Part shown: in pieces, positions 1 to 64,000 of the stretch
Layout: each line of letters starts with the position of its first letter
Position numbering within the stretch: position 1 is the stretch's first letter
Assembly: GCA_964650185.1 (NCBI GenBank)
Contig: CAZYRN010000006.1
Span: forward strand, 168-64,167
Reading direction: 5' to 3'
Source of the DNA: an uncultured Pseudomonadales bacterium
Lineage (GTDB): Bacteria > Patescibacteriota > Microgenomatia > UBA1400 > PJMF01
DNA: 64,000 bases
Notes under the pieces: model-generated
What the model was told of the DNA's origin: nothing
Seen by the model: the letters and a program-made list of their open reading frames with translations, nothing else
Databases searched by the model: none
Program-made: the position numbers and the translations under genes

Positions 1-251
1 TTGGTAAATTTGACTTCCAGTTTTTGAAAATTGGTCAGCTCATCATGATAGGTAATTAAGCCGGCTTCCTGAATGGAGATCACCTCACCCTCAACCATTT
101 GGGTGGTGGCTTCTTCTTGGTCAGCTGCTTGCACTTCTGTCACAAAGCACTCGGTCAGTAGTGGGTGAAAAGAGATGAAGACGCCAATTGCCAATCCAGT
201 CAGACTTTTTGCCAATCCCCATCGTCTTTTTACGCAGAATTTAAGCCTCAT
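1..251 (-). CDS. Hypothetical secreted protein, N-terminal part only (gene runs off the window start)
   Basis: Reverse-complement ATG at 251-249 gives MRLKFCVKRRWGLAKSLTGLAIGVFISF..., an N-terminal signal-peptide-like hydrophobic stretch. The frame stays open to position 1. It sits 4 nt downstream of the stop of the CcdA-like gene on the same strand. Confidence 0.35.
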   Translation of the reverse strand, partial: MRLKFCVKRRWGLAKSLTGLAIGVFISFHPLLTECFVTEVQAADQEEATTQMVEGEVISIQEAGLITYHDELTNFQKLEVKFT

Positions 252-255
252 TTTA

Positions 256-1482
256 TTATCCTAACATGAGTAATTCAGGTTTAAAAATGAGCAGCAACCC
301 AACTGTTAACAATAATATGCCACCGATCCAATGTGAGTAGCGCGAAAATTTTCCATCCAAGCCAATCGCCTTCAAGGTGGTCATGGCAATAAAGAAAACG
401 GCTAGATCATCAATCATGAAAATGAGAATGTAGAGACCTAGGTAAGCATAGCGTTGCCAGCCAGGCAAATTGCTCATGGCTAGGACTTGAGTATAAACTG
501 CTGGCAACCCGGCCGAGCAGGCCAACTCCACGACATTAACTGCCACTGCTAAAGCCATAATGCCAAGCGCTGCCAAAATTATACTTTTTTGTAATGTGAA
601 CACCTTTAATTTTTCAAAGACGAGCCGGCGCTTTTGATTTTGCGATACTTTGCAGGCACCAGTTGGATTGCTGATGGCTTCTTTTATGTAATAACCGCCA
701 GCTACTAAAGATACCAGTCCAATTACTACCTTTATCCAGCGTAGATAGCTAAAGTAGGTGAAGAAATTAAACCAGGCTGCTAAAAAGAGAAAGTAAACCC
801 CAGCTGAGGTTATCACAAACAAACTTCCCAAGAGCCACATTCGTTTTTTATCTTTCATGTTCAGCAAGAGGCTAATTAAGAAGATCAGTGTCCACATGGC
901 GCAAGGATTAAAGCCATCGATAAGCGCTACTAAAATTGTAAAAAGGGGCAGTGACAAGTTGTTAGCTGATATTTCTCCAAAAATAGGCAGAGTGACTTGG
1001 CCGGGTTCACTTTCATTAATTGAAGTAGTAGCTTCAGCCGGCAGTGAGACATCGAGCTGTTGTGCCACTTCTCGTCTGAGTGCGGCACCGGTGGTTTCAT
1101 CTGAGCTATAGCCAACTAAATATTTGTTGCCAATCACTGTAAAAGGTACGCCTTGGACTTGAACGCCGAGCTCCTCAGCTGTGTCTTCCATTAGATTTTG
1201 ACCTTCAGCATTATAGAAAACTTCGTAGGCTTCAATGTTTAGCTGAGGAAATTCGTTTTGGATTTTTTCTAAAAATAATGCCTCTTGGTGACAGTGTGGG
1301 CAGCCTTCACCCCAGAAAAATTTTAAGGTGACTGGATTGTCGAGAACTTCTGAATTAGTGGCTGAGTTTGAGCTAGTGGCAGTTTCTTGTTCAATCTCAG
1401 CCGCTGAGACTAGACTGCTACTGCCAAAAAAGGCTACCAGGATCAGCACTAACAATGGAATAATAAATCGGCGCCAATTCAT
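256..1482 (-). CDS. Thioredoxin-fold domain (CPHC) fused to a CcdA/DsbD-family polytopic membrane thiol-disulfide transporter
   Basis: Signal/TM at the N-terminus. FFWGEGCPHCHQ is a thioredoxin CxxC motif. C-terminal TM block with LIDGFNPCAMW, typical of the CcdA/DsbD transmembrane Cys. Confidence 0.6.
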   Translation of the reverse strand: MNWRRFIIPLLVLILVAFFGSSSLVSAAEIEQETATSSNSATNSEVLDNPVTLKFFWGEGCPHCHQEALFLEKIQNEFPQLNIEAYEVFYNAEGQNLMEDTAEELGVQVQGVPFTVIGNKYLVGYSSDETTGAALRREVAQQLDVSLPAEATTSINESEPGQVTLPIFGEISANNLSLPLFTILVALIDGFNPCAMWTLIFLISLLLNMKDKKRMWLLGSLFVITSAGVYFLFLAAWFNFFTYFSYLRWIKVVIGLVSLVAGGYYIKEAISNPTGACKVSQNQKRRLVFEKLKVFTLQKSIILAALGIMALAVAVNVVELACSAGLPAVYTQVLAMSNLPGWQRYAYLGLYILIFMIDDLAVFFIAMTTLKAIGLDGKFSRYSHWIGGILLLTVGLLLIFKPELLMLG

Positions 1483-1501
1483 GAGAAGTTTGTTTTCTTA
1501 A

Positions 1502-2959
1502 CTAATCTGTTTTCAGTTGGTAAATTTTTTGCTCTCCCTGATCATAATACACCTCGTAATTAGGATCACCAGCTAATTTGCTCACTAAGCCGGGAAAATC
1601 TTTAATGCCGAGGAAATTATTTGGTTCTTGACCATCTCTGGTATCAATCACGATGTAATCAGGGGCAAATTTTTGGTAATTATCCCGCAAAATATAGACT
1701 TGGCGATGAGCAAGTTTGCCAGCTAAGTTGTGTTGAGCCATCACCACTCCCTCAGCAGGGACTTCAGCTAAGAGTCGGTCAAGAAAAACGAAATTTTGGG
1801 TGTGTTGATAAAAAGCTGGATTGACAGCTAGTAAGGCGGGAGAATGAAACACAAATAAACTTAAGCCCAATGAGCAAGCGCTCACACCCAGTGGTATCAG
1901 GTTGATCAGTTGAGGCTTGGTGAATTTAATTTTAGCCAAAACTGGAGTTAACCAGGATTTAAGTCGGCGCCAGCCGATCATGCTGGACAGAATTAAAGTC
2001 GGCGCAATCTCGGCATTGTAATGCATACCCAAATCGGAGCGGCTGCCTTCACTGATAAATCTGCTGGCCCAGTTAGCTAGCACTGGCGGTAAAATATCTG
2101 GCGCAAAAATCGGCAGAAAACCATAACTTAACAGTGTCTGCCAAATTGTTTTTAATTTAAAGGGATTAATCAGTTCAGACCAGCTGAAATTTGATGATGC
2201 TTCTGCTAAGTAGCGATAATCCAGGCCGCTGATACTAGGCATGACAAATTTAATGATAATTACGCCATAGATCAGAGAAATTAAGGTGGTGATTATGCCT
2301 AGCAGCCGCCATTGGTGAGCATGTTCGTTAGCGGCACACCAATTTTTGACTGTTAAATAGAGTCCAAAAAATGCCGGAATGATGAAAGTCGTCTCTTTAG
2401 TCAATAAAATTGCCACCCAACTGACTAGATATAGCCACTTCTTTTTGGTTACTAAACCGTAGAAAAAAATGCTCAGCGGCAACGGTAATAAAGTGATGGC
2501 ATGAAATTCAGTGATCAGCGCATTATGCAGTCCCACAAACGAAAAATAGATGATGAGCATAGCTAATGACTCAAGCCTATTTTTGAGGATTTTTTGACTA
2601 GTTAAGTAGACAAAAATCCCACTTAATGTGACTGCCAATGCCTGTACTACCAGCAATACTTCTGGTTTGGGAATTAACATCACCAGTGGACTGATGATAA
2701 AAATCAGTGGATGAAAATGGTCTCCTAAAATATTCTTTCCTTGAAAGACAAAGTGATCAATAATGGGAGGCTTGCCTTGAGAAACAGCGCTAATAGCTTG
2801 GTAAAAAATGCCAAAATCATAATACCAAGTTGAGTACTGCCAAAAGCGGTGTAGTGACACAATGGTAAAAATGGTCATAAAAATGACGCTTAGGGAAATG
2901 ACCGCGACCAGGTCAAGCCGCATTGTTTTAAATTTTGCTAGGAAAGGTTGGGAAATCAT
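1502..2959 (-). CDS. Large polytopic integral membrane protein, function unknown (possibly GT-C/DUF2079-like)
   Basis: 485-aa ORF with more than 10 hydrophobic helices and a soluble C-terminal domain. Same strand, 20 nt upstream of the CcdA-like gene. Confidence 0.5.
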   Translation of the reverse strand: MISQPFLAKFKTMRLDLVAVISLSVIFMTIFTIVSLHRFWQYSTWYYDFGIFYQAISAVSQGKPPIIDHFVFQGKNILGDHFHPLIFIISPLVMLIPKPEVLLVVQALAVTLSGIFVYLTSQKILKNRLESLAMLIIYFSFVGLHNALITEFHAITLLPLPLSIFFYGLVTKKKWLYLVSWVAILLTKETTFIIPAFFGLYLTVKNWCAANEHAHQWRLLGIITTLISLIYGVIIIKFVMPSISGLDYRYLAEASSNFSWSELINPFKLKTIWQTLLSYGFLPIFAPDILPPVLANWASRFISEGSRSDLGMHYNAEIAPTLILSSMIGWRRLKSWLTPVLAKIKFTKPQLINLIPLGVSACSLGLSLFVFHSPALLAVNPAFYQHTQNFVFLDRLLAEVPAEGVVMAQHNLAGKLAHRQVYILRDNYQKFAPDYIVIDTRDGQEPNNFLGIKDFPGLVSKLAGDPNYEVYYDQGEQKIYQLKTD

Positions 2960-3027
2960 GTCTGCTCTACATTGTAATACAGATTGCTTTGCTAGCTGAG
3001 AACAAGATTTAGCTTTACAATAGCGCT

Positions 3028-4077
3028 ATGAATCGGGATTTGCGACTAATATTGATGGGAGTGGGATTAGTAGCGATGGCAGCGGTCAGCTGGCTACTGG
3101 GCAGAGCCATTTATTTTTACACTCAAGGCAACATGCTGGCCATGCTTGATGCTGAGCCAACTTCTATTTTATCAATTACCCAGCCCATGGAGAGTGCCGG
3201 TGAAAAGGATGAGCCAGATTTGCTGGTTCAACAGCCGATCAAACTACTTTTTGGCGGTGATTTGATGTTTGACCGCAATATTAGAGCAGCGATGACCCGA
3301 GATGGAGTCGATCAACCACTGCGTGAGCTGACGAAGTTGTTTAACCAGTATGATGCGGTGATTGCTAATCTGGAAGGTCCGATCACAATCAATCCTTCGC
3401 GTAGTTTAGGTTCAGTACCAGGCAGTACTGATAATTTTTTCTTTACTTTTGAACCAGAAATTGTGCCAATGCTGGCTGCGAATAATTTGCGGATACTTAA
3501 CTTAGGCAATAATCACATCACCAATTTTGGTCATGACGGGGTTGAGCAGACTAAAACTGCTTTAGCTAAGGATGGTTTGAGCTACTTTGGCTTCACCAGT
3601 TTAGAAGTTGAACCGGCGGAGAGGGTTCATTATCAGCAGTTTGGTCAGCACCAGCTGGCTTTTGTCGGTTACAACCAGTTTGCGGTGGGTGGTTTTGAAG
3701 CGGCGTTGGCGGATATTGCAGCGGCAACTGTAGCAGCGGAGCTGGTTGTGGTGATGCCTCATTGGGGTAACGAATATGTACCCGAGGCTGGGGCGGTGAT
3801 CCAAGAACAAGCGCATCAATTCATTGACGCTGGCGCAGATTTAATTATCGGTGGACATCCTCACGTCGTGCAGCAGCAAGAATTGTATCGAGGTAAAAAG
3901 ATCTATTATTCGCTGGGAAACTTTGTTTTTGATCAATATTTTAGTCCAGAAACGCAAACTGGGTTGTTGGTGGGTGTGGAGATTGCGCCAGATGGACATC
4001 TAATTTTTACAGAGATGTCGATTATGATGCTAGAAGACGGCCGGACGGTGTTGAGAGAAGCAGAGACAGCAATTTAA
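3028..4077 (+). CDS. CapA/PgsA-family metallophosphoesterase (poly-gamma-glutamate/capsule synthesis-like)
   Basis: N-terminal TM. Motifs GGDLMFDR, NLEGPIT, NLGNNH, HWGNEY and GGHPHVVQ are typical of CapA calcineurin-like phosphoesterases. Confidence 0.7.
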   Translation: MNRDLRLILMGVGLVAMAAVSWLLGRAIYFYTQGNMLAMLDAEPTSILSITQPMESAGEKDEPDLLVQQPIKLLFGGDLMFDRNIRAAMTRDGVDQPLRELTKLFNQYDAVIANLEGPITINPSRSLGSVPGSTDNFFFTFEPEIVPMLAANNLRILNLGNNHITNFGHDGVEQTKTALAKDGLSYFGFTSLEVEPAERVHYQQFGQHQLAFVGYNQFAVGGFEAALADIAAATVAAELVVVMPHWGNEYVPEAGAVIQEQAHQFIDAGADLIIGGHPHVVQQQELYRGKKIYYSLGNFVFDQYFSPETQTGLLVGVEIAPDGHLIFTEMSIMMLEDGRTVLREAETAI

Positions 4078-4168
4078 TTTAAGCTCGAAGCTTTATTTAA
4101 GGCAAAATTTCTCCTAACAAGTCTTTTATTGTTAATAGCAAGCAATTTTTAGTATAATACCGGCCCTT

Positions 4169-4924
4169 ATGAAAGCGCCTAAAGAGAATATTATTATCAT
4201 TTCTGATGTAGACGACGTGTTGGTAGACAGTCTTCGAGCTCATCATGCTGCTGCTGAAAGACAAGCTCAGGATCGTGGGTGGGAAGTGCCTGGGATTAAG
4301 TTGTTTTGCCAAGCAGGGGGAACGGTAATTTTAGAAAACTTGCCTGGATTTCTTGAGTATCATCAGCAAAATTTACTCTCGCCCGAGTTTAATACCAGTT
4401 TGGAACCATTAGCTGATGCACTCAGTGCTAGAGATTTTTTAGCAGCCACCTTAGCTTTGTACTTAACTGCACGACCAAATTCACTCAATGAGGTTACTAG
4501 AAAACATTTAATTGGATTGGGTTTTCCAGATAGACCAGTAATTGGGCGGCCAGATTCAGTTTCAATGGAAAATACTGCCCCTTGGAAATATGCTGAACTT
4601 GCAGCCATAGCTGAAGGCTTAAATCGTCATAACGGGCCAGACAGGCAAGGGTTAACAAGAATTATATTTGTGGACGATAGTTATAAAACTGTTCAATTTG
4701 TAAATGACAAGGGGCACCCGCTTATTAATGCTTACACGTATGAAGGCTTGGGAACTCCTCAACATGGTGAAAGAGGTGTTTACCCCATTAACTGGCAACA
4801 AATCATGATGAGATATAAAGGTCAGTTAAAAGCGGTCATTACAGGTCATTACCCGTCAGTGATGCACCACCTCACTCCGTTCCAAAGTAACGGTCACCAT
4901 AATCGCCCAAGCCAGGCACGATAA
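4169..4924 (+). CDS. Hypothetical protein, possibly HAD-like hydrolase
   Basis: IIIISDVDDVLVD near the N-terminus resembles HAD motif I (DxDx[TV]). IFVDDSYKT resembles motif IV. Convergent 53-nt overlap with upp. Confidence 0.35.
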   Translation: MKAPKENIIIISDVDDVLVDSLRAHHAAAERQAQDRGWEVPGIKLFCQAGGTVILENLPGFLEYHQQNLLSPEFNTSLEPLADALSARDFLAATLALYLTARPNSLNEVTRKHLIGLGFPDRPVIGRPDSVSMENTAPWKYAELAAIAEGLNRHNGPDRQGLTRIIFVDDSYKTVQFVNDKGHPLINAYTYEGLGTPQHGERGVYPINWQQIMMRYKGQLKAVITGHYPSVMHHLTPFQSNGHHNRPSQAR

Positions 4925-5498
4925 AGGCGGCGTCATTGAGATGATCATCAATCGCACCTACAAAAATTTTCACATCGGGAAACTCGCTCTTAATCGCCTT
5001 AATTCCCTCTGGTGCTGCCAGCACTGACACCACCCTCATCTCCTGCGGTTTTTCTGGGGCAATTTTTCTCAGCAGTTGAGCAATGGAGCCGCCTGTCGCC
5101 AACATGGGATCAGTGACAATCACCACTGAATTGTGATGAATGACTGGCATTTTCCAGTAGTATTCAGATGCCACGGCTGTTTCTTCATCTCTTTCCATAC
5201 CGACAAAGCCAATTTTAGATTTAGGCAGTAAGTGCATGGCACCGAATAACATGGCAATGCCTGAACGCAATACCGGCACAATAATGACCTCATTGGCCAG
5301 TTTTTGTGCCTCAACTTTGGCCAGCGGCGTCTCAATTTCAACAGTTTTCAACTCCATGCCGCGAATCGCTTCGGTAAAGAGATAATGACAAATTTTATCG
5401 GAGTGGTGGCGAAATTTTTGAATGCCGGTGGCTTTGTTGCGCAGGTGTGCCAGTGAGTCCGTCACAAAGGGATGTTGAACTAGTATTGCGTCATTCAT
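4872..5498 (-). CDS. upp: Uracil phosphoribosyltransferase
   Basis: Full-length similarity to UPRTase: HPFVTDSLAHLRNKAT, VPVLRSGIAM, and the PRPP-binding DPMLATGGS. Confidence 0.85.
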   Translation of the reverse strand: MNDAILVQHPFVTDSLAHLRNKATGIQKFRHHSDKICHYLFTEAIRGMELKTVEIETPLAKVEAQKLANEVIIVPVLRSGIAMLFGAMHLLPKSKIGFVGMERDEETAVASEYYWKMPVIHHNSVVIVTDPMLATGGSIAQLLRKIAPEKPQEMRVVSVLAAPEGIKAIKSEFPDVKIFVGAIDDHLNDAAFIVPGLGDYGDRYFGTE

Positions 5499-5555
5499 AG
5501 CTTGCTCCTACAATTACAGCACCACTTAAGTAGCACTCTTTTACAGAAAGATCCA

Positions 5556-6275
5556 ATGCCATACTATCCCATTCATGAAACCGAAAACAAGCAAGTCGTG
5601 ATTTCTTTAGGCGGTTCGCTGATTGTGCCTGATGAGGTTAACACGCAATATTTGGCCGAATTCCGCCAATTTATTTTGGAACAGTTGGAGAAAGGTTGGC
5701 GGTTTATTATTACCACGGGCGGTGGGGCGCCTGCCCGGACTTACCCCCAAGCTGCTCGTGAGATCATGGGCGGAACTATTACTCGTGATGACCAAGATTG
5801 GCTGGGGGTGCATGCGACTAGATTTAACGCTCACTTAATTAGAACTCTATTTAGAGATCAAGCTCAGCCGACCATCATTACTGATCCTGAACAAGATGAG
5901 CTGACTGAGGCGCAAATTATTGTGGTCTCAGGCTGGAAACCGGGCTGGTCGACTGATTATGTGGCCTGCAAAATTGCCCAGCGATTAGACGTCAAATACT
6001 TGATTAATTTATCCAATATTAAACAAGTTTATGATGATGATCCACGCCAAAATCCGGCAGCAAAACCGATTGACCAGATGAACTGGCATGATTTTCGAGC
6101 AATGGTTGGTGATGAGTGGACTCCTGGTATGAACTCTCCCTTTGATCCCATTGCGGCTCAACTAGCTGAAAGTGAAGATCAGACGGTAATTGTTTTGGAA
6201 GGCACTAATCTGGAAAATCTGAAGTCTGCTTTAGAAACTGGCCAGTTTGTCGGCACGGTGCTGGCCAACAGCTAA
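5556..6275 (+). CDS. Amino-acid-kinase-fold protein, likely archaeal-type UMP kinase (PyrH-like)
   Basis: VVISLGGSLIVPDE and ITTGGGAPARTY match the carbamate/UMP kinase fold. Adjacent to and divergent from upp (pyrimidine salvage context). I take Met 5556 as the start rather than the ORF-track start at 5502. Confidence 0.5.
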   Translation: MPYYPIHETENKQVVISLGGSLIVPDEVNTQYLAEFRQFILEQLEKGWRFIITTGGGAPARTYPQAAREIMGGTITRDDQDWLGVHATRFNAHLIRTLFRDQAQPTIITDPEQDELTEAQIIVVSGWKPGWSTDYVACKIAQRLDVKYLINLSNIKQVYDDDPRQNPAAKPIDQMNWHDFRAMVGDEWTPGMNSPFDPIAAQLAESEDQTVIVLEGTNLENLKSALETGQFVGTVLANS

Positions 6276-6340
6276 GTTTTCAGCTCAGCCTCAGTCTCAG
6301 CCTCAAGCACCGGCCTCAGCTCCAGCTGAGTTTTCTCCCG

Positions 6341-6670
6341 CTACTTCTTGGGCTCAGTCTGCCGGCGCTCAATTTTCTTAAGTGAGTACATCAGCCGTTC
6401 ATCTAAGTCTATTTTCTTAATGCGGGCTAAGCGCAAAATTGTCAGCAAAATATCGCCCAGCTCTTGTTCATAAGTTTCGTCAGCTTGGGCGGCCAAATTA
6501 GTACCTTTTCGGCCATGTTCTGCCAGATAAGCCCGCGCCATCTCACCGACTTCTTCCACCAAAGACAAAATCATGATGGAGCCAAACTCTTTGGAGTCAC
6601 GTTTGCCTTTATCCACTTTGCTGAGATATTTAAAATACTTGCCGAAGGGGGTGCTAAAATTGTCACTCAT
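6341..6670 (-). CDS. MazG-like nucleotide pyrophosphohydrolase domain protein
   Basis: EEVGEMARAYLAEHG...ELGDILLTILRLARIKKIDLDE is a MazG/NTP-PPase EExxE/helical core. Internal Met chosen so the gene does not overlap the dnaG start. Confidence 0.55.
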   Translation of the reverse strand: MSDNFSTPFGKYFKYLSKVDKGKRDSKEFGSIMILSLVEEVGEMARAYLAEHGRKGTNLAAQADETYEQELGDILLTILRLARIKKIDLDERLMYSLKKIERRQTEPKK

Positions 6671-6702
6671 AGTCCTTACATTATAGAGTAAAATAGATCT
6701 AA

Positions 6703-8493
6703 ATGTCACAAATACAACAAGTTAAGGCCGCCGTCGATCTGATTGAGATTATCAGTGAGCGGCTGGATTTGAAACGCTCCGGGCGGAACTGGCGGGGTTT
6801 GTGTCCATTTCACAGTGAAAAAACTCCCTCTTTTTTTGTCAGTGAAGAGATGCAGCGCTACAAATGTTTTGGCTGCGGCGAAGCTGGTGATGTGTTTACT
6901 TTTTTAGAAAAATACGAAGGGATGACTTTTAGTGAAGCCCTCGAGTATTTAGCCGAAAGAGCCGGCATTACTTTGCAGGATTATCGGCCGACAGCTGCTG
7001 ATGCGGAACGAGTCAAACTTTTAGAGATTCTAGATTTAGCTAAAGAGTACTATCATTTCCTGCTGACTGAACACGAAGTGGGCCAGCCGGGACGTGATTA
7101 TATGAAGCAGCGCGGTATTAACCAGGAAACTGCCAAACTCTTTCAACTGGGCTATGCCATGCCGAAGTGGGATGGATTGGTGAAGTATCTGCACTTGAAG
7201 AAAAAGTATGACCAAGAGCTGTTGGTAAGATCTGGTTTGGTCATTAACAGTCGCGGCCGTTATTATGATCGGTTTCGTGGCCGGTTGATGTTTCCGCTGA
7301 AAAATCATCGAGGGCAGGTGGTGGGTTTTTCCGGACGGATTTTAGATAAAGCAGCCAAAGAAGCTAAATATATTAATACACCGGAGACGGAGTTGTATCA
7401 CAAGGCCGAGTTATTATTTGGTTACAGTGAGCTGCTTCAGTTTATTCGCAAGCAAAATAAGGTAGTGGTAGTGGAGGGTGAGCTGGATGTAATCTCTTCG
7501 GCTCAAGCTCATGTTAATAATATTGTGGCGGTGAAGGGCTCGGCTTTTACTGAGCATCACGCACGCTATATTAAACGAGTGGCGGATCAGGTGTTATTTG
7601 CACTAGATATGGATCAAGCTGGGGTGACTGCCACTAAACGGGCTATTCCCATTGCTCAAGCAGCTGGCCTAGAATTGCGGGTAATTACTTTAGGGCAGAT
7701 TGGCGGTGAGGGAGCAAAAGATCCTGATGAGCTGGCCAAAGAAAATCCTAAAGCCTGGCGGGAAGCGACGCGAACTTCAATTTCGGCTTATCAATTTTTG
7801 ATGGATGCAGCTTTAGCAGCCCATGATCCGAGTACGCCGGAAGGTAAGCGGGAAATTATCAAAGAGCTGGCAGAACCTTTGGCGGAAATTGCTCATGAAG
7901 TGGAGAAAGATTTTTATGTCAAACAGCTGGCAAGTCTGCTTAAGGTCAAACCGGCGGTTGTAGAGCAAGATATTTACCAGCATGGTCAAGCGCCAGCTAA
8001 GAAAAAAAGCCGGTCCCGTTCTCAAGAAAATGCGACCGAACCAGAAGATTCTCGTCAAGCCAAGTTGGAGCGTTACAGCTGGTTCTTATTACTGCACAGC
8101 CAGCCCGAGCTGATGAAGGAGCGGTTGAAGAAGTTGAGTCAGTTAGAGTTTTACGATCATCGGTTGGAGCTGATTGCCGCCAAGTTAGCAGCCGTCGTTG
8201 CGCCACCATCACTGGAGGTATGGTCACAGACTTTGCCAGAAGATTTGCAGGAACTTTTGTTAGATTTATATTTACAACCGCAGTATCAGCAGATTAAAGA
8301 TGAAACTGAGATTGATGAAGAGTGGCAGAAAACTTGGCCAACGGTGCAGGCAGCGCAAATTCAACGCCAAATTGCTCAAATTACTGCTGAGTTGGACGCT
8401 TTAGATCAAAAGGATACTAAAACTGAAGCAGAAGAGAAACAAGTTCAAGAGTACTTAGAGAAAATAGTGATGCTACGCGGAAAAATCAAGTAA
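6703..8493 (+). CDS. dnaG: DNA primase
   Basis: CHC2 zinc finger (CPFHSEKTPSF...CFGCGEAGDV). Toprim region (VVVVEGELDVISSAQA...ALDMDQAG). Confidence 0.9.
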   Translation: MSQIQQVKAAVDLIEIISERLDLKRSGRNWRGLCPFHSEKTPSFFVSEEMQRYKCFGCGEAGDVFTFLEKYEGMTFSEALEYLAERAGITLQDYRPTAADAERVKLLEILDLAKEYYHFLLTEHEVGQPGRDYMKQRGINQETAKLFQLGYAMPKWDGLVKYLHLKKKYDQELLVRSGLVINSRGRYYDRFRGRLMFPLKNHRGQVVGFSGRILDKAAKEAKYINTPETELYHKAELLFGYSELLQFIRKQNKVVVVEGELDVISSAQAHVNNIVAVKGSAFTEHHARYIKRVADQVLFALDMDQAGVTATKRAIPIAQAAGLELRVITLGQIGGEGAKDPDELAKENPKAWREATRTSISAYQFLMDAALAAHDPSTPEGKREIIKELAEPLAEIAHEVEKDFYVKQLASLLKVKPAVVEQDIYQHGQAPAKKKSRSRSQENATEPEDSRQAKLERYSWFLLLHSQPELMKERLKKLSQLEFYDHRLELIAAKLAAVVAPPSLEVWSQTLPEDLQELLLDLYLQPQYQQIKDETEIDEEWQKTWPTVQAAQIQRQIAQITAELDALDQKDTKTEAEEKQVQEYLEKIVMLRGKIK

Positions 8494-8524
8494 GTCCTGA
8501 TAGAAATCTTTGCCAAAACTTCCC

Positions 8525-8553
8525 TTGACACATACCCCCTAGGGGTATATATT
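8525..8553 (+). promoter_or_regulatory. Putative sigma-70 promoter (TTGACA-N17-TATATT) with an embedded GC-rich inverted repeat ATACCCC-N3-GGGGTAT (8532-8548), a CsoR-type operator
   Basis: Exact TTGACA at 8525-8530 and TATATT at 8548-8553. A perfect 7-bp inverted repeat lies between them. 8 nt upstream of the CsoR-family gene's ATG (8561). Confidence 0.45.
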
Positions 8554-8560
8554 AAAGTCC

Positions 8561-8803
8561 ATGTCAGATCAAAATGACCAAGTGATTGTCCAGTTAAAAC
8601 GAGTGCGTGGCCAGTTGGATGGCATCTTAAAGATGTATGACAACGGGCGGGCTTGTGTGGACATTGTTCACCAAGTCATTGCCGCCCGTAGCTCACTGGG
8701 GCGGGTGGCGCGTGATCTGCTCACCAATGAAGCGGCTAATTGTACTAAAGAACGCCGGCTGGAAGATTTAGATGATATTCTCAAAGAAGTCTTTCGGTAT
8801 TAA
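8561..8803 (+). CDS. CsoR/RcnR/FrmR-family (DUF156) transcriptional repressor
   Basis: 80-aa all-helical protein. QLKRVRGQLDGILKM...RACVDIVHQ...NEAANC matches the family signature. Cys32 and Cys61 lie at the canonical x and z positions. Confidence 0.75.
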   Translation: MSDQNDQVIVQLKRVRGQLDGILKMYDNGRACVDIVHQVIAARSSLGRVARDLLTNEAANCTKERRLEDLDDILKEVFRY

Positions 8804-8855
8804 AGTAACAGGTAGCAACCAAATACAAATTGGTTAACAAAAATTAGGAGACAAT

Positions 8856-9197
8856 ATGTCAGATCAAAATGGAGCTCAGCATATTTCGAACGAAGAGTTC
8901 AAACAACTACTTAGCAATGAAGAGGGTTTGCCAGTTTTGGTAGACTTTTTTGCCGAGTGGTGCGGTCCCTGTAAAATGGCAGCGCCAATTATTGATAAAT
9001 TAGCCGATGAGTATGATGGCAAGATGATCATTGCCAAGCTCAATGTCGATGAGAATAATCAAACCGCCGCTGAAAATGGGGTGATGAGTATTCCGACTGT
9101 CATCATTTACCGTAATGGTGAAGAAGTTAATCGTCAGATTGGCTTCCCTGGTGAAGACGGCTATCGGCGGATGATTGAAGCTAACTTAGAGGCTTAA
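8856..9197 (+). CDS. trxA: Thioredoxin
   Basis: WCGPCK active site and thioredoxin-length protein. AGGAG RBS upstream. Confidence 0.85.
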   Translation: MSDQNGAQHISNEEFKQLLSNEEGLPVLVDFFAEWCGPCKMAAPIIDKLADEYDGKMIIAKLNVDENNQTAAENGVMSIPTVIIYRNGEEVNRQIGFPGEDGYRRMIEANLEA

Positions 9198-9258
9198 GTA
9201 GCGACAACTAGCAACAACAAGAAACAACTAGCAATAGCAACTAGAGAAGGAGCGGATA

Positions 9259-10326
9259 ATGGAACGTGTCAAAGTAGCGATTATTGGCAGTGGACCGGCT
9301 GGTTACACGGCGGCTCTCTATAATGCTCGAGCCAATTTAGCACCAGTTTTATTTGCTGGCCAAAAAAGCGGCGGCCAGCTGATGTGGACGACGGTGATTG
9401 AAAACTATCCTGGTTTTGAACATGGGATTGAGGGTCCGAAGCTGATGATGGAGATGCGGCAGCAAGCCGCTCGCTTTGGCGCGGATATCCGTGATCAGTA
9501 CATTACTGCGGTAGATTTTTCTGCCAGACCTTTCAAACTGTGGACTAGTATTCCTGAGGGAGCGACTGGTGAAGAGTTTGAGAGTGCTGATGCAGCAACT
9601 TTGAAGAAATATCAGCAGCAGATCAGGCAAAATGAGCCGGAAATTGAGGCAGAAGCAGTGATTGTAGCGACTGGCGCGGTGTCACGGCGGCTGACTATTC
9701 CGGGTGAGTCTGAGTTTTTTGGTCGAGGTGTGAGCACTTGTGCGGTCTGTGACGCAGCTTTTTTCAAAGAGAAAGTCACTTTTGTGGTTGGTGGCGGCGA
9801 TAGTGCTATGGAAGATGCGCTGGCTTTAACTAGACATGCTAAAGAAGTGCACATTATTAATCGCGGCGATAAGTTGCGAGCCAGCAAAATTATGCAGGAG
9901 CGGGTGTTGGCTAGTGAGAAAGTTAAAGTGTGGTGGAATACCCAGGTGAAAGCGGTCCTGGGAGAGCAGCTGGTGACAGGTTTGCGGCTGGTTCAGGATG
10001 GCAAAGAACAGGAAGTTCGGGCTGACGGCATGTTTTTAGCGATTGGCCATAAGCCAGTCACGACCATTTTTGGTCAGCAATTGGAACTGGATGCGCAAGG
10101 CTATGTAGTCACCCGCCAAAGTGCTTCTCAGCCAGGTGTAGTGGCAGCGCAAGCGGCGCTCAATGAAGAAGGTTTAGTATCTTTACCCACCATGACCTCA
10201 GTGGAAGGCGTTTTTGCTGGCGGTGATGTGGTGGATATTTGCTATCGGCAGGCGATTACGGCTGCTGGTCAGGGTTGTGCCGCTGCACTTGATGCAGAGC
10301 GATGGTTGGAAAGACAAGTCAGTTAG
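9259..10326 (+). CDS. trxB: Thioredoxin-disulfide reductase
   Basis: FAD-binding GSGPAGYTAA. Redox-active CAVCD. NADPH-binding GGGDSAMEDA. About 30-aa acidic insertion relative to canonical TrxB. Confidence 0.85.
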   Translation: MERVKVAIIGSGPAGYTAALYNARANLAPVLFAGQKSGGQLMWTTVIENYPGFEHGIEGPKLMMEMRQQAARFGADIRDQYITAVDFSARPFKLWTSIPEGATGEEFESADAATLKKYQQQIRQNEPEIEAEAVIVATGAVSRRLTIPGESEFFGRGVSTCAVCDAAFFKEKVTFVVGGGDSAMEDALALTRHAKEVHIINRGDKLRASKIMQERVLASEKVKVWWNTQVKAVLGEQLVTGLRLVQDGKEQEVRADGMFLAIGHKPVTTIFGQQLELDAQGYVVTRQSASQPGVVAAQAALNEEGLVSLPTMTSVEGVFAGGDVVDICYRQAITAAGQGCAAALDAERWLERQVS

Positions 10327-10377
10327 ACAGCAGTCAGTTAAGTCAGTTAGACAAACGAGCTAGAAAGGCCCAAAAAT

Positions 10378-11676
10378 ATGAATCAGCACCAGATTGCGAT
10401 TAAGCAGTTAGATCAGGTCGTGGAGCAACTGCGGCCGGCATATAAAAATCAGCCGGAGCAGTTTGAGCGAGCCGTTGAGCTGTTAAAACAGCCTCAGCAA
10501 GTGATGGAAGCTGAGCTGGAGATCGAGATGGATGATGGCTCTCAGCAAAAATTTACCGCTTTTCGCGCGCAGCATAATAATGCCCGCGGACCTTACAAAG
10601 GCGGGATTCGTTTTCATCCGCAGGTAACGAGAGAAGAAGTGGTGGCCCTCTCGACTTGGATGACTTGGAAGTGTGCGGTGACTGGTATCCCCTACGGCGG
10701 TGCTAAAGGCGGGATAGCGGTTGATCCCACCCAATTAAGTGAACAGGAGCTGCAGCGATTAAGCCGGGCTTATGCCAGGTTTGTCGCCCCCCAGGTGGGT
10801 CCTTGGGTTGATGTCCCTGCTCCAGACATGAACACTAACGGTCAGATTATGGCGTGGATGATTGATGAGCTGCAGCAGCTGCAGCCGACCGCTCAAGAAA
10901 ATCTCCTAGCTGCTTTTACCGGCAAGCCCATTGAGCTAGGCGGTTCTCAGGGCCGAGAAGAAGCCACTGGCTTAGGCGGTGTTTTTGTTTTAGAAAAATT
11001 CATGAAGAAAATAGGCAAAAAACGGCCCCAAGATGTGACCATTGCGGTCCAGGGCTTTGGCAATGTCGGCTACTGGTTTGCTTATCATGCTGATCGGCTG
11101 GGTTACAAGATTGTGGCAGTGTCAGATTCTCGAGGCGGTATTTATGTCGAAAACGGCTTAGATCCGGCTAAAACCCTTGAGTGCAAGCGCGATCATGGCC
11201 AGTTAGGTGAGTGTCATTGTGATGATCAAGGTTGCAGACTGGGCAAAGGCCAGCCACTGACTAATGATGAACTCCTCGAGCTGGAAGTGGATGTGCTAGT
11301 GCCGGCAGCTTTAGAAAATGTCATCAATCAGGAGAATGCGGCCAAGCTTAAGGCTCATGCGGTGTTGGAGATGGCTAATGGTCCCACTACCCCTGAAGCT
11401 GATCAAATTTTACGCGATCAAAAGATCACTTTAATTCCAGACGTCTTGGCTAACGCCGGCGGAGTTACCACCTCATATTTTGAGTGGGTGCAAAATCTGC
11501 AGGGTTACTACTGGACACATGAGGAAGTGGTGAGTAAACTACAGCCGCTGATGGAAACTGCCTTCGAGCAGGTCTGGAAAATTCAAGAGCAGTATCACGT
11601 TGATGGGCGGACCGCCGCTTACATGTTAGCCGTCAAAAAAGTGATTGATGCCATGGTTCTTCGAGGCCGGGTTTAA
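10378..11676 (+). CDS. gdh: Glutamate dehydrogenase (Glu/Leu/Phe/Val dehydrogenase family)
   Basis: GPYKGGIRFHP and GIPYGGAKGG catalytic motifs. NAD(P)-binding GFGNVG. Contains an unusual Cys-rich insertion (see findings). Confidence 0.85.
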   Translation: MNQHQIAIKQLDQVVEQLRPAYKNQPEQFERAVELLKQPQQVMEAELEIEMDDGSQQKFTAFRAQHNNARGPYKGGIRFHPQVTREEVVALSTWMTWKCAVTGIPYGGAKGGIAVDPTQLSEQELQRLSRAYARFVAPQVGPWVDVPAPDMNTNGQIMAWMIDELQQLQPTAQENLLAAFTGKPIELGGSQGREEATGLGGVFVLEKFMKKIGKKRPQDVTIAVQGFGNVGYWFAYHADRLGYKIVAVSDSRGGIYVENGLDPAKTLECKRDHGQLGECHCDDQGCRLGKGQPLTNDELLELEVDVLVPAALENVINQENAAKLKAHAVLEMANGPTTPEADQILRDQKITLIPDVLANAGGVTTSYFEWVQNLQGYYWTHEEVVSKLQPLMETAFEQVWKIQEQYHVDGRTAAYMLAVKKVIDAMVLRGRV

Positions 11677-11721
11677 AAAAACCCTTCTATCCTCTATAAT
11701 AGATAGATTGTAAACCTTATT

Positions 11722-12831
11722 ATGGCCCAAAAAAAAGATTCCTCCAAACTACCCAAAGCACTGCAGGAAGCAGTCAAAGAGCTAACCGCCACCGCCAAGG
11801 GGCAGGGTTATGTGACTCAAGACGAAGTCCTAGATGTGTTTGTTGAACCAGAAGAGTATTTAGCAGCCGTTGATGATTTTTATGACACCATCATTCAAGA
11901 AGGGGTCGATATTTTCGAGTCGACCTCAGTTGAAGATAGTGATGATGAAGGCTCCGATCTAACTCGAGAGCTGGAAGAGTTGTCTTCACTTGAAGGCAGC
12001 GGCGTGTCTGATCCCGTCCGGATGTACTTAAAAGAGATTGGCCGGATTAATCTGCTGACCCGAGAAGAAGAGATTAGATTAGCTCAGCAAGTGGAAGTGG
12101 GAGATGCGAAAGCCAAGCAGCAGCTGATTGATGCTAACTTGCGGTTAGTCGTGTCTATTGCCAAGAAGTACATCGGCCGCGGCATGACCTTTTTAGATTT
12201 AATTCAAGAAGGCAATAAAGGCTTAATTAGAGCCGTCGAGAAGTTTGACTGGACTAAAGGCTTTAAGTTTTCTACTTATGCAACGTGGTGGATTCGCCAG
12301 GCGATTACTCGGTCGATTGCGGATCAAGCCAGAACAATTAGAATTCCCGTCCATATGGTCGAGACGATTAACAAACTGATGAGGACTTCAAGAAAGCTGA
12401 TGCAGGAGATTGGCCGCGAGCCGACCCCAGAAGAGATTGGCGAGGTGATGGAGATGGATGAGGAGAAAGTGCGGGAGATCTTGAAAATTGCCCAGAATAC
12501 CACTTCTCTGGAAGCGCCGGTGGGCGATGGAGAAGATGACAGCACCTTAGGCGACTTTATTGCCGATGACCGGCAGAAGTCTCCCTATGATGTGACCACT
12601 GAGCAGATGCTGAAAGAAAATGTTGAGGAAGTGTTGAGTGCTTTGTCAGATCGGGAAGCGAAAGTGCTCAAGATGAGATTTGGCTTAAATGATAACAAGA
12701 TGATGACGCTGGAAGAAGTCGGCCGCAAGTTCGGCGTGACGCGGGAGCGGATTCGGCAGATTGAAGCCAAAGCGCTGCGGAAGCTGAAGCATCCGTCTCG
12801 GAGAAAGAAGTTGCAGGATTTCTTGGAGTAG
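11722..12831 (+). CDS. rpoD: RNA polymerase primary sigma factor (sigma-70)
   Basis: Region 2.4 [13 protein letters not shown], region 3, and region 4 [21 protein letters not shown]. Acidic N-terminal region. Confidence 0.9.
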
Positions 12832-12911
12832 GTGACAGCAGATTAGCTGGCGTTTTCGGCCGCAAGTTGATAAAATAAGCCAGCTGTTTAACAAGCAGAA
12901 GTTAGAGAAGA

Positions 12912-12986
12912 TCCCCGGTAGCTCAATGGCAGAGCAGGAAGCTGTTAACTTCAAGGTTGTAGGTTCGAATCCTACCCGGGGAGCCA
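12912..12986 (+). tRNA. tRNA-Asn (anticodon GTT)
   Basis: Acceptor stem TCCCCGG/CCGGGGA. D-arm GCTC/GAGC. Anticodon loop CTGTTAA. T-arm GTAGG-TTCGAAT-CCTAC. Discriminator G plus encoded CCA. Confidence 0.8.
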
Positions 12987-13712
12987 GATGGGACGCAGAG
13001 GCAACAAAGCGTCCTTTTTTGTTGAACTGTCGGGCAATTCTTGATGTTCGAAAGTTTCTTTTTCCAAACCCTCCAAATTTTCCACTTTAGAACAATTTGT
13101 TTGACTTACTGCCTCAGACAGGATCTTAAAGGCTCGGGAGTACTCCCAGCTGAGTTTTCCTTCGTCTAAAATTAGTTTCTTGAAGACTAGCCTAATCAGA
13201 GCGCGTTGTTCGTCCAACATCTCCTTCTTTTTGGCGGTTAAGTAAATTTCTTTAGCTCGTTGTGAGAGTTCATAGAGATTAATGCCTAAGTTGAGATAGC
13301 CGGTGCTGGCGGTAGAGTGTCTCTTTATTGTCTCGGTCAATTCGTCTTTTTCTTTGGAGTACTGTTTAAACTTGCGATTATAAAACTCCTGGGTGATCTT
13401 TTCATCGAGTTTGTCGTCGTATAACTTGTCCATTCGTTTGCTGACAGCCTCGTAGCGAGTTTCCAGCTCGCCGACGGTACTATTGTGGTACTCGACTTCG
13501 TCCCGGTGGCTTTCTTTGAGAGCCTTTTTGAGCCATTCGGTTACTCGCTTGTTTTTGATCCTCAAATTCTCAAAGCCAGCTATGAGCTGTTCTTCGGTCC
13601 ATGGCTCTTTGACCCACGTTTTCTGGGGACATTTGTTGTAATGGTTACAGTGGTCATAGCGATGACCTCGGTGAAGTTCCCAAGTAATCAGTCCTTTACA
13701 GGTCACGCCCAC
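12972..13712 (-). pseudogene. C-terminal remnant of a large serine recombinase (zinc-ribbon plus coiled-coil domains only; catalytic resolvase domain absent)
   Basis: CKGLITWELHRGHRYDHCNHYNKC has the same architecture as the intact recombinase at 29532 (C..C...C..C then coiled coil). No upstream resolvase domain. The 3' end of the ORF reads into the tRNA/terminator. Confidence 0.45.
12991..13020 (+). terminator. Rho-independent terminator after tRNA-Asn
   Basis: GGACGC-N12-GCGTCC hairpin followed by TTTTTT. Confidence 0.5.
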
Positions 13713-13727
13713 ACCTTACCAGCAGAC

Positions 13728-13979
13728 ATGAAAGCAGTTCTTACTGCTGACCCTAAACTGCTTGAAATCTGGGAAGATCTGACTCCACTAGCGCGCAACG
13801 AGTGGATTTGCTGGACGATCTCAGTAAAAAAGCCAGAGACCAGACAAAAACATCTCGACAGATTACAGAGTGATATGAAGTCTGGCCACCGCCGGCCGTG
13901 CTGCTGGTACGGCTGCATTCATCGGCAGGATAAAAAGGTTAGTCCATCGGTAAAAAATTTGGTGTTAAAGAAGAAGTAA
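13728..13979 (+). CDS. YdeI/OmpD-associated family protein (DUF1801-like)
   Basis: LTPLARNEWICWTISVKKPETRQKHLDRL matches the YdeI-type W-x-x-x-AKKPETR motif. Internal Met start chosen. Confidence 0.45.
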   Translation: MKAVLTADPKLLEIWEDLTPLARNEWICWTISVKKPETRQKHLDRLQSDMKSGHRRPCCWYGCIHRQDKKVSPSVKNLVLKKK

Positions 13980-14124
13980 CATCGAACGTTTCTGAAGTAT
14001 GTGCTTCATCATCTAAGAGCACTTTTTGCAGAATGCGTGATACAGCTCCAGTCAGAGCGCCAGCAGAAGACAACCATAGCCAGGTTATAAGATTTTTTCA
14101 AGTAGGTTAATGCAATCAACTGAT

Positions 14125-15120
14125 CTAGTCATGATATGTAGGTGATATTTGTTCCAAACCTTGGTCAATCATCCTTATTAGTAATGTTAGTTGGCGTCGA
14201 TTATGGCGAAGATGAAGATAATATTGAGCCAACTCCAAAGAGGCCGAGTGCCGTTTAGCTTCATATGATGGGTCTAGTAATTTATCAATCTTAGCTTTCC
14301 AAGAGTTCAACCTAGGTAGCTTGGTCTCCACATGATCATAACCTTCCCGCGTGAGTAAAACTAGCTCAGCTAATTTTGATCTGAGCGCAGAGATAATTTT
14401 CATAATCATTTGAAATTGAGGATCCTCCAGTCCAACAAAAATTCTCTGAGCTATATCAAGGTTTGCCTGCTGTTCTGGTGAGAGTTGTTTTTGTTGTTCA
14501 AGCTCATTTTTCATCATCTTCATATAATTTTCAGGATTACCGAGGATGTTCAAGCAATAAGCTTGATGTCGATCTACTAGTAATGCTTTGATTACATAAT
14601 AAGCCTTGGTTCCAGTTTCAAGAAATTCTTCGAAAAATATCCAATTTGCTGCTTTGTTGTCTTTAAAGTCAGGCACTCGCTCATTAGCAAGATCAATTAA
14701 AAAATCTACTCCTTGTTCATTTAGTTGTTCTTCCTTTTCCATCCCAGCTCGACGTGTATTCCAAATTTCATATTTATTATAAAGAGCATTATTTTCAGCT
14801 GGATCAAGCAACACAACCACACCACGTTTGAGTGGATGATCTTCAGGTAATAATCGCTGAAAATGTTTCCAGAGCACTTCAGCAATCATGCGGCTACGAC
14901 CACCAATCAGGATTATGACAGGTTGGTCTGGATTAAGTTCTAATTGGGAGGTTTTATTAGCTAAACTTTTCAAAGCCTCGTCAAGATGGTTAATAAACTC
15001 AGGGAATTGTGCAGATTCTATGAACAGTTTTAGTTCTAGAAATGGTTTGATTAAATTTTCGGGATCAGGGGTAAGAGCAGTTTTAATGTCAGGAGTTGTT
15101 TCAACAGCAGGATTTGTCAC
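14125..15120 (-). CDS. Hypothetical protein
   Basis: 331-aa ORF with coding-like composition. No motif I can assign. Confidence 0.45.
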   Translation of the reverse strand: MTNPAVETTPDIKTALTPDPENLIKPFLELKLFIESAQFPEFINHLDEALKSLANKTSQLELNPDQPVIILIGGRSRMIAEVLWKHFQRLLPEDHPLKRGVVVLLDPAENNALYNKYEIWNTRRAGMEKEEQLNEQGVDFLIDLANERVPDFKDNKAANWIFFEEFLETGTKAYYVIKALLVDRHQAYCLNILGNPENYMKMMKNELEQQKQLSPEQQANLDIAQRIFVGLEDPQFQMIMKIISALRSKLAELVLLTREGYDHVETKLPRLNSWKAKIDKLLDPSYEAKRHSASLELAQYYLHLRHNRRQLTLLIRMIDQGLEQISPTYHD

Positions 15121-15165
15121 AGTTTTTTTAGGAATTAGTTATCTAATTTGCCAGAGTAGAAAATA

Positions 15166-15561
15166 TTAATGCTCTTCAGCGGCTTCAGCCTCAGCCTTAG
15201 TCTGATGGATGGTGCCATCTGGATGATGGGGTGGTGAGTAGATGGTGTAGAGTTGTAGTGGCTGACTATCAGAACTGTTGATGACATTATGCTCTGTCCC
15301 AGCGGGAACAATAAAAGCATCATCGTCCTGAATTGAGCGTGCCTCGCCGTTCATCACGACTTGGCCAGTGCCGGCTTCAACGCGAAAAAACTGGTCCTCA
15401 TGTTCATGAACTTCAAGACCGATCTCTTCTTTCGGTTGGAGTGTCATGACTACTAATTGTGAGTGTCGGCCGGTATATAAAACACGGCGAAAGTGGTTGT
15501 TATCAAGCGTCAACCGCTCGATGTTGTCGAGAAATCCTGTCATATTTCCATCATAGCGCAA
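15166..15561 (-). CDS. Cupin-domain protein
   Basis: GLEVHEHEDQFFRVEAGTGQVVMNGE...PAGTEHNV is a cupin 2 two-motif signature. Confidence 0.65.
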   Translation of the reverse strand: MRYDGNMTGFLDNIERLTLDNNHFRRVLYTGRHSQLVVMTLQPKEEIGLEVHEHEDQFFRVEAGTGQVVMNGEARSIQDDDAFIVPAGTEHNVINSSDSQPLQLYTIYSPPHHPDGTIHQTKAEAEAAEEH

Positions 15562-15599
15562 TTTTTAAATAAACACAGTAAGGTGAGCAGCAATTTGCC

Positions 15600-15806
15600 T
15601 CAATTTTTTCGATACTCCAAAATATCACCTGGCTGACACTCTAGTGCCTCACAGACTGCTTCCAGTGTGGAAAAGCGGATGGCTTTGGCGCGACCATTCT
15701 TTAAAATAGACAGATTAGCCATAGTAATGCCGACTTTTTCTGCTAGCTCGGTTAAGCTCATCTTACGTTTAGCTAGCATCACATCGAGATTGACGATAAT
15801 AGACAT
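15600..15806 (-). CDS. Small XRE-family HTH transcriptional regulator (YozG-like)
   Basis: 68 aa. LTELAEKVGITMANLSILKNGRAKAIRFSTLEAVCEAL is a Cro/C1 HTH. Directly upstream of two DUF2975-like membrane genes. Confidence 0.7.
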   Translation of the reverse strand: MSIIVNLDVMLAKRKMSLTELAEKVGITMANLSILKNGRAKAIRFSTLEAVCEALECQPGDILEYRKN

Positions 15807-15812
15807 AATTCC

Positions 15813-16304
15813 TTAAATGGTTAGTTCCTGGTCTTTCTGTAATTCGATCGCTTCCTTTAAAAGTTTTTCTAATACTGCTAAAAATATGGCAATAATGCTG
15901 GCGGTAAAAATTGCCAGACTTCCTAGAGTAATTAAAGGTGTCACATCCTCACTAGGATTGACTTGTTTAGCGAAAAAAATGACAGCTGTCACTCCTAAAA
16001 TCAGTAAGATATTAAAAACTAATGTACTGCGCTTGATAATCTGCAGTGCTTTTATTGATTGAAGTGAAAAGGCTTGATGGCGGCTAACAGCACTAACCAA
16101 GCGATGCGCTTGATAAAGTGCCGCAAAAATAGGACTAACTAATATCCAGGCGCCAATTAAATAGGGGTAGGCAGGAGGCGGATTAACTTTACCAACTGCT
16201 TCTTCTCGAGCTAGCTCTGGCAAAAGCACTACTAGAATAGTCAGGAGTGCTAAACCTAACAGATAAATGGCAGCTTTAGCGATACGAGATAGAGTTATTT
16301 TCAT
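15813..16304 (-). CDS. DUF2975-like membrane protein (partner of YozG-like regulator)
   Basis: 4-TM small protein. Ends ...KDQELTI. Paralogous to the next gene. Confidence 0.5.
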   Translation of the reverse strand: MKITLSRIAKAAIYLLGLALLTILVVLLPELAREEAVGKVNPPPAYPYLIGAWILVSPIFAALYQAHRLVSAVSRHQAFSLQSIKALQIIKRSTLVFNILLILGVTAVIFFAKQVNPSEDVTPLITLGSLAIFTASIIAIFLAVLEKLLKEAIELQKDQELTI

Positions 16305-16765
16305 ATAGTCAGCTCGCTGGTTGCTTTAAGTTGCAGCGCATCTTCAAACATGCGCTGAAGAACCGCTGCTAGGATGGCCATCATCAAGGGTGCAAAGGTA
16401 AAGATCAATCCCAGCAGCATCACCCCTGGAGCATCATCTCGGTCAGCTACTTGGTAAATATAGGGCAATCCCAGCGCGTACATACCGCTGATAAGCAGGG
16501 TCATAAATTTCAGTGAACGCAAGGAATTGATGGCGGCTTGAGAAAAAGCACGCCCAGCGTCGATTAGATTTAAGAGTTTAAAAGTGTGAATAATGCCAAG
16601 AAAAAAGGGGATGGCGGGGAAGTACATGCCGATTAACAAAGGTCGATACATGCCCGCCGTATCACTTCTAATTCCAGCTGGCAGGGCAAAGATGCAGAGC
16701 GTCAGAACTATCAGACTAATAAGCATGACTACCGATTTTAAAAATAAAGTTGAGCCGAGTTTCAT
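16301..16765 (-). CDS. DUF2975-like membrane protein (paralog)
   Basis: 4-TM small protein ending ...KATSELTI. ATGA overlap with the downstream paralog. Confidence 0.5.
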   Translation of the reverse strand: MKLGSTLFLKSVVMLISLIVLTLCIFALPAGIRSDTAGMYRPLLIGMYFPAIPFFLGIIHTFKLLNLIDAGRAFSQAAINSLRSLKFMTLLISGMYALGLPYIYQVADRDDAPGVMLLGLIFTFAPLMMAILAAVLQRMFEDALQLKATSELTI

Positions 16766-16854
16766 GATTCTAGCCTTCGCAATTAATCATATCACTACTG
16801 ATTTTAATGGCTTATTTATCGAATGTCAATAAATAAATATTGAAAAACGGTAAG

Positions 16855-17214
16855 TTAGTCAGATTCGGCGCGCTTCATTCTTCCGGCGATTTGGCCAGGG
16901 AGCATATTATATTCGGTGAATATTCCAAACAACTCCATGTTAAGTGTATAGCCGATTCGGTTTTCTAAAGTTTCAGTTCCACTTAAGCCAACTTCCACCA
17001 ATGCTTCACGAATCTGACGAATCCAACTCTGAATATTGATTAACTTGTTTTCTAGATTATTTATTTCTAAAAAGTCTGCAATTTCTTCCTTGGTTGTCAG
17101 ACCTTTTCGTTGGAAAAAAAGAACTAATAATTTTGCTTTCATGCCTCTTAAAACTATTTGTTTATTTTGGTATGTTAAGACCGCTTCTTCATCACTAATT
17201 TCTTGAACTATCAA
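16855..17214 (-). CDS. Putative winged-helix DNA-binding protein
   Basis: 119 aa. ...LENRIGYTL resembles a trans_reg_C-type wing. Weak. Confidence 0.35.
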   Translation of the reverse strand: MIVQEISDEEAVLTYQNKQIVLRGMKAKLLVLFFQRKGLTTKEEIADFLEINNLENKLINIQSWIRQIREALVEVGLSGTETLENRIGYTLNMELFGIFTEYNMLPGQIAGRMKRAESD

Positions 17215-17480
17215 TCCTTCTTATGACTACCGGCAGCGGTGTTAACTTAATTGGCAGCTGGTTTGGAACCAGACCAGATCGAGGCATTGCATTGGTTTTT
17301 ACCTTGACTGGTATCATTGGCTTAATCGTGACGGTATGGGTGAGTCGGTCACGGCCAACTCGGTTGCTTTCACAAGCCTATTTGGATCAGACGCAGCAGC
17401 CATAATAAATGGGGTATCGAGAATATCCACTAGCTCACAATCACCGACTGAGATTAAAAGTTTCGGCCAATTCTGAATTT

Positions 17481-18173
17481 TTAAATGACTCGGTTGGCAT
17501 AATCAATTGTTTGAAGATTAGATAACATCATTAGACTTCTCTCCAAAGCTTTTTTTTCTGCTTCTAATTGCTCAAGCTGACGCTGATCTGCTGTCATCAA
17601 TCTCTCAACTAATCCTTTTCCGAATTGAGCATTGGCTTGATTGGCGCTATAACCCTCATATGTATTCTTTTGAAACTGTTGTTGGGCACGCTGGTCATGC
17701 AAAGCCTGGGAACGAAGCTGCTTTTCTTTTTCCGTAATTTGATCAATTAACTCAATTAACTGCAGCTCAGCTTGAAGTAAAAGTTTTTCAAGCCAGATGC
17801 TAGCATCTTGAAGTTGTTCGCTTGCCACAGTTTCATTATGTACTAAGGCGAAATAAACAGCTAAGACAGCGATATTATGCCGATCATCAGCTTTCACCTC
17901 ACCAAAACTAGCGGACAAATTTTCTGCTGCTAAAAGCTGCTGGTTTTGATTCTGTGTCCAGAGGACAGCTTGTTCTAATTGAAGCAAAAATTGGTCATCA
18001 AAATAATTACTGGCAGCGAACTCTGCTAAAGCCTGCGCTAAGATTCCCTCCTGAGTTGGCTGAGGTGCGACTCCAAATTCTCTTGCCATCGCCGTTGGAT
18101 TAGCATACTTTTTAAAAGCATACTCGCCCTCTACAGTTTCAGGTACGACCATACTGATTACTTCTCCAGGCAT
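17481..18173 (-). CDS. Hypothetical coiled-coil protein
   Basis: About 230 aa, Q/L/E-rich heptad-like C-terminal half. ATG at 18173-18171 is preceded by an in-frame GTG and a GAAAGGAGG RBS. Confidence 0.5.
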   Translation of the reverse strand: MPGEVISMVVPETVEGEYAFKKYANPTAMAREFGVAPQPTQEGILAQALAEFAASNYFDDQFLLQLEQAVLWTQNQNQQLLAAENLSASFGEVKADDRHNIAVLAVYFALVHNETVASEQLQDASIWLEKLLLQAELQLIELIDQITEKEKQLRSQALHDQRAQQQFQKNTYEGYSANQANAQFGKGLVERLMTADQRQLEQLEAEKKALERSLMMLSNLQTIDYANRVI

Positions 18174-18286
18174 CACTGCCTCCTTTCAAATTCGAGCGAG
18201 AGATAAAAAAAGACTCCGAGAGGAGTCAGTAAACTCTCGATGCTCGTCGAATAAATAATTTGCTGAAGATCGGACTTGTCCTTCAT
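18173..18286 (-). CDS. 37-codon upstream leader ORF (MKDKSDLQQIIYSTSIESLLTPLGVFFYLSLEFERRQ) whose stop overlaps the start codon of the downstream gene
   Basis: ATG at 18286-18284 with GAGG 5 nt upstream. Its codons 20-28 span a terminator-like hairpin plus U7. TGA 18175-18173 overlaps the main ATG by 1 nt. Confidence 0.3.
   Translation of the reverse strand: MKDKSDLQQIIYSTSIESLLTPLGVFFYLSLEFERRQ
18205..18227 (-). terminator. Intrinsic-terminator-like hairpin (GACUCC-UCUC-GGAGUC + U7) inside the 5' leader of the 17481..18173 gene, a putative attenuator
   Basis: Perfect 6-bp GC-rich stem, tetraloop and 7 U on the minus strand. Located 30 nt upstream of the main RBS. Confidence 0.45.
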
Positions 18287-18462
18287 TCAGACCTCGAAGG
18301 AATCACCGTTGCGGCACAGTTGCAGATTTTCACTGCATTCCACAGCAGCTTCAGCTTAGCATAATTATTAGCGGGGCGTAAAGCCGCTTTGATAAAAAAT
18401 AAGTCAGCTTTAATAGCATAAAGTTATAAATATTTGACAATATGTAAAAAATACTATACATT

Positions 18463-18888
18463 ATGATTATGAATCGAACTCAATTCCTCCGCTTTCGAGC
18501 TTTAGTCAGTTTGTTTGTCATGGCCCTCTTGATTGCCGCCACGACTTTAGAAAGCTATCTCTTAGCCACCGCAGCGGTTTTTACCGGCATGTTAATGCTG
18601 GCGATTGGGCGAGCCCGAACCAAAATTATCACTGATGAGCGCGATGAGATTATCCAAGATAAAGCAGCCCGAACGGCCTTTGCAATTTTTGCGCCAACAA
18701 TTGGCCTAGGTGCTTTTCTAATGTTATTTCCGTCTTTGAGTCAGTTGGAGGTGTTTGCCAAAGGTGACTTTCTCTTTCTCGAGTCTGTGGGAATGATCTT
18801 TGCCTATTTAGCTTTATTTATCATCGTGCTTTATGCCATTTCCTATCTTTATTTTAATCGCAAGTTTGGGGGCAGTCGTGAAAAATAA
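18463..18888 (+). CDS. DUF2178-like small membrane protein
   Basis: 4 hydrophobic helices in 141 aa. Immediately followed by and overlapping an XRE regulator. Confidence 0.5.
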   Translation: MIMNRTQFLRFRALVSLFVMALLIAATTLESYLLATAAVFTGMLMLAIGRARTKIITDERDEIIQDKAARTAFAIFAPTIGLGAFLMLFPSLSQLEVFAKGDFLFLESVGMIFAYLALFIIVLYAISYLYFNRKFGGSREK

Positions 18889-19081
18889 GATTAAAGTCTA
18901 TCGGGCCATGCACGATTTGACCCAGGAGCAGTTGGCGGACCAAATTGGTGTCAGCCGCCAGACTGTTAACGCCATCGAAAGTGATAAATATTTACCGTCG
19001 CTAGGTTTGGCTTTTAAAATTTCCCGATTATTTAATGTGGCGATAGAAGAAGTATTTATTGATACAGAAAATAAGGAGTAA
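18878..19081 (+). CDS. XRE-family HTH transcriptional regulator
   Basis: LTQEQLADQIGVSRQTVNAIESDKYLPSLGLAFKISRLFNVAIEEVF is a classic Cro/C1 HTH. GTG start chosen at 18878, overlapping the upstream stop. Confidence 0.65.
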   Translation: MKNKIKVYRAMHDLTQEQLADQIGVSRQTVNAIESDKYLPSLGLAFKISRLFNVAIEEVFIDTENKE

Positions 19082-19082
19082 G

Positions 19083-19499
19083 ATGACTCACCTTCACACT
19101 ATTAATTTTTTAAAGAATAAAATCCTTTTTCTAGCTGCCATTGGTTTAAGCATTTTTGCTCTCTTTTTTGTGATTGGCAGCACTTGGATTGGATTTGAAA
19201 TGAAAAATCAGTGCCAGTTTGCTCAACACCAATATGGCGGCGAATGTGTTGATGCTCTCATCAGTCAGCTTGAGGATGAAAGTCAAAATAACCATGCGCG
19301 AAATGATGCAGTTTGGGCCTTGGGACAGCTGGGGGATGAGCGGGCCTTGCCTGTTTTGCAAAGCTTTTATACTGGCGTCATTCCTGAACGAGAACCCTAT
19401 GATACTGTTTTAAGTCAATATGAGTTGAAAAAAGCGATCAACCTAACTAGCGGCGGGACGAATATTTCCGCTTTCATCTGGCGCGGTTTAGTCAATTGA
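19083..19499 (+). CDS. Membrane-anchored HEAT/PBS-lyase-repeat protein
   Basis: N-terminal TM. ARNDAVWALGQLGDERALPVLQ is a HEAT-like repeat. AAGGAG RBS 6 nt upstream. Confidence 0.45.
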   Translation: MTHLHTINFLKNKILFLAAIGLSIFALFFVIGSTWIGFEMKNQCQFAQHQYGGECVDALISQLEDESQNNHARNDAVWALGQLGDERALPVLQSFYTGVIPEREPYDTVLSQYELKKAINLTSGGTNISAFIWRGLVN

Positions 19500-19550
19500 A
19501 GTCAGGCAGCTAAACAATAAAATCTTGTTTTAATCAGTTATAATAGTGGT

Positions 19551-20348
19551 ATGAAAATTAAACTGGGCTTATTGATAGCCTTTATCCTTTTATTATTAGC
19601 TGCACTGAACTGGAATATGTTTTTTCCTAATCGGCAGCAATCCACGGGCGAGTCAGAGTCAGCAGATTTAGCCATGTCAGCCTCAGACCAGGAGATGATG
19701 TTGCCTGGATTTCCCATTGATGAAATTCCCTTTTATCAAGTTATACAGGTGAGCTCCATTAAATTTTTTGTGAATGATGATCCGACCCATTTTGGGACTT
19801 ATTTAGAAAGACCAGTTAACTATTACAATGTTGTTTTTGAAAGTGAGGCTGGACCAGAGGAAACTCTAGCCTATTATCGGTCGCTAATGAGTGAGGTTAA
19901 TCAGGAAGAATTGCCAGTGGAGCAAGTTCAGGGAAAAATTGGCAAGTACAAATTATCAGCTTCTCATTATGGTGAAAATCCGGAAAACTATGTCTATCTC
20001 GAGGTGTTTTTACCTCAAGATGAGTTTCAGAAAGAAAATCGCTTCTTCGATGATTATCCAGCTGTAGTTGAAATTGATCCTAATTGGAATGAGTACGAAA
20101 GTAGTTTCGGCTATCTCAACCAAAAGGGCGGCGAAATTGAATACACCCAGTATTTTGATTTTCCAGAAAACGAAGATGAGATAATAGCTAGCTATCTGGA
20201 AAAATATCAGGATAAAACTGAGTTTAACTACAATGAAGAAAGTGGCCTGATGACTTGGCAGGATGGAGAAAATAAAGTGTATCTGACATTTTCCAAGGAT
20301 CACGGCCGCATTTACTTAATGATGAGACAGCCGCGAGTGAAAAAATAA
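19551..20348 (+). CDS. Hypothetical secreted protein
   Basis: Signal peptide LGLLIAFILLLLAALNW, then acidic domain. Confidence 0.45.
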   Translation: MKIKLGLLIAFILLLLAALNWNMFFPNRQQSTGESESADLAMSASDQEMMLPGFPIDEIPFYQVIQVSSIKFFVNDDPTHFGTYLERPVNYYNVVFESEAGPEETLAYYRSLMSEVNQEELPVEQVQGKIGKYKLSASHYGENPENYVYLEVFLPQDEFQKENRFFDDYPAVVEIDPNWNEYESSFGYLNQKGGEIEYTQYFDFPENEDEIIASYLEKYQDKTEFNYNEESGLMTWQDGENKVYLTFSKDHGRIYLMMRQPRVKK

Positions 20349-20350
20349 AC

Positions 20351-21379
20351 TTAGCTTGGCAGCGAAATGGTGATGGTAGTACCTTTGCCAACTCGACTTT
20401 GGGCATTAATAGTACCACGGTGCTGTCTGATAATTTTCTGAGCAATTGCCAAACCCAAACCAAAACCATCTTGTTGCGATCTAGATTTATCAGCACGATA
20501 AAAACGATCAAAAATATGCGGTAGATCTTGAGGAGAGATGCCCTTGCCCTGATCAGAAATGGTCAAAATCACTTGATGCTTATCTTGAACTGCCTCAATC
20601 TCAATTTGACTCTGAGCGGGACTATACTTGATAGCATTATCCAAAATAGTCACTAGCGCTTCTATTAATGAGGGGGTGTGCGCCATGACTGACAGTTGTG
20701 GCACGTCTGTAACGAATTTAATTTGTTTTTGTTTTGCTAAAACTGCCACTCGCTTGACAGCCGCTGTGACTATTTTTGACAATGAAACTTTTTTAAAGCT
20801 AGTTGGTGCAGTAAAATTTTGAGTTTGAGAAAACTTAAGCAGCCGATCGGTTAAGTGCTGCAAAGTTGCTACCTCTTCCAGATTGCTGTTTAGAATTTGC
20901 CGAGTTTTTTTCTCGCTGAGTTTCTTTTCTAATAAATTGCTTTCCAGCTCTGCCCGAAGTGTTGCTAAGGGTGTGCGCAGTTCGTGAGAAGCATTAGAGA
21001 TAAACTCGTTTTGTTCATCTACCATCTTTTTAATGGGTTGTAAGGTACGTCCTGCCAAATAATACCCAGCTCCGCCAGCAATCATGAGGATGACACCGTT
21101 AACTAGCAACAGAGCTGTGAGAGTTCTTTGCCGCAGTTCTTCCAGCTCAACTAAGTGGGGTAAATTGCGGCCTCTTTCTAAAAATCTTGGTCCCAGACCA
21201 GGTGCATCAGCTGGTAGATTCATGGTACTACGAATAATTAGCCGTTGAATTTCTCGAGTAGAAACTTGATAAAATGCCAAACTGAAAATGACGCTGACGA
21301 TCATAATAATGATCAGGTATTGCAGCGTGATTTTTAAGCGGGCAGACTCAAATAACTCATTTTTCATCAGTGATCTCAT
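20351..21379 (-). CDS. Two-component sensor histidine kinase
   Basis: Two TM helices. H-box NASHELRTPLATL. HATPase_c with G-boxes (DQGKGISPQD, GFGLGLAIA). Confidence 0.8.
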   Translation of the reverse strand: MRSLMKNELFESARLKITLQYLIIIMIVSVIFSLAFYQVSTREIQRLIIRSTMNLPADAPGLGPRFLERGRNLPHLVELEELRQRTLTALLLVNGVILMIAGGAGYYLAGRTLQPIKKMVDEQNEFISNASHELRTPLATLRAELESNLLEKKLSEKKTRQILNSNLEEVATLQHLTDRLLKFSQTQNFTAPTSFKKVSLSKIVTAAVKRVAVLAKQKQIKFVTDVPQLSVMAHTPSLIEALVTILDNAIKYSPAQSQIEIEAVQDKHQVILTISDQGKGISPQDLPHIFDRFYRADKSRSQQDGFGLGLAIAQKIIRQHRGTINAQSRVGKGTTITISLPS

Positions 21380-22031
21380 AACCGAAGCCTCTTACGGTCT
21401 GAATTAACTGATCGTGAAAAGGTTTTTCGATTTTATCTCTTAAATTTTTAATATGGACTTCAATGGTACTAGGTAAGATGTCATTCTCATAGTTCCAGAC
21501 GTGGGCGATGAGCTGTTCTTTTGAAATAACTTTATTTTTATTAAGCAGCAAATATTCTAAAATGGCAAACTCTTTGGCAGAAAGTGAGATTTCTTCGCTC
21601 TCACGCTCTACCTTGAGTGAAACAGGATCAAGTGTTAGATTTTTAACTTTGAGCAGGGGAGTTGGATTTAGATGAGACCGTCTCATTAAGGCTCTAATTC
21701 GGGAAAATAACTCATCAAAAGAAAATGGTTTCACTAAATAATCATCGGCACCACAATCCAGGCCGGACACTCTATCTTTGAGCTGGCCTTTAGCAGTTAG
21801 CATCAAAATGGGAGTAGAATTATTTTCCGCACGAAGCTGCTGGCAAATTTGCATGCCATCTAAACTAGGCAGCATCAGATCTAAAATAATCAGATCAAAA
21901 GTTTCAGAGCTGGCGAGCCCATATCCCTCCTCACCGTCATGGGTTATATCGACGGCGTAGTGTTGGAGTTCAAGGGCTCTTTTGATTGCTTTGGCCAGCT
22001 TTATTTCATCTTCAATGACGAGTATTCTCAT
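21357..22031 (-). CDS. OmpR-family response regulator
   Basis: Receiver (IEDE...DLIILDLMLP...LTAKG). Winged-helix output (VRGFGYEI). Overlaps the kinase gene. Confidence 0.85.
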   Translation of the reverse strand: MRILVIEDEIKLAKAIKRALELQHYAVDITHDGEEGYGLASSETFDLIILDLMLPSLDGMQICQQLRAENNSTPILMLTAKGQLKDRVSGLDCGADDYLVKPFSFDELFSRIRALMRRSHLNPTPLLKVKNLTLDPVSLKVERESEEISLSAKEFAILEYLLLNKNKVISKEQLIAHVWNYENDILPSTIEVHIKNLRDKIEKPFHDQLIQTVRGFGYEITDEK

Positions 22032-22048
22032 TGATAGCTATTCTACAC

Positions 22049-22552
22049 CTATTTTCTACCAGCCCTATTTCTGACGCCAACTTGTGGTGCAATGACTGCT
22101 GGGTCAATGCCGTTTTCAGCTGCCCATTTTTCCAGCTCTTCATGTTTGGCAGCCATTTCTTCGCGTCTTGCTGTCATTTCAGCTTGAGCTTGGCTATCAA
22201 ATTGACCATTCATCATCATTCTGATGGGTTTAAGACCTAGTTCAGCTTTTTTCTGGATCAGTGACTGTTTTTGCTCTTCAGTCATAGTTCCTTCCTCAAC
22301 TAGCTGAGTGAGTCTAGTTTCTTGATCCTGCAATCTTACTCGCTCTCGGTCCTGGTGGACTTCGTTAAAGACAGTTTCCACCTCGTTTTGATTCAGATTG
22401 AATCGTTCTGATAGTTTGCCAATGACATCAGAAAAAGGCCGATTAGCTCTAACTGGAGCAGTTTCTGCCTGTACTGGCGTGGTGCTGAGTAAGGCACCTC
22501 CTAAGATAATTAATGATGACCCTGCGAGAAGAAATTTTTGTTTAGTTTTCAT
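22049..22552 (-). CDS. Hypothetical secreted helical protein
   Basis: Signal peptide then Q/E-rich helical repeats. 17 nt from the response regulator gene. Confidence 0.45.
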   Translation of the reverse strand: MKTKQKFLLAGSSLIILGGALLSTTPVQAETAPVRANRPFSDVIGKLSERFNLNQNEVETVFNEVHQDRERVRLQDQETRLTQLVEEGTMTEEQKQSLIQKKAELGLKPIRMMMNGQFDSQAQAEMTARREEMAAKHEELEKWAAENGIDPAVIAPQVGVRNRAGRK

Positions 22553-22615
22553 AGCTCTTCCCTCCTTTCATAAACCAAATCTAACTGATGAAACTTAAGA
22601 AATGCTGAAGTGGAG

Positions 22616-23671
22616 TTAAAGTGAACTGGCTAAAGATTTTCTTTCCATAATCACCATCCACAGCACGAGGCCGGCATAGAGAGATAGCTCCGCCACTTCA
22701 GACCAAGAGTGCCAGATACCCCACTCAACTCGCAGCTGCTGCACGAAATAAATCAAAGGCAGGACGAAATATCCAATTAAATGTTGGAGTGGAGCCAAGA
22801 TCTCATATTTTTGAAGTGATTTGATTGAGCGGATAAGAACTCCGCCTAGTGTGCCAAATAAACTGAGAGCAGTGTAAGCATAGATGACCAGCCACTCGAC
22901 CGCATAGAGATTGTGAAAAGTTAGTTCTTCTTGGCGATTTACCTCTTTAACCGCCTCACTCACTTCTAAACCCAATAAACGCTGACCCCAAGCAATCTCA
23001 TCTCCGGCCACGGCCGCAAAACCAATAATCGCTGCTAAGGTAATGGCTGTTCTAAGCCAGTGTTTTTTCCGCCAGTGTGAGAGCAGGGCTGGCAGCAAGC
23101 CGAGTGAGCCAAGCGCAAGCACCCAAAATTGGAGATTTTCCACGAGGTGATCCTCTTTTACCAGCTCTTTGAAAAAATTCATTGGCCATAAACTGGCTAG
23201 ATAAAAAAGAGCCAAGGCAATGAAAGGCAACCAGAAAACCACCTGGGTCCAACATTTTTGCCACCAGGATTTAGTTTGCAGCAACAATAAGCTTAAACTA
23301 GCAAAAACTAATCCGACCGTTAGCTGATTGAGATTAAGATGAGTAAGAGAGAAGACAGCGTTAGGATGACGCCCGACACCGTAGCAGGTTAAACCCGTTA
23401 CAGCTAAGGTTAAAACCAGAATTAGCGTCATTAAAAGAAACCTAGCGGCTGGAATGAGGTTAATCAATGGCTGCTGCCAACGCCATACAGCCACGAGAAT
23501 TAAGCCTGGTACAACCAAGTCAGCTGCAGAGATGCCAATCAAATTATGCACAGTTTCTTGACTGCCAATGCTATCTAAACCAACCAAGCATAATATTCCC
23601 AAGATTATGGCAGAAAAAAGATAATCAAAATTATTTTTTGAAGTGAAATAACTTAGCCAGGGTTTGAGCAT
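22616..23671 (-). CDS. Hypothetical polytopic membrane protein
   Basis: 351 aa with about 10 hydrophobic segments. No assignable motif. Confidence 0.45.
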   Translation of the reverse strand: MLKPWLSYFTSKNNFDYLFSAIILGILCLVGLDSIGSQETVHNLIGISAADLVVPGLILVAVWRWQQPLINLIPAARFLLMTLILVLTLAVTGLTCYGVGRHPNAVFSLTHLNLNQLTVGLVFASLSLLLLQTKSWWQKCWTQVVFWLPFIALALFYLASLWPMNFFKELVKEDHLVENLQFWVLALGSLGLLPALLSHWRKKHWLRTAITLAAIIGFAAVAGDEIAWGQRLLGLEVSEAVKEVNRQEELTFHNLYAVEWLVIYAYTALSLFGTLGGVLIRSIKSLQKYEILAPLQHLIGYFVLPLIYFVQQLRVEWGIWHSWSEVAELSLYAGLVLWMVIMERKSLASSL

Positions 23672-23708
23672 GGCTAAATTATAGCAAGAGATGATAGTAA
23701 TTTCCCAG

Positions 23709-23746
23709 TTGACACTTTCTATTTACATATTCTAAAATTCGAATAT
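23709..23746 (+). promoter_or_regulatory. Putative promoter TTGACA-N18-TAAAAT producing a leaderless mRNA, with palindrome ATTCGAAT / ATATTC-N8-GAATAT overlapping -10 and the start codon
   Basis: TTGACA 23709-23714. TAAAAT 23733-23738. ATG at 23745 with no RBS. Perfect ATTCGAAT palindrome 23737-23744 nested in a larger inverted repeat 23727-23746. Confidence 0.35.
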
Positions 23747-24254
23747 GTATTCTGAAATCTTTGAATTGCAAGCTCAGCTGCTAAAATCTTTAGCCCATCC
23801 CCGCCGCCTGGAAATTATCCATTTATTAAGAGAGGCGGAACTGCCGGTTAATGATATTCACACTATGCTTGATTTACCTCAAGCGAACATTAGTCAGCAT
23901 CTTATGCTCCTGAGAGATGCGGGGGTGGTGACGACTCGCAAAGAGGGCAAGCAGATTTATTACCGGCTTAGTCATCCGCAAATTATTGAAGCCTGCGATG
24001 TCTTGAGAGAGATTTTAATTGCTAAGTTGAAGAAGCAGGAGCAGCAGCTTGATGTCAAATTAGCTGATGAGATTTTGGCAAAAATGTCTGATTTTGTGCC
24101 AGTGACCCATGATCCTGTGTGCCAGATGAGAGTCTCGCCAAAAACAGCCGGTTTTCACTTACATTATCATAGCCAAGATTATTATTTTTGTGCCAGCGGC
24201 TGTCTGAAAAAATTTCAAGAAAATCCTAGTAAATATGAGACAAAACATGACTAA
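23745..24254 (+). CDS. ArsR/SmtB-family metalloregulator fused to a C-terminal YHS (Cu-binding) domain
   Basis: HTH LAHPRRLEIIHLL...ANISQHLMLLRDAGVV. C-terminal HDPVCQMRV...YYFCASGCLKKF is a YHS/TRASH-type metal-binding domain. Confidence 0.7.
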   Translation: MYSEIFELQAQLLKSLAHPRRLEIIHLLREAELPVNDIHTMLDLPQANISQHLMLLRDAGVVTTRKEGKQIYYRLSHPQIIEACDVLREILIAKLKKQEQQLDVKLADEILAKMSDFVPVTHDPVCQMRVSPKTAGFHLHYHSQDYYFCASGCLKKFQENPSKYETKHD

Positions 24255-26640
24255 AACTAAGCAATCTGTTTCTCCATCCGTCCACCAGCCGCAGACAATG
24301 AATGTGATTGGCATGCATTGTGCTTCATGCGCGCAAAATATTAAAAGACGGTTATCAAAAGTGGATGGGGTTGAAGTGTGCGAGGTTAATTATGGGACTG
24401 AGACTGCTCAAATTGCCTATGATCCGCAGCAGACATCTTTAGCAAAGTTAAATCAAGAAATAGGCAAATTGGGCTATTCATTAGCGGCGTCGGCAAATTC
24501 AGTTTCGCCGGCCCAGCATGATCAGACTCAGCACGACCACGAGCCCGACCGCGCTTCTCCCGACCATCAGCACGATCACGGTGTCCATATTGAGGTCATT
24601 TCTGATCAAGCTACGAGAGAGCGGAAGCTGGCCGAGTTAGCGGTCGTAAAAAAACAGGTCATAATTTCTTTGCCATTAATTCTGATCAGTATTTTTACCA
24701 TGATTTGGGAGTTGGGCGCTGGCAGCTGGCTGCCCATGCTGCCAGTGGTGGATCAACTATTAATGCACTTACTGCCCGTTCTGGCAACTTATATGTTGTT
24801 TGTGGTGGGTCAGCCTTATTTAGCAGCGGTAGTGAGATTCATCAAGTACCGAGTCGCGAACATGGACACATTGGTCGGCATCGGGACGCTGGTCGCTTTC
24901 TTATATAGTTTAACTTTGTCTGCCTTGGCTCCAGTTTTAGAAACTTTTGTCGATACTAATCAGCATTACTACGATGTGACCATTGTGGTGATTGGGTTTA
25001 TTACTTTAGGTAAATATTTAGAACAGCGTTCCAAACTTAAAACTGGCGAGGCGATTGAAAAACTGCTGAACCTGCAGGCCAAAAAAGCCCTAGTGTTGCG
25101 GGATGGTCAGGAAATTGAAGTGCCGGTTGAAGAGGTGCTGGTTGGAGAAATTGTTCTAATCAAACCTGGGCAAAAAGTGCCAGTGGATGGTGAACTTATT
25201 AAAGGTCTTACTTCGATTGATGAGTCGATGATCACTGGAGAGCCAATCCCAGTCGATAAAGAGCCGGGTGATCAGCTGATTGGTGCCACCATCAATAAAC
25301 AAGGCTCGGTGCAGATGAGAGCGACTCAAGTGGGCGGGGAGACGATGCTGTCACAAATCATTAAGATGGTTGAGACGGCTCAGGGTTCCAAGGCGCCAAT
25401 TGAGCGTTTGGCTGATCAGATTTCGGCGGTGTTTGTGCCAGTGGTATTAGTGTTGGCGTTAGTGGTGTTTTTAACCTGGTTAATTGTGGGTTCACAGTTT
25501 ATGCCTGGCTCACAAGCATTAGCGCTGGGCGTTATTAGTACAGTGGGTGTGTTGGTGATCGCATGTCCGTGCGCCATGGGTTTAGCCACGCCCACTGCTG
25601 TCATTGTTGGAGTGGGCAAAGCGGCGCAATCAGGAATTTTAGTTAAAAATGCCGAAAACTTAGAAAGATTAAATCAGGTCAATTATGTCGTGCTAGATAA
25701 AACCGGCACGGTGACTCAAGGCAAACCTGAGGTCGCTGAGGTAAAAATTGCCACCAATTTAGCGGATAAGTTTAGTGAGCAGGAACTGCTACAAATTGTC
25801 GGTTCGTTGGAAAAGCTGTCGGAACATCCGTTAGCTCAGGCAATTGTTGACTACGCCGTTAGTGAAAAGATCAAATTAGCTGAAGTGAGTGAGTTTGCCA
25901 TGATGGCAGGCAAAGGTTTGCGAGGCAAGATTGACGGTCAGCGCTATTGGGCAGGCAACTTAGCTTTGGCGGAAGAGCTGTCATTAGCTGTTGATGAAGT
26001 GTTGATTGATCGCTTTGCCAGTGAGGGAAAAACCCCGATTGTGGTGATGTCTGAGAAAAAAGTTTTAGGCTATTTAGCGTTGGCGGACACGATCAGACCA
26101 GATGCAGCTGCCACTATTAAAGAGCTGCATCGAGCTGGTAAAAAGGTAGCTTTATTAACTGGTGATAATCACAAAACAGCTCAGTTTATAGCGGATCAGC
26201 TACAGATTGACCAAGTGATGGCAGAAGTGCTGCCAGGTGACAAAGCGGCTGAGGTGCAGCGTTTGCAAGATCAAGGCTATGTGGTGGCGATGGTGGGCGA
26301 TGGCATTAATGATGCGCCAGCCTTAGCTACTGCTGACGTGGGAATTGCCATGGGGACGGGTACCGATGTGGCTATTGAGTCAGCTGGGATAACTTTACTA
26401 GGAGGTCAGCTAGCTAAACTCAGTCAGGCAGTGAAGTTGTCAGCCGCCACCATGAAAACTATCAAACAAAATTTGTTTTGGGCTTTCTTTTATAACGTCA
26501 TTGGTATTCCAGTGGCAGCAGGTGTGCTTTATCCTTTCTTTGGCATCTTGCTTAGTCCTGCTATTGCTGGAGCAGCCATGGCATTTTCAAGTGTGTCTGT
26601 GGTGCTAAATGCATTAAGATTAAAGACAGTCAAACTATAA
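24235..26640 (+). CDS. copA: Copper-translocating P1B-type ATPase
   Basis: N-terminal HMA (GMHCASCA). His-rich linker. CPC motif (ACPCAMG). DKTGTVT phosphorylation site. GDGINDAP. Confidence 0.9.
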   Translation: MRQNMTKTKQSVSPSVHQPQTMNVIGMHCASCAQNIKRRLSKVDGVEVCEVNYGTETAQIAYDPQQTSLAKLNQEIGKLGYSLAASANSVSPAQHDQTQHDHEPDRASPDHQHDHGVHIEVISDQATRERKLAELAVVKKQVIISLPLILISIFTMIWELGAGSWLPMLPVVDQLLMHLLPVLATYMLFVVGQPYLAAVVRFIKYRVANMDTLVGIGTLVAFLYSLTLSALAPVLETFVDTNQHYYDVTIVVIGFITLGKYLEQRSKLKTGEAIEKLLNLQAKKALVLRDGQEIEVPVEEVLVGEIVLIKPGQKVPVDGELIKGLTSIDESMITGEPIPVDKEPGDQLIGATINKQGSVQMRATQVGGETMLSQIIKMVETAQGSKAPIERLADQISAVFVPVVLVLALVVFLTWLIVGSQFMPGSQALALGVISTVGVLVIACPCAMGLATPTAVIVGVGKAAQSGILVKNAENLERLNQVNYVVLDKTGTVTQGKPEVAEVKIATNLADKFSEQELLQIVGSLEKLSEHPLAQAIVDYAVSEKIKLAEVSEFAMMAGKGLRGKIDGQRYWAGNLALAEELSLAVDEVLIDRFASEGKTPIVVMSEKKVLGYLALADTIRPDAAATIKELHRAGKKVALLTGDNHKTAQFIADQLQIDQVMAEVLPGDKAAEVQRLQDQGYVVAMVGDGINDAPALATADVGIAMGTGTDVAIESAGITLLGGQLAKLSQAVKLSAATMKTIKQNLFWAFFYNVIGIPVAAGVLYPFFGILLSPAIAGAAMAFSSVSVVLNALRLKTVKL

Positions 26641-26676
26641 GTTGTAATTGTCAGTATTAGAGGCATTATTAGAGGA

Positions 26677-27693
26677 GTGGTTATGAACTTAGGCTTAATT
26701 TTTCTCACCGGACTTACCACGGGCGGGTTGTCCTGCTTGGCAATGCAGGGCGGTTTGTTGGCGGGAGCAGTGACAAATCAGAAAACTGTGTCGCAGCAGA
26801 ACTGGCTGCCGGTGGGCATGTTTTTGTTAACCAAACTAATTGCCCACACGATCTTGGGGGCGTTATTAGGAGCTTTAGGTTCAGTGATAAGTTTAAGTTT
26901 GGGAGTGAGATTAGGTTTTCAAATTTTTACGGCTTTGTTTATGTTCGCCACTGCCATGAATTTATTAGACGTTCATCCTATTTTTAGAGTGGTGGCATTT
27001 CAGCCGCCCAAGTTTTTACAGCGACTGGTTCGTAATTCCAGCAAGAGTCAGGCTTTATTTGCCCCGGCTGTTTTAGGAGCATTGACGATTTTTATTCCTT
27101 GCGGAGTGACGCAGGCGATGGAGGTATTGGCCATTAATATCGGTAATCCGGTAGCAGGCGCCTTAATCATGTTTGCTTTTGTGTTAGGCACATCACCGCT
27201 GTTTGCTTTATTGGGTTTAGCTGCAGCTAAGCTAAGCGAAGGTATGTATCAAGCTTTTTCTAAATTGGCGGCAGCGGTGTTAATCGGTATGGCAATTTAT
27301 GGAGTTAACGGCGTGTTGTTGGTGCTAGGATCACCTATCACTCTCAATAACATCACTAGACCAATTACCTACTTTTTTTCTGATGAAAGATTTGCCAAAG
27401 CAGATTATGCTGCTAACACGAATAATGGGATACAACAAGTAAATATAGAAGTATTGAATAATGGATACTCTCCTAGTTATGTCCGAGTCAAAGCGGGTGT
27501 ACCGGTGCAGCTGACACTAACCAGCAACGAAGTTTATTCATGTGCGCTATCATTTATTTTAAATGAATTCGGCATTAAGACTTTCCTAGCCGCGACCGAT
27601 CAGCAGACCTTTAGCTTTACACCAGAGCAGCCGGGCCGATATACCTATACCTGTTCCATGGGCATGTACAGCGGCATCTTAGAGGTAATTTAA
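26677..27693 (+). CDS. Polytopic membrane protein with C-terminal cupredoxin-like domain (copper-operon accessory)
   Basis: 6-8 TM (GGLSCLAMQGG in TM1). C-terminal soluble domain YSPSYVRVKAGVPVQLTLTS...YTYTCSMGMYSGILEV has a cupredoxin-like beta pattern with C/M ligand candidates. Confidence 0.5.
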   Translation: MVMNLGLIFLTGLTTGGLSCLAMQGGLLAGAVTNQKTVSQQNWLPVGMFLLTKLIAHTILGALLGALGSVISLSLGVRLGFQIFTALFMFATAMNLLDVHPIFRVVAFQPPKFLQRLVRNSSKSQALFAPAVLGALTIFIPCGVTQAMEVLAINIGNPVAGALIMFAFVLGTSPLFALLGLAAAKLSEGMYQAFSKLAAAVLIGMAIYGVNGVLLVLGSPITLNNITRPITYFFSDERFAKADYAANTNNGIQQVNIEVLNNGYSPSYVRVKAGVPVQLTLTSNEVYSCALSFILNEFGIKTFLAATDQQTFSFTPEQPGRYTYTCSMGMYSGILEVI

Positions 27694-27715
27694 TTAACAG
27701 ATATTTAAGGGAAAT

Positions 27716-27973
27716 ATGTGGTCAATTTTTAGCAGGAAATCAACTGAAAAAAGTAGTCAATATCAAACTGCCACTTTTAAAATTATTGGCATGCACTGTA
27801 CGAGCTGTAGCATGAACATTGATGGTGAATTAGAGGATACCACTGGCGTGATTAGTGCCAGCACTAGCTATGCTAAGTCGGAAACTAAGGTCGTTTTTGA
27901 TCCGAAAAAAATTCAGCCTAAAAAAATCCAACAGGTGATTGGCAGTTTGAATTATGAAGTAGAGCTTGCTTAA
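27716..27973 (+). CDS. copZ: Copper chaperone CopZ-like HMA domain protein
   Basis: FKIIGMHCTSCSMNI is a GMxCxxC HMA motif. 85 aa. Confidence 0.75.
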   Translation: MWSIFSRKSTEKSSQYQTATFKIIGMHCTSCSMNIDGELEDTTGVISASTSYAKSETKVVFDPKKIQPKKIQQVIGSLNYEVELA

Positions 27974-28264
27974 GCAAGATACTGCAGTGACCCTAATGAT
28001 GAGTAGTGTTCATTTAATTCATGGAGAGTTTTCATCTCGTCTGCGCTAAGCTTGAAGTCAAAAATATCCAGGTTTTCTGCTTGATGGTCTTTTTGATTAG
28101 CCCTAGGAATTGGTACGGTGGCGAAGTGACCCGTAGGTGGAACCAGATTTACCCTTCATTATATAGAACATATCTTCGACTTAAAGAACTTGGATATACG
28201 TATAACAACGGCCAAGTAATTGCACCTTCTGTGATTAATAAAAAACCAAGAAAGGAGGTGTATT

Positions 28265-28777
28265 ATGTTTAATTTTGTAATGTCCAAACTTCAGCTTCCT
28301 ATTCTAATGTCTTTTCAAAGGCACTCGCCTGAGCTAGTTACATCAAAGCTTTATGACGAACTTACGTTTTACAAGCAATTTATAAAGGACCTGAAAGCTA
28401 GCAAACAGGAAGTGATCGTGGAAAGCCAGTTTATCAGCTCGACTCGAATGTATTCTTTGGCACCTTTGTTTCGTAACCTAGTGTCTAGAAAAGTTAAGTG
28501 TTATGTGATTACCCGAGATCCGGATGATCACGACATCACCATGAAGCAACAAGCCGAGAAAGAGATCCGCAAGTTTCAGACGATTGGTGTTCAGGTGATC
28601 TTGACTAACGAATACAGTCACCGGAAGCTGGCTATCATTGACCGCAAGGTCTTATGGGAAGGCAGCCTAAATATTTTGTCTCAGACTTGCAGTCAAGAAA
28701 TCATGCGCCGGATAGAAAGCAAAGAACAAGCACAAAAATGCTTTGATTTTGTGAGATTTGGAAAGTTTATTTACTAA
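28265..28777 (+). CDS. Small PLD-family (HKD) nuclease-like protein
   Basis: SHRKLAIIDRKVLWEGSLNILSQ is a single HxK(x)4D(x)6GSxN HKD motif, as in Nuc/BfiI-type nucleases. AGGAGG RBS. First gene of the AT-rich island. Confidence 0.55.
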   Translation: MFNFVMSKLQLPILMSFQRHSPELVTSKLYDELTFYKQFIKDLKASKQEVIVESQFISSTRMYSLAPLFRNLVSRKVKCYVITRDPDDHDITMKQQAEKEIRKFQTIGVQVILTNEYSHRKLAIIDRKVLWEGSLNILSQTCSQEIMRRIESKEQAQKCFDFVRFGKFIY

Positions 28778-28805
28778 AGGGGTAGTTTAGCTAAAAAATA
28801 AGGAT

Positions 28806-29015
28806 ATGGCTGGATATCAGATTAACGAAAAAGATATTGAGAGCGTGATTCGTTTTCTTAAAGTAACGGATCCGGAGAATGCTACTCCTGAGATGGCAAT
28901 AGAGCTATTGGAGCATCTTAAGGCTAGTTTCCATACCATGGCACACGAAGATCCAGAAAAACTGGAAGAAATCTATAAAGAGTTGAAAAAACAGAAAGAA
29001 TTAAAGACTAACTAG
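28806..29015 (+). CDS. Hypothetical small protein
   Basis: 69-aa acidic helical ORF with RBS-like AAGGAT upstream. Confidence 0.3.
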   Translation: MAGYQINEKDIESVIRFLKVTDPENATPEMAIELLEHLKASFHTMAHEDPEKLEEIYKELKKQKELKTN

Positions 29016-29254
29016 TACGGCAAGATATCAGAAGATTCTAGATCAAGAGCTTTGACTAGTTTTAGCAGTGTAATTACAGACAAACTAGCTTCCCCACGCT
29101 CAACCTTGGCATAGTAGTTTCCATTGATGCCTGCTTTTTTGGCTACATCTAGCTGAGTTAGATCTTTTTCTAACCGCGCAGCCTTTAGTTTGTCACCAAT
29201 GGCATTTAATATTTTTGTGTCTTTTTGCCTTTTCATCTTGGTATAGTATATCAC
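29012..29254 (-). CDS. XRE-family HTH regulator
   Basis: LTQLDVAKKAGINGNYYAKVERGEASLSVITLLKLVKAL is a Cro/C1 HTH. Divergent from the recombinase-proximal genes. Confidence 0.6.
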   Translation of the reverse strand: MIYYTKMKRQKDTKILNAIGDKLKAARLEKDLTQLDVAKKAGINGNYYAKVERGEASLSVITLLKLVKALDLESSDILPY

Positions 29255-29280
29255 TCGAGTGTATTATCCTTCTAATAGGA

Positions 29281-29529
29281 ATGAATAAATCTTCAAAAAC
29301 ACATACATCAGAAAGCACTTTTGATCTTGATTCAATAGATCGTTCCGAAAAACTTCAAAAGGCAAGGGAGATATTAGGTGAGTTGGCTAATGAGTATTCA
29401 GACGATGAACTATGGAAAATTGTAACTGAAATTCAATTCCTGACAGATTGTTGGCTGGATGAGTTTGAACGGGAAATTTTTGATGGAAAGACATTGACGG
29501 AACTACTGACCGAGGAGGTAGAATTTTAA
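29281..29529 (+). CDS. Hypothetical small acidic protein
   Basis: 82 aa. Directly precedes the recombinase with a 2-nt gap. Confidence 0.3.
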   Translation: MNKSSKTHTSESTFDLDSIDRSEKLQKAREILGELANEYSDDELWKIVTEIQFLTDCWLDEFEREIFDGKTLTELLTEEVEF

Positions 29530-29531
29530 AA

Positions 29532-30986
29532 ATGAAAAAAGCAATAGCTTACCTTCGGGTATCAACAGAAGAACAAGTTGATAATTTTTCTTTAGAAACG
29601 CAAGAAGAGATTTGCCGAAAAGAAGCTGAAAAACGCGATCTTAATTTAGTGAAGGTTTTTAGAGAAGAAGGTAAGTCTGCTAAAGACATCTCCGGCAGAC
29701 CAACCCTGCTTCAATTACTTGAATACTGTAGAAAGAATAAAACTATGATAGATGCCGTTATTGTCTACCGACTTGATAGGTTATCAAGACAAACTGCGGA
29801 TTACTTAGCAATACGAAAGAAACTGTCTGATTACAACATTACTTTATATTCTGCTACTGAACCTACCGGGGATAGTCCAACAGAAAAACTGGTGGAGACG
29901 ATCCTCGCCGGATTTGCTCAACTGGATAATGATATCCGGGCAGAACGAGCAAGAAATGGAATGAAAGCACGATTTCTAGCAGGCTACACCAACCAAAGAC
30001 CGCCATTAGGATATCTGATGGTAGATAAGGTAGTCGTAAAAGACCCAGATGCTTGGGATTTGGTGAAAGCTTCCTGGTATTTAATGGCAACCGGAACTAA
30101 AAGCCTCCGGGATATAGCAGACTACATGAATGGGTTGGGGTTGAGGTATAACGTGCGATCGAAAAACTACAAGATAAGGCCTCAAGCAGCCAACAGGATT
30201 TTCAGGCACAAATTTTATGCTGGCATACTAGCGTCAAAGACCTACGAGCTTGAAGTCAAAGGCAAACATCCTCCAATGATAACAATGGCTCAGTTTAATT
30301 TGGTCCAGGATATTTTGGATGGAAGAAGGACTAAACAACTACCGAAGATAAAAAGAATCAGAGACAACCCAGACTTTCCGTTAAGAAGGATCGTTAAATG
30401 CGGAAAGTGTGGTACTGGCTTAACCGGATCGTGGAGCACTGGAAGACGATCAAAATTCGCCTATTATCGCTGTGGCAAACCATGCAATCATAAATCTATC
30501 CGCAGACAAGATGTTCATGATGAGTTTATAAAAGCTTTAGGAGGTATAAAACCAAAACCTCAAACTGCTGAACTATTCGAGTTTCTAATGACACAAAGCT
30601 TTGAGAAAAGAAGACAAAAATTGCTAGAAAGAAAAAGAACAATAGATTTAGAAATTGAAAAAGCTAAGTCAGATAAGAAAAAGATTATCAAAAAACATTT
30701 AGAGGGGGTTTATTCGGATGAAATATATGAGGAGCAAATGGAAATAGTAGAGTTGAAGTTGCAAAAATTAGCAACACTCAATAATAATGAGTTATTAAGA
30801 GTCTATAAGCAGACAAAATTTAGCAAAATGTTAAACAGAAAATTACATTTACTTGACGAACTACTTACTAAACTAAGTTCAAGTCAGTTGAGAGCTTTAA
30901 TAAATTTAGTGTTCGATGGGAATTTAAATTGGAGTAGCAGAAATTTACTTGAATTTAAACCTAGAGGGATCTGGCAGCTAAATTAA
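29532..30986 (+). CDS. Large serine recombinase (resolvase/invertase N-domain, recombinase domain, zinc ribbon and coiled coil)
   Basis: AIAYLRVSTEEQ catalytic Ser motif. VYRLDRLSR. Recombinase domain. KCGKCGTGL...YYRCGKPC zinc ribbon. Coiled-coil C-terminus. Confidence 0.85.
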   Translation: MKKAIAYLRVSTEEQVDNFSLETQEEICRKEAEKRDLNLVKVFREEGKSAKDISGRPTLLQLLEYCRKNKTMIDAVIVYRLDRLSRQTADYLAIRKKLSDYNITLYSATEPTGDSPTEKLVETILAGFAQLDNDIRAERARNGMKARFLAGYTNQRPPLGYLMVDKVVVKDPDAWDLVKASWYLMATGTKSLRDIADYMNGLGLRYNVRSKNYKIRPQAANRIFRHKFYAGILASKTYELEVKGKHPPMITMAQFNLVQDILDGRRTKQLPKIKRIRDNPDFPLRRIVKCGKCGTGLTGSWSTGRRSKFAYYRCGKPCNHKSIRRQDVHDEFIKALGGIKPKPQTAELFEFLMTQSFEKRRQKLLERKRTIDLEIEKAKSDKKKIIKKHLEGVYSDEIYEEQMEIVELKLQKLATLNNNELLRVYKQTKFSKMLNRKLHLLDELLTKLSSSQLRALINLVFDGNLNWSSRNLLEFKPRGIWQLN

Positions 30987-31845
30987 AGTTTTGGATGACT
31001 GCGAGTATATCCTTTTTATTTTTTATAGTGGTAATTTCTCTTCCTGTTGTGCTCGAGAAGCTAGTAAGAGTCTTCAAGTTAATATGACACAAAGCAATAA
31101 CTTTCCATTTTGCAAAGCTTAATAATTTCTTATCCTTTATGAATATTTCCAATCGAATAAACAAAGCTTCATACGCCATTACAAGTGCAAATAGATAAAT
31201 AAATGGCAAGTACATTACTGTCAATACCGAAGGAATAACTAAAGTTAGTAAGTTATGTGCGGATAATGCTTCCGTAAGACTTCCTATAGCAGTAAGGATG
31301 GAGTAAGACAAAATAAATATCCCATATCCAGCAATTAGGACTTTAAGTGGTCTTCTAACAATCATATATTCATCTCTACTATCCGCTAAAGCACTCATCG
31401 CTATCACTAGAAACAGGAATGGCATGAGAACAAACTCAATAGCAAATGAAAATGAATATAGACCAGTTAAAAACTCTACTAATATGGTAATAGCAAATGT
31501 CTCCAATAAAATTTTTTTAAATAATGAAGGGTCTTGGCTTGCTTTGTTTGTGTTGAGAAATAGAACCGTAGCGGTTCCAAAAAACCAAAAAATAGTATCT
31601 TTAAGTAAAAATATATCCCAAATACCTGCCTGCCTTAGTACTAATACCGATAATACTGAGTAAGCAAGCATGGCTAAAAAAGGAATAAGTATTTTCGGGT
31701 TAAAAAATGTATTTGCTACATTAAATAAACTTGTGCGTGTTTTACTGTTAATTAGAATGAAGATTATTAATATGACAACCCATGCTGCTAATGCTTTCTC
31801 TCGACCATTCATGGCATTTATTATTTCTAGTGCTGCCCTTTTCAT
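30961..31845 (-). CDS. Polytopic (about 8 TM) membrane protein of unknown family, translationally coupled to the upstream 793-aa gene
   Basis: 294 aa, highly hydrophobic. Its start overlaps the stop of 31842..34223 by 4 nt (ATGA). Confidence 0.5.
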   Translation of the reverse strand: MKRAALEIINAMNGREKALAAWVVILIIFILINSKTRTSLFNVANTFFNPKILIPFLAMLAYSVLSVLVLRQAGIWDIFLLKDTIFWFFGTATVLFLNTNKASQDPSLFKKILLETFAITILVEFLTGLYSFSFAIEFVLMPFLFLVIAMSALADSRDEYMIVRRPLKVLIAGYGIFILSYSILTAIGSLTEALSAHNLLTLVIPSVLTVMYLPFIYLFALVMAYEALFIRLEIFIKDKKLLSFAKWKVIALCHINLKTLTSFSSTTGREITTIKNKKDILAVIQNFNLAARSL

Positions 31846-34223
31846 TTCTTTGGATTAGCCCCTTTAGTTTTCTTCCTGTTCTGATTTCTTTTTCGTTCGA
31901 ACTCTTCATGCCAAACTGTATCCCACCTTTTTATACCCAAATATTTTTGCTGAGTGGCCATAGCCAGTCCGTAAATTCCATAACTGTCTCTGTAAATTTT
32001 TTGTTCTTTTTCATTCCAACAATATGGAGGTGAGTGTAATGAAAATAACTCGTTTGCTGTTAAAATTAGAACTGGATTTACTGGTCTTTCTAACTTCCAA
32101 TGCTTATTTCCTACTCTCGTAATTTTCTTAATTTCTTGTATTTCAAACGGGGTGAGTTCTTCTCTTAAAGTTGAGAATACTAAAACTGCTCCGGGGAAGC
32201 TTTTTGCAATAGACTTCATACGGTTAAAATCTTTCTTTTTGAATTCGTTAAATGTTTTTGCCTCACCAAAAGCAACCCCATCTGCTATCTCTCCGAAGAC
32301 GGACTCGCGCCATAAGAAAGCAAAATCTGCTTCTAAATTCTTGCCAGTGCTTGTTTTAGTTGCATTAAACGAGTACACAGGAGTGGTTTGTATTGAGCTC
32401 ATCCTTCTTTCAGAAAAAAACTCAACAGAAAGCACTACACTGATAGCTCCTTCAGCGTAATTTGGGACACTAACTGGGCCGACAGTTTTATAAGACCAAT
32501 TACTTTCACTGAGGCTATCAATAGCATGAAAATCTTGCAAGCATTTAGTGCAATTTAATAAATTATGTAGATCTTCTAGATCGTACCAAGAATTTCTTTG
32601 GCAGTTAGGGCATTTAGCACTTACACCAAGAGAAAATAAGTTTAGCTCGATAAATTTTTCTAGTCTTTTTTCATCCCCAAATATTTCCTTCATTCGGCTC
32701 TTAATAAATGCTACAGTTTTGTCTCTACCTTCACCGTCTATGCTTACGGCCATTTCACCAATCAACTCAATAAGTTCTTTATTGGCTAACCCGTATGCCC
32801 AACCTTCTATCTGCTTATTCAATTCTTTAGCTAACTTTCCCGAGCTAGATAAACGAAAGTTCCAGCCATTATCCTTTAACCAAGCAGAAAAAACATTCTC
32901 TGCAAGGGGTAATTCCCAAGATATAGCTCTAGAAGAGTCAACTAGTCTTACCAATCCATTTTTTCCAATTCGCCAATCCTTAAATGTTCCAATACTACTA
33001 AGTGTTCTTTCTAAGCTTTCACCGTAAACTTTAGGAAATACTTCAGCGTATTTTTCAAGATCACCATATATGTTATAACTCACTTCATTAGATACAATGG
33101 GACTTCCAGTATATGAGGCTTTAATATGCTCTGGCATGCTTGCTGGTAAAAGTATCCTGTCATTTGCCTGTGTGAGATCAACTTCTTTTTCCGATTCGAA
33201 ATACACATCATGTGGGTCGACATGATCCTTACCCCGTGCCCACTCATCCCATATCCGAGGATATCCCTGGTGCAACAAGATAGGATTTGTTCCATCATCG
33301 TCTTTTTCCAAGTCTAGAGATGTGACAAAATCTCTTGCATCTTCCATTTTTTGACTAGTTGCGGGAATAATGTTTGCTCTGTACTTTATTGCAGGATTGT
33401 ATCTATTTGTCCAAAAACTTGCTTTAATAAAATCTTCAACTATCCCTTTAAAAAAATCATTATTAGTCATTGTTGTAGGAGCAGGTAGGACCGATCTTCC
33501 TGTAGCTCTAAGATTCCAATAATCCACTACATCTAGGAAGTCAGAAGGATCCAAATAAAATAATATATTTTCATTAGAAAACCCTCCTCTACTAATAGTG
33601 TCTAATTCATGCTGCATAATTCTTCTGGGAAAAAGTGTTCTGGGTTTTAGTATTTTCTTTAATGCTCTTGCCTTGGGCGTGGAAATATCTAAAGCTTCTT
33701 TATAGCCTGATTTCATTAAATCGTTGTAATACTTATCGGGCAATTTACCGAACCAACTTGCCCAAAATTCAGGATTTCTTGCTGGTATTTTTGGGAAGAC
33801 TACATTTATAGGATCTTTTTGGACAAATCTAAAGTATTCATGGTAGATCCAACTTAAGATATCGATAAACCCTATACCAAAAGAAAATGTATTTGGATTT
33901 TCTTTTGTAGGTAGAATCTTGTTTGACTTAACAACTCTTAATCCTAAATTCTTTATATAATCGGGCGGATCAAAGTCACAAACCAATATATCCGGGTCAT
34001 AAGCTTGAATATAACCAAGATTTATATCTCTCGCTGTTTTTCTAAAAGCATCTTTTCTCCATCTTTTAGTCTTTATTTGGTAAAGTGGAATTATAGGATT
34101 ATAAGGACCACCCCAAAGCACCGAATTTAGTTCAATAGCTTTTAGTAGTGCTTTCTTATCATTTGGTTTTATAAGAAAGGCAAACTTCAAAGGTCTACCT
34201 TTTACTTTTATATTGCCGATCAT
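31842..34223 (-). CDS. Large protein of unknown family with CxxC...CxxC zinc ribbon and C-terminal PD-(D/E)xK-like nuclease signature
   Basis: 793 aa. CPNCQRNSWYDLEDLHNLLNCTKC. ADFAFLW...IADGVAFGEAKTF parallels the hsdR nuclease core in this same window (VDYVLWG...LGLVEAKR). No P-loop. Confidence 0.55.
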   Translation of the reverse strand: MIGNIKVKGRPLKFAFLIKPNDKKALLKAIELNSVLWGGPYNPIIPLYQIKTKRWRKDAFRKTARDINLGYIQAYDPDILVCDFDPPDYIKNLGLRVVKSNKILPTKENPNTFSFGIGFIDILSWIYHEYFRFVQKDPINVVFPKIPARNPEFWASWFGKLPDKYYNDLMKSGYKEALDISTPKARALKKILKPRTLFPRRIMQHELDTISRGGFSNENILFYLDPSDFLDVVDYWNLRATGRSVLPAPTTMTNNDFFKGIVEDFIKASFWTNRYNPAIKYRANIIPATSQKMEDARDFVTSLDLEKDDDGTNPILLHQGYPRIWDEWARGKDHVDPHDVYFESEKEVDLTQANDRILLPASMPEHIKASYTGSPIVSNEVSYNIYGDLEKYAEVFPKVYGESLERTLSSIGTFKDWRIGKNGLVRLVDSSRAISWELPLAENVFSAWLKDNGWNFRLSSSGKLAKELNKQIEGWAYGLANKELIELIGEMAVSIDGEGRDKTVAFIKSRMKEIFGDEKRLEKFIELNLFSLGVSAKCPNCQRNSWYDLEDLHNLLNCTKCLQDFHAIDSLSESNWSYKTVGPVSVPNYAEGAISVVLSVEFFSERRMSSIQTTPVYSFNATKTSTGKNLEADFAFLWRESVFGEIADGVAFGEAKTFNEFKKKDFNRMKSIAKSFPGAVLVFSTLREELTPFEIQEIKKITRVGNKHWKLERPVNPVLILTANELFSLHSPPYCWNEKEQKIYRDSYGIYGLAMATQQKYLGIKRWDTVWHEEFERKRNQNRKKTKGANPKK

Positions 34224-34430
34224 GTTTTTGCTATATAAAAAAAGCCCAATTAAGGGCAGGCTTTCAAAAATTTATATTTTCCTTTCCCTGTCATTATACT
34301 TTATTTTCCCTTACTCCTTAAATCTTTCCCTGAGGTCTTTAACCTGACTTTAACCGCTTCAGATGTTAAAATTATGACTATAGAGATAGTAGTGTACTGC
34401 GTTGTATGAATTTCAATTAAAGGAAATAAT

Positions 34431-35903
34431 ATGCTTACTGGAAAACTTAGATCAGAAATAGATAAAGTATGGGATGCCTTTTGGACAGGTGGGATTTCTA
34501 ATCCTCTGACGGTTATCGAGCAAATCACCTACCTTCTATTTATCAAACGGCTGGACGAAATTCACACGCTCCGCGAAAACAAAGCAAATGCTCAAAAAAC
34601 TGAAATTGAAAAACCTATATTTTCCGATGATCAACAACATTTAAGATGGTCTCATTTTAAAGATCTTGAGCCTAAAGAAATGTACAAAGTGGTATCTGAA
34701 GAAGTATTCCCATTCATAAAGGACCTTAACGGCAAAACTGAAGATGCCTACACACAATACATGAAGGATGCGACCTTCATGATTCCTACTCCAAATCTGC
34801 TGGATAAAGTAGTTAACATGCTTAACGAAATTAAGATGCATGATAGGGATACAAAAGGTGATGTTTATGAATACCTACTTTCAAAAATTGCCACAGCAGG
34901 TAGAAACGGTCAGTTTAGAACCCCGCGACACATTATCAGAATGATGGTTGAACTGGTTGAGCCAAAGCAAACTGATAAAATTGCTGATCCAGCGTGTGGA
35001 ACTGGGGGCTTTTTGGTATCTACCAGCGAGTATGTCCGAGAAAACTATCCGGAAATGTTTACGGATGAGAAACTTCGCGATCATTTTAACAACACGATGT
35101 TTTATGGCAACGATTTTGATCGAACAATGATCCGCATTGCCGTAATGAATCTTGTGCTTCATGGTATTGAAAATCCTAATGTAACCGACAAAGATGCGCT
35201 ATCCCAAAGCCAAGCTTTGGAAAGAAATAAGTTTGAGGTAATTCTAGCTAATCCCCCGTTTAAAGGATCTCTGGACTACGAAGTTGTGGCTAATGATCTT
35301 TTGCAAACAGTGCGTACGAAGAAAACTGAACTGTTATTTATTGCACTTTTTATCCATCAATTAAAGACCGGAGGTAGAGCAGCAGTTATTGTGCCGGATG
35401 GGGTTTTGTTTGGTAGCTCACAAGCACATAAAGCCATTCGCAAGCTGCTGATAGATGAACATCAACTTCAAGGAGTTATCTCTATGCCATCCGGTGTATT
35501 CAAACCCTATGCCGGAGTCTCTACTGCTGTATTACTGTTTACCAAAACTAACTCCGGAGGAACAGACAAGGTTTGGTTTTATGATATGAAGGCGGATGGA
35601 TATTCACTAGACGACAAACGCCAACCTCTCGATCTTGAAAAACACGAAGACAATAATATTCCCGATATAATCAAGCGTTATCACAATCTCAAGGAGGAAG
35701 AAGATAGAGAAAGAACGGATCAATCATTCTTGGTACCAGTCAAAGAAATCCGCGACAATGATTACGATCTATCAGTCAACCGATATAAAGAAATTGAGTA
35801 TGAGGAAGTGGAATATGAGGAGCCGGAAAAAATCATTGAAGATTTAGAAAAATTGGAAGTGGAAATTCAGGAAGGGCTAAAAAAGCTAAAGTCAAAAATA
35901 TGA
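34431..35903 (+). CDS. hsdM: Type I restriction-modification system methyltransferase subunit
   Basis: HsdM N-domain. Motif I DPACGTGGFL. Motif IV NPPFKG. ISMPSGVFKPYAGVSTAVLLF. Confidence 0.9.
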   Translation: MLTGKLRSEIDKVWDAFWTGGISNPLTVIEQITYLLFIKRLDEIHTLRENKANAQKTEIEKPIFSDDQQHLRWSHFKDLEPKEMYKVVSEEVFPFIKDLNGKTEDAYTQYMKDATFMIPTPNLLDKVVNMLNEIKMHDRDTKGDVYEYLLSKIATAGRNGQFRTPRHIIRMMVELVEPKQTDKIADPACGTGGFLVSTSEYVRENYPEMFTDEKLRDHFNNTMFYGNDFDRTMIRIAVMNLVLHGIENPNVTDKDALSQSQALERNKFEVILANPPFKGSLDYEVVANDLLQTVRTKKTELLFIALFIHQLKTGGRAAVIVPDGVLFGSSQAHKAIRKLLIDEHQLQGVISMPSGVFKPYAGVSTAVLLFTKTNSGGTDKVWFYDMKADGYSLDDKRQPLDLEKHEDNNIPDIIKRYHNLKEEEDRERTDQSFLVPVKEIRDNDYDLSVNRYKEIEYEEVEYEEPEKIIEDLEKLEVEIQEGLKKLKSKI

Positions 35904-37000
35904 AATACATAGATTTGTTCGAAATTTGTCGACCCAAGCAGTGGAAGACAATATCTCAAAAAAATTTAAATACTGAAGGGTACCCTGTTTATGGGGCTAA
36001 TGGAATTATTGGCTATTATAAAGAATACAACCATGTGGAGCCCACAGTCATGATTACTTGTAGAGGGGCAACATGTGGAACAGTAAATATTAGCGATCCA
36101 AAGTCTTACATCACTGGTAATGCAATGTGTTTAGATGATTTATCTAGTGAGTTTGATAAAAAGTATCTTTTTTATTTCCTAACTAAAAGAGGTTTTGATG
36201 ATGTAATTTCTGGATCTGCACAACCACAAATCACCAGAACTGGTTTGAAAAAAGTCAAAGTGCCGTTTGTCCCTTTCAAAATCCAGCAGCAGATTGTGGA
36301 GATTTTGGACGAAGCCGATGCTGTGCGTAAAAAAAGGGAAAAAACTATTGAGAAATTGTCAGAACTAAAAAATGCAATTTACTACGAAATGTTTGGTGAT
36401 CCAATTAAAAACTCAAAAAATATTAAGACCAGGTTAATCAGGGATATAGCTACCGTTGTAAGAGGTAGCTCGCCTCGTCCTAAAGGAGACCCTGCATATT
36501 ACAATGGCCCAGTTCCTCGACTAATGGTAGAAGATTTAACAAGAGACGGGTTATATGTTCATGCTGAGGTCGACTCGTTGACTAAAGAAGGCGCAAAAAA
36601 GAGTAGGCCAATGAAAAAAAATGAAGTTGTAATAGTAGTAAGTGGGAATGTGGGAATAACAGCAATACTACAAGAAGACTGCTGCATACACGACGGTTTT
36701 GTGGGTTTACGTGACTTAAACCATAATGTTCTACCTGAATACCTTGCCATCACACTAAATAATATGACGGAAACTCACGAAAAGAGAAAAGCCGGGGCAA
36801 TCTTTAAAAACCTTACAACTACACAAATAAAAAATATGGAAGTACCTCTACCTTCACTTGAGGCGCAAGGGAAATTTACTGAACGTCTGAATATTGTTAA
36901 AGATACAAGTGACAACATCATAAATTCACAAGAGAGAATGTCGGACTTATTTAATCAGTTACTCAAAAAGTCGTTTAAAGGCGAGTTTAAGTTTAGCTAA
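35900..37000 (+). CDS. hsdS: Type I R-M specificity subunit
   Basis: Two TRD-like halves separated and followed by conserved helical repeats (VPFVPFKIQQQIVEILD and VPLPSLEAQGKF). ATGA overlap with hsdM. Confidence 0.8.
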   Translation: MKYIDLFEICRPKQWKTISQKNLNTEGYPVYGANGIIGYYKEYNHVEPTVMITCRGATCGTVNISDPKSYITGNAMCLDDLSSEFDKKYLFYFLTKRGFDDVISGSAQPQITRTGLKKVKVPFVPFKIQQQIVEILDEADAVRKKREKTIEKLSELKNAIYYEMFGDPIKNSKNIKTRLIRDIATVVRGSSPRPKGDPAYYNGPVPRLMVEDLTRDGLYVHAEVDSLTKEGAKKSRPMKKNEVVIVVSGNVGITAILQEDCCIHDGFVGLRDLNHNVLPEYLAITLNNMTETHEKRKAGAIFKNLTTTQIKNMEVPLPSLEAQGKFTERLNIVKDTSDNIINSQERMSDLFNQLLKKSFKGEFKFS

Positions 37001-37008
37001 ATAACATT

Positions 37009-39267
37009 ATGAACCAAAAGACAAAAAATAAAATCTGGCAGTTATTAGATTCGAAAAGATCGGAATATCCTACTGAACATTTCTTGGATGTTAATTTTGT
37101 AAAAGAAATGATTGATACAAACAATTTGAATAATGAAGAGATTGATGCACTAGAAAGTATTATCCTTGGAATTCAGCGAAATAGAATTGGTGAGTATGTT
37201 ACGCCAAATAACTTGGTTAGATTTCTTACAAGAATTGTTGAGCTTAATAATTCTGATGTGGTTATTGATCCAGTCTGCGGGACCGGAAATTTCTTAAAGG
37301 AGCTTTACAAGGAAAATTCCAAAGCGAGTTACTTTGGTATAGATATAAACTCGAAGATTATCGATTGGGCTAAAGAGTTTGCTAAACACAGAGAGCAGGA
37401 GATAAACTTTCTTAACCAAAATTCTCTAGAAGATTTCCCTACTACAGTGCCAAAAGCTAATTACATCTTCGCAAACTTGCCGTTTGGAGCAAAAGTCAAT
37501 AATAAACATCTGATAGAAAACTATGAGATACAGTCAAAAGAATTAGATATTTTACTGATACAAAAAATAATTAAATCCCTTAAGCAAGATGGGATAGCAT
37601 TTATCATTGCAACAGAAGGGCTTTTGTTCCGAAAATCTGCTGAAAGATTACGACAATTCATTTCTGAAAAAGCCTCTCTTGATGCAATCATATCTCTTCC
37701 CTCTGGGACGTTTGCACCATATACAAACATTAAAACGTCTGTACTAATTATCAGTAATAGAAAAAAGAATAAAACAGCCCTCTATGAACTAGAAAATATC
37801 CGTGAAGATAGTAAGGTTATAGAAGATATAAGAGCTCACCTTTCAGGCGAACAAACATCATATGGAGAGGTAATAGAGAACTTTAGCCAAAGAGAGAGTT
37901 GGTCAGTAAGTAGATACTATGGCGAAGTTAATAGGCAACGTCTATTGGATGCAATACCTCACAAATATGAACTAAAGAAGATTAAAGACATTTGTGAAAT
38001 AAAAACTCTAAGCCCGCAAGATATTGAGCGAGAAGAAATTGACTTAATAATCTCAAGCACATATAACCCTGGGAAACTACTTTCTTTAGAAGATATTCAA
38101 GATAAAAGCAGTAAAGCAAGGTACTTTACTCTAAAGATAACGGATCCTAAAGTTTCAAAAGATTACCTAAAGTTATTATTAAACAGTAGATATGCAAGCT
38201 TAGAAGAAGCATCTACCGGAATGACTATAAAGTCACTGAACAAAAAGGCGCTGGAAGATTTTGAAATCCCCATTGTTGATGAAGAAGTGCAGAATCATCT
38301 TGAAATCAAGATTAATAACATCGAATCTTTTAAAGACAAAGTAACGAGTTTAATAACAGAAATTAGGAAGGTCGAAGAAGGAGACATATTCAACTTCGAT
38401 TATGACCCCGAAAGTAGTTTGAATTCTATACTGGATAGCTCAATCCAATATCACGAATCTCTACCAAAACCTATTGCCTTAAGTTATTTCTCATATAGAA
38501 ATACACAGAACATTGATAAGAAATTTGACAGCATAGTTACTAGTTATTCAACAATTGTTAAGACACTGGGACTCATTTCTCTTATCGGCCTCTCAACTAT
38601 AGATGACGAGAGCTTGCCTAATAAAATAAGGGCCGAAATTAATCCATCACGGCCAATATCAGATGGGGTTTGGGGGAAACTAGTTCAACTAGCAGTAAAA
38701 AGATGTAAAGACATGAACTGCTTTCTATCTGATGAACTTAAATATATTGACTATAAAGAAATAGTTTCTTTGACTAACGAACTAACAGCAAATCGCAATA
38801 AAAAAGCTCATAACACCAAATCGTACTCAAAAATTCAAAAAGAAGCATTCATTGCAAGATTTCAAAACGATCTTGAGAGATTATTAGATCTGTTTTCCTT
38901 TCTATCGAAAGCACCGCTAGTCTACTTTGAAAAAACCGAAAAATTCCCCCCTCAAAAGATAGTACATACAGTCAGATATCTTGTCGGTGATGATATGCAC
39001 GATAAGGAAGACAACATTGAACTCCGTGAGGATTTTTACCAAACACTTTACTTGCTGAAAAATATACCGAACAAGAGTATCTCAATGTACCCACTTATGA
39101 TTTATGAGGATTCCGTAGAAATTGAATCGAAAGATATTTTTTTGTTCTCTGGATTAGATAAACGGGATAATCCTTACTATCTGAGCCTAAATAAGGGAGA
39201 GAAAATAGTAAGAGAAGAATACAGAGACGACGTCCATAGAGTATTTTATTACATATCAGAAAAATGA
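37009..39267 (+). CDS. Second gamma-class N6-adenine MTase domain fused to a TRD-like region and an about 350-aa C-terminal domain of unknown function
   Basis: Motif I VIDPVCGTGNFL. Motif IV ANLPFGAK. ISLPSGTFAPYTNIKTSVLII (HsdM-like). Then FEIPIVDEEVQNHLEIKINN, an HsdS-like conserved repeat. Unknown tail. No nuclease or helicase motifs. Confidence 0.55.
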   Translation: MNQKTKNKIWQLLDSKRSEYPTEHFLDVNFVKEMIDTNNLNNEEIDALESIILGIQRNRIGEYVTPNNLVRFLTRIVELNNSDVVIDPVCGTGNFLKELYKENSKASYFGIDINSKIIDWAKEFAKHREQEINFLNQNSLEDFPTTVPKANYIFANLPFGAKVNNKHLIENYEIQSKELDILLIQKIIKSLKQDGIAFIIATEGLLFRKSAERLRQFISEKASLDAIISLPSGTFAPYTNIKTSVLIISNRKKNKTALYELENIREDSKVIEDIRAHLSGEQTSYGEVIENFSQRESWSVSRYYGEVNRQRLLDAIPHKYELKKIKDICEIKTLSPQDIEREEIDLIISSTYNPGKLLSLEDIQDKSSKARYFTLKITDPKVSKDYLKLLLNSRYASLEEASTGMTIKSLNKKALEDFEIPIVDEEVQNHLEIKINNIESFKDKVTSLITEIRKVEEGDIFNFDYDPESSLNSILDSSIQYHESLPKPIALSYFSYRNTQNIDKKFDSIVTSYSTIVKTLGLISLIGLSTIDDESLPNKIRAEINPSRPISDGVWGKLVQLAVKRCKDMNCFLSDELKYIDYKEIVSLTNELTANRNKKAHNTKSYSKIQKEAFIARFQNDLERLLDLFSFLSKAPLVYFEKTEKFPPQKIVHTVRYLVGDDMHDKEDNIELREDFYQTLYLLKNIPNKSISMYPLMIYEDSVEIESKDIFLFSGLDKRDNPYYLSLNKGEKIVREEYRDDVHRVFYYISEK

Positions 39268-42200
39268 AAACAAACTTTACATTTCTACAAAAAGACTGGC
39301 CGCAGATTTATGAAGAAGCTTTACAAGCCGAACAGCATGGGTTCACAGCCCCGCGTACTTCTGTATTTTATGCCCGCCGGACAATAGAGCTAGTCATAAA
39401 CTGGCTTTATTTGCATGATCCGGATTTGCAACAGCCTTATGAAACCCATCTGGCAGCACTCATGCATGAACCGAGCTTTAAAAAGCTGCTGCCATATAAC
39501 CTCTTTCATTTAATAAACTACATTCGCAAGATCGGCAATCAAGCCGTTCATAGCAGAAAGCCAATCAGTGAAAAAGAATCACTTGCTGCATTAAGGAATC
39601 TTTATAACTTCTGCGAATGGATGGCAAAGCAGTATAGCCAGGAACAGCCGGAATTCCCTCAATATAGTGAATCAATAATTCCTCGCGATGGTGAGCAAGA
39701 TAAAAATGCTGAAGAATTAAGACAATTACAAGAGCAGCTTGATTCTAAAAACCAAGACTTTGAACAGCAGAAACTACTTTTAGTCGAATATGAAGAAGAG
39801 CTTAAAGAACTACGGGCTCAGGTCAAGATAACCAAAGAGAAGAATATAAAGACTGTTAGCCAGAAAGATTATTCAGAAGCAGAAACTCGCGAATTATTTA
39901 TCGACTTGTTGCTTAAAGAAGCTGGTTGGGATCCACAGGGAGAAAACGTAGCTGAGTACGAAGTGGAAGGTATGCCAAATAACAAAGGTATTGGATATGT
40001 AGATTATGTTTTATGGGGAGACGATGGGCTACCTTTGGGTTTGGTAGAAGCGAAGCGAACAACTCATGATGCCCAAAAAGGACAACGACAAGCTGAACTT
40101 TACGCTGATGCACTAGAAAGAAAATACGGACAAAGACCAGTAATATTCTATACCAATGGATACGATCATTGGATCTGGGAAGATGACATGTATCCTCCCC
40201 GACCGATCCAGGGTTTCTATACCAAGGATCAACTGCAAACAATGATTAATCGTCGTAATGCTCGAAAAAGTCTACTTGATGCTCCGGTGAACGATGAAAT
40301 TGCGGGAAGATACTATCAGAAACTGGCTATTCAACATGTCTTAGAGCAGTTTGAACAGAAGGATCGACGTTCATTGATAGTAATGGCAACAGGAACCGGC
40401 AAGACCAGAGTTTCCATTGCGTTAGTTGAACTTCTGATGAAGCAAGGTTGGATAAAAAATGTTTTATTCCTGGCAGATAGAAATGCTCTGTTAACTCAAG
40501 CAAAAGCAGCCTTTAATGATCTCTATCCGGAAGCAACAACAGTAGATATCACAAAAGAAAAAGAGGAAACAACATCAAGAATAGTTTTCTCCACCTACCC
40601 TACTATGATGAATATGATCGATGAAGCCAAGAAAGACGGAGTAAAAAGGTTTGGTGTCGGACGATTTGATTTGATTATTATTGATGAAGCTCATAGAAGT
40701 GTGTACCAAAAATATGGTGCTATCTTTGACTATTTTGATTCTTTGCTTATTGGTTTGACTGCTACACCAAAAGCAGAAGTGGACCACAACACCTATGAAC
40801 TATTTGGTTTGGAAGATCACAATCCTACATATTCTTATGAGTTAGATCAGGCAGTTGAGGATGGGTTTTTAGTTCCGCCTAGGCAAATTGAAGTGCCAAC
40901 CAAATTTTTATCGGAAGGTTTAACATATGACGAATTAAGTGATGAAGAAAAAGAAATGTATGAGATGACCTTTGAAGATGATGAAGGTCAACTACCTCTA
41001 ATGATTGCTCCCTCGCATTTTAATGATTGGGTGTTTAATACCGATACTATTGACAGTGTTTTAGCATATTTAATGGAAAACGGTATTAAAGTAGAAGGCG
41101 GAGATAGATTGGGTAAAACAATAATCTTTGCCAAAAATCATAAACACGCCATGTTTATTCAGGAGCGGTTTAATAAAAACTACCCATATTATGGTGGACG
41201 AGTTTTGCGGGTAATCGATAACTATGCGGATTATTCCCATACCTTAATCGATGAATTTAAGCAAAACAAGCCTGACAGTCCTTATATTGCAGTATCAGTA
41301 GATATGTTGGATACCGGAATTGATATTCCGGAAATTGTTAATTTAGTATTTTTTAAAATTACCAGGTCAAAAGCTAAATTCTGGCAAATGATAGGTCGTG
41401 GAACCCGTTTATGTCCCAAGTTGTTTGGCCCTGAAAGTCCTGAAGATGATAAGAAAGAATTCTTAATTTTTGATTTTTGTGGGAATTTCGAGTTCTTTAA
41501 AGTCAACCCTGAAGGAATTAAAGGCACAGCTCAGAAATCATTATCACAACTCATCTTTGAAAAACGTGTAGAGCTTGCTCATGAGTTACAAAGCGGCACT
41601 TATACAGATAACCAGGCTTTACAAGAACTGCGAACTAGTTTGCTAAACATCCTACATGAAGATGTATCACAGATGGATCCGCTAAGTTTTAACCTACGCA
41701 ATCACAAACGATACATTGATGAGTTTAGCAACAGAGATCGCTGGAATAACTTGAGCAAACAGGATGTGATCGACATTAATGAGCACATTGCTCCGTTTTC
41801 AAACTTAGTTGTTGATGAGGATGAGTTTGCCAGAAGATTTGATTCACTTATGCTGACGCTGCAAGTTGAGATGCTCAAAGACAACAGGAAACCAACTAAC
41901 AGTAAGCGACGGGTCATGACACTTGCAGAACTTCTTTTTGAGAAAGCTAATATTCCTGCTGTAGCTGAAAAGATCTCAACGATAAATAAGGTGCGAGAAG
42001 ACGCATTTTGGGAAAATCCATCAGTAGAAGAACTTGAAGAGGTACGAAGGGATCTTCGTGACTTAATCAAGCTGCTTGATCCACCAGACAGGAAAGCTGT
42101 TTACACTAATTTTACTGATACTGTTTATGACCCGGTGAGTACTGGAGGAAGTGCTATTGGAGACCGTCCGAATAGAGAAAACTATTTGAAAAGAGTACAG

Positions 42201-42659
42201 TCAATTATTCGAGAAAATGAATTTGTAACAGCGATTCAAAAAATTAGAAACAATGAAAAATTGGATGAAATGGATATTAAAGAGATAGAAGCTTTATTGA
42301 TAAACAGTTCATATGACATTGATAAAACAAAAATCGAGGAAATTCTTTCAGGACAGACATTAGGTGAATTTATTCGTGGACTGGTGGGGCTTGATAAAGA
42401 TGCTGCCAAAGCAGCCTTTGCAGAATTGATGCAAAAAAGAAATTTGAATGCAGCGCAGATGCAGTTTTTGGATAAAGTCATAGATCACATCGTAGCAACG
42501 GGCATTGTTAAGCCGGGCGATTTGTATGATCAACCATTCACCTTTTTAGATGACAGGGGTATTGATGGCGTATTTGAAGAAGCTGATAGAGATTATATAT
42601 TTGGAGTCTTAACTGGCATTAGGGCAAACGCACAGTTTGGGTTTGGAGGAATGGCATGA
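39264..42659 (+). CDS. hsdR: Type I R-M restriction subunit (helicase/endonuclease)
   Basis: PD-(D/E)xK core GYVDYVLWGDDGLPLGLVEAKR. Walker A MATGTGKT. DEAH-box IIIDEAHRS. Helicase C domain. ATGA overlaps on both sides. Confidence 0.9.
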   Translation: MKTNFTFLQKDWPQIYEEALQAEQHGFTAPRTSVFYARRTIELVINWLYLHDPDLQQPYETHLAALMHEPSFKKLLPYNLFHLINYIRKIGNQAVHSRKPISEKESLAALRNLYNFCEWMAKQYSQEQPEFPQYSESIIPRDGEQDKNAEELRQLQEQLDSKNQDFEQQKLLLVEYEEELKELRAQVKITKEKNIKTVSQKDYSEAETRELFIDLLLKEAGWDPQGENVAEYEVEGMPNNKGIGYVDYVLWGDDGLPLGLVEAKRTTHDAQKGQRQAELYADALERKYGQRPVIFYTNGYDHWIWEDDMYPPRPIQGFYTKDQLQTMINRRNARKSLLDAPVNDEIAGRYYQKLAIQHVLEQFEQKDRRSLIVMATGTGKTRVSIALVELLMKQGWIKNVLFLADRNALLTQAKAAFNDLYPEATTVDITKEKEETTSRIVFSTYPTMMNMIDEAKKDGVKRFGVGRFDLIIIDEAHRSVYQKYGAIFDYFDSLLIGLTATPKAEVDHNTYELFGLEDHNPTYSYELDQAVEDGFLVPPRQIEVPTKFLSEGLTYDELSDEEKEMYEMTFEDDEGQLPLMIAPSHFNDWVFNTDTIDSVLAYLMENGIKVEGGDRLGKTIIFAKNHKHAMFIQERFNKNYPYYGGRVLRVIDNYADYSHTLIDEFKQNKPDSPYIAVSVDMLDTGIDIPEIVNLVFFKITRSKAKFWQMIGRGTRLCPKLFGPESPEDDKKEFLIFDFCGNFEFFKVNPEGIKGTAQKSLSQLIFEKRVELAHELQSGTYTDNQALQELRTSLLNILHEDVSQMDPLSFNLRNHKRYIDEFSNRDRWNNLSKQDVIDINEHIAPFSNLVVDEDEFARRFDSLMLTLQVEMLKDNRKPTNSKRRVMTLAELLFEKANIPAVAEKISTINKVREDAFWENPSVEELEEVRRDLRDLIKLLDPPDRKAVYTNFTDTVYDPVSTGGSAIGDRPNRENYLKRVQSIIRENEFVTAIQKIRNNEKLDEMDIKEIEALLINSSYDIDKTKIEEILSGQTLGEFIRGLVGLDKDAAKAAFAELMQKRNLNAAQMQFLDKVIDHIVATGIVKPGDLYDQPFTFLDDRGIDGVFEEADRDYIFGVLTGIRANAQFGFGGMA

Positions 42660-43534
42660 GTATAAACGACAAAATTAAATATGAAGTAGCCCTCTCTTTT
42701 GCAGGTGAGCAACGCGACTACGTTAGAAAAGTTGCAGAAGTTTTAAAGGACAATAACGTCGATTGTTATTTTGATGAATTTGATGAAATAGAGTTATGGG
42801 GCAAGTATATGCCTGATCGCTTTCAAGAAGTTATGGGAGATAAGTCGAAGTACGCAGTAATATTTATTTCAGAAGAGTATAAAAATAAGTTTTATACAAA
42901 TTTAGAAAGAATGACATTGTTGACCTCTGATTTATTTAGAGAAGGTCGGTTACTTCCAGCAAAATTTGATGATACAAAGTTGCCTGGATTACCTGATGGT
43001 ATTAATTACGTGACTTTAAAAGATTTATCACCTGAAGAGTTTGCTAAAAAAATTATGCGGAAGATTGGTACCAAGACCAGTAAAGACGTAGTAGAAAATA
43101 AAGTGGCTGATTTTTATATACCAAAAACAAGAAAGTCTGTTAATCCAATTACACAACGGAAGGAATGGATTAAATATATTACTCAAGAGCTTAAAAGGCG
43201 TGCTGTAAAAGTCGATGGACTAGAGATGGACGATGATGATGAAGGATCACATCATAGAATATTGTTTCACTACAATGGAAAGACACTTGTCTCAATAAGA
43301 ATTATAAAAAACAGTATAGGGAATGATGGATTAGCTTTTGGGTTTGATTATGGCTATTCTTCTACTGGTGGCATGAACGCTTGGGGAGATTTTGATTGGA
43401 GTTTGGAGAAGGATGAGGAAATATTGAAAGTGCATGGAATGAGTTCCTTGGGAGATGGAGAATATACTAAAAAAGATTTAGTAGATGCACTGTGGAAAAA
43501 AATTACAAAGCACGTTGATGAGGAAAATACTTGA
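42656..43534 (+). CDS. TIR-domain protein (N-terminal TIR-like domain plus about 150-aa unknown C-terminal domain)
   Basis: KYEVALSFAGEQRDYVRKVAEVLKDNNVDCYFDEFDEIELWG...YAVIFISEEYKNKFYTNLE matches the bacterial TIR signature. Start overlaps the hsdR stop (ATGA). Confidence 0.55.
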   Translation: MSINDKIKYEVALSFAGEQRDYVRKVAEVLKDNNVDCYFDEFDEIELWGKYMPDRFQEVMGDKSKYAVIFISEEYKNKFYTNLERMTLLTSDLFREGRLLPAKFDDTKLPGLPDGINYVTLKDLSPEEFAKKIMRKIGTKTSKDVVENKVADFYIPKTRKSVNPITQRKEWIKYITQELKRRAVKVDGLEMDDDDEGSHHRILFHYNGKTLVSIRIIKNSIGNDGLAFGFDYGYSSTGGMNAWGDFDWSLEKDEEILKVHGMSSLGDGEYTKKDLVDALWKKITKHVDEENT

Positions 43535-44070
43535 TGAAAAGACAAATATTAGAAAAGCTTGATAACTCCCTGAGAAACTTTAAATCTGAAGCTGATGTGG
43601 TTTATATTTTGACGAGAATTGGAAAAATTCTAGAAATTGATGAAAAGAAACAAGATTATCCCGTTATTAACTTTTACCGTAATTGGTCCGTTCACAAACA
43701 AATTGACGATGTTGGCAATGTCAGACATTATTTAGAGGATTTCATTCATAACAAAGAGAATCGTGACAGCCTACTTTTTCATAAACCACTTTTTGAAGAA
43801 CTCAATTTATTTTCTAAAAATTACTCAGTGTCAAATTTAAGCGGGGAACAAGCAGCTGATTTTGCCTATCTATTAGGAAAAGTGATTTCAGATACTCCAG
43901 TTTTTATAAAATTTGATAGAACACATTACGAAATTTCAATTAGCGAACCAGTCAGTCGTGATCAAAGTGGAACTTACAAAATAAGCGTAAAAGTGAACGT
44001 TGAGCCTGTAAAAATGAAAATTACAACACCTCCCGTAGAGGCTAAGTATGAAGAAAAAGTGTCGAATTAA
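43534..44070 (+). CDS. Hypothetical 178-aa protein coupled to the TIR gene
   Basis: ATG overlaps the TIR stop by 1 nt (TGATG). No recognisable motif and no TM. Confidence 0.4.
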   Translation: MKRQILEKLDNSLRNFKSEADVVYILTRIGKILEIDEKKQDYPVINFYRNWSVHKQIDDVGNVRHYLEDFIHNKENRDSLLFHKPLFEELNLFSKNYSVSNLSGEQAADFAYLLGKVISDTPVFIKFDRTHYEISISEPVSRDQSGTYKISVKVNVEPVKMKITTPPVEAKYEEKVSN

Positions 44071-46295
44071 GATTTAGGGAATACGCCCTCAAACCACATT
44101 ATCGCTGCCTCCCCTTCTTTTTTGGTGATCTCATCTACGCTTCTACTGTGTCTTATACTGTTTCTAAGTTCAGATAATTGTGTAAATTTGTTATTAAGCA
44201 TCTCTTTATTGTTAAATACACTTGAAAATCTTTCCCATAAAGCATTGTTTGTGATAGTGTCTTGTAGATCTCTAAGGTCGAAGAATTCTAGTTTCCCTTT
44301 AAGTTTATTGTAGTACTTCTCATCTAAAGCAGGATTTCGTTTAGCTGACTTTGCCACTCTGTCATTAACTTTATCTTTAATGTGTTGTGGAATATCATCC
44401 TCTTTTTCATCCAGTGTAACTGAGATTAAACTTCTTAGTTGAAGCTCAACCTGCTCTATCTTCTCATCAAGTTCTCTTAGCGCTGGTGAAAGGTCAAGAC
44501 GTTCCTTGATCAGTAAATTTTCTATTGCTTCTTGAATGGTTCGTTGCCTTTCGGCAATAAATTCTTCAAAGTCATCCGGTGTAAAAGGATCGCGCATCAA
44601 TATTTCCTGAGCTTTAGGAGAAATAAAATGTGATTCTAGAATTCCTCTAACAGTACTTTCCCCGTTTGATTCGATTAGTTCAGGTAAATATTCGTTGGGC
44701 AGTCTGTCGTTAATGACTTTTCTATTGGTATCTGAAGTTAACGGTGTTCTATTGAGGATAGTATGTATCTTGCTGTCCCCCAAATGCTTCGATCCCCAAG
44801 AAGAAGGTACAATATGATGGTCATCCAGATCGCCATGTTGCGGAATATTCCCTGTCATCCAGTCTCTTGCTCCTTGAAGCACTAATAAATTAAACACACC
44901 ATTATAAATAGATGAACCTCTCTTTACTTCCTTTTTAAGATCTAGATTCCTAAATCTGGTCTTAAATTCAAGTATTAATGCCGGTTCAAGTGAATCATCT
45001 TCCATCCATGCTTTTACATCAAGAAAATCTCTGGCAGTAGTTGATTCGACTGAACCAGAATATCGATTGGTAAACACAGATGCCCAGTACCAATGTCGGA
45101 TTTTCCTTTGTGCATCAAGCTGCTTGTTGGACGATAAAGTCTTTACATGAGCTTGAAGCGAGGCGAATGCAGGTAATATCGAGATATAAGGCAAATAATC
45201 AGAAGAGGTCACACCAAACTCTTGTGGGTGGCTAATCAATTTTATAGCGTGTTCAAGAGCTGAGACTGCGTTGTTCCAGCTAGATTCAAATTCATCGGGA
45301 TTTTGCACTAAAATTTCTTTGCGACGGGTTCCATCCGGCTCGCGGATCGGTTTTTCTTGTCCAGGTAGCAAATAGTACAAATATTTAGGCGAACAATATG
45401 CTTGCTTTAAAATTGACATTACTTGAAGAATATATACATTCATTTTCTCTGTATTCACAAATTCTAGCTTGGAGGAGGCTTCGCGCCACATGTGCTTTAG
45501 TTGTAAGCCTTTAGGTTTTAAGAGAGCGTTTATAAGGTCAAAAATATCTAGTCGGACACCCTTGCTGTTTATTTGAGTGAAGATATCGCAAACTTTGTCG
45601 ATAGCCAGATCCTGATCTAGTTCAATATATGAAATTTGGTACTGCTCAGTTATTTCTTTAAGATGTTCACCAAATACGTGTGCATTTTGAGCATGAGTTA
45701 GAGCTAGTTTTTGTTCTTCTTCATTGTCATTAATAGATTCTGCTTTTTCTTTCCAATATTGTTCGTACTCTTGAACCCAATTTGGTAATTCCCAGCCTCC
45801 TTGGCCAATAATAGCCAGTGGAAAAATATGCTCTTTAAATTGAATCGTTCGATCACGCATTAATTTTGACCAACGCCTAGTAAGCCACTCATAACTAAAG
45901 GCATCGTCGAATTCATCGTTCATAAACTTATCTATTCGAACAAAGTAGTAGCATCTGCTTGACCGACTCGGCAGGGGAAGATCGGGAGCTAAAAATGCGT
46001 AATAGATTGCTGTTAAGCGTTGCTGACCATCTAGAACTATGTATTCGCGGTTTTCAGGTCCGGAATAACCATAAATATCCTCACAGGATAAGGCTTCAAA
46101 GTTTTCTTTTTTTCCCTTCCAGAGGAGTAAGCTGCCAATGTAATAATCTAGAAAAATGGAGCGCATGAGACTCTGTATATCCCAAGGTTTCCATTCAAAT
46201 TCACGTTGGAAATCCGGAATCACAAAACGACCTTCTTTTAGCCTATGAACGAGAGTATTTAGACTGACGTGATCTGGTTTTTGTGCATTTTTCAT
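44067..46295 (-). CDS. GmrSD-like type IV restriction enzyme family protein (DUF262 + DUF1524) with C-terminal HEPN-like (Rx4H) extension
   Basis: DUF262: DFQREFEWK...VLDGQQRLTAIY. DUF1524 His-Me finger: DDHHIVPSSW...NRTPLTSDTNRKVINDRLP. C-terminal ELRNSIRHSRS is an Rx4HxxS/HEPN-type motif. Confidence 0.7.
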   Translation of the reverse strand: MKNAQKPDHVSLNTLVHRLKEGRFVIPDFQREFEWKPWDIQSLMRSIFLDYYIGSLLLWKGKKENFEALSCEDIYGYSGPENREYIVLDGQQRLTAIYYAFLAPDLPLPSRSSRCYYFVRIDKFMNDEFDDAFSYEWLTRRWSKLMRDRTIQFKEHIFPLAIIGQGGWELPNWVQEYEQYWKEKAESINDNEEEQKLALTHAQNAHVFGEHLKEITEQYQISYIELDQDLAIDKVCDIFTQINSKGVRLDIFDLINALLKPKGLQLKHMWREASSKLEFVNTEKMNVYILQVMSILKQAYCSPKYLYYLLPGQEKPIREPDGTRRKEILVQNPDEFESSWNNAVSALEHAIKLISHPQEFGVTSSDYLPYISILPAFASLQAHVKTLSSNKQLDAQRKIRHWYWASVFTNRYSGSVESTTARDFLDVKAWMEDDSLEPALILEFKTRFRNLDLKKEVKRGSSIYNGVFNLLVLQGARDWMTGNIPQHGDLDDHHIVPSSWGSKHLGDSKIHTILNRTPLTSDTNRKVINDRLPNEYLPELIESNGESTVRGILESHFISPKAQEILMRDPFTPDDFEEFIAERQRTIQEAIENLLIKERLDLSPALRELDEKIEQVELQLRSLISVTLDEKEDDIPQHIKDKVNDRVAKSAKRNPALDEKYYNKLKGKLEFFDLRDLQDTITNNALWERFSSVFNNKEMLNNKFTQLSELRNSIRHSRSVDEITKKEGEAAIMWFEGVFPKS

Positions 46296-46325
46296 AATTG
46301 TCCTGATTATACCAAGAAAAACATC

Positions 46326-46739
46326 TTATAGGTTATTATTTATCAATTCATCAATTTTTTCACTGCTGGCTAGGTCTGTGGTTCGTAGTTCTATAAAATT
46401 GAAATTATTCTCAGTCAAAGCTTTTCTAACAAACTCATCCCGCGCTTTTCTTGATTTCCATGAGTGGGTTGAGTCGTTAAGTTCAATTATCAGTCTAGGG
46501 TTCATATCTTTATCGAAAATCACAAAATCTACAAAAAGTTTATTAAGCCAATCAAACTTTCCGGCTAAATCGTTTGTGTCATCTTTTACCTCAAGTATGG
46601 TTGATAAATGAAGCTGAGGGAAAACAAAGTAATCTTTCAATGCTTCATTGTTCTCTAGAATACTAAATAGCTTCAGTTCATTCCCAGTCAGAAAACGCTG
46701 TTTTCTTTTGAATGGATTTAGCTTTCCTTGTAAGAACAT
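46326..46739 (-). CDS. DUF2726-domain protein (restriction-endonuclease-like fold)
   Basis: VDFVIFDKDMNPRLIIELNDSTH...KARDEFVRKAL matches the DUF2726 core (D...E-L-D/N...K). Confidence 0.5.
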   Translation of the reverse strand: MFLQGKLNPFKRKQRFLTGNELKLFSILENNEALKDYFVFPQLHLSTILEVKDDTNDLAGKFDWLNKLFVDFVIFDKDMNPRLIIELNDSTHSWKSRKARDEFVRKALTENNFNFIELRTTDLASSEKIDELINNNL

Positions 46740-46802
46740 GACCCGCTCCCCTTATAGTTGTCACTAATTGTAATAAAATTAGTTTACTAGAAAGGAGCAA
46801 GC

Positions 46803-47060
46803 ATGGCAGGAATTTCCAATGAAATTAAAACTGAGGTTATTGCTAAAGTTAAAACTGGTCAAAAAGTTTCAGAATTATCCAAACAATATGGGGTCAGTGA
46901 CAAAACAATTTATAATTGGCTGCGAGGTCAGGTGACCGAGCAAGTTAGTTACCGAGAATATAAACGGGTGATGAAGGAGAATGAGGATTTAAAAAAAATC
47001 CTAGGAGTACTAACACTCGAGTTAGAGAAATCAAAAAAAAAGACGTACCGAAACAGCTAA
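46803..47060 (+). CDS. IS3-family transposase OrfA (HTH)
   Basis: MAGISNEIKTEVIAKVKTGQKVSELSKQYGVSDKTIYNWL is an IS3/IS911-type HTH. Leucine-zipper-like tail. Confidence 0.7.
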   Translation: MAGISNEIKTEVIAKVKTGQKVSELSKQYGVSDKTIYNWLRGQVTEQVSYREYKRVMKENEDLKKILGVLTLELEKSKKKTYRNS

Positions 47061-47910
47061 GCAAGTTAGTCATCTTCACCCTGAGTTAACTAAAAAGTTT
47101 GTAGCAGAGATGCTTGGCATTTCTAGACAGTGGCTGTACAAAATAGATTTTCTTCAGAACAGTAAAGATGAACTGTTAAAAGAGAAAATATTGTTTGTGT
47201 GGAGTTCTCACCCAAGTAAAGCCAGTTATGGCTATCGCCGACTTGCCATTGAGCTTGGAGTTGGTAAAAAACGAATTCGCCGCTGTATGAAGAAATATGG
47301 CTTAAAGCCATACAAAAGAAAATCCAGGTGGAGAAAAAGACGAGATGAAAGGAGAAAACCAGCACCATTTTCTAACCAGATTAAAAACCAGTTTCCGATT
47401 GTGCCAAACCACACTTGGGTGGGAGATTTTACATATTTACCATTCAAATGAAAATTTCTCTATTTAGCCACCTTCCTAGATTTATTTACCAGAGAGGTTG
47501 TGGGCTGGCATATTTACACAACTCACACAAAAAATCTGGTGATGCAGGCTTTTCTTGATGGACTGGTTAACCGTAATTTTCAGAAGCCAACCTACATCCA
47601 CTCTGACCAAGGAGTTGAATATACCTCCCAAGATTACACCAAACTAATCCAGGATTTTGGTATTCAAATATCTATGAGCTCCAAAGCTTCTCCTTGGGAA
47701 AATGGTTACCAAGAAAGTTTTTATAACAACTTTAAAACTGACCTTGGCTTAGAGTTTGACCGCTTCCAAGATGAAGGACATTTACTAGAAGCCATTCACC
47801 ACACACTTCACGACTACAACCACACCAGAATTCATTCCATATTAAAAATGCCTCCTTCCAGATTCCACGCCGAGTATTTACACTCCGTGTCTACGAAAAG
47901 GGGTGCTTGA
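47032..47910 (+). pseudogene. IS3-family transposase OrfB (integrase core), inactivated by nonsense codon; +1 relative to orfA
   Basis: WVGDFTYLPFK-[TGA]-KFLYLATFLDLFTREVVGW then HSDQGVEYTS...SSKASPWENG...DYNHTRIHS is the rve DDE core with a premature stop. The frame is reached from the orfA frame at the A9 tract, +1 rather than the usual -1. Confidence 0.6.
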
Positions 47911-47964
47911 CACATTTCTAGATTAATAAATCCTGCTGGTGAAATAAGGATAAGGGTTAATGGG

Positions 47965-48474
47965 ATGCAGAAAAAGTTGGGAAGCATTATAGACTTGAAT
48001 AAAACACAAAGAGAGTTGGCAAATATTGGTTTTCAGGTTTTAACCAAAATGAGTTGGTTATCTGTTGAGGATCTCAGTCCAAATGACAAAAAAATGCTGG
48101 AGGAAGAATACAGTCCCGCTCTGAAAAGTGCTACTTTTTCTATGATACCGGGAAGAGCTACAGAAATATATCAACTGACAATGACGTTGATGAAGGGTGC
48201 TAAAAGTTTGGGGCAGGTAAATCTTATTCCTGTTGTTATACGTGCAGATCAAAAAAAACTACCAGAAGAGCCAGAGTTGTTGATGCTCTTTAATGGCAAC
48301 GTTTATCAGTTAGATGAGGTCATGATGGCAGTCAGGGAATACCTACAGACTGAGGGAATAGCATTGGCCAACTTAAAGCCGGAAACAGAAGCACCAGATG
48401 AACTGATTATCAATGATCCTATAGGGATAAATCCTACTGGAGAAACTATGGTCTATATTGGAGAAACAACCTGA
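47965..48474 (+). CDS. Hypothetical protein
   Basis: 169-aa ORF. No assignable motif. Confidence 0.35.
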   Translation: MQKKLGSIIDLNKTQRELANIGFQVLTKMSWLSVEDLSPNDKKMLEEEYSPALKSATFSMIPGRATEIYQLTMTLMKGAKSLGQVNLIPVVIRADQKKLPEEPELLMLFNGNVYQLDEVMMAVREYLQTEGIALANLKPETEAPDELIINDPIGINPTGETMVYIGETT

Positions 48475-48504
48475 TTAGTTTTTGATGTGACTTCATAAGA
48501 TTAA

Positions 48505-49206
48505 CTATCCAAACAACTTCTCTTCATTCATGATCACCACTGAAGAGTCGGCGTAGTTCTCGGCGAGCTCAGCCTGCAGTTTTGGCAAACGCTTGTGATC
48601 GGTGAGCTTGACACTGTAGAGTACTTCATGCTGGTTGGGCTGGTCGTCAATGCGCTTTAAATCAATGAAGTGGGTGTATTTATCTAAAATTGAGTTCAGT
48701 TGAGGCAGTTCAATTTTCTTTTTGCCTTTAATACTTAAAATTAAAGTTTGATCGTTGGTAGGATCAAATAACTTAAATCTGCCTCGTAAGGCAGCTTCGA
48801 CCAAGATAAAAATTGTAACTACAAAAAACATTAAAATGGTGGTGGCTCGTTGGTTGGCGCCCATGCCCAGTCCCAAACCAATTGCTAAAAAGATGTAAAC
48901 TAACTCTTCCGGATCTTTAATAGCTGATCTAAATCTGACAATGGATAAGGCACCGACCAAACCTAGTGACAAAGCCAACGATGTGCGAATGATGCCAATA
49001 ATCATCATGGTGGTCAGGGCTAAGATCGGCAATAAGGCTGCCAATCGTTTGCGGTTGGAGAGAGTTCTGGCAGTTTTGACATAGAGCCAACTCACTATCA
49101 ACACCATGAGCGTTAAAAGTAAACTATCAATGACGGTGGTAGTTAAGTCAATGCGGCTATCTGCCAGATTAAAATAGGAGCGGAGTTCAGCAAGAGATTG
49201 TTTCAT
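48505..49206 (-). CDS. DUF4956-domain membrane protein
   Basis: Multi-TM. LSIVRFRSAIKDPEEL is typical of DUF4956 proteins that accompany VTC/CotH genes. Confidence 0.55.
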   Translation of the reverse strand: MKQSLAELRSYFNLADSRIDLTTTVIDSLLLTLMVLIVSWLYVKTARTLSNRKRLAALLPILALTTMMIIGIIRTSLALSLGLVGALSIVRFRSAIKDPEELVYIFLAIGLGLGMGANQRATTILMFFVVTIFILVEAALRGRFKLFDPTNDQTLILSIKGKKKIELPQLNSILDKYTHFIDLKRIDDQPNQHEVLYSVKLTDHKRLPKLQAELAENYADSSVVIMNEEKLFG

Positions 49207-49237
49207 AATGATCGTTTGTTAATACTTGATATTTATA

Positions 49238-51232
49238 TCAGAAAAGCCAGCCTTTGACAAAAACTGCTTTTAATGACTGATCTTGAGAAAGATTAATTCT
49301 GAGTTGTGACTGCTGTTTTTTGGCGGCTGGCACATCTCCTTCCCAATGACTAAACCGCCAACCAGCATTTGGCAAAGCCTTAATATTGATCGATTGATCT
49401 GGGAAGTATTTGTTTTCATAAGGAGCATTTTCACCTTGATAGGTGGTAGTATGAACTTGAATATCACCCCCGGCTGGATCACTCACATCTAAGTAAAGCT
49501 TGATCATCTCAGTTCGAGAAGTTGTAAAGTTACCGTCATCGTCAGTATAAAGTTCTTCAAAAACTTGGTTTTGAGCTCCTTCTTGGCGATATTTTAAATA
49601 AGTGCGAACTAAATCTACCTGATAATGCCAGTCTTCCATACTTTGAAACTGACTAATCCCATAAGGAGAGGTGTAATCTTTCCAGCGGGCAATCTGATTG
49701 GGCATCTCTGGCTCAATTACTGCTTCCATCCGATCCAGTTCGGCGATGGCCTGTTTACTGCTAAGAACGGTGTTCAGCAAGTTGGCGTAGCGATTTAAAA
49801 AGTTCTCTTTAAAAGTGGTGTTGTAGAAAATATTGCGCAAGGGAAATTGATCATCAATGAGAATGCCCAGCATGCCTTTGCCGGCGGCGGCGATCATTTT
49901 TTCATGCGTATCACTTGTGTGGCCTAAGCCGGCATCGAGATCAAAAAGCAGCCAGCGGAATCGGCCATCAATTCCTGGGGGTAATTCTAAAACCTCATCC
50001 GGATTTTCTGCCAAAATATTATTGTGGTAGACCCAGACTTTGCTATTGCCATACGGCCAATCAAAGTTAGCGAAATGCATTTCGAAGATGTTGTAATCAA
50101 TAAAATTATCCATATCAATTAACTTACGATACTCGTTATATTCTGGACAACCACGGCAGCCCATCGCCTTTACCAGCATCTCGTTATAGCGGTCCCGATC
50201 ACTTTCATAACCTTGAGTTAGTTCGGCCTGACCTCTGGTTTCGCCGTGATTATGCGGTACATCCAGAATGGTTAATCGATCTCTAGTCACACCATACTTT
50301 TCTTCAAAATAATGGTCATCAAATCTTTCTCTAATGTAGTAAATGCCCCAGTACTCACCATTTAGATAAACTACTACTGGTTGACTCGGCATGACATCTA
50401 GATCGGTACTTTGCTGAGCTAAATTGTGAATTAAAGCATCACGTAAATAAGCGTCTCGCCAATCTGTGCCAGCGTTACGTAGCACGATTTCATCATGGGT
50501 AGTCAGCCCGTCGTTGGGGAAGAAGTCATACTGAAACAGTTCCCGCTCATCTTGGTAAGAAGCAATTAGGCGAAAACTTTTTTGAGGTAATTCTCTTGAG
50601 CCAGTACCATGAATTCGGACTCCCACATCGCGCTGATACTCAAATTGTTGATCTTGATAATAGATGAACTCTGCTGGCCGCTCCCACTCTTTACCGGATT
50701 GCTTATAGTTGATGTGATTACCAGCGGTATAAATACCAATTTCATCATCCCAAAGATTTTTGGGTTCAGTGATTAAAGATACCACTGGTAAGGTGTGATT
50801 TGCCTTAATAAAGTAGGTTTTAATTAAAATTGGACTGATTTGAGTTTCTCGGCGAAAAAGGGCTGTTTTAATGACTGTGGTTTTTTCTATTTGAATGGGC
50901 TCAGTATAAAGTTGGCTGGTAGGGGTGGGATCAGAGCCATCTGTAGTAAATCTCAGCTGATAATCACCTAAAGCTAAAGTATGGTCAAGATCAACTTGGA
51001 CAGCTTGCTGATGAAAGTCGGCTGTGGGAGAGATGATGACTTGTGGTTGAACTGTTTTAGTTAGGAGCGATAAGATTGCCACGATCAGCATAATTGCTGC
51101 TAAAACATAAAAGTTCATTTTTAATTTTTGCCGAGAATAAAGCTGTTTAAATGCTGCCTTGGTTCTAGCCAAAAGTGGGGGTCGGTCGTTTTTAATAATC
51201 ATGCCGCTCCAAACTTGCCAATCCCAAGGCAT
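49238..51232 (-). CDS. CotH-family protein kinase-like protein (secreted/membrane-anchored)
   Basis: Large CotH-like core (...YYIRERFDDHYFEEKYG...). The true start is probably an internal Met, for example 51118 (MNFYVLAAIM TM anchor), because the listed ORF overlaps the VTC gene by 41 nt. Confidence 0.6.
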   Translation of the reverse strand: MPWDWQVWSGMIIKNDRPPLLARTKAAFKQLYSRQKLKMNFYVLAAIMLIVAILSLLTKTVQPQVIISPTADFHQQAVQVDLDHTLALGDYQLRFTTDGSDPTPTSQLYTEPIQIEKTTVIKTALFRRETQISPILIKTYFIKANHTLPVVSLITEPKNLWDDEIGIYTAGNHINYKQSGKEWERPAEFIYYQDQQFEYQRDVGVRIHGTGSRELPQKSFRLIASYQDERELFQYDFFPNDGLTTHDEIVLRNAGTDWRDAYLRDALIHNLAQQSTDLDVMPSQPVVVYLNGEYWGIYYIRERFDDHYFEEKYGVTRDRLTILDVPHNHGETRGQAELTQGYESDRDRYNEMLVKAMGCRGCPEYNEYRKLIDMDNFIDYNIFEMHFANFDWPYGNSKVWVYHNNILAENPDEVLELPPGIDGRFRWLLFDLDAGLGHTSDTHEKMIAAAGKGMLGILIDDQFPLRNIFYNTTFKENFLNRYANLLNTVLSSKQAIAELDRMEAVIEPEMPNQIARWKDYTSPYGISQFQSMEDWHYQVDLVRTYLKYRQEGAQNQVFEELYTDDDGNFTTSRTEMIKLYLDVSDPAGGDIQVHTTTYQGENAPYENKYFPDQSINIKALPNAGWRFSHWEGDVPAAKKQQSQLRINLSQDQSLKAVFVKGWLF

Positions 51233-51926
51233 ACTTAGAAGTGCGCTGTCTCAAAAAGGGTAAATATTGAGCGGCATCAGTCAGTTCATCCAGATCATCT
51301 AGCTTTGATTTTAACTCTAAAATTGATAGGCTGGGTCTGATGGTAAAATTTAAGTCCAGCTGGTGGGAGTTGATTGAACGGAATTCAAGATCTTGATCAA
51401 TGGTGGCGCGAATCTTGCCGTCTGCAGAAAGATAGTAGTGACGGCGGTATGAGTTGTAGACGGTTGGGTGCAGTAATCCCAGTTTGAAAAGGGTGGAGTC
51501 GGTGGAGTTGTCTGGGAAGAAAGGCGCTGAAGTGGTGGTGGCGGATTTTGTGCTGACAGGAGCTGGTGTAGATTCAAGATGAAGGTAAGACCGGATAACG
51601 GGAGGTAGTTGGGTAATCAACTTAGCTGGCAATTTTTCTTGGTTGAAAATAATTTTTTTAACCGAATCAGCTTGTTTTAACTTAATTTCCAATTGAGGTA
51701 CGGGAGTTAGGGAGTGAGAAGTGGTTAAGAAATCCTGCTCTTGCGAGTACCAGCGAAGCCTGATTTTTTTGCGGATATTGGCACCATTGATATTGTCGTA
51801 GTAATCATCGAGATCATGATTATCAAAATAGATGTTGTGAACCACTCGCTCATAATAAATTTCTCGGAAAACAGCCGGATGGCGTTTTAAGATTAGAGTA
51901 ATGGGATTCGAATCAGCTTCTTCCAA
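51192..51926 (-). CDS. VTC-domain (polyphosphate polymerase-like) protein
   Basis: EIYYERVVHNIYFDNHDLDDYY...KKIRLRWY matches the VTC/CYTH-like domain. The CotH+VTC+DUF4956 arrangement is conserved. Confidence 0.6.
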   Translation of the reverse strand: MEEADSNPITLILKRHPAVFREIYYERVVHNIYFDNHDLDDYYDNINGANIRKKIRLRWYSQEQDFLTTSHSLTPVPQLEIKLKQADSVKKIIFNQEKLPAKLITQLPPVIRSYLHLESTPAPVSTKSATTTSAPFFPDNSTDSTLFKLGLLHPTVYNSYRRHYYLSADGKIRATIDQDLEFRSINSHQLDLNFTIRPSLSILELKSKLDDLDELTDAAQYLPFLRQRTSKYALGLASLERHDY

Positions 51927-52107
51927 TAGATATTTTTTTCATGGCGGAATTTCTCTAGGCTGGGCTGAATGAAAGTAGGTAGAGTAAACACAATGGCATT
52001 ATTCTATCACTACTCATGAGGTAATCACTATGGCTGAAGAAATCACTATGGCTGAGTTGCGAGATTAGCGTAGCGTCTTGACACCTCAGAAATAAAGTTC
52101 ATAATAT

Positions 52108-52443
52108 ATGAATATGAATTCATATAAATGTTGCCAGACTGGTTCAACGGAACTCAACCAAGTTGAGTCAATTTCTCAACTATGTAAGTTAGTTGGTGAA
52201 ACAAACCGCCTTAAATTACTCTGTTTGCTCAGACAAGGTGAACACTGTGTCTGCGAAATTTTAGATCATCTGCCGCTGTCGCAAAGTTTGGTCTCTCATC
52301 ACTTGGCTGATTTGAGAGAGGCAGGAGTTATTGTGGATCGTAAAGAAGGTCGGCAAGTCTTTTACTCATTGACCAAAATGGGCCAATCTTTGACTGATCA
52401 CTTATTTATGCTTAATAAAATTAAATTATCAAAAAATAACTAA
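52108..52443 (+). CDS. ArsR/SmtB-family transcriptional regulator
   Basis: LKLLCLLRQGEHCVCEILDHLPLSQSLVSHHLADLREAGVI is an ArsR HTH with the CVC metal/metalloid-sensing motif. Confidence 0.7.
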   Translation: MNMNSYKCCQTGSTELNQVESISQLCKLVGETNRLKLLCLLRQGEHCVCEILDHLPLSQSLVSHHLADLREAGVIVDRKEGRQVFYSLTKMGQSLTDHLFMLNKIKLSKNN

Positions 52444-52485
52444 GCTCGAATTAAAAAGTTACAAAAATTAGTATAAGGAGCATCA

Positions 52486-52740
52486 ATGAAAATTGAAGTA
52501 TTAGGATCAGGCTGCCCGACTTGTGCTAAGTTAAATGAGGCTGTTCAGGCAGTGGTGAAGAAAATGAAGCTGGAAAGTGAGGTTGAGTATCTGACAGGTA
52601 CGGCTGGCATTCAGCGGATTGTAGAGCTGGGGGCAGTGAGTGCACCAGTATTAGCCATTAATGGTGAAGTTGCCATGACAGGTTTTACTCCAGATCTGGA
52701 TAAAATTGAAGCGGTAATTAGCAAGCATCAAGGGGCTTAA
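52486..52740 (+). CDS. Thioredoxin-like redox-active disulfide protein 2 family
   Basis: MKIEVLGSGCPTCAKL is a CxxC in a Thioredoxin_3-type small protein. Confidence 0.65.
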   Translation: MKIEVLGSGCPTCAKLNEAVQAVVKKMKLESEVEYLTGTAGIQRIVELGAVSAPVLAINGEVAMTGFTPDLDKIEAVISKHQGA

Positions 52741-52742
52741 GT

Positions 52743-53723
52743 ATGGATATCTTTGCTCCCATCCAAGCCTTGGCGGATTTAGCTACTTTTCAGTGGTTGG
52801 GTCTGGCTCATGAGAGTTTCGCTGCTCATGCCCTTAACTACTTTATTTATGATGTGATTAAGATCGGCGGCTTGCTGGTGGTGATCAATTACGTTATGGC
52901 AGTCACCCGCTACTATTTTCCAGTCGAAAAAGTTAAAGCTATCTTAACCAGCCGCCGCTGGTACGGTCTGGACTACTTAGTAGCCACCTTACTAGGAGTG
53001 GTGACCCCATTTTGCTCCTGTTCCTCAATTCCCTTATTTATTGGTTTTTTATCTGGAGGGATTCCCTTAGGTGTGACATTTGCTTTTTTAATTAGTTCAC
53101 CATTAGTCAATGAATCATCGCTTTACTTATTTCCGGCTATCTTTGGTTTGCAGACGACGTTTTTTTATAACGCGATTGGCATTGGGGTGGCAGTACTGGG
53201 CGGCTTGCTGATTCAAAAGTTAAAACTGGACAGGTTTATCCAGCCAGAGTTTTTGCAGTTTAAATCAAAAAAACAGCTCAAGGAAAAATATCAGCAGAAT
53301 CACCCTCCTTTGAAAGAGCTGCTGCGGCATTGGTCTGGTGAAGCAATGGAAATCACGCGCAAAGTTTTCCCTTATGTTTTACTCGGTGTGGCTTTGGGAG
53401 CAATCATTCACGGTTATGTACCAGAAGAATTGGTCACTCGCTCCTTATCATTAGAAAAATGGTGGGTAGTGCCATTGGCGACACTATTAGGTGTGCCATT
53501 GTATGCGAATTCGGTGTCAGTTATTCCAGTGATAGAGGCTGTTATTGGTAAGGGTGTACCACTGGGTTCGGCGTTAGCATTCATGACAGCTACGGTCACT
53601 CTATCGCTGCCAGAGGCTTTAATGCTCAAAAAACTGATGAAATGGCAGCTGCTAAGCATCTTTTTTGGCATCACTATAGCTGGCATCATGCTGATTGGCT
53701 ATTTGTTTAACTTCATCACCTAG
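52743..53723 (+). CDS. ArsP-like permease (DUF318 family)
   Basis: Polytopic. TPFCSCSSIPLFIGF is the characteristic CxC/TPFCSCS motif of ArsP/DUF318 permeases. Gene follows ArsR and the Trx-like gene. Confidence 0.6.
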   Translation: MDIFAPIQALADLATFQWLGLAHESFAAHALNYFIYDVIKIGGLLVVINYVMAVTRYYFPVEKVKAILTSRRWYGLDYLVATLLGVVTPFCSCSSIPLFIGFLSGGIPLGVTFAFLISSPLVNESSLYLFPAIFGLQTTFFYNAIGIGVAVLGGLLIQKLKLDRFIQPEFLQFKSKKQLKEKYQQNHPPLKELLRHWSGEAMEITRKVFPYVLLGVALGAIIHGYVPEELVTRSLSLEKWWVVPLATLLGVPLYANSVSVIPVIEAVIGKGVPLGSALAFMTATVTLSLPEALMLKKLMKWQLLSIFFGITIAGIMLIGYLFNFIT

Positions 53724-53759
53724 CCTCAGCCCAATGACTAAAGATCACTTAAAGATCGC

Positions 53760-54386
53760 TTAAAGCTCAACAGCCTCAATATTCAGCTCACCATCTGGTA
53801 AAGGCTGCAACAGCTGGGCGACTGTTGACAGCGGTGTGCTTGGGTCCAACCACTGCTCTTCAACTTTATGATCAATAATAACTGGCATTCGCTGATGAAT
53901 ATCTTTCAGATCATGGTTAGCATCAGTCGTAATAATGGTGCAGGTTTCAATATCCTGCCAGGGTTCATATAATCCAGCCAGGCTCAAGACTTTTTCGTCA
54001 TGCAATTTAATTGAGTAAGGCTGACGCTCCACAATTTTGTTATTTTTCTTAATTTTTTGCCACTCAAAAAAATGTGTGCTGGGAATCAAACATCGTTGGG
54101 CATTCTCCCAGGCATGCTTAAATGTAGGTTTTTCATGAACAGTTTCAGCTCGGGCGTTAAAGGTTGGATACCTGAGATCTTTTGTGTTTTTAATCCAAGT
54201 TGGCATGATTGACCAATAGCGCAACACTAGCTGATTAGGCGATTGACGGCTAATGCTGGGAATAAAGGTATGGGGTGAAAAACGAGCTTGAAAAAGCGGC
54301 TGATCCAATTTTGGCGGCAGATTGAGTTGATATCGCTCAGCGAACTCATCTTCTGTTAGGTTTATTAGGCCAAAAGCACCGCACAT
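53760..54386 (-). CDS. SOS-response-associated peptidase (SRAP/YedK-like abasic-site sensor)
   Basis: Starts MCGAF (catalytic Cys2). SRAP-length protein with conserved H/E-containing core. Confidence 0.7.
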   Translation of the reverse strand: MCGAFGLINLTEDEFAERYQLNLPPKLDQPLFQARFSPHTFIPSISRQSPNQLVLRYWSIMPTWIKNTKDLRYPTFNARAETVHEKPTFKHAWENAQRCLIPSTHFFEWQKIKKNNKIVERQPYSIKLHDEKVLSLAGLYEPWQDIETCTIITTDANHDLKDIHQRMPVIIDHKVEEQWLDPSTPLSTVAQLLQPLPDGELNIEAVEL

Positions 54387-54562
54387 AGGTAAATTTTATC
54401 TGTCTTAGTAATTGATCTGTAACTTAATTGTCTCTAATAGCCAAATGAGAAGTATAAGCGTTGAGTAAGAGGATGGTATGTAGTCCATGAATTTTGTTGA
54501 AATGGTGAAAGTGAAACGATTAACATGGGGTTGTTGTATAAATTATCAAGAAAGGAGAACCC

Positions 54563-55015
54563 ATGAAAAAGGCCTTAAGCTCGCTTGGTCTAGCTGCAGT
54601 GGTTGGTTTAGCAGCAGTGACCGGTGTCCAAGCGCAGCCTACAACGTGGCATCAGGGTTTTGAAGGGGATACAAGTGGATGGGAGGACAGCACGAATGGT
54701 TGGTATGGCTCAATTGAGCGAGTGCCGTCAGGAGAAGATGGCATAACCTCTTCCGAGGGCGATTATCATGCTGTAGTGGAAGAGGATGCTAACTCTGCCC
54801 CATTTTCTCGGTTTGATGGCTTTCGGGATGAGTGGAGTGGTGACTGGACTGCTGAAATTGATGTTTATCTTGATCCCGCTTGGGATTTAGGTACCGGCTT
54901 CGATTACTCAGTTGCAGCCACTGGTACTCAGGATGAGTTACTTGCTATGATTGGCTCGGCTGTCGGCTTAACGATCGCCGCTGTCTCAGGTCGAGCTTAC
55001 TTGAAAACTCGCTAA
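54563..55015 (+). CDS. Hypothetical secreted protein
   Basis: Signal peptide ALSSLGLAAVVGLAAVTGVQA. Trp/Asp-rich mature part. Confidence 0.4.
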   Translation: MKKALSSLGLAAVVGLAAVTGVQAQPTTWHQGFEGDTSGWEDSTNGWYGSIERVPSGEDGITSSEGDYHAVVEEDANSAPFSRFDGFRDEWSGDWTAEIDVYLDPAWDLGTGFDYSVAATGTQDELLAMIGSAVGLTIAAVSGRAYLKTR

Positions 55016-55032
55016 ATCAGCTGGCTAAATTC

Positions 55033-55659
55033 TTAAGCGCCCTCAATCATCTGTACTTGAGTAGCCCAGATGTAGGACTGTCCTTCCATGTCGGCGAAAA
55101 AGTCATCATCTAGGTCAATACCGTAGTCATTCTCAACTTCTGTGATGCTGAACTCCCGGACGGTGCCTAACACCTGGTAAGTATTGTCACCTACCAACTG
55201 ATCTGACAAATTTGGAACTGGACTCTGGGTAATGACAATCAGATTGTTGTCCGACTCCATGGACTCAAGAGTAAAAGCTCTTTCTGCTACTAAAATTTCG
55301 CCTAAATTTCCTTCAACAATCACTTGCTGATCCAAATGAAGACTAGGGTCGTCAACAATTTCATCAATAGTGGCGGTCGGCTCAGTAGTTAACTCCTGAT
55401 CTGTCTCATCAGTCAGCTCGCCATTAACCTCATCATCTGACATGGGTGAGGGTGAGCCTGGAAAGATTTGACCGTTTTCTACAATTTGACCATTATTTTG
55501 CCCAGTGCCATTATTAGTTAGCATTGGGACTAATACCACGATGCCGATAATCACAATGCCTGCTAAAACTAACCAAGTAATCCAACTAGCTCCTTTATTC
55601 ATATCAAAACTCCATTCATAGATGTTGATATTACTTCTAGAGTAAAGCTTCATCATCAC
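55033..55659 (-). CDS. Hypothetical membrane-anchored acidic protein
   Basis: Single TM WITWLVLAGIVIIGIVVLV followed by an acidic domain. Start uncertain. Confidence 0.4.
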   Translation of the reverse strand: MMMKLYSRSNINIYEWSFDMNKGASWITWLVLAGIVIIGIVVLVPMLTNNGTGQNNGQIVENGQIFPGSPSPMSDDEVNGELTDETDQELTTEPTATIDEIVDDPSLHLDQQVIVEGNLGEILVAERAFTLESMESDNNLIVITQSPVPNLSDQLVGDNTYQVLGTVREFSITEVENDYGIDLDDDFFADMEGQSYIWATQVQMIEGA

Positions 55660-55704
55660 AACTCAGTTAAAGGAAAGTAAGACTCGGATAAGAGCCGGAG
55701 TTGC

Positions 55705-56493
55705 TTAGCTGATAAGTTCTTGATCTGTTAAATAATCAATTACACCGGCAGCAATTGCTTGAGCCGACACTTCTGGATTTTCCGCAATTAAGCGCCGGTC
55801 ACTGGCATTAGTTAAAAAACCCGTTTCTACAATGGCAGCGGTAGTCATGGGGTGAATCGCATGGTCATATCGCCACCAGGAAAAAGCGTAGTAGCCACGC
55901 ATATTGCTGGTAATATTGTCATCTTGGCGCATCTTAGTGGTTGAACGGTAAGAATTTTCTAAAGATTTCACCAAATCATGAGAATTTCCAGTGAGATCTC
56001 TCCATGGTCCAGCTATTTTAAATCCCGACACAGCTTTGTTCGTGCTGCCGTCAGCATGAATAGCGATAAAAGCATCTGCCCAGTATTGGGGCGGAACAGT
56101 GGCAGGTAAGACATCTACAATAATGCCTTCTGACCGCAAAATGTCTGCGGTTTTTTCGGCAATGACTTGATTAATTTGAGCTTCGGTATAACCGCCGCCA
56201 GTAGCTCCAGTATTGCCACGCAGCACCTTTAGTTCCTCAGGTACTTCATCATTATTGAGGTGGCCAACCTGAAGTCCTACGCGAGGTGGTGTTTCTGGTC
56301 TTTTCCAGTCTTGATGAGCATTTTCGTAGTTGCCTAATGACGGTACTTCCAGCTCAGTCTCACCATAGGGAGGAGCACCATAAATCTCATTTTGCGGCTG
56401 ATCAGTAATCCAAGACAGCATTGAGGCCATTACCCCCAGCATCAATATCAAGGTTGGCAGCCAGTAGTTTTTGAGGTTCTTTTTCATAAACAA
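55705..56493 (-). CDS. N-acetylmuramoyl-L-alanine amidase (Amidase_3-like)
   Basis: N-terminal TM, then GLQVGH...AFIAIHADG...AGPWR with His/Glu metal-ligand spacing as in CwlD/AmiC-type amidases. Confidence 0.55.
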   Translation of the reverse strand: MFMKKNLKNYWLPTLILMLGVMASMLSWITDQPQNEIYGAPPYGETELEVPSLGNYENAHQDWKRPETPPRVGLQVGHLNNDEVPEELKVLRGNTGATGGGYTEAQINQVIAEKTADILRSEGIIVDVLPATVPPQYWADAFIAIHADGSTNKAVSGFKIAGPWRDLTGNSHDLVKSLENSYRSTTKMRQDDNITSNMRGYYAFSWWRYDHAIHPMTTAAIVETGFLTNASDRRLIAENPEVSAQAIAAGVIDYLTDQELIS

Positions 56494-56624
56494 GCCGCCA
56501 TTTTATACTATCGTCTGTAGTAGCAAAACCACCAAAAGTATTAAGTGAGTAATACTTGAAGTACTCGATTTATCAGCGCTATACTAGAGATGCTGATCTG
56601 GCAATTTCAAGAAAGGAGCCAGCC

Positions 56625-57815
56625 ATGAAATCTTTCTCAAAGTTATTTTTTCCCCTCTTAGTACTGTTGCTGTTGATAGTTGGGGGAGGCTTGATCTGGG
56701 CAAGATCGGGTGGAAAATTGAATCTGCCTTTTATCAAAACCAAACCAATAAACGGAATGCTGATGTTAATTGAGTTTGAAGATATCGAAGGCATTCTACA
56801 TTGGGAAAAAGAACTTGACCAAAGAGGCTTAACTGCCATGGTTAAAGTGCAAAATAATGTTTTGGAAGAACATCCCGATGTGTTTGCTCGGTTAGCGGCA
56901 AAAAACTATGAGATTGCTGGCGGCTATGATGAAGCAGCTTTTTGGGACATGCCATATGAAGAACAGTATCGCTATTTGCAGGAATCTCAAGAGCTGGTTG
57001 AGTCAGTCACCAAAAAACCAATGCGAGTTTTTGGCAGCCGTTATTTTGCTTATGATGAAAATACACTGAAAGCTGCCGATGAGCTTGGGATTGAATATCT
57101 GCTGGCTCGCGGTACTCATGATGTAGCAGCGGTGATTTATGCTCCAAATGAATATCAAACTAAAATAATCTCAGTCACGAATGTGGAGAATGGTGAGATG
57201 GGACGAGGTTCACTGTGCGATTATAGTTTGTGGGCAAGAGGTGCTGATGCAGCTGAATTTGCGCAAATTTTAGAAGAGAGTTTGGCTAAAGAGCCGGAGA
57301 ATATGATCTTAGTTTCTCATGCTTATCTGGGTGGAACTAGACAAGAGTGGTGGCTGGAGTACCAAAAGATGTTAGCGACTGATCAAGTCAGCTGGGTTGG
57401 TTTTGATGAGTGGGTTGCCAGGCAAGAAATTTTGCAAATGGCCAACGCCGAGATTCCAGTAAATCGAGAAGTCAAGTATGTGGAGCCAAAACCGGCTAAA
57501 GCCATGGCAGATTATGCTCCAGTTTCTGATTTAAATCAGGATCAGTTAGTTATGTTTCACAATGGTTTGGGAGAAATGTGTTTGGAGGCAATTGATTTTT
57601 TTAAAGAACATCAACTGAATTATCAGGAGTATCTAAATACGGAAGCTGAGTTTACCAGCACTTTAGCTAAATATCGACAAGAGTATCCGCAGTCAACTGG
57701 TGTCTCTGAATCCTATGGTTATCTGCCGATTATTTTCTACCAAGGCAAAGCCTATTCTGGATTCAATGATGAGATTGGCCAGAGTATCTTGGTAGATTGG
57801 CAAGCAGTTCATTAA
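56625..57815 (+). CDS. Hypothetical membrane-anchored protein with glutaredoxin-like C-terminal segment
   Basis: GAAAGGAG RBS. N-terminal TM. C-terminal YLPIIFYQGKAYSGFNDE resembles the glutaredoxin VPxIFIxGxxIGGxDD region. Weak. Confidence 0.45.
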   Translation: MKSFSKLFFPLLVLLLLIVGGGLIWARSGGKLNLPFIKTKPINGMLMLIEFEDIEGILHWEKELDQRGLTAMVKVQNNVLEEHPDVFARLAAKNYEIAGGYDEAAFWDMPYEEQYRYLQESQELVESVTKKPMRVFGSRYFAYDENTLKAADELGIEYLLARGTHDVAAVIYAPNEYQTKIISVTNVENGEMGRGSLCDYSLWARGADAAEFAQILEESLAKEPENMILVSHAYLGGTRQEWWLEYQKMLATDQVSWVGFDEWVARQEILQMANAEIPVNREVKYVEPKPAKAMADYAPVSDLNQDQLVMFHNGLGEMCLEAIDFFKEHQLNYQEYLNTEAEFTSTLAKYRQEYPQSTGVSESYGYLPIIFYQGKAYSGFNDEIGQSILVDWQAVH

Positions 57816-57820
57816 GCAAG

Positions 57821-58369
57821 CTAGTGTTTAGTTACTGGCTGTTGAAACCGATATACTTCATTAATTTCCCAAGGCTGAAAGCGGTGGTGAGTAAAAAGTG
57901 TGAGGTTGTCTATCACAAATTTCACTTCTAGTTTAAGTGACCTGATTTGCTGTTTTACTTGTGGCAACTGATCATGAGTGATTCGATTGGCGATGGTTAG
58001 ATGAGGAGTAAAATTCTCTTGATCGGGCAAAAACCGAATTGTTTGAGACAGACTTTGTTCTAGCCGGCGAAATGGCTGGCCTTTTTCCGGTAATAACACC
58101 ACCGTGGCATCTTTTTTATGAGAAAATGAGCCGACTTTCTTCAGGATGGCAGTAAAAGGCACTTGTTGACGCGACCATTTTTCCAGTTGCTCAGTCAGTG
58201 GCTTAGCAAAATGATAAGTAAAGGGTCTTTTGAGTGTGATATGAGGTGGGCTGGACAGATTCACCCGGTTTTCGAGCCGCTGACGAAGCTGAGCTAGTTC
58301 CGTTGCCTCTGGCTTAGGTAACGTTATTCCTAAAAAATACTCTAAATCAGGATCGAGTTGATAAGCCAT
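57821..58369 (-). CDS. 2H phosphoesterase (LigT/2'-5' RNA ligase-like)
   Basis: Two H-x-T-x motifs: PPHITLKRPF and TPHLTIANRI. Confidence 0.7.
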   Translation of the reverse strand: MAYQLDPDLEYFLGITLPKPEATELAQLRQRLENRVNLSSPPHITLKRPFTYHFAKPLTEQLEKWSRQQVPFTAILKKVGSFSHKKDATVVLLPEKGQPFRRLEQSLSQTIRFLPDQENFTPHLTIANRITHDQLPQVKQQIRSLKLEVKFVIDNLTLFTHHRFQPWEINEVYRFQQPVTKH

Positions 58370-58517
58370 GATTTAATTTATTGTAACAAAAAGCCCTTAG
58401 CTGATGATTAATACTTTGGTAAGAATTGGCAGCATTTTTCTCACATTGCCCGTGAGGTTAATTCAGCTGGTTCAGGACTATATCGCCAAGTGTCAGCAAA
58501 TTATTAAGATTTATTTA

Positions 58518-58994
58518 TCAGAATTGATGGTCTTCTAGCGCTAACAAAGCCTTTTTATAAGTGGGACCGGGCGCATAACCCCCCAAGCTGCCATTGCTGG
58601 CAATCACTCGGTGGCAGGGAACTATAATCTCAATCGGATTTCGACCAATGGCTGTACCGACAGCGCGGACTGCTTTTGGCCGCCCAACTTGATGTGCAAT
58701 TTCTTGATAGTTAGAAAGCTGGCCAAAAGGTATTTTGAGCAATTCTTGCCAGACGGCTTGCTGAAAATTAGAGCCCTTGAATCTTATGGGTAGCTTAAAC
58801 TTATTTAATTTACCGGCAAAATAACTCATCAGTTGCTGCTTAGTTTTATTGAGAATGGGGTGATTTGGAGCCTCGCTCCAACCATAGTCAATGGCATCGG
58901 CAGGAGGATTAATAAATTTTAGGGCAAGTAAGGCATCATCATCAGCAGCTGCTAGAATTAAACCTGCCGACGACTGGATCAATTGATAGTACAT
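58518..58994 (-). CDS. ogt: Methylated-DNA-protein-cysteine methyltransferase
   Basis: IIVPCHRVI active-site PCHR motif and the DNA-binding helix region of the O6-alkylguanine transferase fold. Confidence 0.8.
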   Translation of the reverse strand: MYYQLIQSSAGLILAAADDDALLALKFINPPADAIDYGWSEAPNHPILNKTKQQLMSYFAGKLNKFKLPIRFKGSNFQQAVWQELLKIPFGQLSNYQEIAHQVGRPKAVRAVGTAIGRNPIEIIVPCHRVIASNGSLGGYAPGPTYKKALLALEDHQF

Positions 58995-59125
58995 AGCATC
59001 ATTCTACTAAAGACGGTTCAGAGCTTAAGTAAGAGAACTGCAATAGTTTTAATTATTCTTCAAATACTACAGCAAATAGTTGTATACTATTTTTTATCGC
59101 AGTTATTTCTTATTGAAGTGAAAGT

Positions 59126-59626
59126 TTGATGAAAAAGTCATTGGTGGTTTATGACTCAAAATATGGGAACACTGAGTTGGTGGCTAAAACGATTGCAGCA
59201 GAACTAAGTGTTAATTTTGAGAATCAGTTGTTATATGTGGAAGCTGTCTCAGATCAGGATCTCATGGAGGCTGAGTTGTTAATAATTGGTTCACCCACTC
59301 ATGGTGGGCGACCAACCGCTATGATTCAAAAACTAGTAGATCGAATTATTGATATCAGCACAGATCAACAGAAGTGTGCCTGTTTTGATACTAGATATGC
59401 TGAGGAAAATGTTGATTGGAATTTAAGGATGCTGATGAACGTGATTGGTTTTGCTGCTCCAAAAATGGCTGAAAAATTGGAAGAGTCAGGCAGGCAGGAG
59501 GTCTTAGCATATGAGGGGTTTATTGTAACTGAAAGAGATGGGCCACTTCAGTCAGGTGAACTGGATCGGGTGAGAGCTTGGGCCCAGCAGGTGATGGCTA
59601 GAGCAGAAAACTTCAGTCAGGAATAA
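59126..59626 (+). CDS. Flavodoxin-like protein
   Basis: KSLVVYDSKYGNTELVAKTIA matches the flavodoxin FMN-binding T/SxTGNT-like loop. LIIGSPTHGG. Confidence 0.55.
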   Translation: MMKKSLVVYDSKYGNTELVAKTIAAELSVNFENQLLYVEAVSDQDLMEAELLIIGSPTHGGRPTAMIQKLVDRIIDISTDQQKCACFDTRYAEENVDWNLRMLMNVIGFAAPKMAEKLEESGRQEVLAYEGFIVTERDGPLQSGELDRVRAWAQQVMARAENFSQE

Positions 59627-59648
59627 TCGTCAAGTTAGGAATGATTGT

Positions 59649-60311
59649 CTAGTCGGGAACAACCGTCGCTAGTTCAGTAATTTTATCCAAGTCGTAAATA
59701 TATGTCAGTTGTTTATCACGGGAAATCAAGCCTTCTCGTTCCATCTTTTTCATCTCAATACTGGTTGTTTCCCTAGTAACACCAATTAAGCATGATAAAT
59801 CATAGTGAGTCAGCGGCAGTTCTACTCTAATAAAACCATTTTCTTTTTTACCAAATCTTTTGGCTAGGATCAGTAAAATCGTCGCCAATTTTTCTCGTGA
59901 GTTATTAAAAGTTAAGGATTCTATTCTAGCTAAATAGCCATTGATGCCAACGCCAATTTGTTGGAGCAAATTAAGCGTAATCATCGGCTTAGTCTGTAAG
60001 TAAGTTAGCGTGTGGCTAAAGGGAGCGACATATACTTCAGTTTCAATTAAGGCTTGATAATAATGGCGGTTGGTGTGTTCTTGCAGCATTTGGATTAAGA
60101 ACAGCATTGAGCCAGGTTTAAAAATATTCAGGGTGAACTCATCACCCTTTTTGGTGACGGAGTACTGCCGGACTGCGCCCGCTTTAATAAAGTAAACTTG
60201 ACTCATTTCTTGTCCGGGCCATAATATCAGCTCCTTCTTTTTGAAAGTCAGCTTTTTGTATCGGGAAAAGTATTCTTTGAGCTCCGCTTTAATAGACTGA
60301 TGTGCATCCAT
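59649..60311 (-). CDS. Crp/Fnr-family transcriptional regulator
   Basis: cNMP-binding beta-roll followed by HTH LTHYDLSCLIGVTRETTSIEMKKMEREGLI. Confidence 0.75.
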   Translation of the reverse strand: MDAHQSIKAELKEYFSRYKKLTFKKKELILWPGQEMSQVYFIKAGAVRQYSVTKKGDEFTLNIFKPGSMLFLIQMLQEHTNRHYYQALIETEVYVAPFSHTLTYLQTKPMITLNLLQQIGVGINGYLARIESLTFNNSREKLATILLILAKRFGKKENGFIRVELPLTHYDLSCLIGVTRETTSIEMKKMEREGLISRDKQLTYIYDLDKITELATVVPD

Positions 60312-60460
60312 ATCAATCTATTGTAACATTAAAAAGTCAAGATCTATCAGCTTATTGTTAGCAATCTTACATAGTAAATGTCAGTGGAATTACAGATCGG
60401 ACGATATGGGGTTGCTATTGTGAAAGTAGTAATAGTTTACCTTCTGAAAGGAGGGCTAAC

Positions 60461-60781
60461 ATGATAGGAAAAACAGTAGCAGCCACTGTCGCTGCAGCAG
60501 TGTTAATGGTAGGAGGAGCCAGTATCGCTTCTGCCGTTGGTGGTAATTATTATGGTAATTTCTTTGATCGAGGTGATGAAAGCAGTGCTCGCATAGAAAT
60601 CCGCAATGAAGACACCAATGTGGGCGTAGATGCCAAAGCTTATGCCAATAGTGGTGAGAATGAGCAAGAAATTGAAGTCTCACTGGCAGATAGCCGAAGC
60701 AGATTTTCTCGTCACAGCTTCTGGGGTTATCAAGGCGGTCAAGCTGGCGATCCTTATCAAGGGATGATGACTAGGGGATGA
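60461..60781 (+). CDS. Hypothetical secreted protein
   Basis: Signal peptide VAATVAAAVLMVGGASIASA. GGAGG RBS. ATGA overlap with the next gene. Confidence 0.4.
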   Translation: MIGKTVAATVAAAVLMVGGASIASAVGGNYYGNFFDRGDESSARIEIRNEDTNVGVDAKAYANSGENEQEIEVSLADSRSRFSRHSFWGYQGGQAGDPYQGMMTRG

Positions 60782-61470
60782 TCAGCTTTTTAAGCAGAGC
60801 AACAGTGGAGAGCCGCGATATTGAAATAATGGCTAATAACTCAGCTTTTAGTGAAAGTAAGCTCTATTATCGGCCAAGTGGCAAAACTGGTGATGAAAAA
60901 TTAGTTCGCGATCATGAAGATGAGGATGAGTCAGCTGGTCAGCCTCACTTACAGGTGACAGCTGCTCATAACGTCAATCAGTTTGTAAATGCTGGTGATG
61001 AGGTTATCTTTGAACTAACACTGAACAACTCTGGCGATCACAGCTATGAGACCAGGATGATGGCTTTATTGATCGACGGCGAAGGCAACGTGATCGGCGG
61101 CGGCGAGATTCCTCTAGGAAAAGTCACTGCAGGTGAAAAGATTGGTCTTTCTTTCCAGATGCAAATTCCCCCAGACGCTGGTTCTGGAACTTACTCCCTA
61201 TTAGCTTGGGCAGAAGGATTCAACAACCTTGATGACTATGTAGAATCTAATGAGGCCATTACTTCTTTCCAAGTTAATGGTCAATGGGTGAGTGCCACAC
61301 TTTCTTCAGCTGATGAAAGTCCTCTCTCAGTTGGGGAAGTCTTGGGTGCTGGTCCAGATTTAGCTGCGACCGCCCCCATGGTTAGCTCACCGTTTCACTT
61401 CCTGCAACTATTGGTGCTGTTAATCATTGAAGCGATCATTAGAAGAGTGAGAATGGTCAGTCTAATCTAA
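60778..61470 (+). CDS. Hypothetical protein with C-terminal membrane anchor
   Basis: 230 aa. C-terminal hydrophobic LVLLIIEAIIRR. Coupled to the upstream gene. Confidence 0.4.
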   Translation: MISFLSRATVESRDIEIMANNSAFSESKLYYRPSGKTGDEKLVRDHEDEDESAGQPHLQVTAAHNVNQFVNAGDEVIFELTLNNSGDHSYETRMMALLIDGEGNVIGGGEIPLGKVTAGEKIGLSFQMQIPPDAGSGTYSLLAWAEGFNNLDDYVESNEAITSFQVNGQWVSATLSSADESPLSVGEVLGAGPDLAATAPMVSSPFHFLQLLVLLIIEAIIRRVRMVSLI

Positions 61471-61482
61471 GTCAGTTTATGA

Positions 61483-63084
61483 CTACCATCCTTCATCAAG
61501 GTAAGAGAGCGGCAAACGATACTCGTAAAGTTCTAAACCCGGTGAGAAATCTTTTTGCTCAACTAATTCGAAGTTATTTCTCATGTAGGTTTTAATCTCC
61601 TCTTCATAACCTTGATCGTAAGATAAAACCAACACAATTGATTCATAGATTTGACTGTAGGTTTCTAGTTGCTGTTGCAGTTCAGCTTCTGAATACGGAG
61701 GTATGCCAGTTGGAGTATAGCGATTCCAATAGGGAATAGTTTCGATTTTTGCGTGTCCTTGATAGTAGTACTCAATGGGATAGATAGTAAAGGGAGCACT
61801 CACAGTGATGACTGATTCGTTAGAAATATGCGAGGATAAATACTCTGATACAGCTCTATAATCTTCTTTTTCTGCTATATTTTTGTATACAGATTGCTGG
61901 TACTGAAAAATGACCGTTCCCACCAAAATTAAACCAATCGTAGCTGTAAACAAGGGTTTACTAAACTGGTCAATTAGTAATGCTAATAAGTAAAATAATG
62001 ATGGAGTAATGAAAATTAAATATCGTGATACTAGCAGTGGCCGGTAAAGATAGGAAAGAATCATCGTTAAAATAATTGGTCCAAAAGTGAGTAGCAGGTA
62101 GTAACTGGTATGAGTGATCCGTTGTTTTTTTCTTTTGCTGAAAGAGAAAAAGAGAAAGATCACTACTAAAGGCCAAATCGATATCAAAACTGCTTCGGTA
62201 CTGGTAGTCTGAAAACCGCTAAAAAAATGGACAAAGATCTGGAGAAAATTGTAAGTGGTGGGAGGAGTCAGTAATGGTTTGGTATTAGCTGAACTGCCTT
62301 GAGACATAACATAGAGTGCCCAAGGCAAAAACGACAAAGCGACTACCGCTAGCATTTTGCTAAATTTAATCATTGCCGGCCAGGTAGATTTAAATGCAGC
62401 CCAATCCAGTTTCCAGCCCACTCTTTCTTTAGCAAACTGGTCTGTTTGAGACTCATCCTCGTATTGGCTGAGTCGATAAAAGAAGAGATAAATCAGTTGA
62501 AACAAAATCACCAAACCAAAAAAATAATGCGTGTAAATACCGATGACTGCGGTAGCAATGTACCAAAAGATGTATTGAGAAAAATCGCTATTGATCAACT
62601 TAATAAATAAATAATGAGCAACAATAGTAATTGGGGTGAACAGACTGTACATTCTAGCTTCTGTCCCATACCAGGTTAAAAATGGAGAAAGAAAATACAG
62701 CAAGGTTGTAATAAAAGCTATTTTTTTAGTGGCCGTTGTTTGAGCCATTTTGTAAACAGCCGGTATGGAAAAAATAAAAAATATAGTGGACAGCAATCGA
62801 ACGTAAATTACATTGTTGCCAAAGATCTGAATCACCAAATGAGATAAGACGGCATATAGTGGGACGTGAACGTCGCGGGCAATGTAACTTAAAATACCGG
62901 GAATAGTTTTAGTGCTTGCCCATAACTGTTGTGATTCGTCTAAGCGTAGCGAGGTATTTAAATTTAGCACAATCGCTGTTAGCTCCATCACCACTGCCGC
63001 GATGACTAAGATAAATAAGATCCAGGTGCTGAGGTTAGGTTTTGAAAATAACTCGCTTCGTTGTATACCACTGCTTTTTAACAT
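61483..63084 (-). CDS. GT-C-fold membrane glycosyltransferase (ArnT/PMT family 39-like)
   Basis: 533 aa with more than 10 TM. Early loop with DE-containing motif (LRLDESQQLW), typical of ArnT/PMT-like lipid-linked sugar transferases. Confidence 0.5.
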   Translation of the reverse strand: MLKSSGIQRSELFSKPNLSTWILFILVIAAVVMELTAIVLNLNTSLRLDESQQLWASTKTIPGILSYIARDVHVPLYAVLSHLVIQIFGNNVIYVRLLSTIFFIFSIPAVYKMAQTTATKKIAFITTLLYFLSPFLTWYGTEARMYSLFTPITIVAHYLFIKLINSDFSQYIFWYIATAVIGIYTHYFFGLVILFQLIYLFFYRLSQYEDESQTDQFAKERVGWKLDWAAFKSTWPAMIKFSKMLAVVALSFLPWALYVMSQGSSANTKPLLTPPTTYNFLQIFVHFFSGFQTTSTEAVLISIWPLVVIFLFFSFSKRKKQRITHTSYYLLLTFGPIILTMILSYLYRPLLVSRYLIFITPSLFYLLALLIDQFSKPLFTATIGLILVGTVIFQYQQSVYKNIAEKEDYRAVSEYLSSHISNESVITVSAPFTIYPIEYYYQGHAKIETIPYWNRYTPTGIPPYSEAELQQQLETYSQIYESIVLVLSYDQGYEEEIKTYMRNNFELVEQKDFSPGLELYEYRLPLSYLDEGW

Positions 63085-63113
63085 AACTGCAATTCTGTTT
63101 TAATCGGTTAATT

Positions 63114-64000
63114 TCAATCATAATAAACCGGCTTTGTGGCCGGCGGCGTTGACTTAGACTGAGACCAGCCCCACCATCTGTTTTTGAGCTTTTCCCAAGG
63201 AATAGCTGCATAAATAAATGGCATAAAAAGGATGGAGTTAAAAGCTGCCCAGGATAAATTAGTAACCACGGAAGGACTAATGCCTTCTCTGGACAGAGCC
63301 ACTAAGCCAGCTAAGATTACCAAACCAATGTAGATGAGGTGAGGATAGGCAAGTGATAAATAGTTGCCGCTCTGAGCTTGTTTAGCAGTAACCTTAAAGC
63401 CCATCTTCTTTTTCAGCAGGGTGCTGATCACCGCTGTCACTTGCAGCACCCAACTAGAGTGGGTAAATGAGATGGCGCGTAGGGTGAGTGACTTATCAGA
63501 AACTAAGTGCAATGTATACAAAATCAAGCTGATAAAAGGCAGGAAAAAAATGGCAAAAATGGTAGTCGTAGCGGAAATTGGACTCCAGCCAAAGAATAAA
63601 AAGAGCAATGGGATAAGAGCATCAATCAGGATGATCACTCCATTAGCATAAAATAATGATGATGATAAATACTCAAGCCGTTGAGCCCAGCTCAAGCCTT
63701 TAGTAAAAAGAGGATTGTGATGAAATAATATTTCCAGCGAGCCCCGCGCCCAGCGAAATTGCTGATTATGATAAGAAAGCAGATCTTCAGGGGCTAGACC
63801 ATAAGCCAGCACTTCCGGCACGTAGACAGATTTCCAACCCTGCTGATGAATGAAAAATGAGGTTAGAAAGTCTTCGGCAATGCTGTCTTCATTCATGCCG
63901 CCAGCTTGCAGTAAAGCTGTTCTTCTCATCACCACGTTCGTGCCGCAAATGAAAGCAGCATTAGAATAATTTTTCCCCCGCATAATTGGTCCAAAGAAAA
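63114..64000 (-). CDS. Processive family-2 glycosyltransferase (cellulose-synthase-like), C-terminal part only (N-terminus beyond the window end)
   Basis: QQFRWARGSLE is the QxxRW motif. C-terminal TM helices. The frame stays open to position 64000. Confidence 0.6.
   Translation of the reverse strand, partial: FFGPIMRGKNYSNAAFICGTNVVMRRTALLQAGGMNEDSIAEDFLTSFFIHQQGWKSVYVPEVLAYGLAPEDLLSYHNQQFRWARGSLEILFHHNPLFTKGLSWAQRLEYLSSSLFYANGVIILIDALIPLLFLFFGWSPISATTTIFAIFFLPFISLILYTLHLVSDKSLTLRAISFTHSSWVLQVTAVISTLLKKKMGFKVTAKQAQSGNYLSLAYPHLIYIGLVILAGLVALSREGISPSVVTNLSWAAFNSILFMPFIYAAIPWEKLKNRWWGWSQSKSTPPATKPVYYD

What the first reader, a model, noticed from the sequence alone, without database searches (positions are those of the whole stretch)
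28000..48500. AT-rich ~20 kb defence/mobile island between the copper operon and the CotH-VTC cluster
Spot base counts give about 37% GC inside (for example 31021-31080) against about 53% in the housekeeping flank (10381-10440). The gene content switches completely here. It holds a PLD nuclease, XRE, an intact large serine recombinase, an unknown two-gene module, an expanded type I R-M operon with a TIR gene, a GmrSD-like enzyme, DUF2726 and a dead IS3. This is the signature of a horizontally acquired defence island, probably mobilised by the serine recombinase.
Basis: partly seen in the sequence, partly recalled or inferred. Interest (0 to 1): 0.7.

Follow-up and report, generated by a model that had tools for sequence, protein, structure and literature searches.

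The report
Serine-recombinase defence island, now stranded
This is a real 19.8-kb piece of foreign DNA full of anti-virus genes, inserted into a sugar-reductase gene of a probable ultra-small (Patescibacteria) bacterium by a mobile element that also occurs almost unchanged in a distant relative; it is a good example of a familiar kind of island.

Summary
Window 28119-47912 (19.8 kb, 36.8% GC against 43% outside) is absent as a block from five contigs that are 98-99.8% identical in both flanks. Those contigs instead carry 836 bp holding an intact aldo-keto reductase gene and the start of a 203-aa gene.

The same island lies at another locus, beside tRNA-Gln, in a host whose copper-operon proteins are only 44-57% identical. 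Most of its proteins there are 91-100% identical to the window's (p82 82%, HsdS 42%). This indicates recent horizontal transfer.

The left end (TGGCGAAGTGACCCGTAGGTGGAAC) starts at the same nucleotide in six unrelated flanks. It always sits 1.4 kb upstream of the only shared recombinase, an intact large serine recombinase. That gene belongs to a conserved backbone under purifying selection (small ORF, PLD, p69, XRE, p82, recombinase).

In the window the right end is replaced by a dead IS3 with no target duplication. The island's right attachment site and adjoining host DNA appear to have been deleted, so the island is probably immobile now.

The cargo is a type I R-M with an extra methyltransferase and a TIR pair, a GmrSD-like enzyme, DUF2726, and an unannotated nuclease family with a weak Can2-like fold match. 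This is a known kind of element and a new member of it.

The parts
27970..28118 (-). 3' remnant (last ~49 codons) of the host aldo-keto reductase gene. It is the left arm of the chromosomal target site.
   Evidence: It translates to TVPIPRANQ...LQYLA*, identical to the C-terminus of the 268-aa AKR of empty-site contig L001. Homology to L001, L002 and L004-L006 runs up to about 28120-28128.
28119..47912 (.). The island as it now stands: 19,794 bp, 36.8% GC.
   Evidence: It is absent from five contigs whose flanks are 98-99.8% identical. It replaces 836 bp of the empty site. GC and GC3 are lower than in the flanks.
28119..28160 (+). Left terminus of the element (TGGCGAAGTGACCCGTAGGTGGAAC...). 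It is the candidate recombinase half-site, with TG as the candidate crossover dinucleotide.
   Evidence: Homology with L079, L080, L025/L087, L085 and L086 starts at exactly this base, and the left flanks are unrelated (20-30% identity). The first 26 nt are 85-100% identical; further in, identity is 42-75%, apart from the near-identical L079 copy. The empty site reads ...ACGG TG CCTAACTG.
28120..28272 (+). Small conserved ORF that begins at the element edge (GEVTRRWNQIYPSLY..., 50 aa). In L025 and L086 it is preceded by ATGGC, which supplies a start codon.
   Evidence: tblastn gives 58-76% identity in L025, L085 and L086. There is no Pfam match. Whether it is a real gene or only reflects the conserved site is open.
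28280..28777 (+). Single-HKD PLD-family nuclease, a backbone gene.
   Evidence: PLDc_2, E = 8.5e-13. There are weak PADLOC hits to MkoC and DrmC. It is conserved in L079, L080, L025 and L086. dN/dS against L079 is 0.07.
28806..29015 (+). p69, a backbone gene of unknown function.
   Evidence: Conserved at 66-96% in L079, L025, L086 and L069. dN/dS is 0.02.
29012..29236 (-). XRE-family HTH regulator, a backbone gene.
   Evidence: HTH_3, E = 2.1e-13. dN/dS is 0.02.
29281..29529 (+). p82, a small acidic protein that ends 2 nt before the recombinase start. It is a candidate accessory or directionality factor.
   Evidence: A homologue lies directly upstream of the recombinase in about 50 of 54 related loci. 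There is no Pfam match. The proposed role is inference.
29532..30986 (+). Large serine recombinase, 484 aa, intact.
   Evidence: Resolvase 8e-34, Recombinase 8e-10, Zn_ribbon_recom 4e-9. The YLRVSTEEQ catalytic motif aligns to solved serine recombinases. dN/dS against L079 is 0.05.
30961..31845 (-). 294-aa predicted membrane protein, unknown function.
   Evidence: No Pfam or PADLOC match. It is 100% identical in L079. It is absent next to the 793-aa homologues in L093 and L095.
31842..34223 (-). 793-aa protein of a large unannotated family: N-terminal alpha/beta domains, a Cys4 zinc ribbon and a PD-(D/E)xK nuclease. It is a candidate stand-alone defence nuclease.
34431..37000 (+). hsdM (34431-35903) and hsdS (35900-37000) of a type I R-M system.
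   Evidence: HsdM_N + N6_Mtase, E = 1e-73. Methylase_S matches twice. HsdS is the variable gene between island copies (42% aa identity, against 96% for HsdM).
37009..39267 (+). Extra 752-aa protein: a gamma-type N6-adenine methyltransferase, one target-recognition-like domain and a 290-aa C-terminal region of unknown function. It is inserted between hsdS and hsdR.
   Evidence: N6_Mtase, E = 9e-28. Weak Methylase_S and Specificity_I matches cover residues 320-457. The closest PDB relatives are type I M subunits. It is absent from island variant L012.
39264..42659 (+). hsdR, 1131 aa, with an N-terminal DUF4145.
   Evidence: PADLOC REase_I, E = 3e-192. Pfam finds ResIII, HSDR_N, EcoEI_R_C and DUF4145.
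42656..44070 (+). TIR-domain protein (42656-43534) and p178 (43534-44070). Their start and stop codons overlap with hsdR and with each other. They are a candidate abortive-infection pair.
   Evidence: TIR_2, E = 1e-12. PADLOC PDC-S66, E = 2e-10. The TIR domain resembles the AbTIR NADase, E = 2e-4. The TIR protein is 100% identical in all variants. p178 matches nothing.
44067..46295 (-). GmrSD-like (DUF262) enzyme, 742 aa, with a DHHIVP His-Me-like motif and a C-terminal RNSIRH (HEPN-like) motif.
   Evidence: GmrSD_N, E = 7e-32. BrxU (7p9k), E = 4.5e-9. PADLOC hits HEC-05, PDC-M55C and PDC-M34B. The DUF1524 profile is not detected. Both motifs were read by eye.
46326..46739 (-). DUF2726 protein, the last gene of the island.
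   Evidence: PF10881, E = 4e-14. In L017 its start codon lies 41 nt from the 3' end of tRNA-Gln.
46739..47912 (+). Degenerate IS3-family element that forms the present right junction.
   Evidence: orfA has HTH_Tnp_1; orfB has HTH_21 + rve. orfB carries an in-frame stop and does not overlap orfA. The inverted repeats are TGACCCGCTCCCCTTATAGTTGTCAC and TGTCAAGCACCCCTTTTCGTAGACAC. There is no flanking duplication. Homology to L017 stops at 46741 and homology to the empty site resumes at 47913.
47965..48474 (+). Host gene (203 aa in relatives) that has lost its first 34 codons. It is not part of the island.
   Evidence: It is collinear with and near-identical to residues 35-203 of the L001 protein.

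Best explanation
Window 28119-47912 is an integrative genomic island of a family that circulates among Patescibacteria (CPR bacteria).

Structure. The family has a conserved 2.9-kb backbone: terminal site, small ORF, PLD nuclease, p69, XRE regulator, p82, and a large serine recombinase. This copy also carries about 16 kb of exchangeable anti-phage cargo:
- a 793-aa zinc-ribbon/PD-(D/E)xK nuclease
- a type I R-M operon that also holds a second methyltransferase and a TIR + p178 pair
- a GmrSD-like type IV enzyme
- DUF2726

Proposed history.
1. The recombinase joined the circularised element to a loosely defined chromosomal site with a TG core. In this genome that site lies inside the 3' third of an aldo-keto reductase gene. 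(Shown: the exact left junction, the empty site, and the same left end in six flanks. Inferred: that the recombinase did it, and that TG is the crossover.)
2. An IS3 element landed just upstream of DUF2726.
3. An IS-associated deletion then removed the last ~40 bp of the island, including its right attachment site, together with 836 bp of host DNA. (Shown: the IS3 ends abut the two breakpoints without a target duplication. Inferred: the order of events.)

Consequence. With only one attachment site left, the island can probably no longer be excised. It now serves as a fixed multi-layer defence locus. The layers are restriction of unmodified DNA, restriction of modified DNA, and probably NAD-depleting abortive infection.
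For: Island and empty site.
- The GC drop is significant, and so is the GC3 drop.
- L001, L002, L004, L005 and L006 come from five samples and have 98-99.8% identical flanks. All read HMA - intact AKR - intact 203-aa gene - DUF4956. Their homology to the window stops at 28120-28128 and resumes at 47913.

The same island elsewhere.
- L079 and L017 come from sample DRR835037. They carry it between a 258-aa gene next to GH130 and the 3' end of tRNA-Gln.
- Most island proteins there are 91-100% identical to the window's (p82 82%, HsdS 42%). That host's copper-operon proteins are only 44-57% identical to the window's.

Left end.
- It falls at the identical nucleotide in six contexts with unrelated flanks.
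- The first 26 nt are 85-100% conserved, against 42-75% further in for the more diverged copies.

Recombinase.
- All three domains and the catalytic motif are present.
- dN/dS is 0.05.
- No other recombinase is shared by the variants.
- About 50%-identical relatives abut the 3' end of a tRNA gene in 35 of 41 informative loci. The family is therefore demonstrably integrative.

IS3.
- Both inverted repeats are present, there is no target duplication, and the transposase ORF is broken.

Cargo.
Against: - The right attachment site cannot be examined in the window.
- In L017 the right end (...AAAGACCAAGA TG GTTGCC...) shares only TG with the left end. It shows no dyad symmetry with it.
- No excised circle or attP junction was found in the collections that could be scanned.
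- In the wider family the recombinase gene lies at the very edge of the element. Here 16 kb of cargo lie beyond it, which is unexplained.
- The targets are unrelated to one another: the AKR gene, the tRNA-Gln region, and several intergenic sites. That is unusual for the majority of large serine recombinases, though 'multi-targeting' ones are known (PMC10083194).
- The hosts are known only from MAG labels of related loci.
Confidence: 0.72

Rival explanations
1. The island is a cassette of a chromosomal defence hotspot. It is exchanged by homologous recombination in the conserved flanks after DNA uptake, and the serine recombinase is merely cargo.
For: The interval between tRNA-Gln/MgsA and the 258-aa gene holds three unrelated defence islands in related genomes (L079+L017, L090/91, L095-98), and all abut the same tRNA nucleotide. 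The island copies are mosaics: window versus L079 is 100% identical in mem294 but only 88.6% in PLD. That shows frequent homologous exchange of modules.
Against: Flank-mediated exchange cannot place the same element end, to the nucleotide, next to six unrelated flanks. It also cannot place the island inside an AKR gene that has no homology to the tRNA-Gln locus. The backbone genes are under purifying selection.
Confidence: 0.15
2. The block was brought in or moved by the IS3 element, through composite or one-ended transposition or IS-mediated rearrangement, rather than by the serine recombinase.
For: IS3 forms the right junction exactly (47912/47913) and lacks a target duplication, so it did take part in a rearrangement.
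Against: There is only one IS3 copy, at one end, and its transposase is broken. The copies of the island in L079/L017 have no IS3, nor do the relatives L080 and L025. The left junction has no IS end; it carries the conserved island terminus.
Confidence: 0.04
3. The segment is ancestral and the 'empty' relatives have lost it, so the polymorphism reflects deletion rather than insertion.
For: Presence/absence alone does not give a direction.
Against: The empty allele carries an intact AKR gene and an intact 203-aa gene, and both are truncated in the window. The island has foreign composition. It also occurs nearly identical in a host with 44-57% identical copper-operon proteins.
Confidence: 0.02
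4. The segment is a degraded prophage, phage satellite or integrative conjugative element.
For: It has an XRE regulator and an integrase-type recombinase. One distant relative of the recombinase (L050) sits next to a T4SS coupling protein and a VirB4/TraG-like ATPase.
Against: The island has no capsid, terminase, portal, replication, relaxase or T4SS gene. IMG/VR holds no close relative of the recombinase or of GmrSD.
Confidence: 0.05

Closest known systems
Multi-targeting large-serine-recombinase elements: Tn4451/Tn5397 with TnpX/TndX (own knowledge) and the 'multi-targeting' LSR class of Durrant et al. 2022 (PMC10083194)
   Same: A large serine recombinase has the Resolvase, Recombinase and zinc-ribbon domains. 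The element end is defined to the base. Closely related recombinases are found at unrelated target sites. Only a short core is shared between the element end and the target.
   Different: - Pfam finds no DUF4368 domain, which marks most of the multi-targeting clade (PMC10083194).
- The candidate core is TG, not GA or TT.
- The recombinase is always preceded by a conserved small gene (p82).
- The cargo is anti-phage defence, not antibiotic resistance.
- The hosts are Patescibacteria.
- Recombination has not been demonstrated.
SCCmec-type cassettes moved by CcrAB/CcrC serine recombinases (own knowledge; a related island is described in PMC10581047)
   Same: Both are non-conjugative, non-phage chromosomal cassettes. 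Each combines a conserved recombinase module with variable cargo regions, and evolves as a mosaic by module exchange.
   Different: SCC integrates at a single site in rlmH and is flanked by direct repeats. This island uses several sites, and no terminal repeats are detectable.
Vibrio cholerae VPI-2 type I R-M cluster with the embedded GmrSD-like TgvAB system (PMC11411939)
   Same: In both, a type I R-M operon is interrupted or extended by extra defence genes on a genomic island. Both combine restriction of unmodified DNA with a GmrSD-family enzyme aimed at modified DNA.
   Different: The embedded genes here are a second methyltransferase with its own recognition domain and a TIR + p178 pair coupled to the end of hsdR. 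The GmrSD-like gene is single, lies outside the operon, and is convergent with it.
tRNA-adjacent defence hotspots and islands of enterobacteria (PMC10121019)
   Same: A fixed chromosomal position next to a tRNA gene is occupied by different defence islands in different strains.
   Different: The enterobacterial islands are mostly carried by tyrosine-integrase elements. Here the recombinases are large serine recombinases whose reading frame runs into the tRNA gene.
Can2/Card1/Cdn1 CARF-nucleases of type III CRISPR (for the 793-aa protein only)
   Different: - There is no sequence similarity.
- The protein is twice as long and has a Cys4 zinc ribbon.
- It is not linked to CRISPR.
- Ligand binding is untested.

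Membership tests
Horizontally acquired genomic island | Base composition and codon usage differ from the surrounding chromosome | tested here: met
   GC is 36.8% inside and 43.1% outside (p = 1.7e-14). GC3 is 0.32 against 0.42 (p = 1.2e-4).
Horizontally acquired genomic island | Present or absent as a block among close relatives, with an intact empty site | tested here: met
   Five contigs with 98-99.8% identical flanks lack 28119-47912 and carry intact AKR and 203-aa genes.
Horizontally acquired genomic island | The same block occurs in a different genomic context or host | tested here: met
   L079 and L017 lie at the tRNA-Gln locus. Most island proteins are 91-100% identical (p82 82%, HsdS 42%), while host copper-operon proteins are 44-57% identical.
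Large-serine-recombinase integrative element | Recombinase has the catalytic Ser domain, the recombinase domain and the zinc ribbon, and is intact | tested here: met
   Pfam finds all three domains. The YLRVSTEEQ motif aligns to 3guv and TP901-1. dN/dS is 0.05.
Large-serine-recombinase integrative element | A discrete element end is conserved next to unrelated flanks | tested here: met
   The left end begins at the same base in six contexts. The first 26 nt are 85-100% identical and the flanks 20-30%.
Large-serine-recombinase integrative element | A second attachment site has the same 2-bp core, and its arms are related to the first | tested here: inconclusive
   The site is deleted in the window (IS3 junction). 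In L017 a TG precedes the tRNA-Gln end, but no arm symmetry is detectable.
Large-serine-recombinase integrative element | An excised circular form (attP junction), or demonstrated recombination | not testable with these tools
   Scans for the end motif in viral and JGI contigs returned only integrated copies. Raw reads cannot be searched here.
Type I restriction-modification system | HsdM, HsdS with two recognition domains, and HsdR all present and full length | tested here: met
   (REase_I, E = 3e-192).
GmrSD family type IV restriction enzyme | N-terminal DUF262 (ParB-like NTPase) domain | tested here: met
   GmrSD_N, E = 7e-32. BrxU 7p9k, E = 4.5e-9.
GmrSD family type IV restriction enzyme | C-terminal DUF1524 His-Me finger nuclease domain | tested here: inconclusive
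   No Pfam DUF1524 hit, even at E = 5 on the C-terminal half. A DHHIVP...N...N motif is visible by eye only.
Thoeris (TIR-based defence) | ThsB-type TIR protein together with a ThsA (SIR2 or Macro/SLOG) effector | tested here: not met
   The ThsB model matches only at E = 0.0098. The island has no SIR2, Macro or SLOG protein. The pair is not filed as Thoeris.
IS3-family insertion sequence | orfA (HTH) plus orfB (DDE/rve), and TG...CA inverted repeats | tested here: met
IS3-family insertion sequence | Intact transposase with overlapping frames, and a 3-4-bp target duplication | tested here: not met
   orfB has an in-frame stop, orfA and orfB do not overlap, and there is no duplication. The element is dead and sits at a rearranged junction.
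Prophage or integrative conjugative element | Virion or packaging genes, or relaxase and T4SS genes | tested here: not met
   None found among the island ORFs. There are no IMG/VR relatives.
CARF-nuclease (Can2/Card1) - for the 793-aa protein | PD-(D/E)xK nuclease domain with conserved catalytic residues | tested here: met
   E631, D633, E654 and K656 are invariant. Fold matches to REase domains and Can2.
CARF-nuclease (Can2/Card1) - for the 793-aa protein | CARF domain that binds cyclic oligoadenylate, and linkage to type III CRISPR | tested here: inconclusive

The most novel reading that the evidence does not exclude
The backbone (terminal site, small ORF, PLD, p69, XRE, p82, serine recombinase) defines an undescribed family of defence-cargo shuttles in Patescibacteria. 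It would derive from tRNA-3'-end-targeting serine recombinase elements but be able to enter non-tRNA pseudo-sites. It would move near-identical immune gene sets between hosts as distant as different orders. Its cargo would include at least two untested immune modules:
- a widespread 800-aa sensor-plus-nuclease protein with a Can2-like layout, and
- a TIR + p178 pair translationally coupled to hsdR, acting as a back-up suicide arm of a type I R-M system.

The defined 26-nt end plus the recombinase (and p82) would also be a ready-made integration tool for these hard-to-engineer bacteria.
Probability: 0.35. Interest if true: 0.65.

Novelty: new member of a known kind. Interest (0 to 1): 0.45.

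Why it matters
Patescibacteria have tiny genomes, few recognised mobile elements and almost no genetic tools. Surveys nevertheless report a high density of defence systems in them (PMC12259885).

This locus gives a concrete, nucleotide-resolved example of how such bacteria gain immunity. A recombinase-borne island making up perhaps about 2% of such a genome (assuming a typical ~1 Mb) is shared almost unchanged between distant hosts and is then fixed in place by an IS-mediated deletion.

It also provides testable parts:
- a candidate attachment half-site and its recombinase
- an unannotated nuclease family with more than 600 members
- a TIR pair wired into a type I R-M operon

As a category, a genomic defence island on an integrative element is well known.

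Tried and rejected
1. Terminal repeats. No direct or inverted repeats link the two present edges. Only short AT-rich chance matches turned up.
2. Right arm by symmetry. I searched the window, L017, L025, L080 and others for an inverted copy of the left-end 16-30-mer. None was found.
3. Small left-end ORF as a displaced C-terminal tail of the recombinase. blastp gave E = 0.13. An nhmmer profile of 35 recombinase 3' ends gave no hit at the left end. The window recombinase already contains the equivalent region. Rejected.
4. Left end as a decayed tRNA 3' half. By eye it matches 13 of 26 positions of a tRNA-Gly. The Rfam tRNA model and a profile of 37 tRNA 3' halves give nothing, although that profile does find the real tRNA-Asn. 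Not supported.
5. The GATTAGCCCGTTATATCAAT motif upstream of the tRNAs in the wider family, as an attachment arm. It is simply the coding 3' end of those recombinases, and it is absent from the window subfamily.
6. IMG/VR scans for the end motif, the recombinase and GmrSD. No close relatives.
7. Exact look-up of the 338-aa DsbD_2 flank protein. Not on record.
8. Foldseek against AFDB50. The library was unavailable.
9. Naming the window's organism. The Patescibacteria assignment rests on the relatives of the recombinase and of the copper operon and is an inference.
10. IS3 as the mobiliser, and deletion in relatives rather than insertion here. Both rejected; see the rival explanations.

Full report
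**Observation.** A 1-kb profile shows a trough of 33-39% GC from about 28 to 48.5 kb, in a window that otherwise runs at 40-52%. The island is 36.8% GC, against 43.8% to the left and 41.8% to the right. In 500-bp windows the difference is significant at p = 1.7e-14. GC3 of island genes is 0.32, against 0.42 in flank genes (p = 1.2e-4). The left flank holds DnaG, TrxB, GdhA, RpoD and tRNA-Asn, followed by a copper operon (YHS-type regulator, P-type ATPase, DsbD_2/cupredoxin, HMA). The right flank holds DUF4956, CotH and VTC.

**Exact limits and the empty site.** An exact look-up of the DUF4956 protein returned contigs from several samples. Five of them (L001, L002, L004, L005, L006) are 98-99.8% identical to the window on both sides but lack the island. 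Their homology stops at window 28120-28128 and resumes at 47913. Between those points they have 836 bp that the window lacks. Those 836 bp hold the first three-quarters of a 268-aa aldo-keto reductase gene, an intergenic region, and the first 17 codons of a 203-aa gene. The window keeps only the last ~49 AKR codons (27970-28118, minus strand) and an N-terminally shortened 169-aa version of the 203-aa gene. The insertion is therefore the derived state. It destroyed one host gene and truncated another. Contigs from four further samples show the window's island-bearing arrangement.

**The same island elsewhere.** Look-ups of the TIR protein and of a 96%-identical recombinase gave L079 and L017, both from sample DRR835037.
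- Together they carry the whole block from window 28119 to 46741 at 91-99% nucleotide identity.
- There it lies between a 258-aa gene next to a GH130 gene and the exact 3' end of tRNA-Gln(CTG), beside MgsA.
- That flank is 97% identical to Microgenomates MAGs (L090, L091). Their copper-operon proteins are only 44-57% identical to the window's.
- Most island proteins are 91-100% identical between the two copies. The exceptions are p82 (82%) and HsdS (42%); a swapped recognition domain in HsdS is usual for type I systems.
- The flanks there are 45-47% GC and the island 36%.

This pattern means recent horizontal transfer between distant hosts.

**A nucleotide-exact element end.** Homology between the window and five other contexts begins at the same base, window 28119: TGGCGAAGTGACCCGTAGGTGGAAC.
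- The contexts are L079; L080/81 (recombinase 76% identical); L025 = L087 = L088 (a Saccharibacteria MAG, 64%); and two JGI contigs, L085 and L086.
- The 20 nt to the left are unrelated (20-30% identity).
- The first 26 nt of the element are 85-100% identical. Further in, the more diverged copies fall to 42-75%.
- The empty site reads ...GGTACGG TG CCTAACTG.... TG is thus the only sequence shared contiguously with the element end, and it is the candidate crossover dinucleotide.
- Position -2 is G in all six flanks.

This is what a recombinase half-site looks like. It cannot be produced by flank-mediated homologous exchange.

**The recombinase and its family.** The only recombinase common to all variants is the 484-aa large serine recombinase.
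- It has all three Pfam domains and the YLRVSTEEQ motif.
- It sits 1.4 kb from the left end, behind a conserved block: small ORF, PLD, p69, XRE, p82.
- Between the window and L079 these genes differ by dS of 0.27-0.59, with dN/dS of 0.02-0.07 (0.33 for p82). They are therefore maintained by selection.
- A scan of one genome per species found 54 loci, nearly all in Patescibacteria MAGs. A p82 homologue lies directly upstream of the recombinase in about 50 of them.
- In 35 of 41 informative loci, a convergent tRNA gene (Leu, Gly, Glu or Ser) begins 33-106 nt after the recombinase match. The recombinase reading frame runs into the tRNA.

The wider family is thus a tRNA-3'-end-targeting integrase family. 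The window subfamily (483-492 aa) lacks the adjacent tRNA and carries its cargo beyond the recombinase. In L017, however, the far end again abuts a tRNA 3' end.

**The right end and IS3.**
- In the window, homology to L017 stops 2 nt past the DUF2726 start codon (46741).
- What follows is an IS3-family element with recognisable imperfect inverted repeats (TGACCCGCTCCCC... and ...GGGGTGCTTGACA).
- Its last base, 47912, is exactly where homology to the empty site resumes.
- There is no target duplication. orfB has an in-frame stop, and orfA and orfB do not overlap.

The simplest reading has two steps. IS3 inserted into the ~40 bp between DUF2726 and the island end. An IS-associated adjacent deletion then removed the right attachment site and 836 bp of host DNA. 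The order of events is inferred. With one attachment site missing, excision by the recombinase should no longer be possible.

**Cargo.**
- *The 294-aa membrane protein.* It is not a conserved partner of the 793-aa protein.
- *The type I R-M.* It is complete. A 752-aa methyltransferase with one recognition-like domain is inserted before hsdR, and it is missing from variant L012.
- *The TIR + p178 pair.* A TIR protein and p178 follow hsdR with overlapping stop and start codons. The TIR domain resembles the AbTIR NADase, and the best PADLOC hit is the candidate PDC-S66. Thoeris is excluded because there is no ThsA. The full-length architecture is rare, with about 30 clusters among 1.84 billion representatives.
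- *The GmrSD-like enzyme.* It has a clear DUF262 domain but no detectable DUF1524 profile.
- *Related islands.* They carry other defence sets behind the same backbone. L088 has SIR2, HpaII R-M with Vsr, and a reverse transcriptase. L080 has a different type I R-M with a Shedu-like SduA_C gene.

**Comparison with what is known.** The element works like the multi-targeting large-serine-recombinase elements (PMC10083194) and like SCC-type cassettes. It differs from them in lacking DUF4368, in its TG core and in its p82 partner. A type I R-M extended by other defence genes, together with a GmrSD enzyme, parallels VPI-2 of Vibrio cholerae (PMC11411939). The tRNA-Gln locus, which holds three different islands, is a classic defence hotspot (compare PMC10121019). 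Five full-text searches found no description of such recombinase islands in Patescibacteria. The library is incomplete, so this is weak evidence of novelty.

**Verdict.** It is a new, well-resolved member of a known kind of element. Interest is moderate. It rests mainly on three things: the host group, the inter-host transfer, and the untested cargo and recombination site.

Noticed in passing
L026-L075 (loci fetched with the recombinase; not in the window): In 35 of 41 informative loci, a convergent tRNA gene (Leu, Gly, Glu or Ser) starts 33-106 nt after a ~50%-identical serine recombinase, and the recombinase ORF reads into the tRNA. Nine more contigs end within 100 nt of the recombinase. A p82-like ORF precedes the recombinase in about 50 of 54 loci.
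   Followed up: partly
L079 1-2760 and L017 5063-7624; L090/L091 about 1-9600; L095-L098: The interval between tRNA-Gln(CTG)/MgsA and a 258-aa gene next to GH130 holds three unrelated defence islands in related Microgenomates-like genomes. All three abut the same tRNA nucleotide. The L095 junction on the other side keeps the first six bases (TGGCGA) of the island's left end, although it has no recombinase backbone.
   Followed up: partly
L037, L045, L049, L052, L056, L072, L075, L088, L090, and window 23745-27973: Copper-resistance genes (P-type ATPase, DsbD_2/cupredoxin, HMA) lie within 10 kb of the recombinase in at least nine other loci. Either this neighbourhood is a recurrent variable region, or the metal operon travels with such islands.
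   Followed up: no
window 31842-34223 (-): The 793-aa protein belongs to a family of more than 600 full-length homologues of about 810 aa in diverse phyla. The family has no Pfam model and no annotation. It has an invariant Cys4 set and E..D...ExK residues, and a Can2/Card1-like fold match.
   Followed up: yes
window 42656-43534 and L012-L020: The TIR protein is 100% identical in island variants whose neighbouring HsdR differs by up to 2.3% and whose recombinases are only about 40% identical over the stretch seen in L012. The defence modules are therefore exchanged between islands with different backbones.
   Followed up: partly
window 28119-31845 versus L079 2755-6481: Identity between the two island copies is a mosaic. 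The left-end 153 nt are 99.3% identical, PLD 88.6%, the recombinase 92.4% and the membrane-protein gene 100%. This indicates recombination among island variants.
   Followed up: partly
L050 3600-13600 (MAG DBS2-1.bin48): A relative of the recombinase is followed directly by the PLD gene, a circular permutation of the window's order. It lies next to a T4SS coupling protein, a VirB4/TraG-like ATPase, an M23 peptidase and a SMODS cyclase. It may be a conjugative relative, or an unintegrated configuration.
   Followed up: partly
window about 54914-54927 versus L001 2535-4277: Empty-site contig L001 carries about 1.7 kb (two hypothetical genes) that the window and L002 lack. This is a second small presence/absence polymorphism in the same population.
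   Followed up: no
window 13000-20000: The stretch after tRNA-Asn (12912-12986) is also rather AT-rich (38-43% GC). It encodes hypothetical proteins and two adjacent DUF2975 proteins. It may be another variable region.
   Followed up: no
window 46736-46760: The IS3 left inverted repeat replaces the native upstream region of DUF2726 and places a GGGGAG sequence 8 nt before its ATG. Expression of DUF2726 and the GmrSD-like gene may now depend on the IS.
   Followed up: no

Follow-up and report, generated by a model that had tools for sequence, protein, structure and literature searches.

Predicted zinc-ribbon PD-(D/E)xK nucleases of a large unnamed family and their occasional coupling to a membrane gene that appears to be separately mobile

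In the 64,000-nucleotide stretch of DNA analysed here (the window), a gene for a large putative nuclease overlaps the gene of a membrane protein. The initial annotation interpreted the two as a candidate two-gene defence module of the kind represented by Kiwa or Zorya. Translational coupling of two genes within a defence island does not by itself make them a conserved system, and the question raised by this locus is whether the two genes belong together. Both predicted reading frames, of 793 and 294 codons, are present in the window; their products are called BIG and MEM, respectively, in the following. The genes are located within a low-GC defence island, the GC content being 0.35-0.38 across 28-48 kb versus 0.41-0.46 in the flanks. 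The setting of restriction-modification (R-M) and type IV genes was borne out by the annotation of HsdM, HsdS, MTase-S, HsdR and GmrSD around BIG. A large serine recombinase gene, which is convergent with MEM and overlaps it by 26 bp, marks a mobile-element context common to the window and close relatives. The direct repeats found when att-type boundaries of the 28-48 kb island were sought were short and at chance level only. The coordinates of the features are listed in Table 1.

Table 1. Features of the BIG-MEM locus and its surroundings (window coordinates)
Feature	Position	Strand	Remarks
PLD nuclease	28265-28777		
Large serine recombinase	29532..30986	+	Resolvase, Recombinase, Zn_ribbon_recom domains
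MEM ORF	30961..31845	-	294 aa, polytopic membrane protein, small unannotated family
ATGA stop/start overlap BIG/MEM	31842..31845	-	AAGAAATGAAAAGG; translational coupling
BIG ORF	31842..34223	-	793 aa, unannotated family
BIG PD-(D/E)xK nuclease domain, aa ~575-790	31854..32501	-	predicted catalytic E631-x-D633, E654-x-K656
EADFAFLW...FGEAK segment, BIG aa 631-656	32256-32333		
BIG C4 zinc ribbon, aa 530-566	32526..32636	-	C538, C541, C558, C561
CPNCQ...CTKC motif, BIG aa 538-561	32526-32636		
BIG N-terminal region, aa 1-530	32634..34223	-	two Rossmann-like alpha/beta domains, beta-rich domain, helical domain
Hairpin + U-run	34239..34265	-	AAAGCCTGCCCTTAATTGGGCTTTTTTT; ~17 nt upstream of BIG ATG; conserved non-coding block
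Type I R-M operon: HsdM, HsdS, MTase-S fusion, HsdR	34431..42659	+	divergent from BIG
TIR protein	42656-43534		
GmrSD	44067-46295		
DUF2726	46326-46739		

The cysteine motif noted in BIG and the C-terminal segment on which its nuclease assignment had been based are both present. The four zinc-ribbon cysteines C538, C541, C558 and C561 are kept in 198, 198, 198 and 197 of 198 family members, and the catalytic-motif positions D633, E654, K656 and E631 are conserved in 198, 197, 195 and 196, respectively. In the AF2 model (pLDDT 86, pTM 0.80) the zinc ribbon consists of short beta-hairpins. The C-terminal part has the restriction-endonuclease-like alpha/beta core fold and the conserved D...(D/E)-x-K motif, two features of the PD-(D/E)xK superfamily, in agreement with the PD-(D/E)xK-like C-terminus proposed for the 793-residue protein. 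The N-terminal region has its own near-invariant polar residues. When these 530 residues were searched alone for folds, no specific match was obtained, and for this reason a sensor role is something that we can only infer for them.

Comparison of BIG and MEM with the Pfam, NCBIfam, PADLOC and PHROGs profiles assigned no family, housekeeping or other, in agreement with the earlier remark that the large protein matched nothing nameable. Two lines, for JetD in PADLOC (E=0.0075 over 25 residues) and for one PHROG (E=0.008), were regarded as spurious. BIG did not match the profiles of single-gene defence nucleases (Shedu DUF4263, HamA DUF1837, NERD, Mrr and others), and PDB sequence searches with the BIG profile, the MEM profile and the alternative partners yielded no meaningful match. 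The literature searches yielded no description of either family.

The BIG family is large. It comprises 3283 representatives (891 at E<=1e-30), which match nearly all end to end over 780-830 residues, includes more than 600 full-length homologs and falls into about 900 clusters at 50% identity. In 185,579 species genomes at least 126 matches were confirmed, the count being a lower bound because it was limited by the search pattern; the distribution is patchy, in Patescibacteria, Acidobacteriota, Proteobacteria, Nitrospirota, Poribacteria and one Methanosarcinales MAG. One match, annotated as 'hypothetical protein', was found among 72,556 plasmids, and no relatives were detected in the IMG/VR viral contigs and a phage collection.

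The genes next to BIG vary. Among 146 immediate neighbours there was no conserved partner gene, no conserved cognate methyltransferase and no CRISPR or cyclase association; the neighbours include Methylase_S, ResIII, Eco57I, AAA_15/21, SLFN_AlbA_2, GmrSD_N, NucS_C and Tsp45I. In six loci BIG is embedded in or adjoins a type I R-M operon, and in five of these (L049, L057, L063, L066 and L070; the sixth is L010) it lies inside the operon, with gaps of 5 nt or overlaps of 4 nt. An R-M or defence probe matched within 8 kb of BIG in at least 20 of 79 genome loci, or in 26 of 79 if recombinases and integrases are counted, whereas in about two thirds of the loci the probes, which are insensitive, gave no defence or mobile gene. 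The enrichment is semi-quantitative only. Close relatives of BIG are found beside R-M genes, DpnI, SMODS/SLATT, a type IV HNH enzyme and serine recombinases; the latter occur near BIG in L094 and L095, and also in 8 of the 79 genome loci. Taken together, BIG belongs to predicted DNA nucleases with a zinc ribbon, which form a large family without a name and are located near restriction systems in many phyla.

These distributions bear on the possibility that BIG is not an immune protein at all, being instead a nuclease used in DNA repair, in recombination or by the integrative elements that carry it during their life cycle, with the defence genes as coincidental cargo. Many loci have no defence neighbours and some lie between housekeeping genes, as in L004 (Desulfonatronum); close relatives are carried on serine-recombinase or integrase elements, and the lack of viral relatives (see above) is also compatible with such a function. 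However, few matches, scattered over unrelated phyla, are not what a housekeeping gene would show; the recombinase linkage is inconsistent, and BIG has repeatedly been inserted into type I R-M operons, where its frame overlaps or nearly abuts those of its neighbours. We consider a non-immune function very improbable.

The same neighbourhoods would be compatible with a type IV, modification-dependent restriction endonuclease, whose N-terminus reads modified bases and whose FokI/MspJI-like domain cuts nearby. BIG is a stand-alone nuclease lacking a conserved cognate methyltransferase, MspJI and AspBHI are among its fold matches, it can coexist with type I R-M genes inside their operons, and it adjoins type IV genes (GmrSD in the window, an HNH mREase in L095). 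In contrast to the MspJI/AspBHI class, no SRA-like or modified-base reader domain was found N-terminally in BIG, and this reading appears quite improbable to us.

For MEM the label '8-TM' was about right, because a simple hydropathy scan gives 7-8 transmembrane (TM) segments depending on the threshold; the protein also has a soluble tail of about 70 residues. The family consists of 23-35 homolog clusters, none of them with Pfam domains, and the residues R15, E16, W76, K82, T84, E137, P214 and Y225 are invariant. The partners of MEM are mostly other than BIG. It was found 0-2 bp behind type IIG R-M enzymes in six loci, behind N6_Mtase-S (L113), N6_N4_Mtase (L103) or unknown proteins in others, and in front of RT_UG17 in L117 and L119, and nearly always, behind DNA-targeting enzymes, it comes last and is tightly coupled. 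In L008 it follows a 436-residue protein that proved unrelated to BIG and MEM. The L008 MEM (58% identity) is as close to the MEM of the window as is that of L006 (60%) despite the unrelated partner, which shows partner switching. MEM is best regarded as a separately mobile, restriction-linked membrane gene.

How firmly BIG and MEM are associated was assessed in two sets of loci. MEM lies downstream of BIG in 4 of the 10 close-clade loci (58% identity or more) and in none of the 79 reference-genome loci. Conserved pairing in other genomes, which had been set beforehand as a test of the module, is thus largely absent, and because BIG usually occurs without MEM beside it, the two do not constitute a fixed two-gene system. 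What stood of the proposed module is the tight coupling and a partial co-inheritance in a small clade. The ATGA overlap described for the window is present and also joins BIG to a MEM homolog in L124, the gaps being 5 nt in L098 and 11 nt in L006. The four pair-bearing loci are independent, with divergence to 44-62% for MEM and 61-81% for BIG, and the trees of the two proteins agree in part (between L124 and L098, BIG is 81% and MEM 62% identical). Taking into account that the pair recurs in four diverged loci with tight coupling and partly congruent trees, a clade-specific partnership, and with it a local functional link, is possible. A 256-residue membrane protein encoded after BIG in L001 is unrelated to MEM and BIG.

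The hairpin with a U-run noted on the minus strand just upstream of the BIG start is real. Terminator-like sites as such are not commoner in the region than expected by chance (4 found, 2.6 expected). Nevertheless, this block recurs with 23 of 24 nucleotides at the corresponding position in L006, L007 and L097, where the flanks are unalignable, and thus upstream of a BIG homolog of only 61% protein identity; the chance expectation within the window is 0.01. Only the hairpin stands out in the 216-nt leader, which as a whole folds no better than shuffled sequences (z=0.29); a structured leader or riboswitch was rejected.

In the clade of the window, BIG and MEM might nevertheless act as a real two-component system, in which MEM anchors or activates the nuclease at the membrane, at the site of phage DNA entry, or, once BIG has triggered it, damages the membrane as a second effector. 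Besides the junctions and the recurrence described above, this would agree with the presence of the 24-nt hairpin block in two pair-bearing loci and with the habitual position of MEM as the last gene behind DNA-targeting enzymes. The BIG stop is ATGA-coupled to three unrelated genes, the junction in L094 and L125 holding unrelated soluble genes, a pattern that would fit swappable effectors; the sister genes would then be interchangeable partner modules. On the other side, MEM is missing from all 79 distant and from 6 of the 10 close BIG loci, including L010, the nearest neighbour of L124 in the BIG tree; BIG has an intact effector domain of its own, the type IIG partners of MEM are self-sufficient, and the partner switch in L008 also argues against a dedicated pair. 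A two-component system is in our judgement fairly unlikely.

With no conserved partner, end-to-end matches of uniform length and no MEM in any of the 79 reference loci, BIG is best read as a stand-alone protein. We propose, with about even confidence, that BIG is a self-contained sensor-nuclease defence candidate and MEM a separate portable gene captured behind it in a few relatives. BIG would be a single-polypeptide nuclease serving as an accessory defence gene, either restriction-like or abortive. Its N-terminal ~530 residues may recognize a cue, either a small ligand or some property of foreign DNA, and may control or target the C-terminal module. The latter consists of the C4 zinc ribbon and, after it, a PD-(D/E)xK domain that resembles those of FokI and Can2 and has its E-x-D...E-x-K site intact; it is predicted to cleave DNA and probably dimerises, as FokI-type domains do. 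MEM would insert as the last, coupled gene behind type IIG R-M enzymes, methyltransferases and BIG; in the window and a few relatives it would be co-translated with BIG, which in general would not need it.

An unlikely variant gives MEM a larger part, namely that of a portable membrane module that couples type IIG enzymes, BIG and the UG17 reverse transcriptase to the envelope, the ATGA of BIG being an exchange point for co-translated partners (in the clade of the window MEM, a HEPN-like 285-residue protein and a 255-residue protein). MEM might then sense or localise to the entry of phage DNA, or provide a back-up membrane-disrupting effector.

On the proposed reading, BIG adds a large new family, spread over many phyla and lacking annotation, to the candidate immune genes. 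The family has kept an intact, invariant nuclease site, and the 530-residue N-terminus, which has no recognisable fold, could hold a new way of recognizing foreign DNA or a signal of infection; as a tool, a nuclease that is programmable or senses modification would be useful. MEM represents a small unannotated membrane family, encoded by preference immediately downstream of restriction enzymes. Should MEM cooperate with these, classical restriction would be linked to the membrane, as recently glimpsed in Zorya and Kiwa, and if the reading of MEM as a portable module is true, a new 'membrane-coupled restriction' logic would be built on a new nuclease family.

BIG and MEM are neither Kiwa nor Zorya, to which they had been likened. 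The resemblance to Kiwa (the membrane protein KwaA and KwaB with DUF4868) and to Zorya (the ZorAB membrane motor with ZorC/D/E) is one of gene grammar only: neither protein matched the PADLOC Kwa or Zor models (Zor at E<=1), the pairing is mostly absent (see above), and unlike Zorya, the locus has one membrane gene, which lacks MotA/MotB domains and was not MotAB-like in the searches done. From the cleavage domains of the type IIS restriction enzymes FokI and BspD6I, BIG differs by having no detectable sequence similarity, by the C4 zinc ribbon ahead of the nuclease and by the lack of a conserved cognate methyltransferase, and its N-terminal region is unlike the FokI recognition domain. The CARF nucleases Can2, Card1 and Cdn1 are ancillary effectors of type III CRISPR whose CARF sensor binds cyclic oligoadenylate. 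They bring up a further reading, to us highly improbable, that BIG is a CARF/SAVED-type ligand-gated nuclease, in which a nucleotide second messenger produced by another protein would bind a Rossmann-like domain at the N-terminus and so turn on the PD-(D/E)xK domain. BIG is twice as long, with extra beta-rich, helical and zinc-ribbon modules, superimposes poorly as a whole (TM at most 0.35), gave no CARF match with its N-terminus alone and has no CRISPR or cyclase neighbours.

Type I R-M operons also contain accessory genes linked to restriction, such as PrrC and the 'Rlo' genes; PrrC and RloC are ATPase-anticodon nucleases. BIG, by contrast, is a PD-(D/E)xK protein without an NTPase domain, and most of its loci are outside R-M operons. 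It is similar to them in that in several genomes it lies between or beside hsdS, hsdM and hsdR with overlapping or near-abutting frames, and in the window it is divergent from hsdM. MEM can be compared with SLATT, which usually holds the position next to the UG17 reverse transcriptase (PMC9226505). MEM has 7-8 predicted TM segments as opposed to 2-3, neither MEM nor its relatives match Pfam SLATT_1-6, and its main partners are R-M enzymes, not nucleotide-signalling systems. What MEM shares with SLATT is the UG17 neighbour in the two loci mentioned above and the character of a portable membrane protein that attaches to many different defence genes.

Both open reading frames called in the initial annotation, their overlap and the two motifs of the larger product, CPNCQ…CTKC and ADFAFLW…GEAK, were present in the window. 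The 793-aa protein (BIG) is followed by a 294-aa polytopic membrane protein (MEM), for which eight transmembrane segments had been claimed and a hydropathy scan gave 7-8. The hairpin with U-run described 5' of BIG was also found, about 17 nt before the start. The genes lie in an island of low GC content (0.35-0.38 at 28-48 kb vs 0.41-0.46 outside), together with a PLD nuclease, an HTH gene, a large serine recombinase, a type I R-M operon (HsdM, HsdS, MTase-S fusion, HsdR), a TIR protein, GmrSD, DUF2726 and an integrase fragment.

Direct repeats bounding the approximately 20-kb low-GC stretch, which carries the serine recombinase and the rve integrase fragment, were looked for and none was found. 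The PLD-like nuclease matched the C-terminal domains of MkoC and DrmC in PADLOC and is solitary, other Mokosh or DISARM genes being absent. Between hsdS and hsdR there is a second N6_Mtase-Methylase_S fusion, whose C-terminal ~300 aa match no known family, and HsdR has a DUF4145 domain at its N-terminus. The genes of a TIR-domain protein (292 aa) and a family-less 179-aa protein are appended to the operon through start/stop overlaps, and may constitute a restriction-linked TIR module.

Table. Features of the window and of other loci carrying BIG or MEM homologs (L handles), in the coordinates of each locus
Locus	Feature	Position	Strand	Detail
Window	BIG ORF, 793 aa	31842-34223	minus	ORF calling
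Window	MEM ORF, 294 aa	30961-31845	minus	ORF calling
Window	ATGA overlap, BIG's TGA with MEM's ATG	31842-31845	minus	sequence
Window	CPNCQ…CTKC	BIG aa 538-561	minus	translation
Window	EADFAFLW…FGEAK	BIG aa 631-656	minus	translation
Window	Hairpin + U-run CCTGCCCTTAATTGGGCTTTTTTT	34239-34265	minus	
L006	Hairpin counterpart	1224-1245		
Window	Low-GC stretch	28000-48500		
Window	PLD-like nuclease, 170 aa	28265-28777	plus	left island edge
Window	N6_Mtase-Methylase_S fusion, 752 aa	37009-39267	plus	
Window	HsdR	39264-42659	plus	
Window	TIR and 179-aa genes	42656-44070	plus	
Window	hsdR end / TIR start	42659 / 42656	plus	
Window	TIR end / next start	43534 / 43531	plus	
Window	rve integrase fragment	47500-47910		
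L124	MEM 3' of BIG			ATGA overlap
L098	MEM 3' of BIG			5-nt gap
L006	MEM 3' of BIG			11-nt gap
L094	Unrelated soluble 285-aa protein 3' of BIG	2493-3350		ATGA overlap
L125	Unrelated soluble 255-aa protein 3' of BIG	7376-8143		ATGA overlap
L001	Another membrane protein, not MEM, 3' of BIG			156-nt gap
L095	MazG-like gene 3' of BIG			then HNH/type IV gene
L096	Integrase 3' of BIG			
L010	No gene following BIG			hsdR convergent
L126	BIG homolog	2379-4787		
L101	Type IIG partner of MEM	1082-3895		
L115	Type IIG partner of MEM	170-2986		
L120	Type IIG partner of MEM	2306-4894		
L117	MEM + RT_UG17	275-2684		MEM ~170 nt upstream of RT
L119	MEM + RT_UG17	2636-5045		MEM ~170 nt upstream of RT

BIG had no family match in Pfam, NCBIfam, PADLOC or PHROGs, and its family profile found nothing among PDB sequences. 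A word-indexed search yielded more than 600 homologs, all ~800 aa long and all unannotated; when 1.84 billion cluster representatives were searched exhaustively with an HMM, 3283 relatives passed E≤1e-3 and 891 passed E≤1e-30, almost all with end-to-end matches. With a confident AlphaFold2 model (34 homologs as input; pLDDT 86, pTM 0.80), the best Foldseek match was Cdn1 (E=1.7e-5, prob 1.0), followed by Card1, MspJI and AspBHI. Among 198 full-length members the site residues D633 (198), E654 (197), K656 (195) and E631 (196), and the four zinc-ribbon cysteines (198, 198, 198 and 197), are nearly invariant. The matching fold and the conservation of these residues support the guess that ADFAFLW…GEAK is a PD-(D/E)xK core, whose site is under strong purifying selection. 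By fold and motif, BIG is a member of the PD-(D/E)xK superfamily.

The model with most support makes BIG a self-contained sensor–nuclease with a putative role in defence, in which the N-terminal region would serve recognition or regulation and control the cleavage module, and the zinc ribbon with the FokI/Can2-like domain would cut DNA. MEM would be a separately mobile accessory, co-translated with BIG, and perhaps cooperating with it, in the window's lineage. The analysis itself established the fold, the invariant site, the uniform architecture, the genomic contexts and the pairing counts, and from these the roles in defence and sensing, the substrate and any joint action with MEM are inferred. 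BIG is a member of none of the profiled nuclease families (FokI-type, Can2/Card1, MspJI, Shedu, HamA, Mrr, NERD). We consider it improbable that BIG is a CARF-like ligand-gated nuclease, and improbable, if slightly less so, that it is a type IV enzyme, a reading with which the MspJI and AspBHI matches would be compatible.

In one-genome-per-species data BIG occurs in Patescibacteria, Acidobacteriota, several proteobacterial classes, Nitrospirota, Poribacteria, Planctomycetota, Chloroflexota and one Methanosarcinales MAG. The distribution is sparse, 126 matches being confirmed among 185,579 species, though the search patterns make this count a minimum. The nearest genome relative is in a Candidatus Roizmanbacteria MAG (63%). 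Searches of IMG/VR contigs and of the phage collection found no relative; of 72,556 plasmids, one carried BIG, labelled 'hypothetical protein'. The archaeal homolog (L011) is 42% identical; that of the plasmid, Photobacterium damselae pWMD-P3-2 (L126), is 27% identical and adjoins a DUF4238 gene. Both fit horizontal spread.

Genomic context associates BIG with defence semi-quantitatively. Its immediate neighbours include Methylase_S (5-6), ResIII, Eco57I, AAA_15/AAA_21, SLFN_AlbA_2, GmrSD_N, NucS_C, Fic and Tsp45I. It also lies inside type I R-M operons, separated from its neighbours by 5 nt or overlapping them by 4 nt, in the order hsdR…hsdS-BIG-hsdM in L070 and much alike in L066, L063, L049 and L057. 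With insensitive single-sequence probes, the raw count of loci that have an R-M or defence gene no more than 8 kb away was 20 of 79, rising to 26 of 79 once recombinases and integrases were counted. Among close relatives, BIG is near R-M/DpnI/PDDEXK_1/Trypsin_2 in L001, near HsdM/SMODS/SLATT in L096, and by serine-recombinase elements in L094 and L095; many loci, such as L004, look ordinary in their surroundings. The recombinases and the ordinary loci would also suit a non-immune function in mobile-element biology or DNA repair, which is improbable and against which the R-M operons speak.

The proposal that BIG and MEM form a conserved module mostly failed: none of the 79 reference-genome loci had a MEM homolog 3' of BIG, no family was common to BIG's 146 immediate neighbours, and MEM homologs amounted to only 23-35 clusters. 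What follows BIG varied (Table) in the close-clade sample (ten independent loci, with a BIG 58% or more identical to that of the window). In a neighbour-joining tree, MEM-bearing BIGs were interleaved with MEM-less ones; the sister of the window's BIG was L094, and the nearest neighbour of L124 was L010, both without MEM. Identities between L124 and L098 were 62% for MEM and 81% for BIG, those between the window and L006 60% and 61%, and are partly congruent; the MEM of L008, behind an unrelated 436-aa protein, is equally close to the window's (58%). These results are most simply read as a long-standing association within this small clade, marked by recurrent loss, replacement and exchange of partners. 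A two-gene system specific to the close clade would account for the congruence, and is possible, if unlikely.

The same ATGA overlap joins the BIG stop to three unrelated genes in different relatives, those of MEM and of the 285-aa and 255-aa proteins. The latter two had no match in Pfam, PADLOC or PDB; the 285-aa protein has a C-terminal RHGILH motif, a HEPN-like Rx4H. As for the hairpin, 23 nt of the 24-nt block are kept in L006, L007 and L097 amid unalignable intergenic DNA, and in L006 at the same position though its BIG is only 61% identical. The block was absent from all other fetched loci and viral contigs. It could act as an attenuator, be an inherited terminator or mark the edge of a cassette. 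In the window a tiny ORF, MTGKGKYKFLKACP, terminates inside the loop.

A metagenome scan gave 27 MEM loci. MEM lies 0-2 bp behind complete type IIG enzymes (HSDR_N + Eco57I/N6_Mtase + TaqI_C domains) in L101, L102, L115 and L120, and equally close to 435-459-aa proteins in L105 and L106, probably 5'-truncated type IIG copies cut by contig ends. Type IIG R-M was the commonest direct upstream partner in JGI metagenome loci. Other partners are an N6_Mtase-Methylase_S fusion (L113), an N6_N4 methyltransferase (L103) and several unknown proteins, and further relatives adjoin GmrSD, an OLD-family ATPase, integrases and HTH genes. In L117 and L119 an RT_UG17 reverse transcriptase, of a defence-associated type, is immediately downstream (PADLOC E=1e-130). 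UG17 RTs were reported to be paired with SLATT membrane effectors, called highly mobile and adaptable (PMC9226505). MEM resembles SLATT in genomic behaviour, including its place beside UG17 RT, but by every test run it is not a SLATT protein. It represents a small, new membrane family linked to R-M, and the way it favours restriction enzymes is a lead open to testing.

New candidate defence families are frequent finds. The BIG-MEM pair is neither Kiwa nor Zorya, to which it had been likened. Distinguished by a structurally unassignable N-terminal half, complete lack of annotation and the size of its family, BIG represents a new family of a kind already known, that of stand-alone nucleases in defence islands.

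Follow-up and report, generated by a model that had tools for sequence, protein, structure and literature searches.

What does a TIR protein do in a restriction-modification (R-M) operon, and does it work together with the gene that follows it? The 64,000-nucleotide stretch of DNA analyzed here (the window) raises both questions, as the hsdR gene of an R-M operon is followed by a gene for a 292-aa TIR protein and this by a 178-aa ORF, the partner. HsdM, HsdS, and HsdR are encoded in a single operon, which places the system in type I and, more closely, among the EcoAI/type IB-like enzymes (Table 1).

Table 1. Features of the R-M operon and its surroundings, in window coordinates.
Feature	Position	Strand	Description	Evidence
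hsdM	34431-35903	+	490 aa, type I R-M methyltransferase subunit, opens the chain	Pfam HsdM_N + N6_Mtase, E=1e-73; PADLOC MTase_I, E=2e-196
hsdS	35900-37000	+	366 aa, specificity subunit	Pfam Methylase_S, two stretches
X	37009-39267	+	752 aa, extra embedded protein	Pfam N6_Mtase, residues 58-268
hsdR	39264-42659	+	1131 aa, EcoAI/type IB-like restriction subunit	Pfam DUF4145, HSDR_N, ResIII, EcoEI_R_C; NCBIfam restrict_EcoAI, E=4e-82
TIR-protein gene	42656-43534	+	292 aa	ORF, Pfam; AF2 model, mean pLDDT 85
TIR domain	42677-43066	+	residues 8-137; candidate catalytic Glu84, codon 42905-42907	
C-terminal domain of the TIR protein	43109-43528	+	residues 152-291, predicted alpha-beta7-alpha, frataxin-like fold	
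178-aa ORF (partner)	43534-44070	+	orphan family; RNWSVH codons 43678-43695	
Tract 100% identical between window and strain L006	41802-43976	n/a		mismatch map
Hypervariable center of the partner gene	43640-43940	+		sliding identity vs L010; protein alignment
GmrSD-like type IV restriction gene	44067-46295	-	742 aa	Pfam GmrSD_N; PADLOC HEC-05, PDC-M55C

The earlier note on this DNA had described hsdM-hsdS-X-hsdR-TIR-ORF as one chain of overlapping stop and start codons. The genes do form a chain on one strand, with ATGA overlaps at hsdM/hsdS, X/hsdR, and hsdR/TIR and a TGATG at the TIR/partner junction (TIR stop at 43532-43534, partner ATG at 43534-43536); hsdS and X are the exception, with 8 nt between them. 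Shine-Dalgarno-like sequences precede both genes at the end of the chain, GGAGG at 42645-42649 (6 nt 5' of the TIR ATG) and GAGGA at 43520-43524 (9 nt 5' of the partner ATG). An alternative start for the partner, TTG at 43531, gives 179 aa instead of 178 aa. The TIR ORF and the 178-aa ORF are both real genes, since each belongs to a conserved family. The GmrSD-like gene is convergent with the chain, and its stop overlaps that of the partner by 4 nt. A scan for promoters and terminators told little, as shuffled sequence contained more promoter-like sites than the real one. Among the upstream products, HsdR carries DUF4145 as an N-terminal extension (Pfam), and X, which is 25% identical to HsdM, has a half-TRD-like region and matches the PADLOC profiles MTase_I, mad2, and Specificity_I (residues 320-457). 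The C-terminal part of X, to which no family is assigned, holds the motif RNKKAH at residue 596.

The N terminus of the 292-aa protein had been described as TIR-like and proved to be a genuine TIR domain. Residues 11-129 match Pfam TIR_2 (PF13676) with 49.1 bits against a cut-off of 28, and the AF2 model predicts a flavodoxin-like TIR fold that can be superposed on solved TIR domains. The catalytic-type Glu is kept. The family profile matches AbTIR (E=1e-13) and aligns 'wtnhE' with the 'WTNYE' (WxxxE) of that protein, whose Glu we take to be the catalytic one; the corresponding E84 is invariant in all 24 aligned family sequences. Judged by its sequence, the protein is a TIR of the NAD-cleaving type and would act as an NADase. 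Some bacterial TIR proteins make signals rather than deplete NAD, and this one may do either, as sequence cannot tell which.

In keeping with the earlier note, which saw no recognizable motifs in the C-terminal half of the TIR protein or in the 178-aa protein, neither has a match in Pfam, NCBIfam, PADLOC, or PDB sequences. The C-terminal half is nevertheless a defined domain: its model is an alpha-beta-alpha sandwich with a predicted frataxin/CyaY-like fold, and sequence comparison with frataxins gave no homology. The C-domain family comprises at least 225 clusters (50% identity) among 1.84e9 proteins. The domain always occupies the C-terminal position, and a TIR domain lies directly upstream in nine of ten longer proteins; hence, it forms an obligate unit with TIR. 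Proteins with both domains come mostly from uncultured bacteria. When two family members were used as tblastn queries against plasmids, the matches covered TIR only and included no full-length member, the best being a Bacillus cereus SIR2+TIR Thoeris-like locus that lacks the C-domain. We infer that the C-domain is most likely a sensor or regulator of the TIR domain.

Is the position of the TIR gene in an R-M operon an accident? The earlier note had likened it to effector genes nested within hsd loci, and placement in R-M operons is indeed a recurrent trait of the family. We surveyed eight independent loci, a small sample taken from the longest available contigs, in which the TIR relatives are 35-52% identical. 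In six of them the gene lies on the same strand directly after or inside an R-M operon, four of type I, one of type III, and one of type II. It follows hsdR in the window, stands last in the order hsdR-M-S-TIR at two loci (L001/L028 and L020), lies between hsdM and hsdS in L005, and comes after a type III mod-res pair in L019 and after a type II R-M pair in L014. The two contexts that are not directly within an R-M operon are L017, with a helicase and methyltransferase pair about 1.4 kb from the TIR gene, and L016, with no R-M genes near it. A search of metagenome contigs with a six-sequence C-domain alignment returned a single hit, a further copy of the L001 arrangement. TIR proteins are 41-56% identical between operons whose HsdM proteins are only 26% identical or that are of type III, which indicates that the TIR gene moves between R-M systems.

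No ThsA-like effector accompanies the TIR gene at these loci. The absence of such a partner noted earlier holds for the scanned ORFs of the low-GC island at about 28-48 kb, among which there is no SIR2, SLOG, or Macro gene, and none lies within about 10 kb of the TIR gene in any of the eight contexts. What does recur, in six of the eight, is a small ORF on the same strand closely behind the TIR gene. These ORFs are non-homologous; those behind the TIR homologues encode a 107/108-aa protein (4-nt overlap), a Hypoth_Ymh protein, a 50-aa zinc ribbon, and a 234-aa protein. Several of the small ORFs downstream of TIR homologues contain an RNxxxH-type motif. The TIR protein could therefore need a variable partner, as the recurrence of small downstream ORFs would allow.

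The 178-aa ORF is the occupant of this slot in the window, and the proposal that it is a conserved partner of the TIR protein did not survive the comparison of loci. When HMMs of the TIR C-domain and of the partner were run over all fetched loci, this species alone had both: none of the seven other TIR contexts has a partner homologue and none of the seven other partner contexts has a TIR gene. Only in this species are the two genes neighbors. Relatives whose GmrSD shares 98% of its amino acids (L009) keep the partner without hsd and TIR genes, and elsewhere it comes after membrane/HExxH proteins or a HerA-like ATPase. The partner comes from an orphan family with some 40 clusters, and its modeled structure is helical with a small sheet, with no match in Pfam, in PDB, or by fold. 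It carries an Rx4-6H motif of the HEPN kind (R49-N-W-S-V-H54), in which H54 is invariant and R49 present in 15 of the 16 aligned sequences; comparison with known HEPN domains gave no match in sequence or fold. Three further ideas about the partner were rejected. A phage-derived or anti-defense origin found no match in 50,697 phage records, IMG/VR, and BFVD, and BLAST and hhalign showed no homology to the small ORFs that follow TIR genes elsewhere. A functional tie to GmrSD failed as well, the link being kept only in close relatives and absent from other partner contexts. The 178-aa ORF is probably a separate orphan gene and not an obligate part of the TIR system.

The comparison with closely related genomes adds a recent event to this picture. 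Strain L006 differs from the window in the target-recognition domains of hsdS, and most of the hsd operon is 91-94% identical between the two. The stretch at 41802-43976, by contrast, is 100% identical, a recombination tract that runs from the 3' end of hsdR through the entire TIR gene into the partner gene, of which it takes in the first 443 nt (four-fifths); pS is 0.26-0.36 for hsdM, X, and hsdR and 0 for TIR. In the TIR-less relatives (L010) the partner allele has 50-70% nucleotide identity to that of the window between 43640 and 43940, and the DNA beyond 43940 is 93-100% identical. A cassette boundary between TIR and partner was considered and dropped, as finer mapping puts the breakpoints of recent homology inside the 3' end of the partner gene. 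The shared identical tract and the TGATG overlap leave room for a local functional link between the two genes.

Could the TIR protein and the 178-aa protein then be a true two-gene system in this lineage, the one a signal generator or toxin and the other a novel effector, inhibitor, or antitoxin? Other lineages would in that case fill the downstream slot with non-homologous, functionally analogous small proteins, and the tightly coupled ORFs behind TIR homologues, several with the RNxxxH-type motif, agree with this. So do the overlap and the Shine-Dalgarno-like sequence ahead of the partner, and a tract of full identity that spans TIR and 443 nt of the partner next to hsd genes differing by 6-9%. 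The partner allele of TIR-less relatives has diverged exactly in the central 300 nt, as expected if the center co-varies with the upstream gene, and two-protein TIR systems are known (PMC11350192). However, the two families never co-occur outside this species in the fetched loci, and the partner stays beside GmrSD without TIR or sits behind the membrane/HExxH proteins or HerA-like ATPase mentioned above. Its model contains no SLOG, Macro, SIR2, STING, or SAVED-like fold, and there is no detectable similarity between it and the downstream ORFs of other TIR loci. We regard a two-gene system as unlikely, while giving it some weight. In a PrrC-like arrangement, the Hsd complex would hold the TIR protein inactive through the C-domain until a phage anti-restriction protein disables the enzyme; the TIR protein, freed or activated, would then kill the cell by depleting NAD+. 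PrrC and PARIS are precedents for guardians of R-M systems (PMC12707154), R-M operons are a recurrent site of the family, and coupling to hsdR would match synthesis levels. Between the window and L001, moreover, the TIR gene has diverged about as far as the type IB-like hsd genes (identity 47% for TIR, 50% for hsdM, and 32% for hsdR). Family members nevertheless sit in operons of two unrelated type I families and next to a type III and a type II pair, which argues against a specific physical guard by one Hsd complex, a conserved C-domain being unlikely to dock onto such different enzymes. At least one member (L016) has no R-M system nearby, and the Pfam scan found no ATPase or anticodon-nuclease architecture, so that we consider guarding of this kind rather improbable.

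A further reading, to which we assign a small probability, treats the family with TIR and frataxin-fold domains as a module dedicated to backing up restriction, in which the C-domain reads the failure or action of the R-M system with the help of a lineage-specific small downstream protein. An anti-restriction protein, stalled translocation, or restriction fragments would be the signal for NAD+ destruction. The fast-evolving small protein (the 178-aa orphan, the 107-aa protein, and Hypoth_Ymh would be candidates, several of them with RNxxxH) would tune the trigger through its hypervariable core. Least probable in our judgment, and very unlikely, is a split Thoeris-like system in which a ThsB-like sensor and signal generator makes a cADPR-type product that activates an effector encoded elsewhere. 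Direct sensing of phage proteins is known for TIR proteins of the ThsB type (PMC11312562), and 20 of 24 family members match a PADLOC ThsB profile at E<=1e-3. Known Thoeris genes adjoin each other, however, and with SIR2, SLOG, and Macro genes missing around all eight TIR loci, no neighbor could play ThsA; the window protein itself reaches only E=0.0098 against ThsB, with the TIR part alone.

Among known systems, the protein resembles stand-alone TIR effectors in its TIR_2-type domain with the WxxxE Glu, in the lack of a ThsA-like effector, and in the abortive outcome to be expected; it differs from them in a frataxin-fold C-domain absent from Pfam, PADLOC, and NCBIfam and in its habitual site in R-M operons. 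From Thoeris ThsB, which it matches weakly, it is set apart by a different C-terminal domain and by the lack of an adjacent ThsA in any context. The PADLOC profile PDC-S66 matches the TIR domain at E=2e-10 and all 24 family members. We rejected membership, as the alignment (residues 5-101) is confined to the TIR part of the profile, positions 145-239 of 282; in PDC-S66 the TIR domain is C-terminal, whereas here it is N-terminal and joined to a different second domain. Like PrrC and RloC, the TIR gene is an accessory gene of the suicide type, nested in or joined to a type I R-M operon (here by an ATGA with hsdR) and conceptually a back-up layer. Unlike them, it encodes no ABC-ATPase or HEPN anticodon-nuclease domain, only TIR_2 and the frataxin-like fold being found, and its relatives are found with type II and type III operons as well. 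TgvAB, a GmrSD-like system in a type I R-M operon of Vibrio cholerae (PMC11411939), is a parallel for an independent defense module embedded in type I R-M as a complementary layer. A GmrSD-like gene abuts the operon here too, although it is convergent and outside the operon, and proteins and mechanism differ. The TIR gene also shares its embedded position in a type I R-M operon with the 'guilt-by-embedding' candidates from type I R-M, BREX, and DISARM operons; defense functions are over-represented among genes so placed in type I R-M operons (Payne et al. 2024, bioRxiv 10.1101/2024.01.29.577857).

We therefore lean, with guarded confidence, toward a self-contained two-domain TIR immune effector, a mobile R-M accessory that provides an abortive-infection layer and to which the partner does not belong. 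Defense by a single TIR protein that depends on the catalytic residues of its TIR domain has precedents (PMC11350192), and the 292-aa protein is an R-M-embedded and probably single-gene candidate for abortive infection. On this view the gene is mobile and has settled time and again inside R-M operons or at their 3' ends; in the window it is translationally coupled to hsdR and would be co-transcribed with it. A phage that escaped restriction would be sensed, most likely by the C-domain; TIR domains would then come together and break down NAD+, perhaps with an ADPR-derived nucleotide as a further product. Infection would stop, giving the cell a second, abortive-infection layer behind restriction.

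The 178-aa ORF carries a more general lesson, namely that overlapping stop and start codons do not prove a functional pair. If the reading of the TIR protein as an abortive-infection effector is right, a widespread and so far unannotated TIR architecture joins the catalogue of bacterial immune effectors, and its C-domain is a candidate for a new phage-sensing or regulatory module of TIR enzymes. The family would then illustrate how nature physically joins a suicide layer aimed at NAD to restriction systems of types I, II, and III, and would be a compact case for asking how first-line and abortive defenses are co-regulated.

The gene that follows hsdR encodes a two-domain protein, and its N terminus, claimed to be a TIR domain from sequence alone, held up on modeling. 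Residues 11 to 129 match Pfam TIR_2 at 49.1 bits (cutoff, 28), and the AlphaFold2 model (24 homologues; mean pLDDT, 85) has a disordered linker at residues 140 to 151 between the domains. A profile built from this protein's family matches AbTIR (E = 1e−13), with "wtnhE" opposite AbTIR "WTNYE"; Glu84 (codon 42905-42907), the counterpart of the glutamate at this catalytic position, is invariant in the family alignment. The C-domain (residues ~152 to 291) is modeled as a run of seven strands with one helix before it and one after it. No PDB chain is related to it by sequence, and its match to frataxin, seen in the model, is taken here as a fold resemblance only. A C-domain HMM retrieved 225 clusters (E ≤ 1e−3) among 1.84 billion representative proteins. 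The domain is C-terminal in every cluster, and TIR_2 lies directly upstream in nine of 10 longer proteins checked, one of them a 1,120-aa TPR-TIR-C-domain protein; TIR and C-domain thus form an obligate unit. The libraries searched hold no model of the whole protein: PADLOC PDC-S66 aligns through the TIR part only (profile positions 145 to 239 of 282), and matches to ThsB profiles are weak. Full-length family members were found neither in 72,556 plasmids nor in IMG/VR.

[quoted passage not shown] The earlier note described one chain of overlapping stop and start codons from hsdM onward; this is correct for hsdM/hsdS, X/hsdR, and hsdR/TIR (ATGA) and for TIR/178-aa ORF (TGATG), but 8 nt separate hsdS from X. 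The chain lies in a block of 35 to 38% GC (flanks, 41 to 47%). Genes for a PLD-like protein, a large serine recombinase, a DUF2726 protein, and, convergent with the chain, a GmrSD-like protein lie there too, along with IS3 fragments, and the block is probably an integrated mobile defense island.

Features of the low-GC block and of homologous contigs (chain genes from the ORF map and the raw sequence)
Feature	Sequence	Position	Strand
Low-GC block	window	~28000-48000	
PLDc_2 gene, near block start	window	28265-28777	
Large serine recombinase, near block start	window	29532-30986	
294-aa and 793-aa genes	window	30961-34223	-
hsdM	window	34431-35903	+
hsdS	window	35900-37000	+
X	window	37009-39267	+
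hsdR	window	39264-42659	+
GGAGG, Shine-Dalgarno-like, ahead of TIR gene	window	42645-42649	
TIR gene (292 aa)	window	42656-43534	+
GAGGA, Shine-Dalgarno-like, ahead of 178-aa ORF	window	43520-43524	
178-aa ORF	window	43534-44070	+
GmrSD-like gene (742 aa)	window	44067-46295	-
IS3-family transposase ORFs	window	46741-47910	
Membrane-anchored protein	L021	878-1915	
Membrane-anchored protein	L024	5073-5813	
Small ORF by TIR homologue	L001	10882-11205	
Small ORF by TIR homologue	L020	10882-11208	
Small ORF by TIR homologue	L005	10913-11665	
Small ORF by TIR homologue	L014	10890-11042	
Small ORFs by TIR homologue	L016	9257-9865; 10935-11639	

Several other genes of the block deserve mention. Ahead of its HSDR_N nuclease domain, HsdR carries an N-terminal DUF4145 extension (residues 27 to 111; window 39264-39600), which is absent from the 940-aa HsdR of the L001 and L020 operons. 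Between the window and the conspecific contig L006, the target-recognition regions of hsdS are unrelated (35904-36964 versus 2276-3432; 366 versus 398 aa) despite 91 to 94% identity of hsdM and hsdR, a swap of the specificity subunit. X, itself an embedded gene, encodes an additional methyltransferase-plus-TRD-like protein of 752 aa (N6_Mtase, residues 58 to 268; one TRD-like region, residues 320 to 457) that is 25% identical to HsdM and also matches the MADS mad2 profile; its C-terminal third (~290 aa) is unannotated and has a HEPN-like RNKKAH motif at residue 596, and the gene is kept in L006 (pN/pS, 0.16). Directly upstream of hsdM and divergent from it, two overlapping genes, whose products match nothing in Pfam or NCBIfam, may be another uncharacterized defense pair; by eye, the 793-aa protein, also encoded in L006, has a CxxC...CxxC zinc-ribbon-like stretch and, near its C terminus, a D...E-A-K (PD-(D/E)xK-like) stretch. 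The GmrSD-like protein matches PADLOC PDC-M34B at its C terminus (residues 612 to 722), with RNSIRH at residue 711, and its stop shares 4 nt with that of the convergent 178-aa gene, as in the conspecific L007 and the relatives L009 to L012. The IS3 ORFs (HTH and rve fragments that seem to be split) start where homology to L007 stops, and DUF2726 has 137 aa here versus 179 aa in L007 and L009; hence, the insertion took away its N terminus.

We compared eight independent contexts of TIR homologues. In six, an R-M operon on the same strand either contains the gene or directly precedes it. Besides the hsdR-TIR order of the window and its strains L006 and L007, P0004 (47% identical; several contigs) has hsdR-hsdM-hsdS-TIR-107aa, and P0003 (47%) repeats this order on a contig that resembles a conjugative element. 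P0007 (41%) lies in hsdM-DUF3800-266aa-TIR-Hypoth_Ymh-hsdS-AbiJ_NTD4-AAA_15-hsdR, P0006 (a Microgenomates MAG) follows RadC and type III mod and res, and P0008 (35%) follows RE_R_Pab1 and a methyltransferase. P0017 lies in an integrase island with a helicase-methyltransferase pair 1.4 kb away, and P0010 has no recognizable defense neighbors. Between the window and L001, TIR is 47%, hsdM 50%, and hsdR 32% identical; against L005, hsdM is only 26% identical and the HsdR family differs, yet TIR is still 41% identical; and the type III-linked TIR is 52 to 56% identical to those of L001 and L020. These identities show the TIR gene passing from one R-M system to another, which fits the "guilt-by-embedding" pattern published for type I R-M, BREX, and DISARM operons (bioRxiv 10.1101/2024.01.29.577857); its placement also fits the TgvAB example (PMC11411939). 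Small, tightly spaced, mutually unrelated ORFs usually follow the TIR homologues (in L016, one also precedes), and several have R[NK]xxxH motifs: R[KN]DVNH (107/108-aa proteins), RNEKAH (Hypoth_Ymh), and RNNFEH (L016_202). Such ORFs may mark a variable partner slot.

The 178-aa protein had been taken for a partner of the TIR protein, a claim that the comparison does not bear out. With HMMs of the C-domain and of the 178-aa family run on every ORF of all fetched loci, the two occurred together only in the window and two conspecific contigs. Relatives with a 98%-identical GmrSD lack the hsd-TIR cassette and keep the 178-aa gene (66% identical), preceded there by an unannotated 126-aa ORF. Other homologues follow membrane proteins with an HExxH motif (L021 and L024), a multi-TM protein (L013), a TM protein (a Paceibacterota MAG), or a HerA-like ATPase adjoining a type III R-M pair, or adjoin a Panacea antitoxin. 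The proteins of L021 and L024, both metagenomic contigs, are unannotated, anchored N-terminally, and 37% identical, with SHETAHAINY and KHEVIHAIIY as conserved HExxH-type motifs; the 178-aa homologues lie 4 nt downstream, perhaps another conserved pairing in which this family takes part. The family is a tight orphan (15 relatives in the first search, 40 by profile search; all 153 to 186 aa, without a Pfam domain). The AF2 model (mean pLDDT, 82.6) combines seven helices with a three-stranded sheet. It has no significant structural relative, and BFVD, PDB sequences, and phage records gave no match. A conserved motif, RNWSVH (residues 49 to 54), looks HEPN-like; relaxed Pfam and hhalign searches did not support that assignment.

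Could the two genes nevertheless form a lineage-specific system? Against L006, hsdM, X, and hsdR are 91 to 94% identical (pS, 0.26 to 0.36). A 2.2-kb tract (41802-43976) is 100% identical: it runs from the hsdR 3′ end through the entire TIR gene to nt 443 of the 178-aa gene, and mismatches cluster right after it (43977-44088). This pattern indicates a recent recombination or sweep of that segment, so that, within the species, the TIR gene travels together with the larger part of the 178-aa gene as a single recombination unit, with breakpoints in the 3′ end of the latter. A local functional link is thus possible, but the pair does not thereby become a conserved system, and given the co-occurrence in one species only, we consider a two-gene system unlikely. 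Against L010, a TIR-less relative, DNA before 43520 is unrelated; identity is then 84% over the initial 110 nt of the 178-aa gene, 50 to 70% over 43640-43940, and 93 to 100% beyond. The central 300 nt are thus hypervariable between alleles; the ends of the gene and the adjacent GmrSD gene are 84 to 100% identical, a mosaic or diversifying pattern.

A guardian of the restriction enzyme is quite unlikely: PrrC docks onto one particular Hsd enzyme (PMC12707154), and the movement of the TIR gene across R-M systems argues against such docking. We give even less credence to a dedicated backup module for restriction whose small partners evolve fast. The least probable seems to be a ThsB-like protein that generates a signal for a distal effector; as the earlier note had observed for the window, a SIR2/SLOG/Macro ThsA-like gene is absent, and this extends to all eight contexts.

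The libraries searched describe neither this family, in which a TIR domain is joined to a frataxin-fold domain, nor the orphan family of the 178-aa protein. TIR and other accessory defense genes that sit inside type I R-M operons form an established category. We lean toward the hypothesis that the TIR protein is a self-contained effector, which would add an abortive-infection layer to R-M operons, with the C-domain as its putative sensor or regulator. NAD+ cleavage, the trigger, and the effect on the cell would then follow the behavior of single-protein TIR systems, which require their catalytic residues (PMC11350192).
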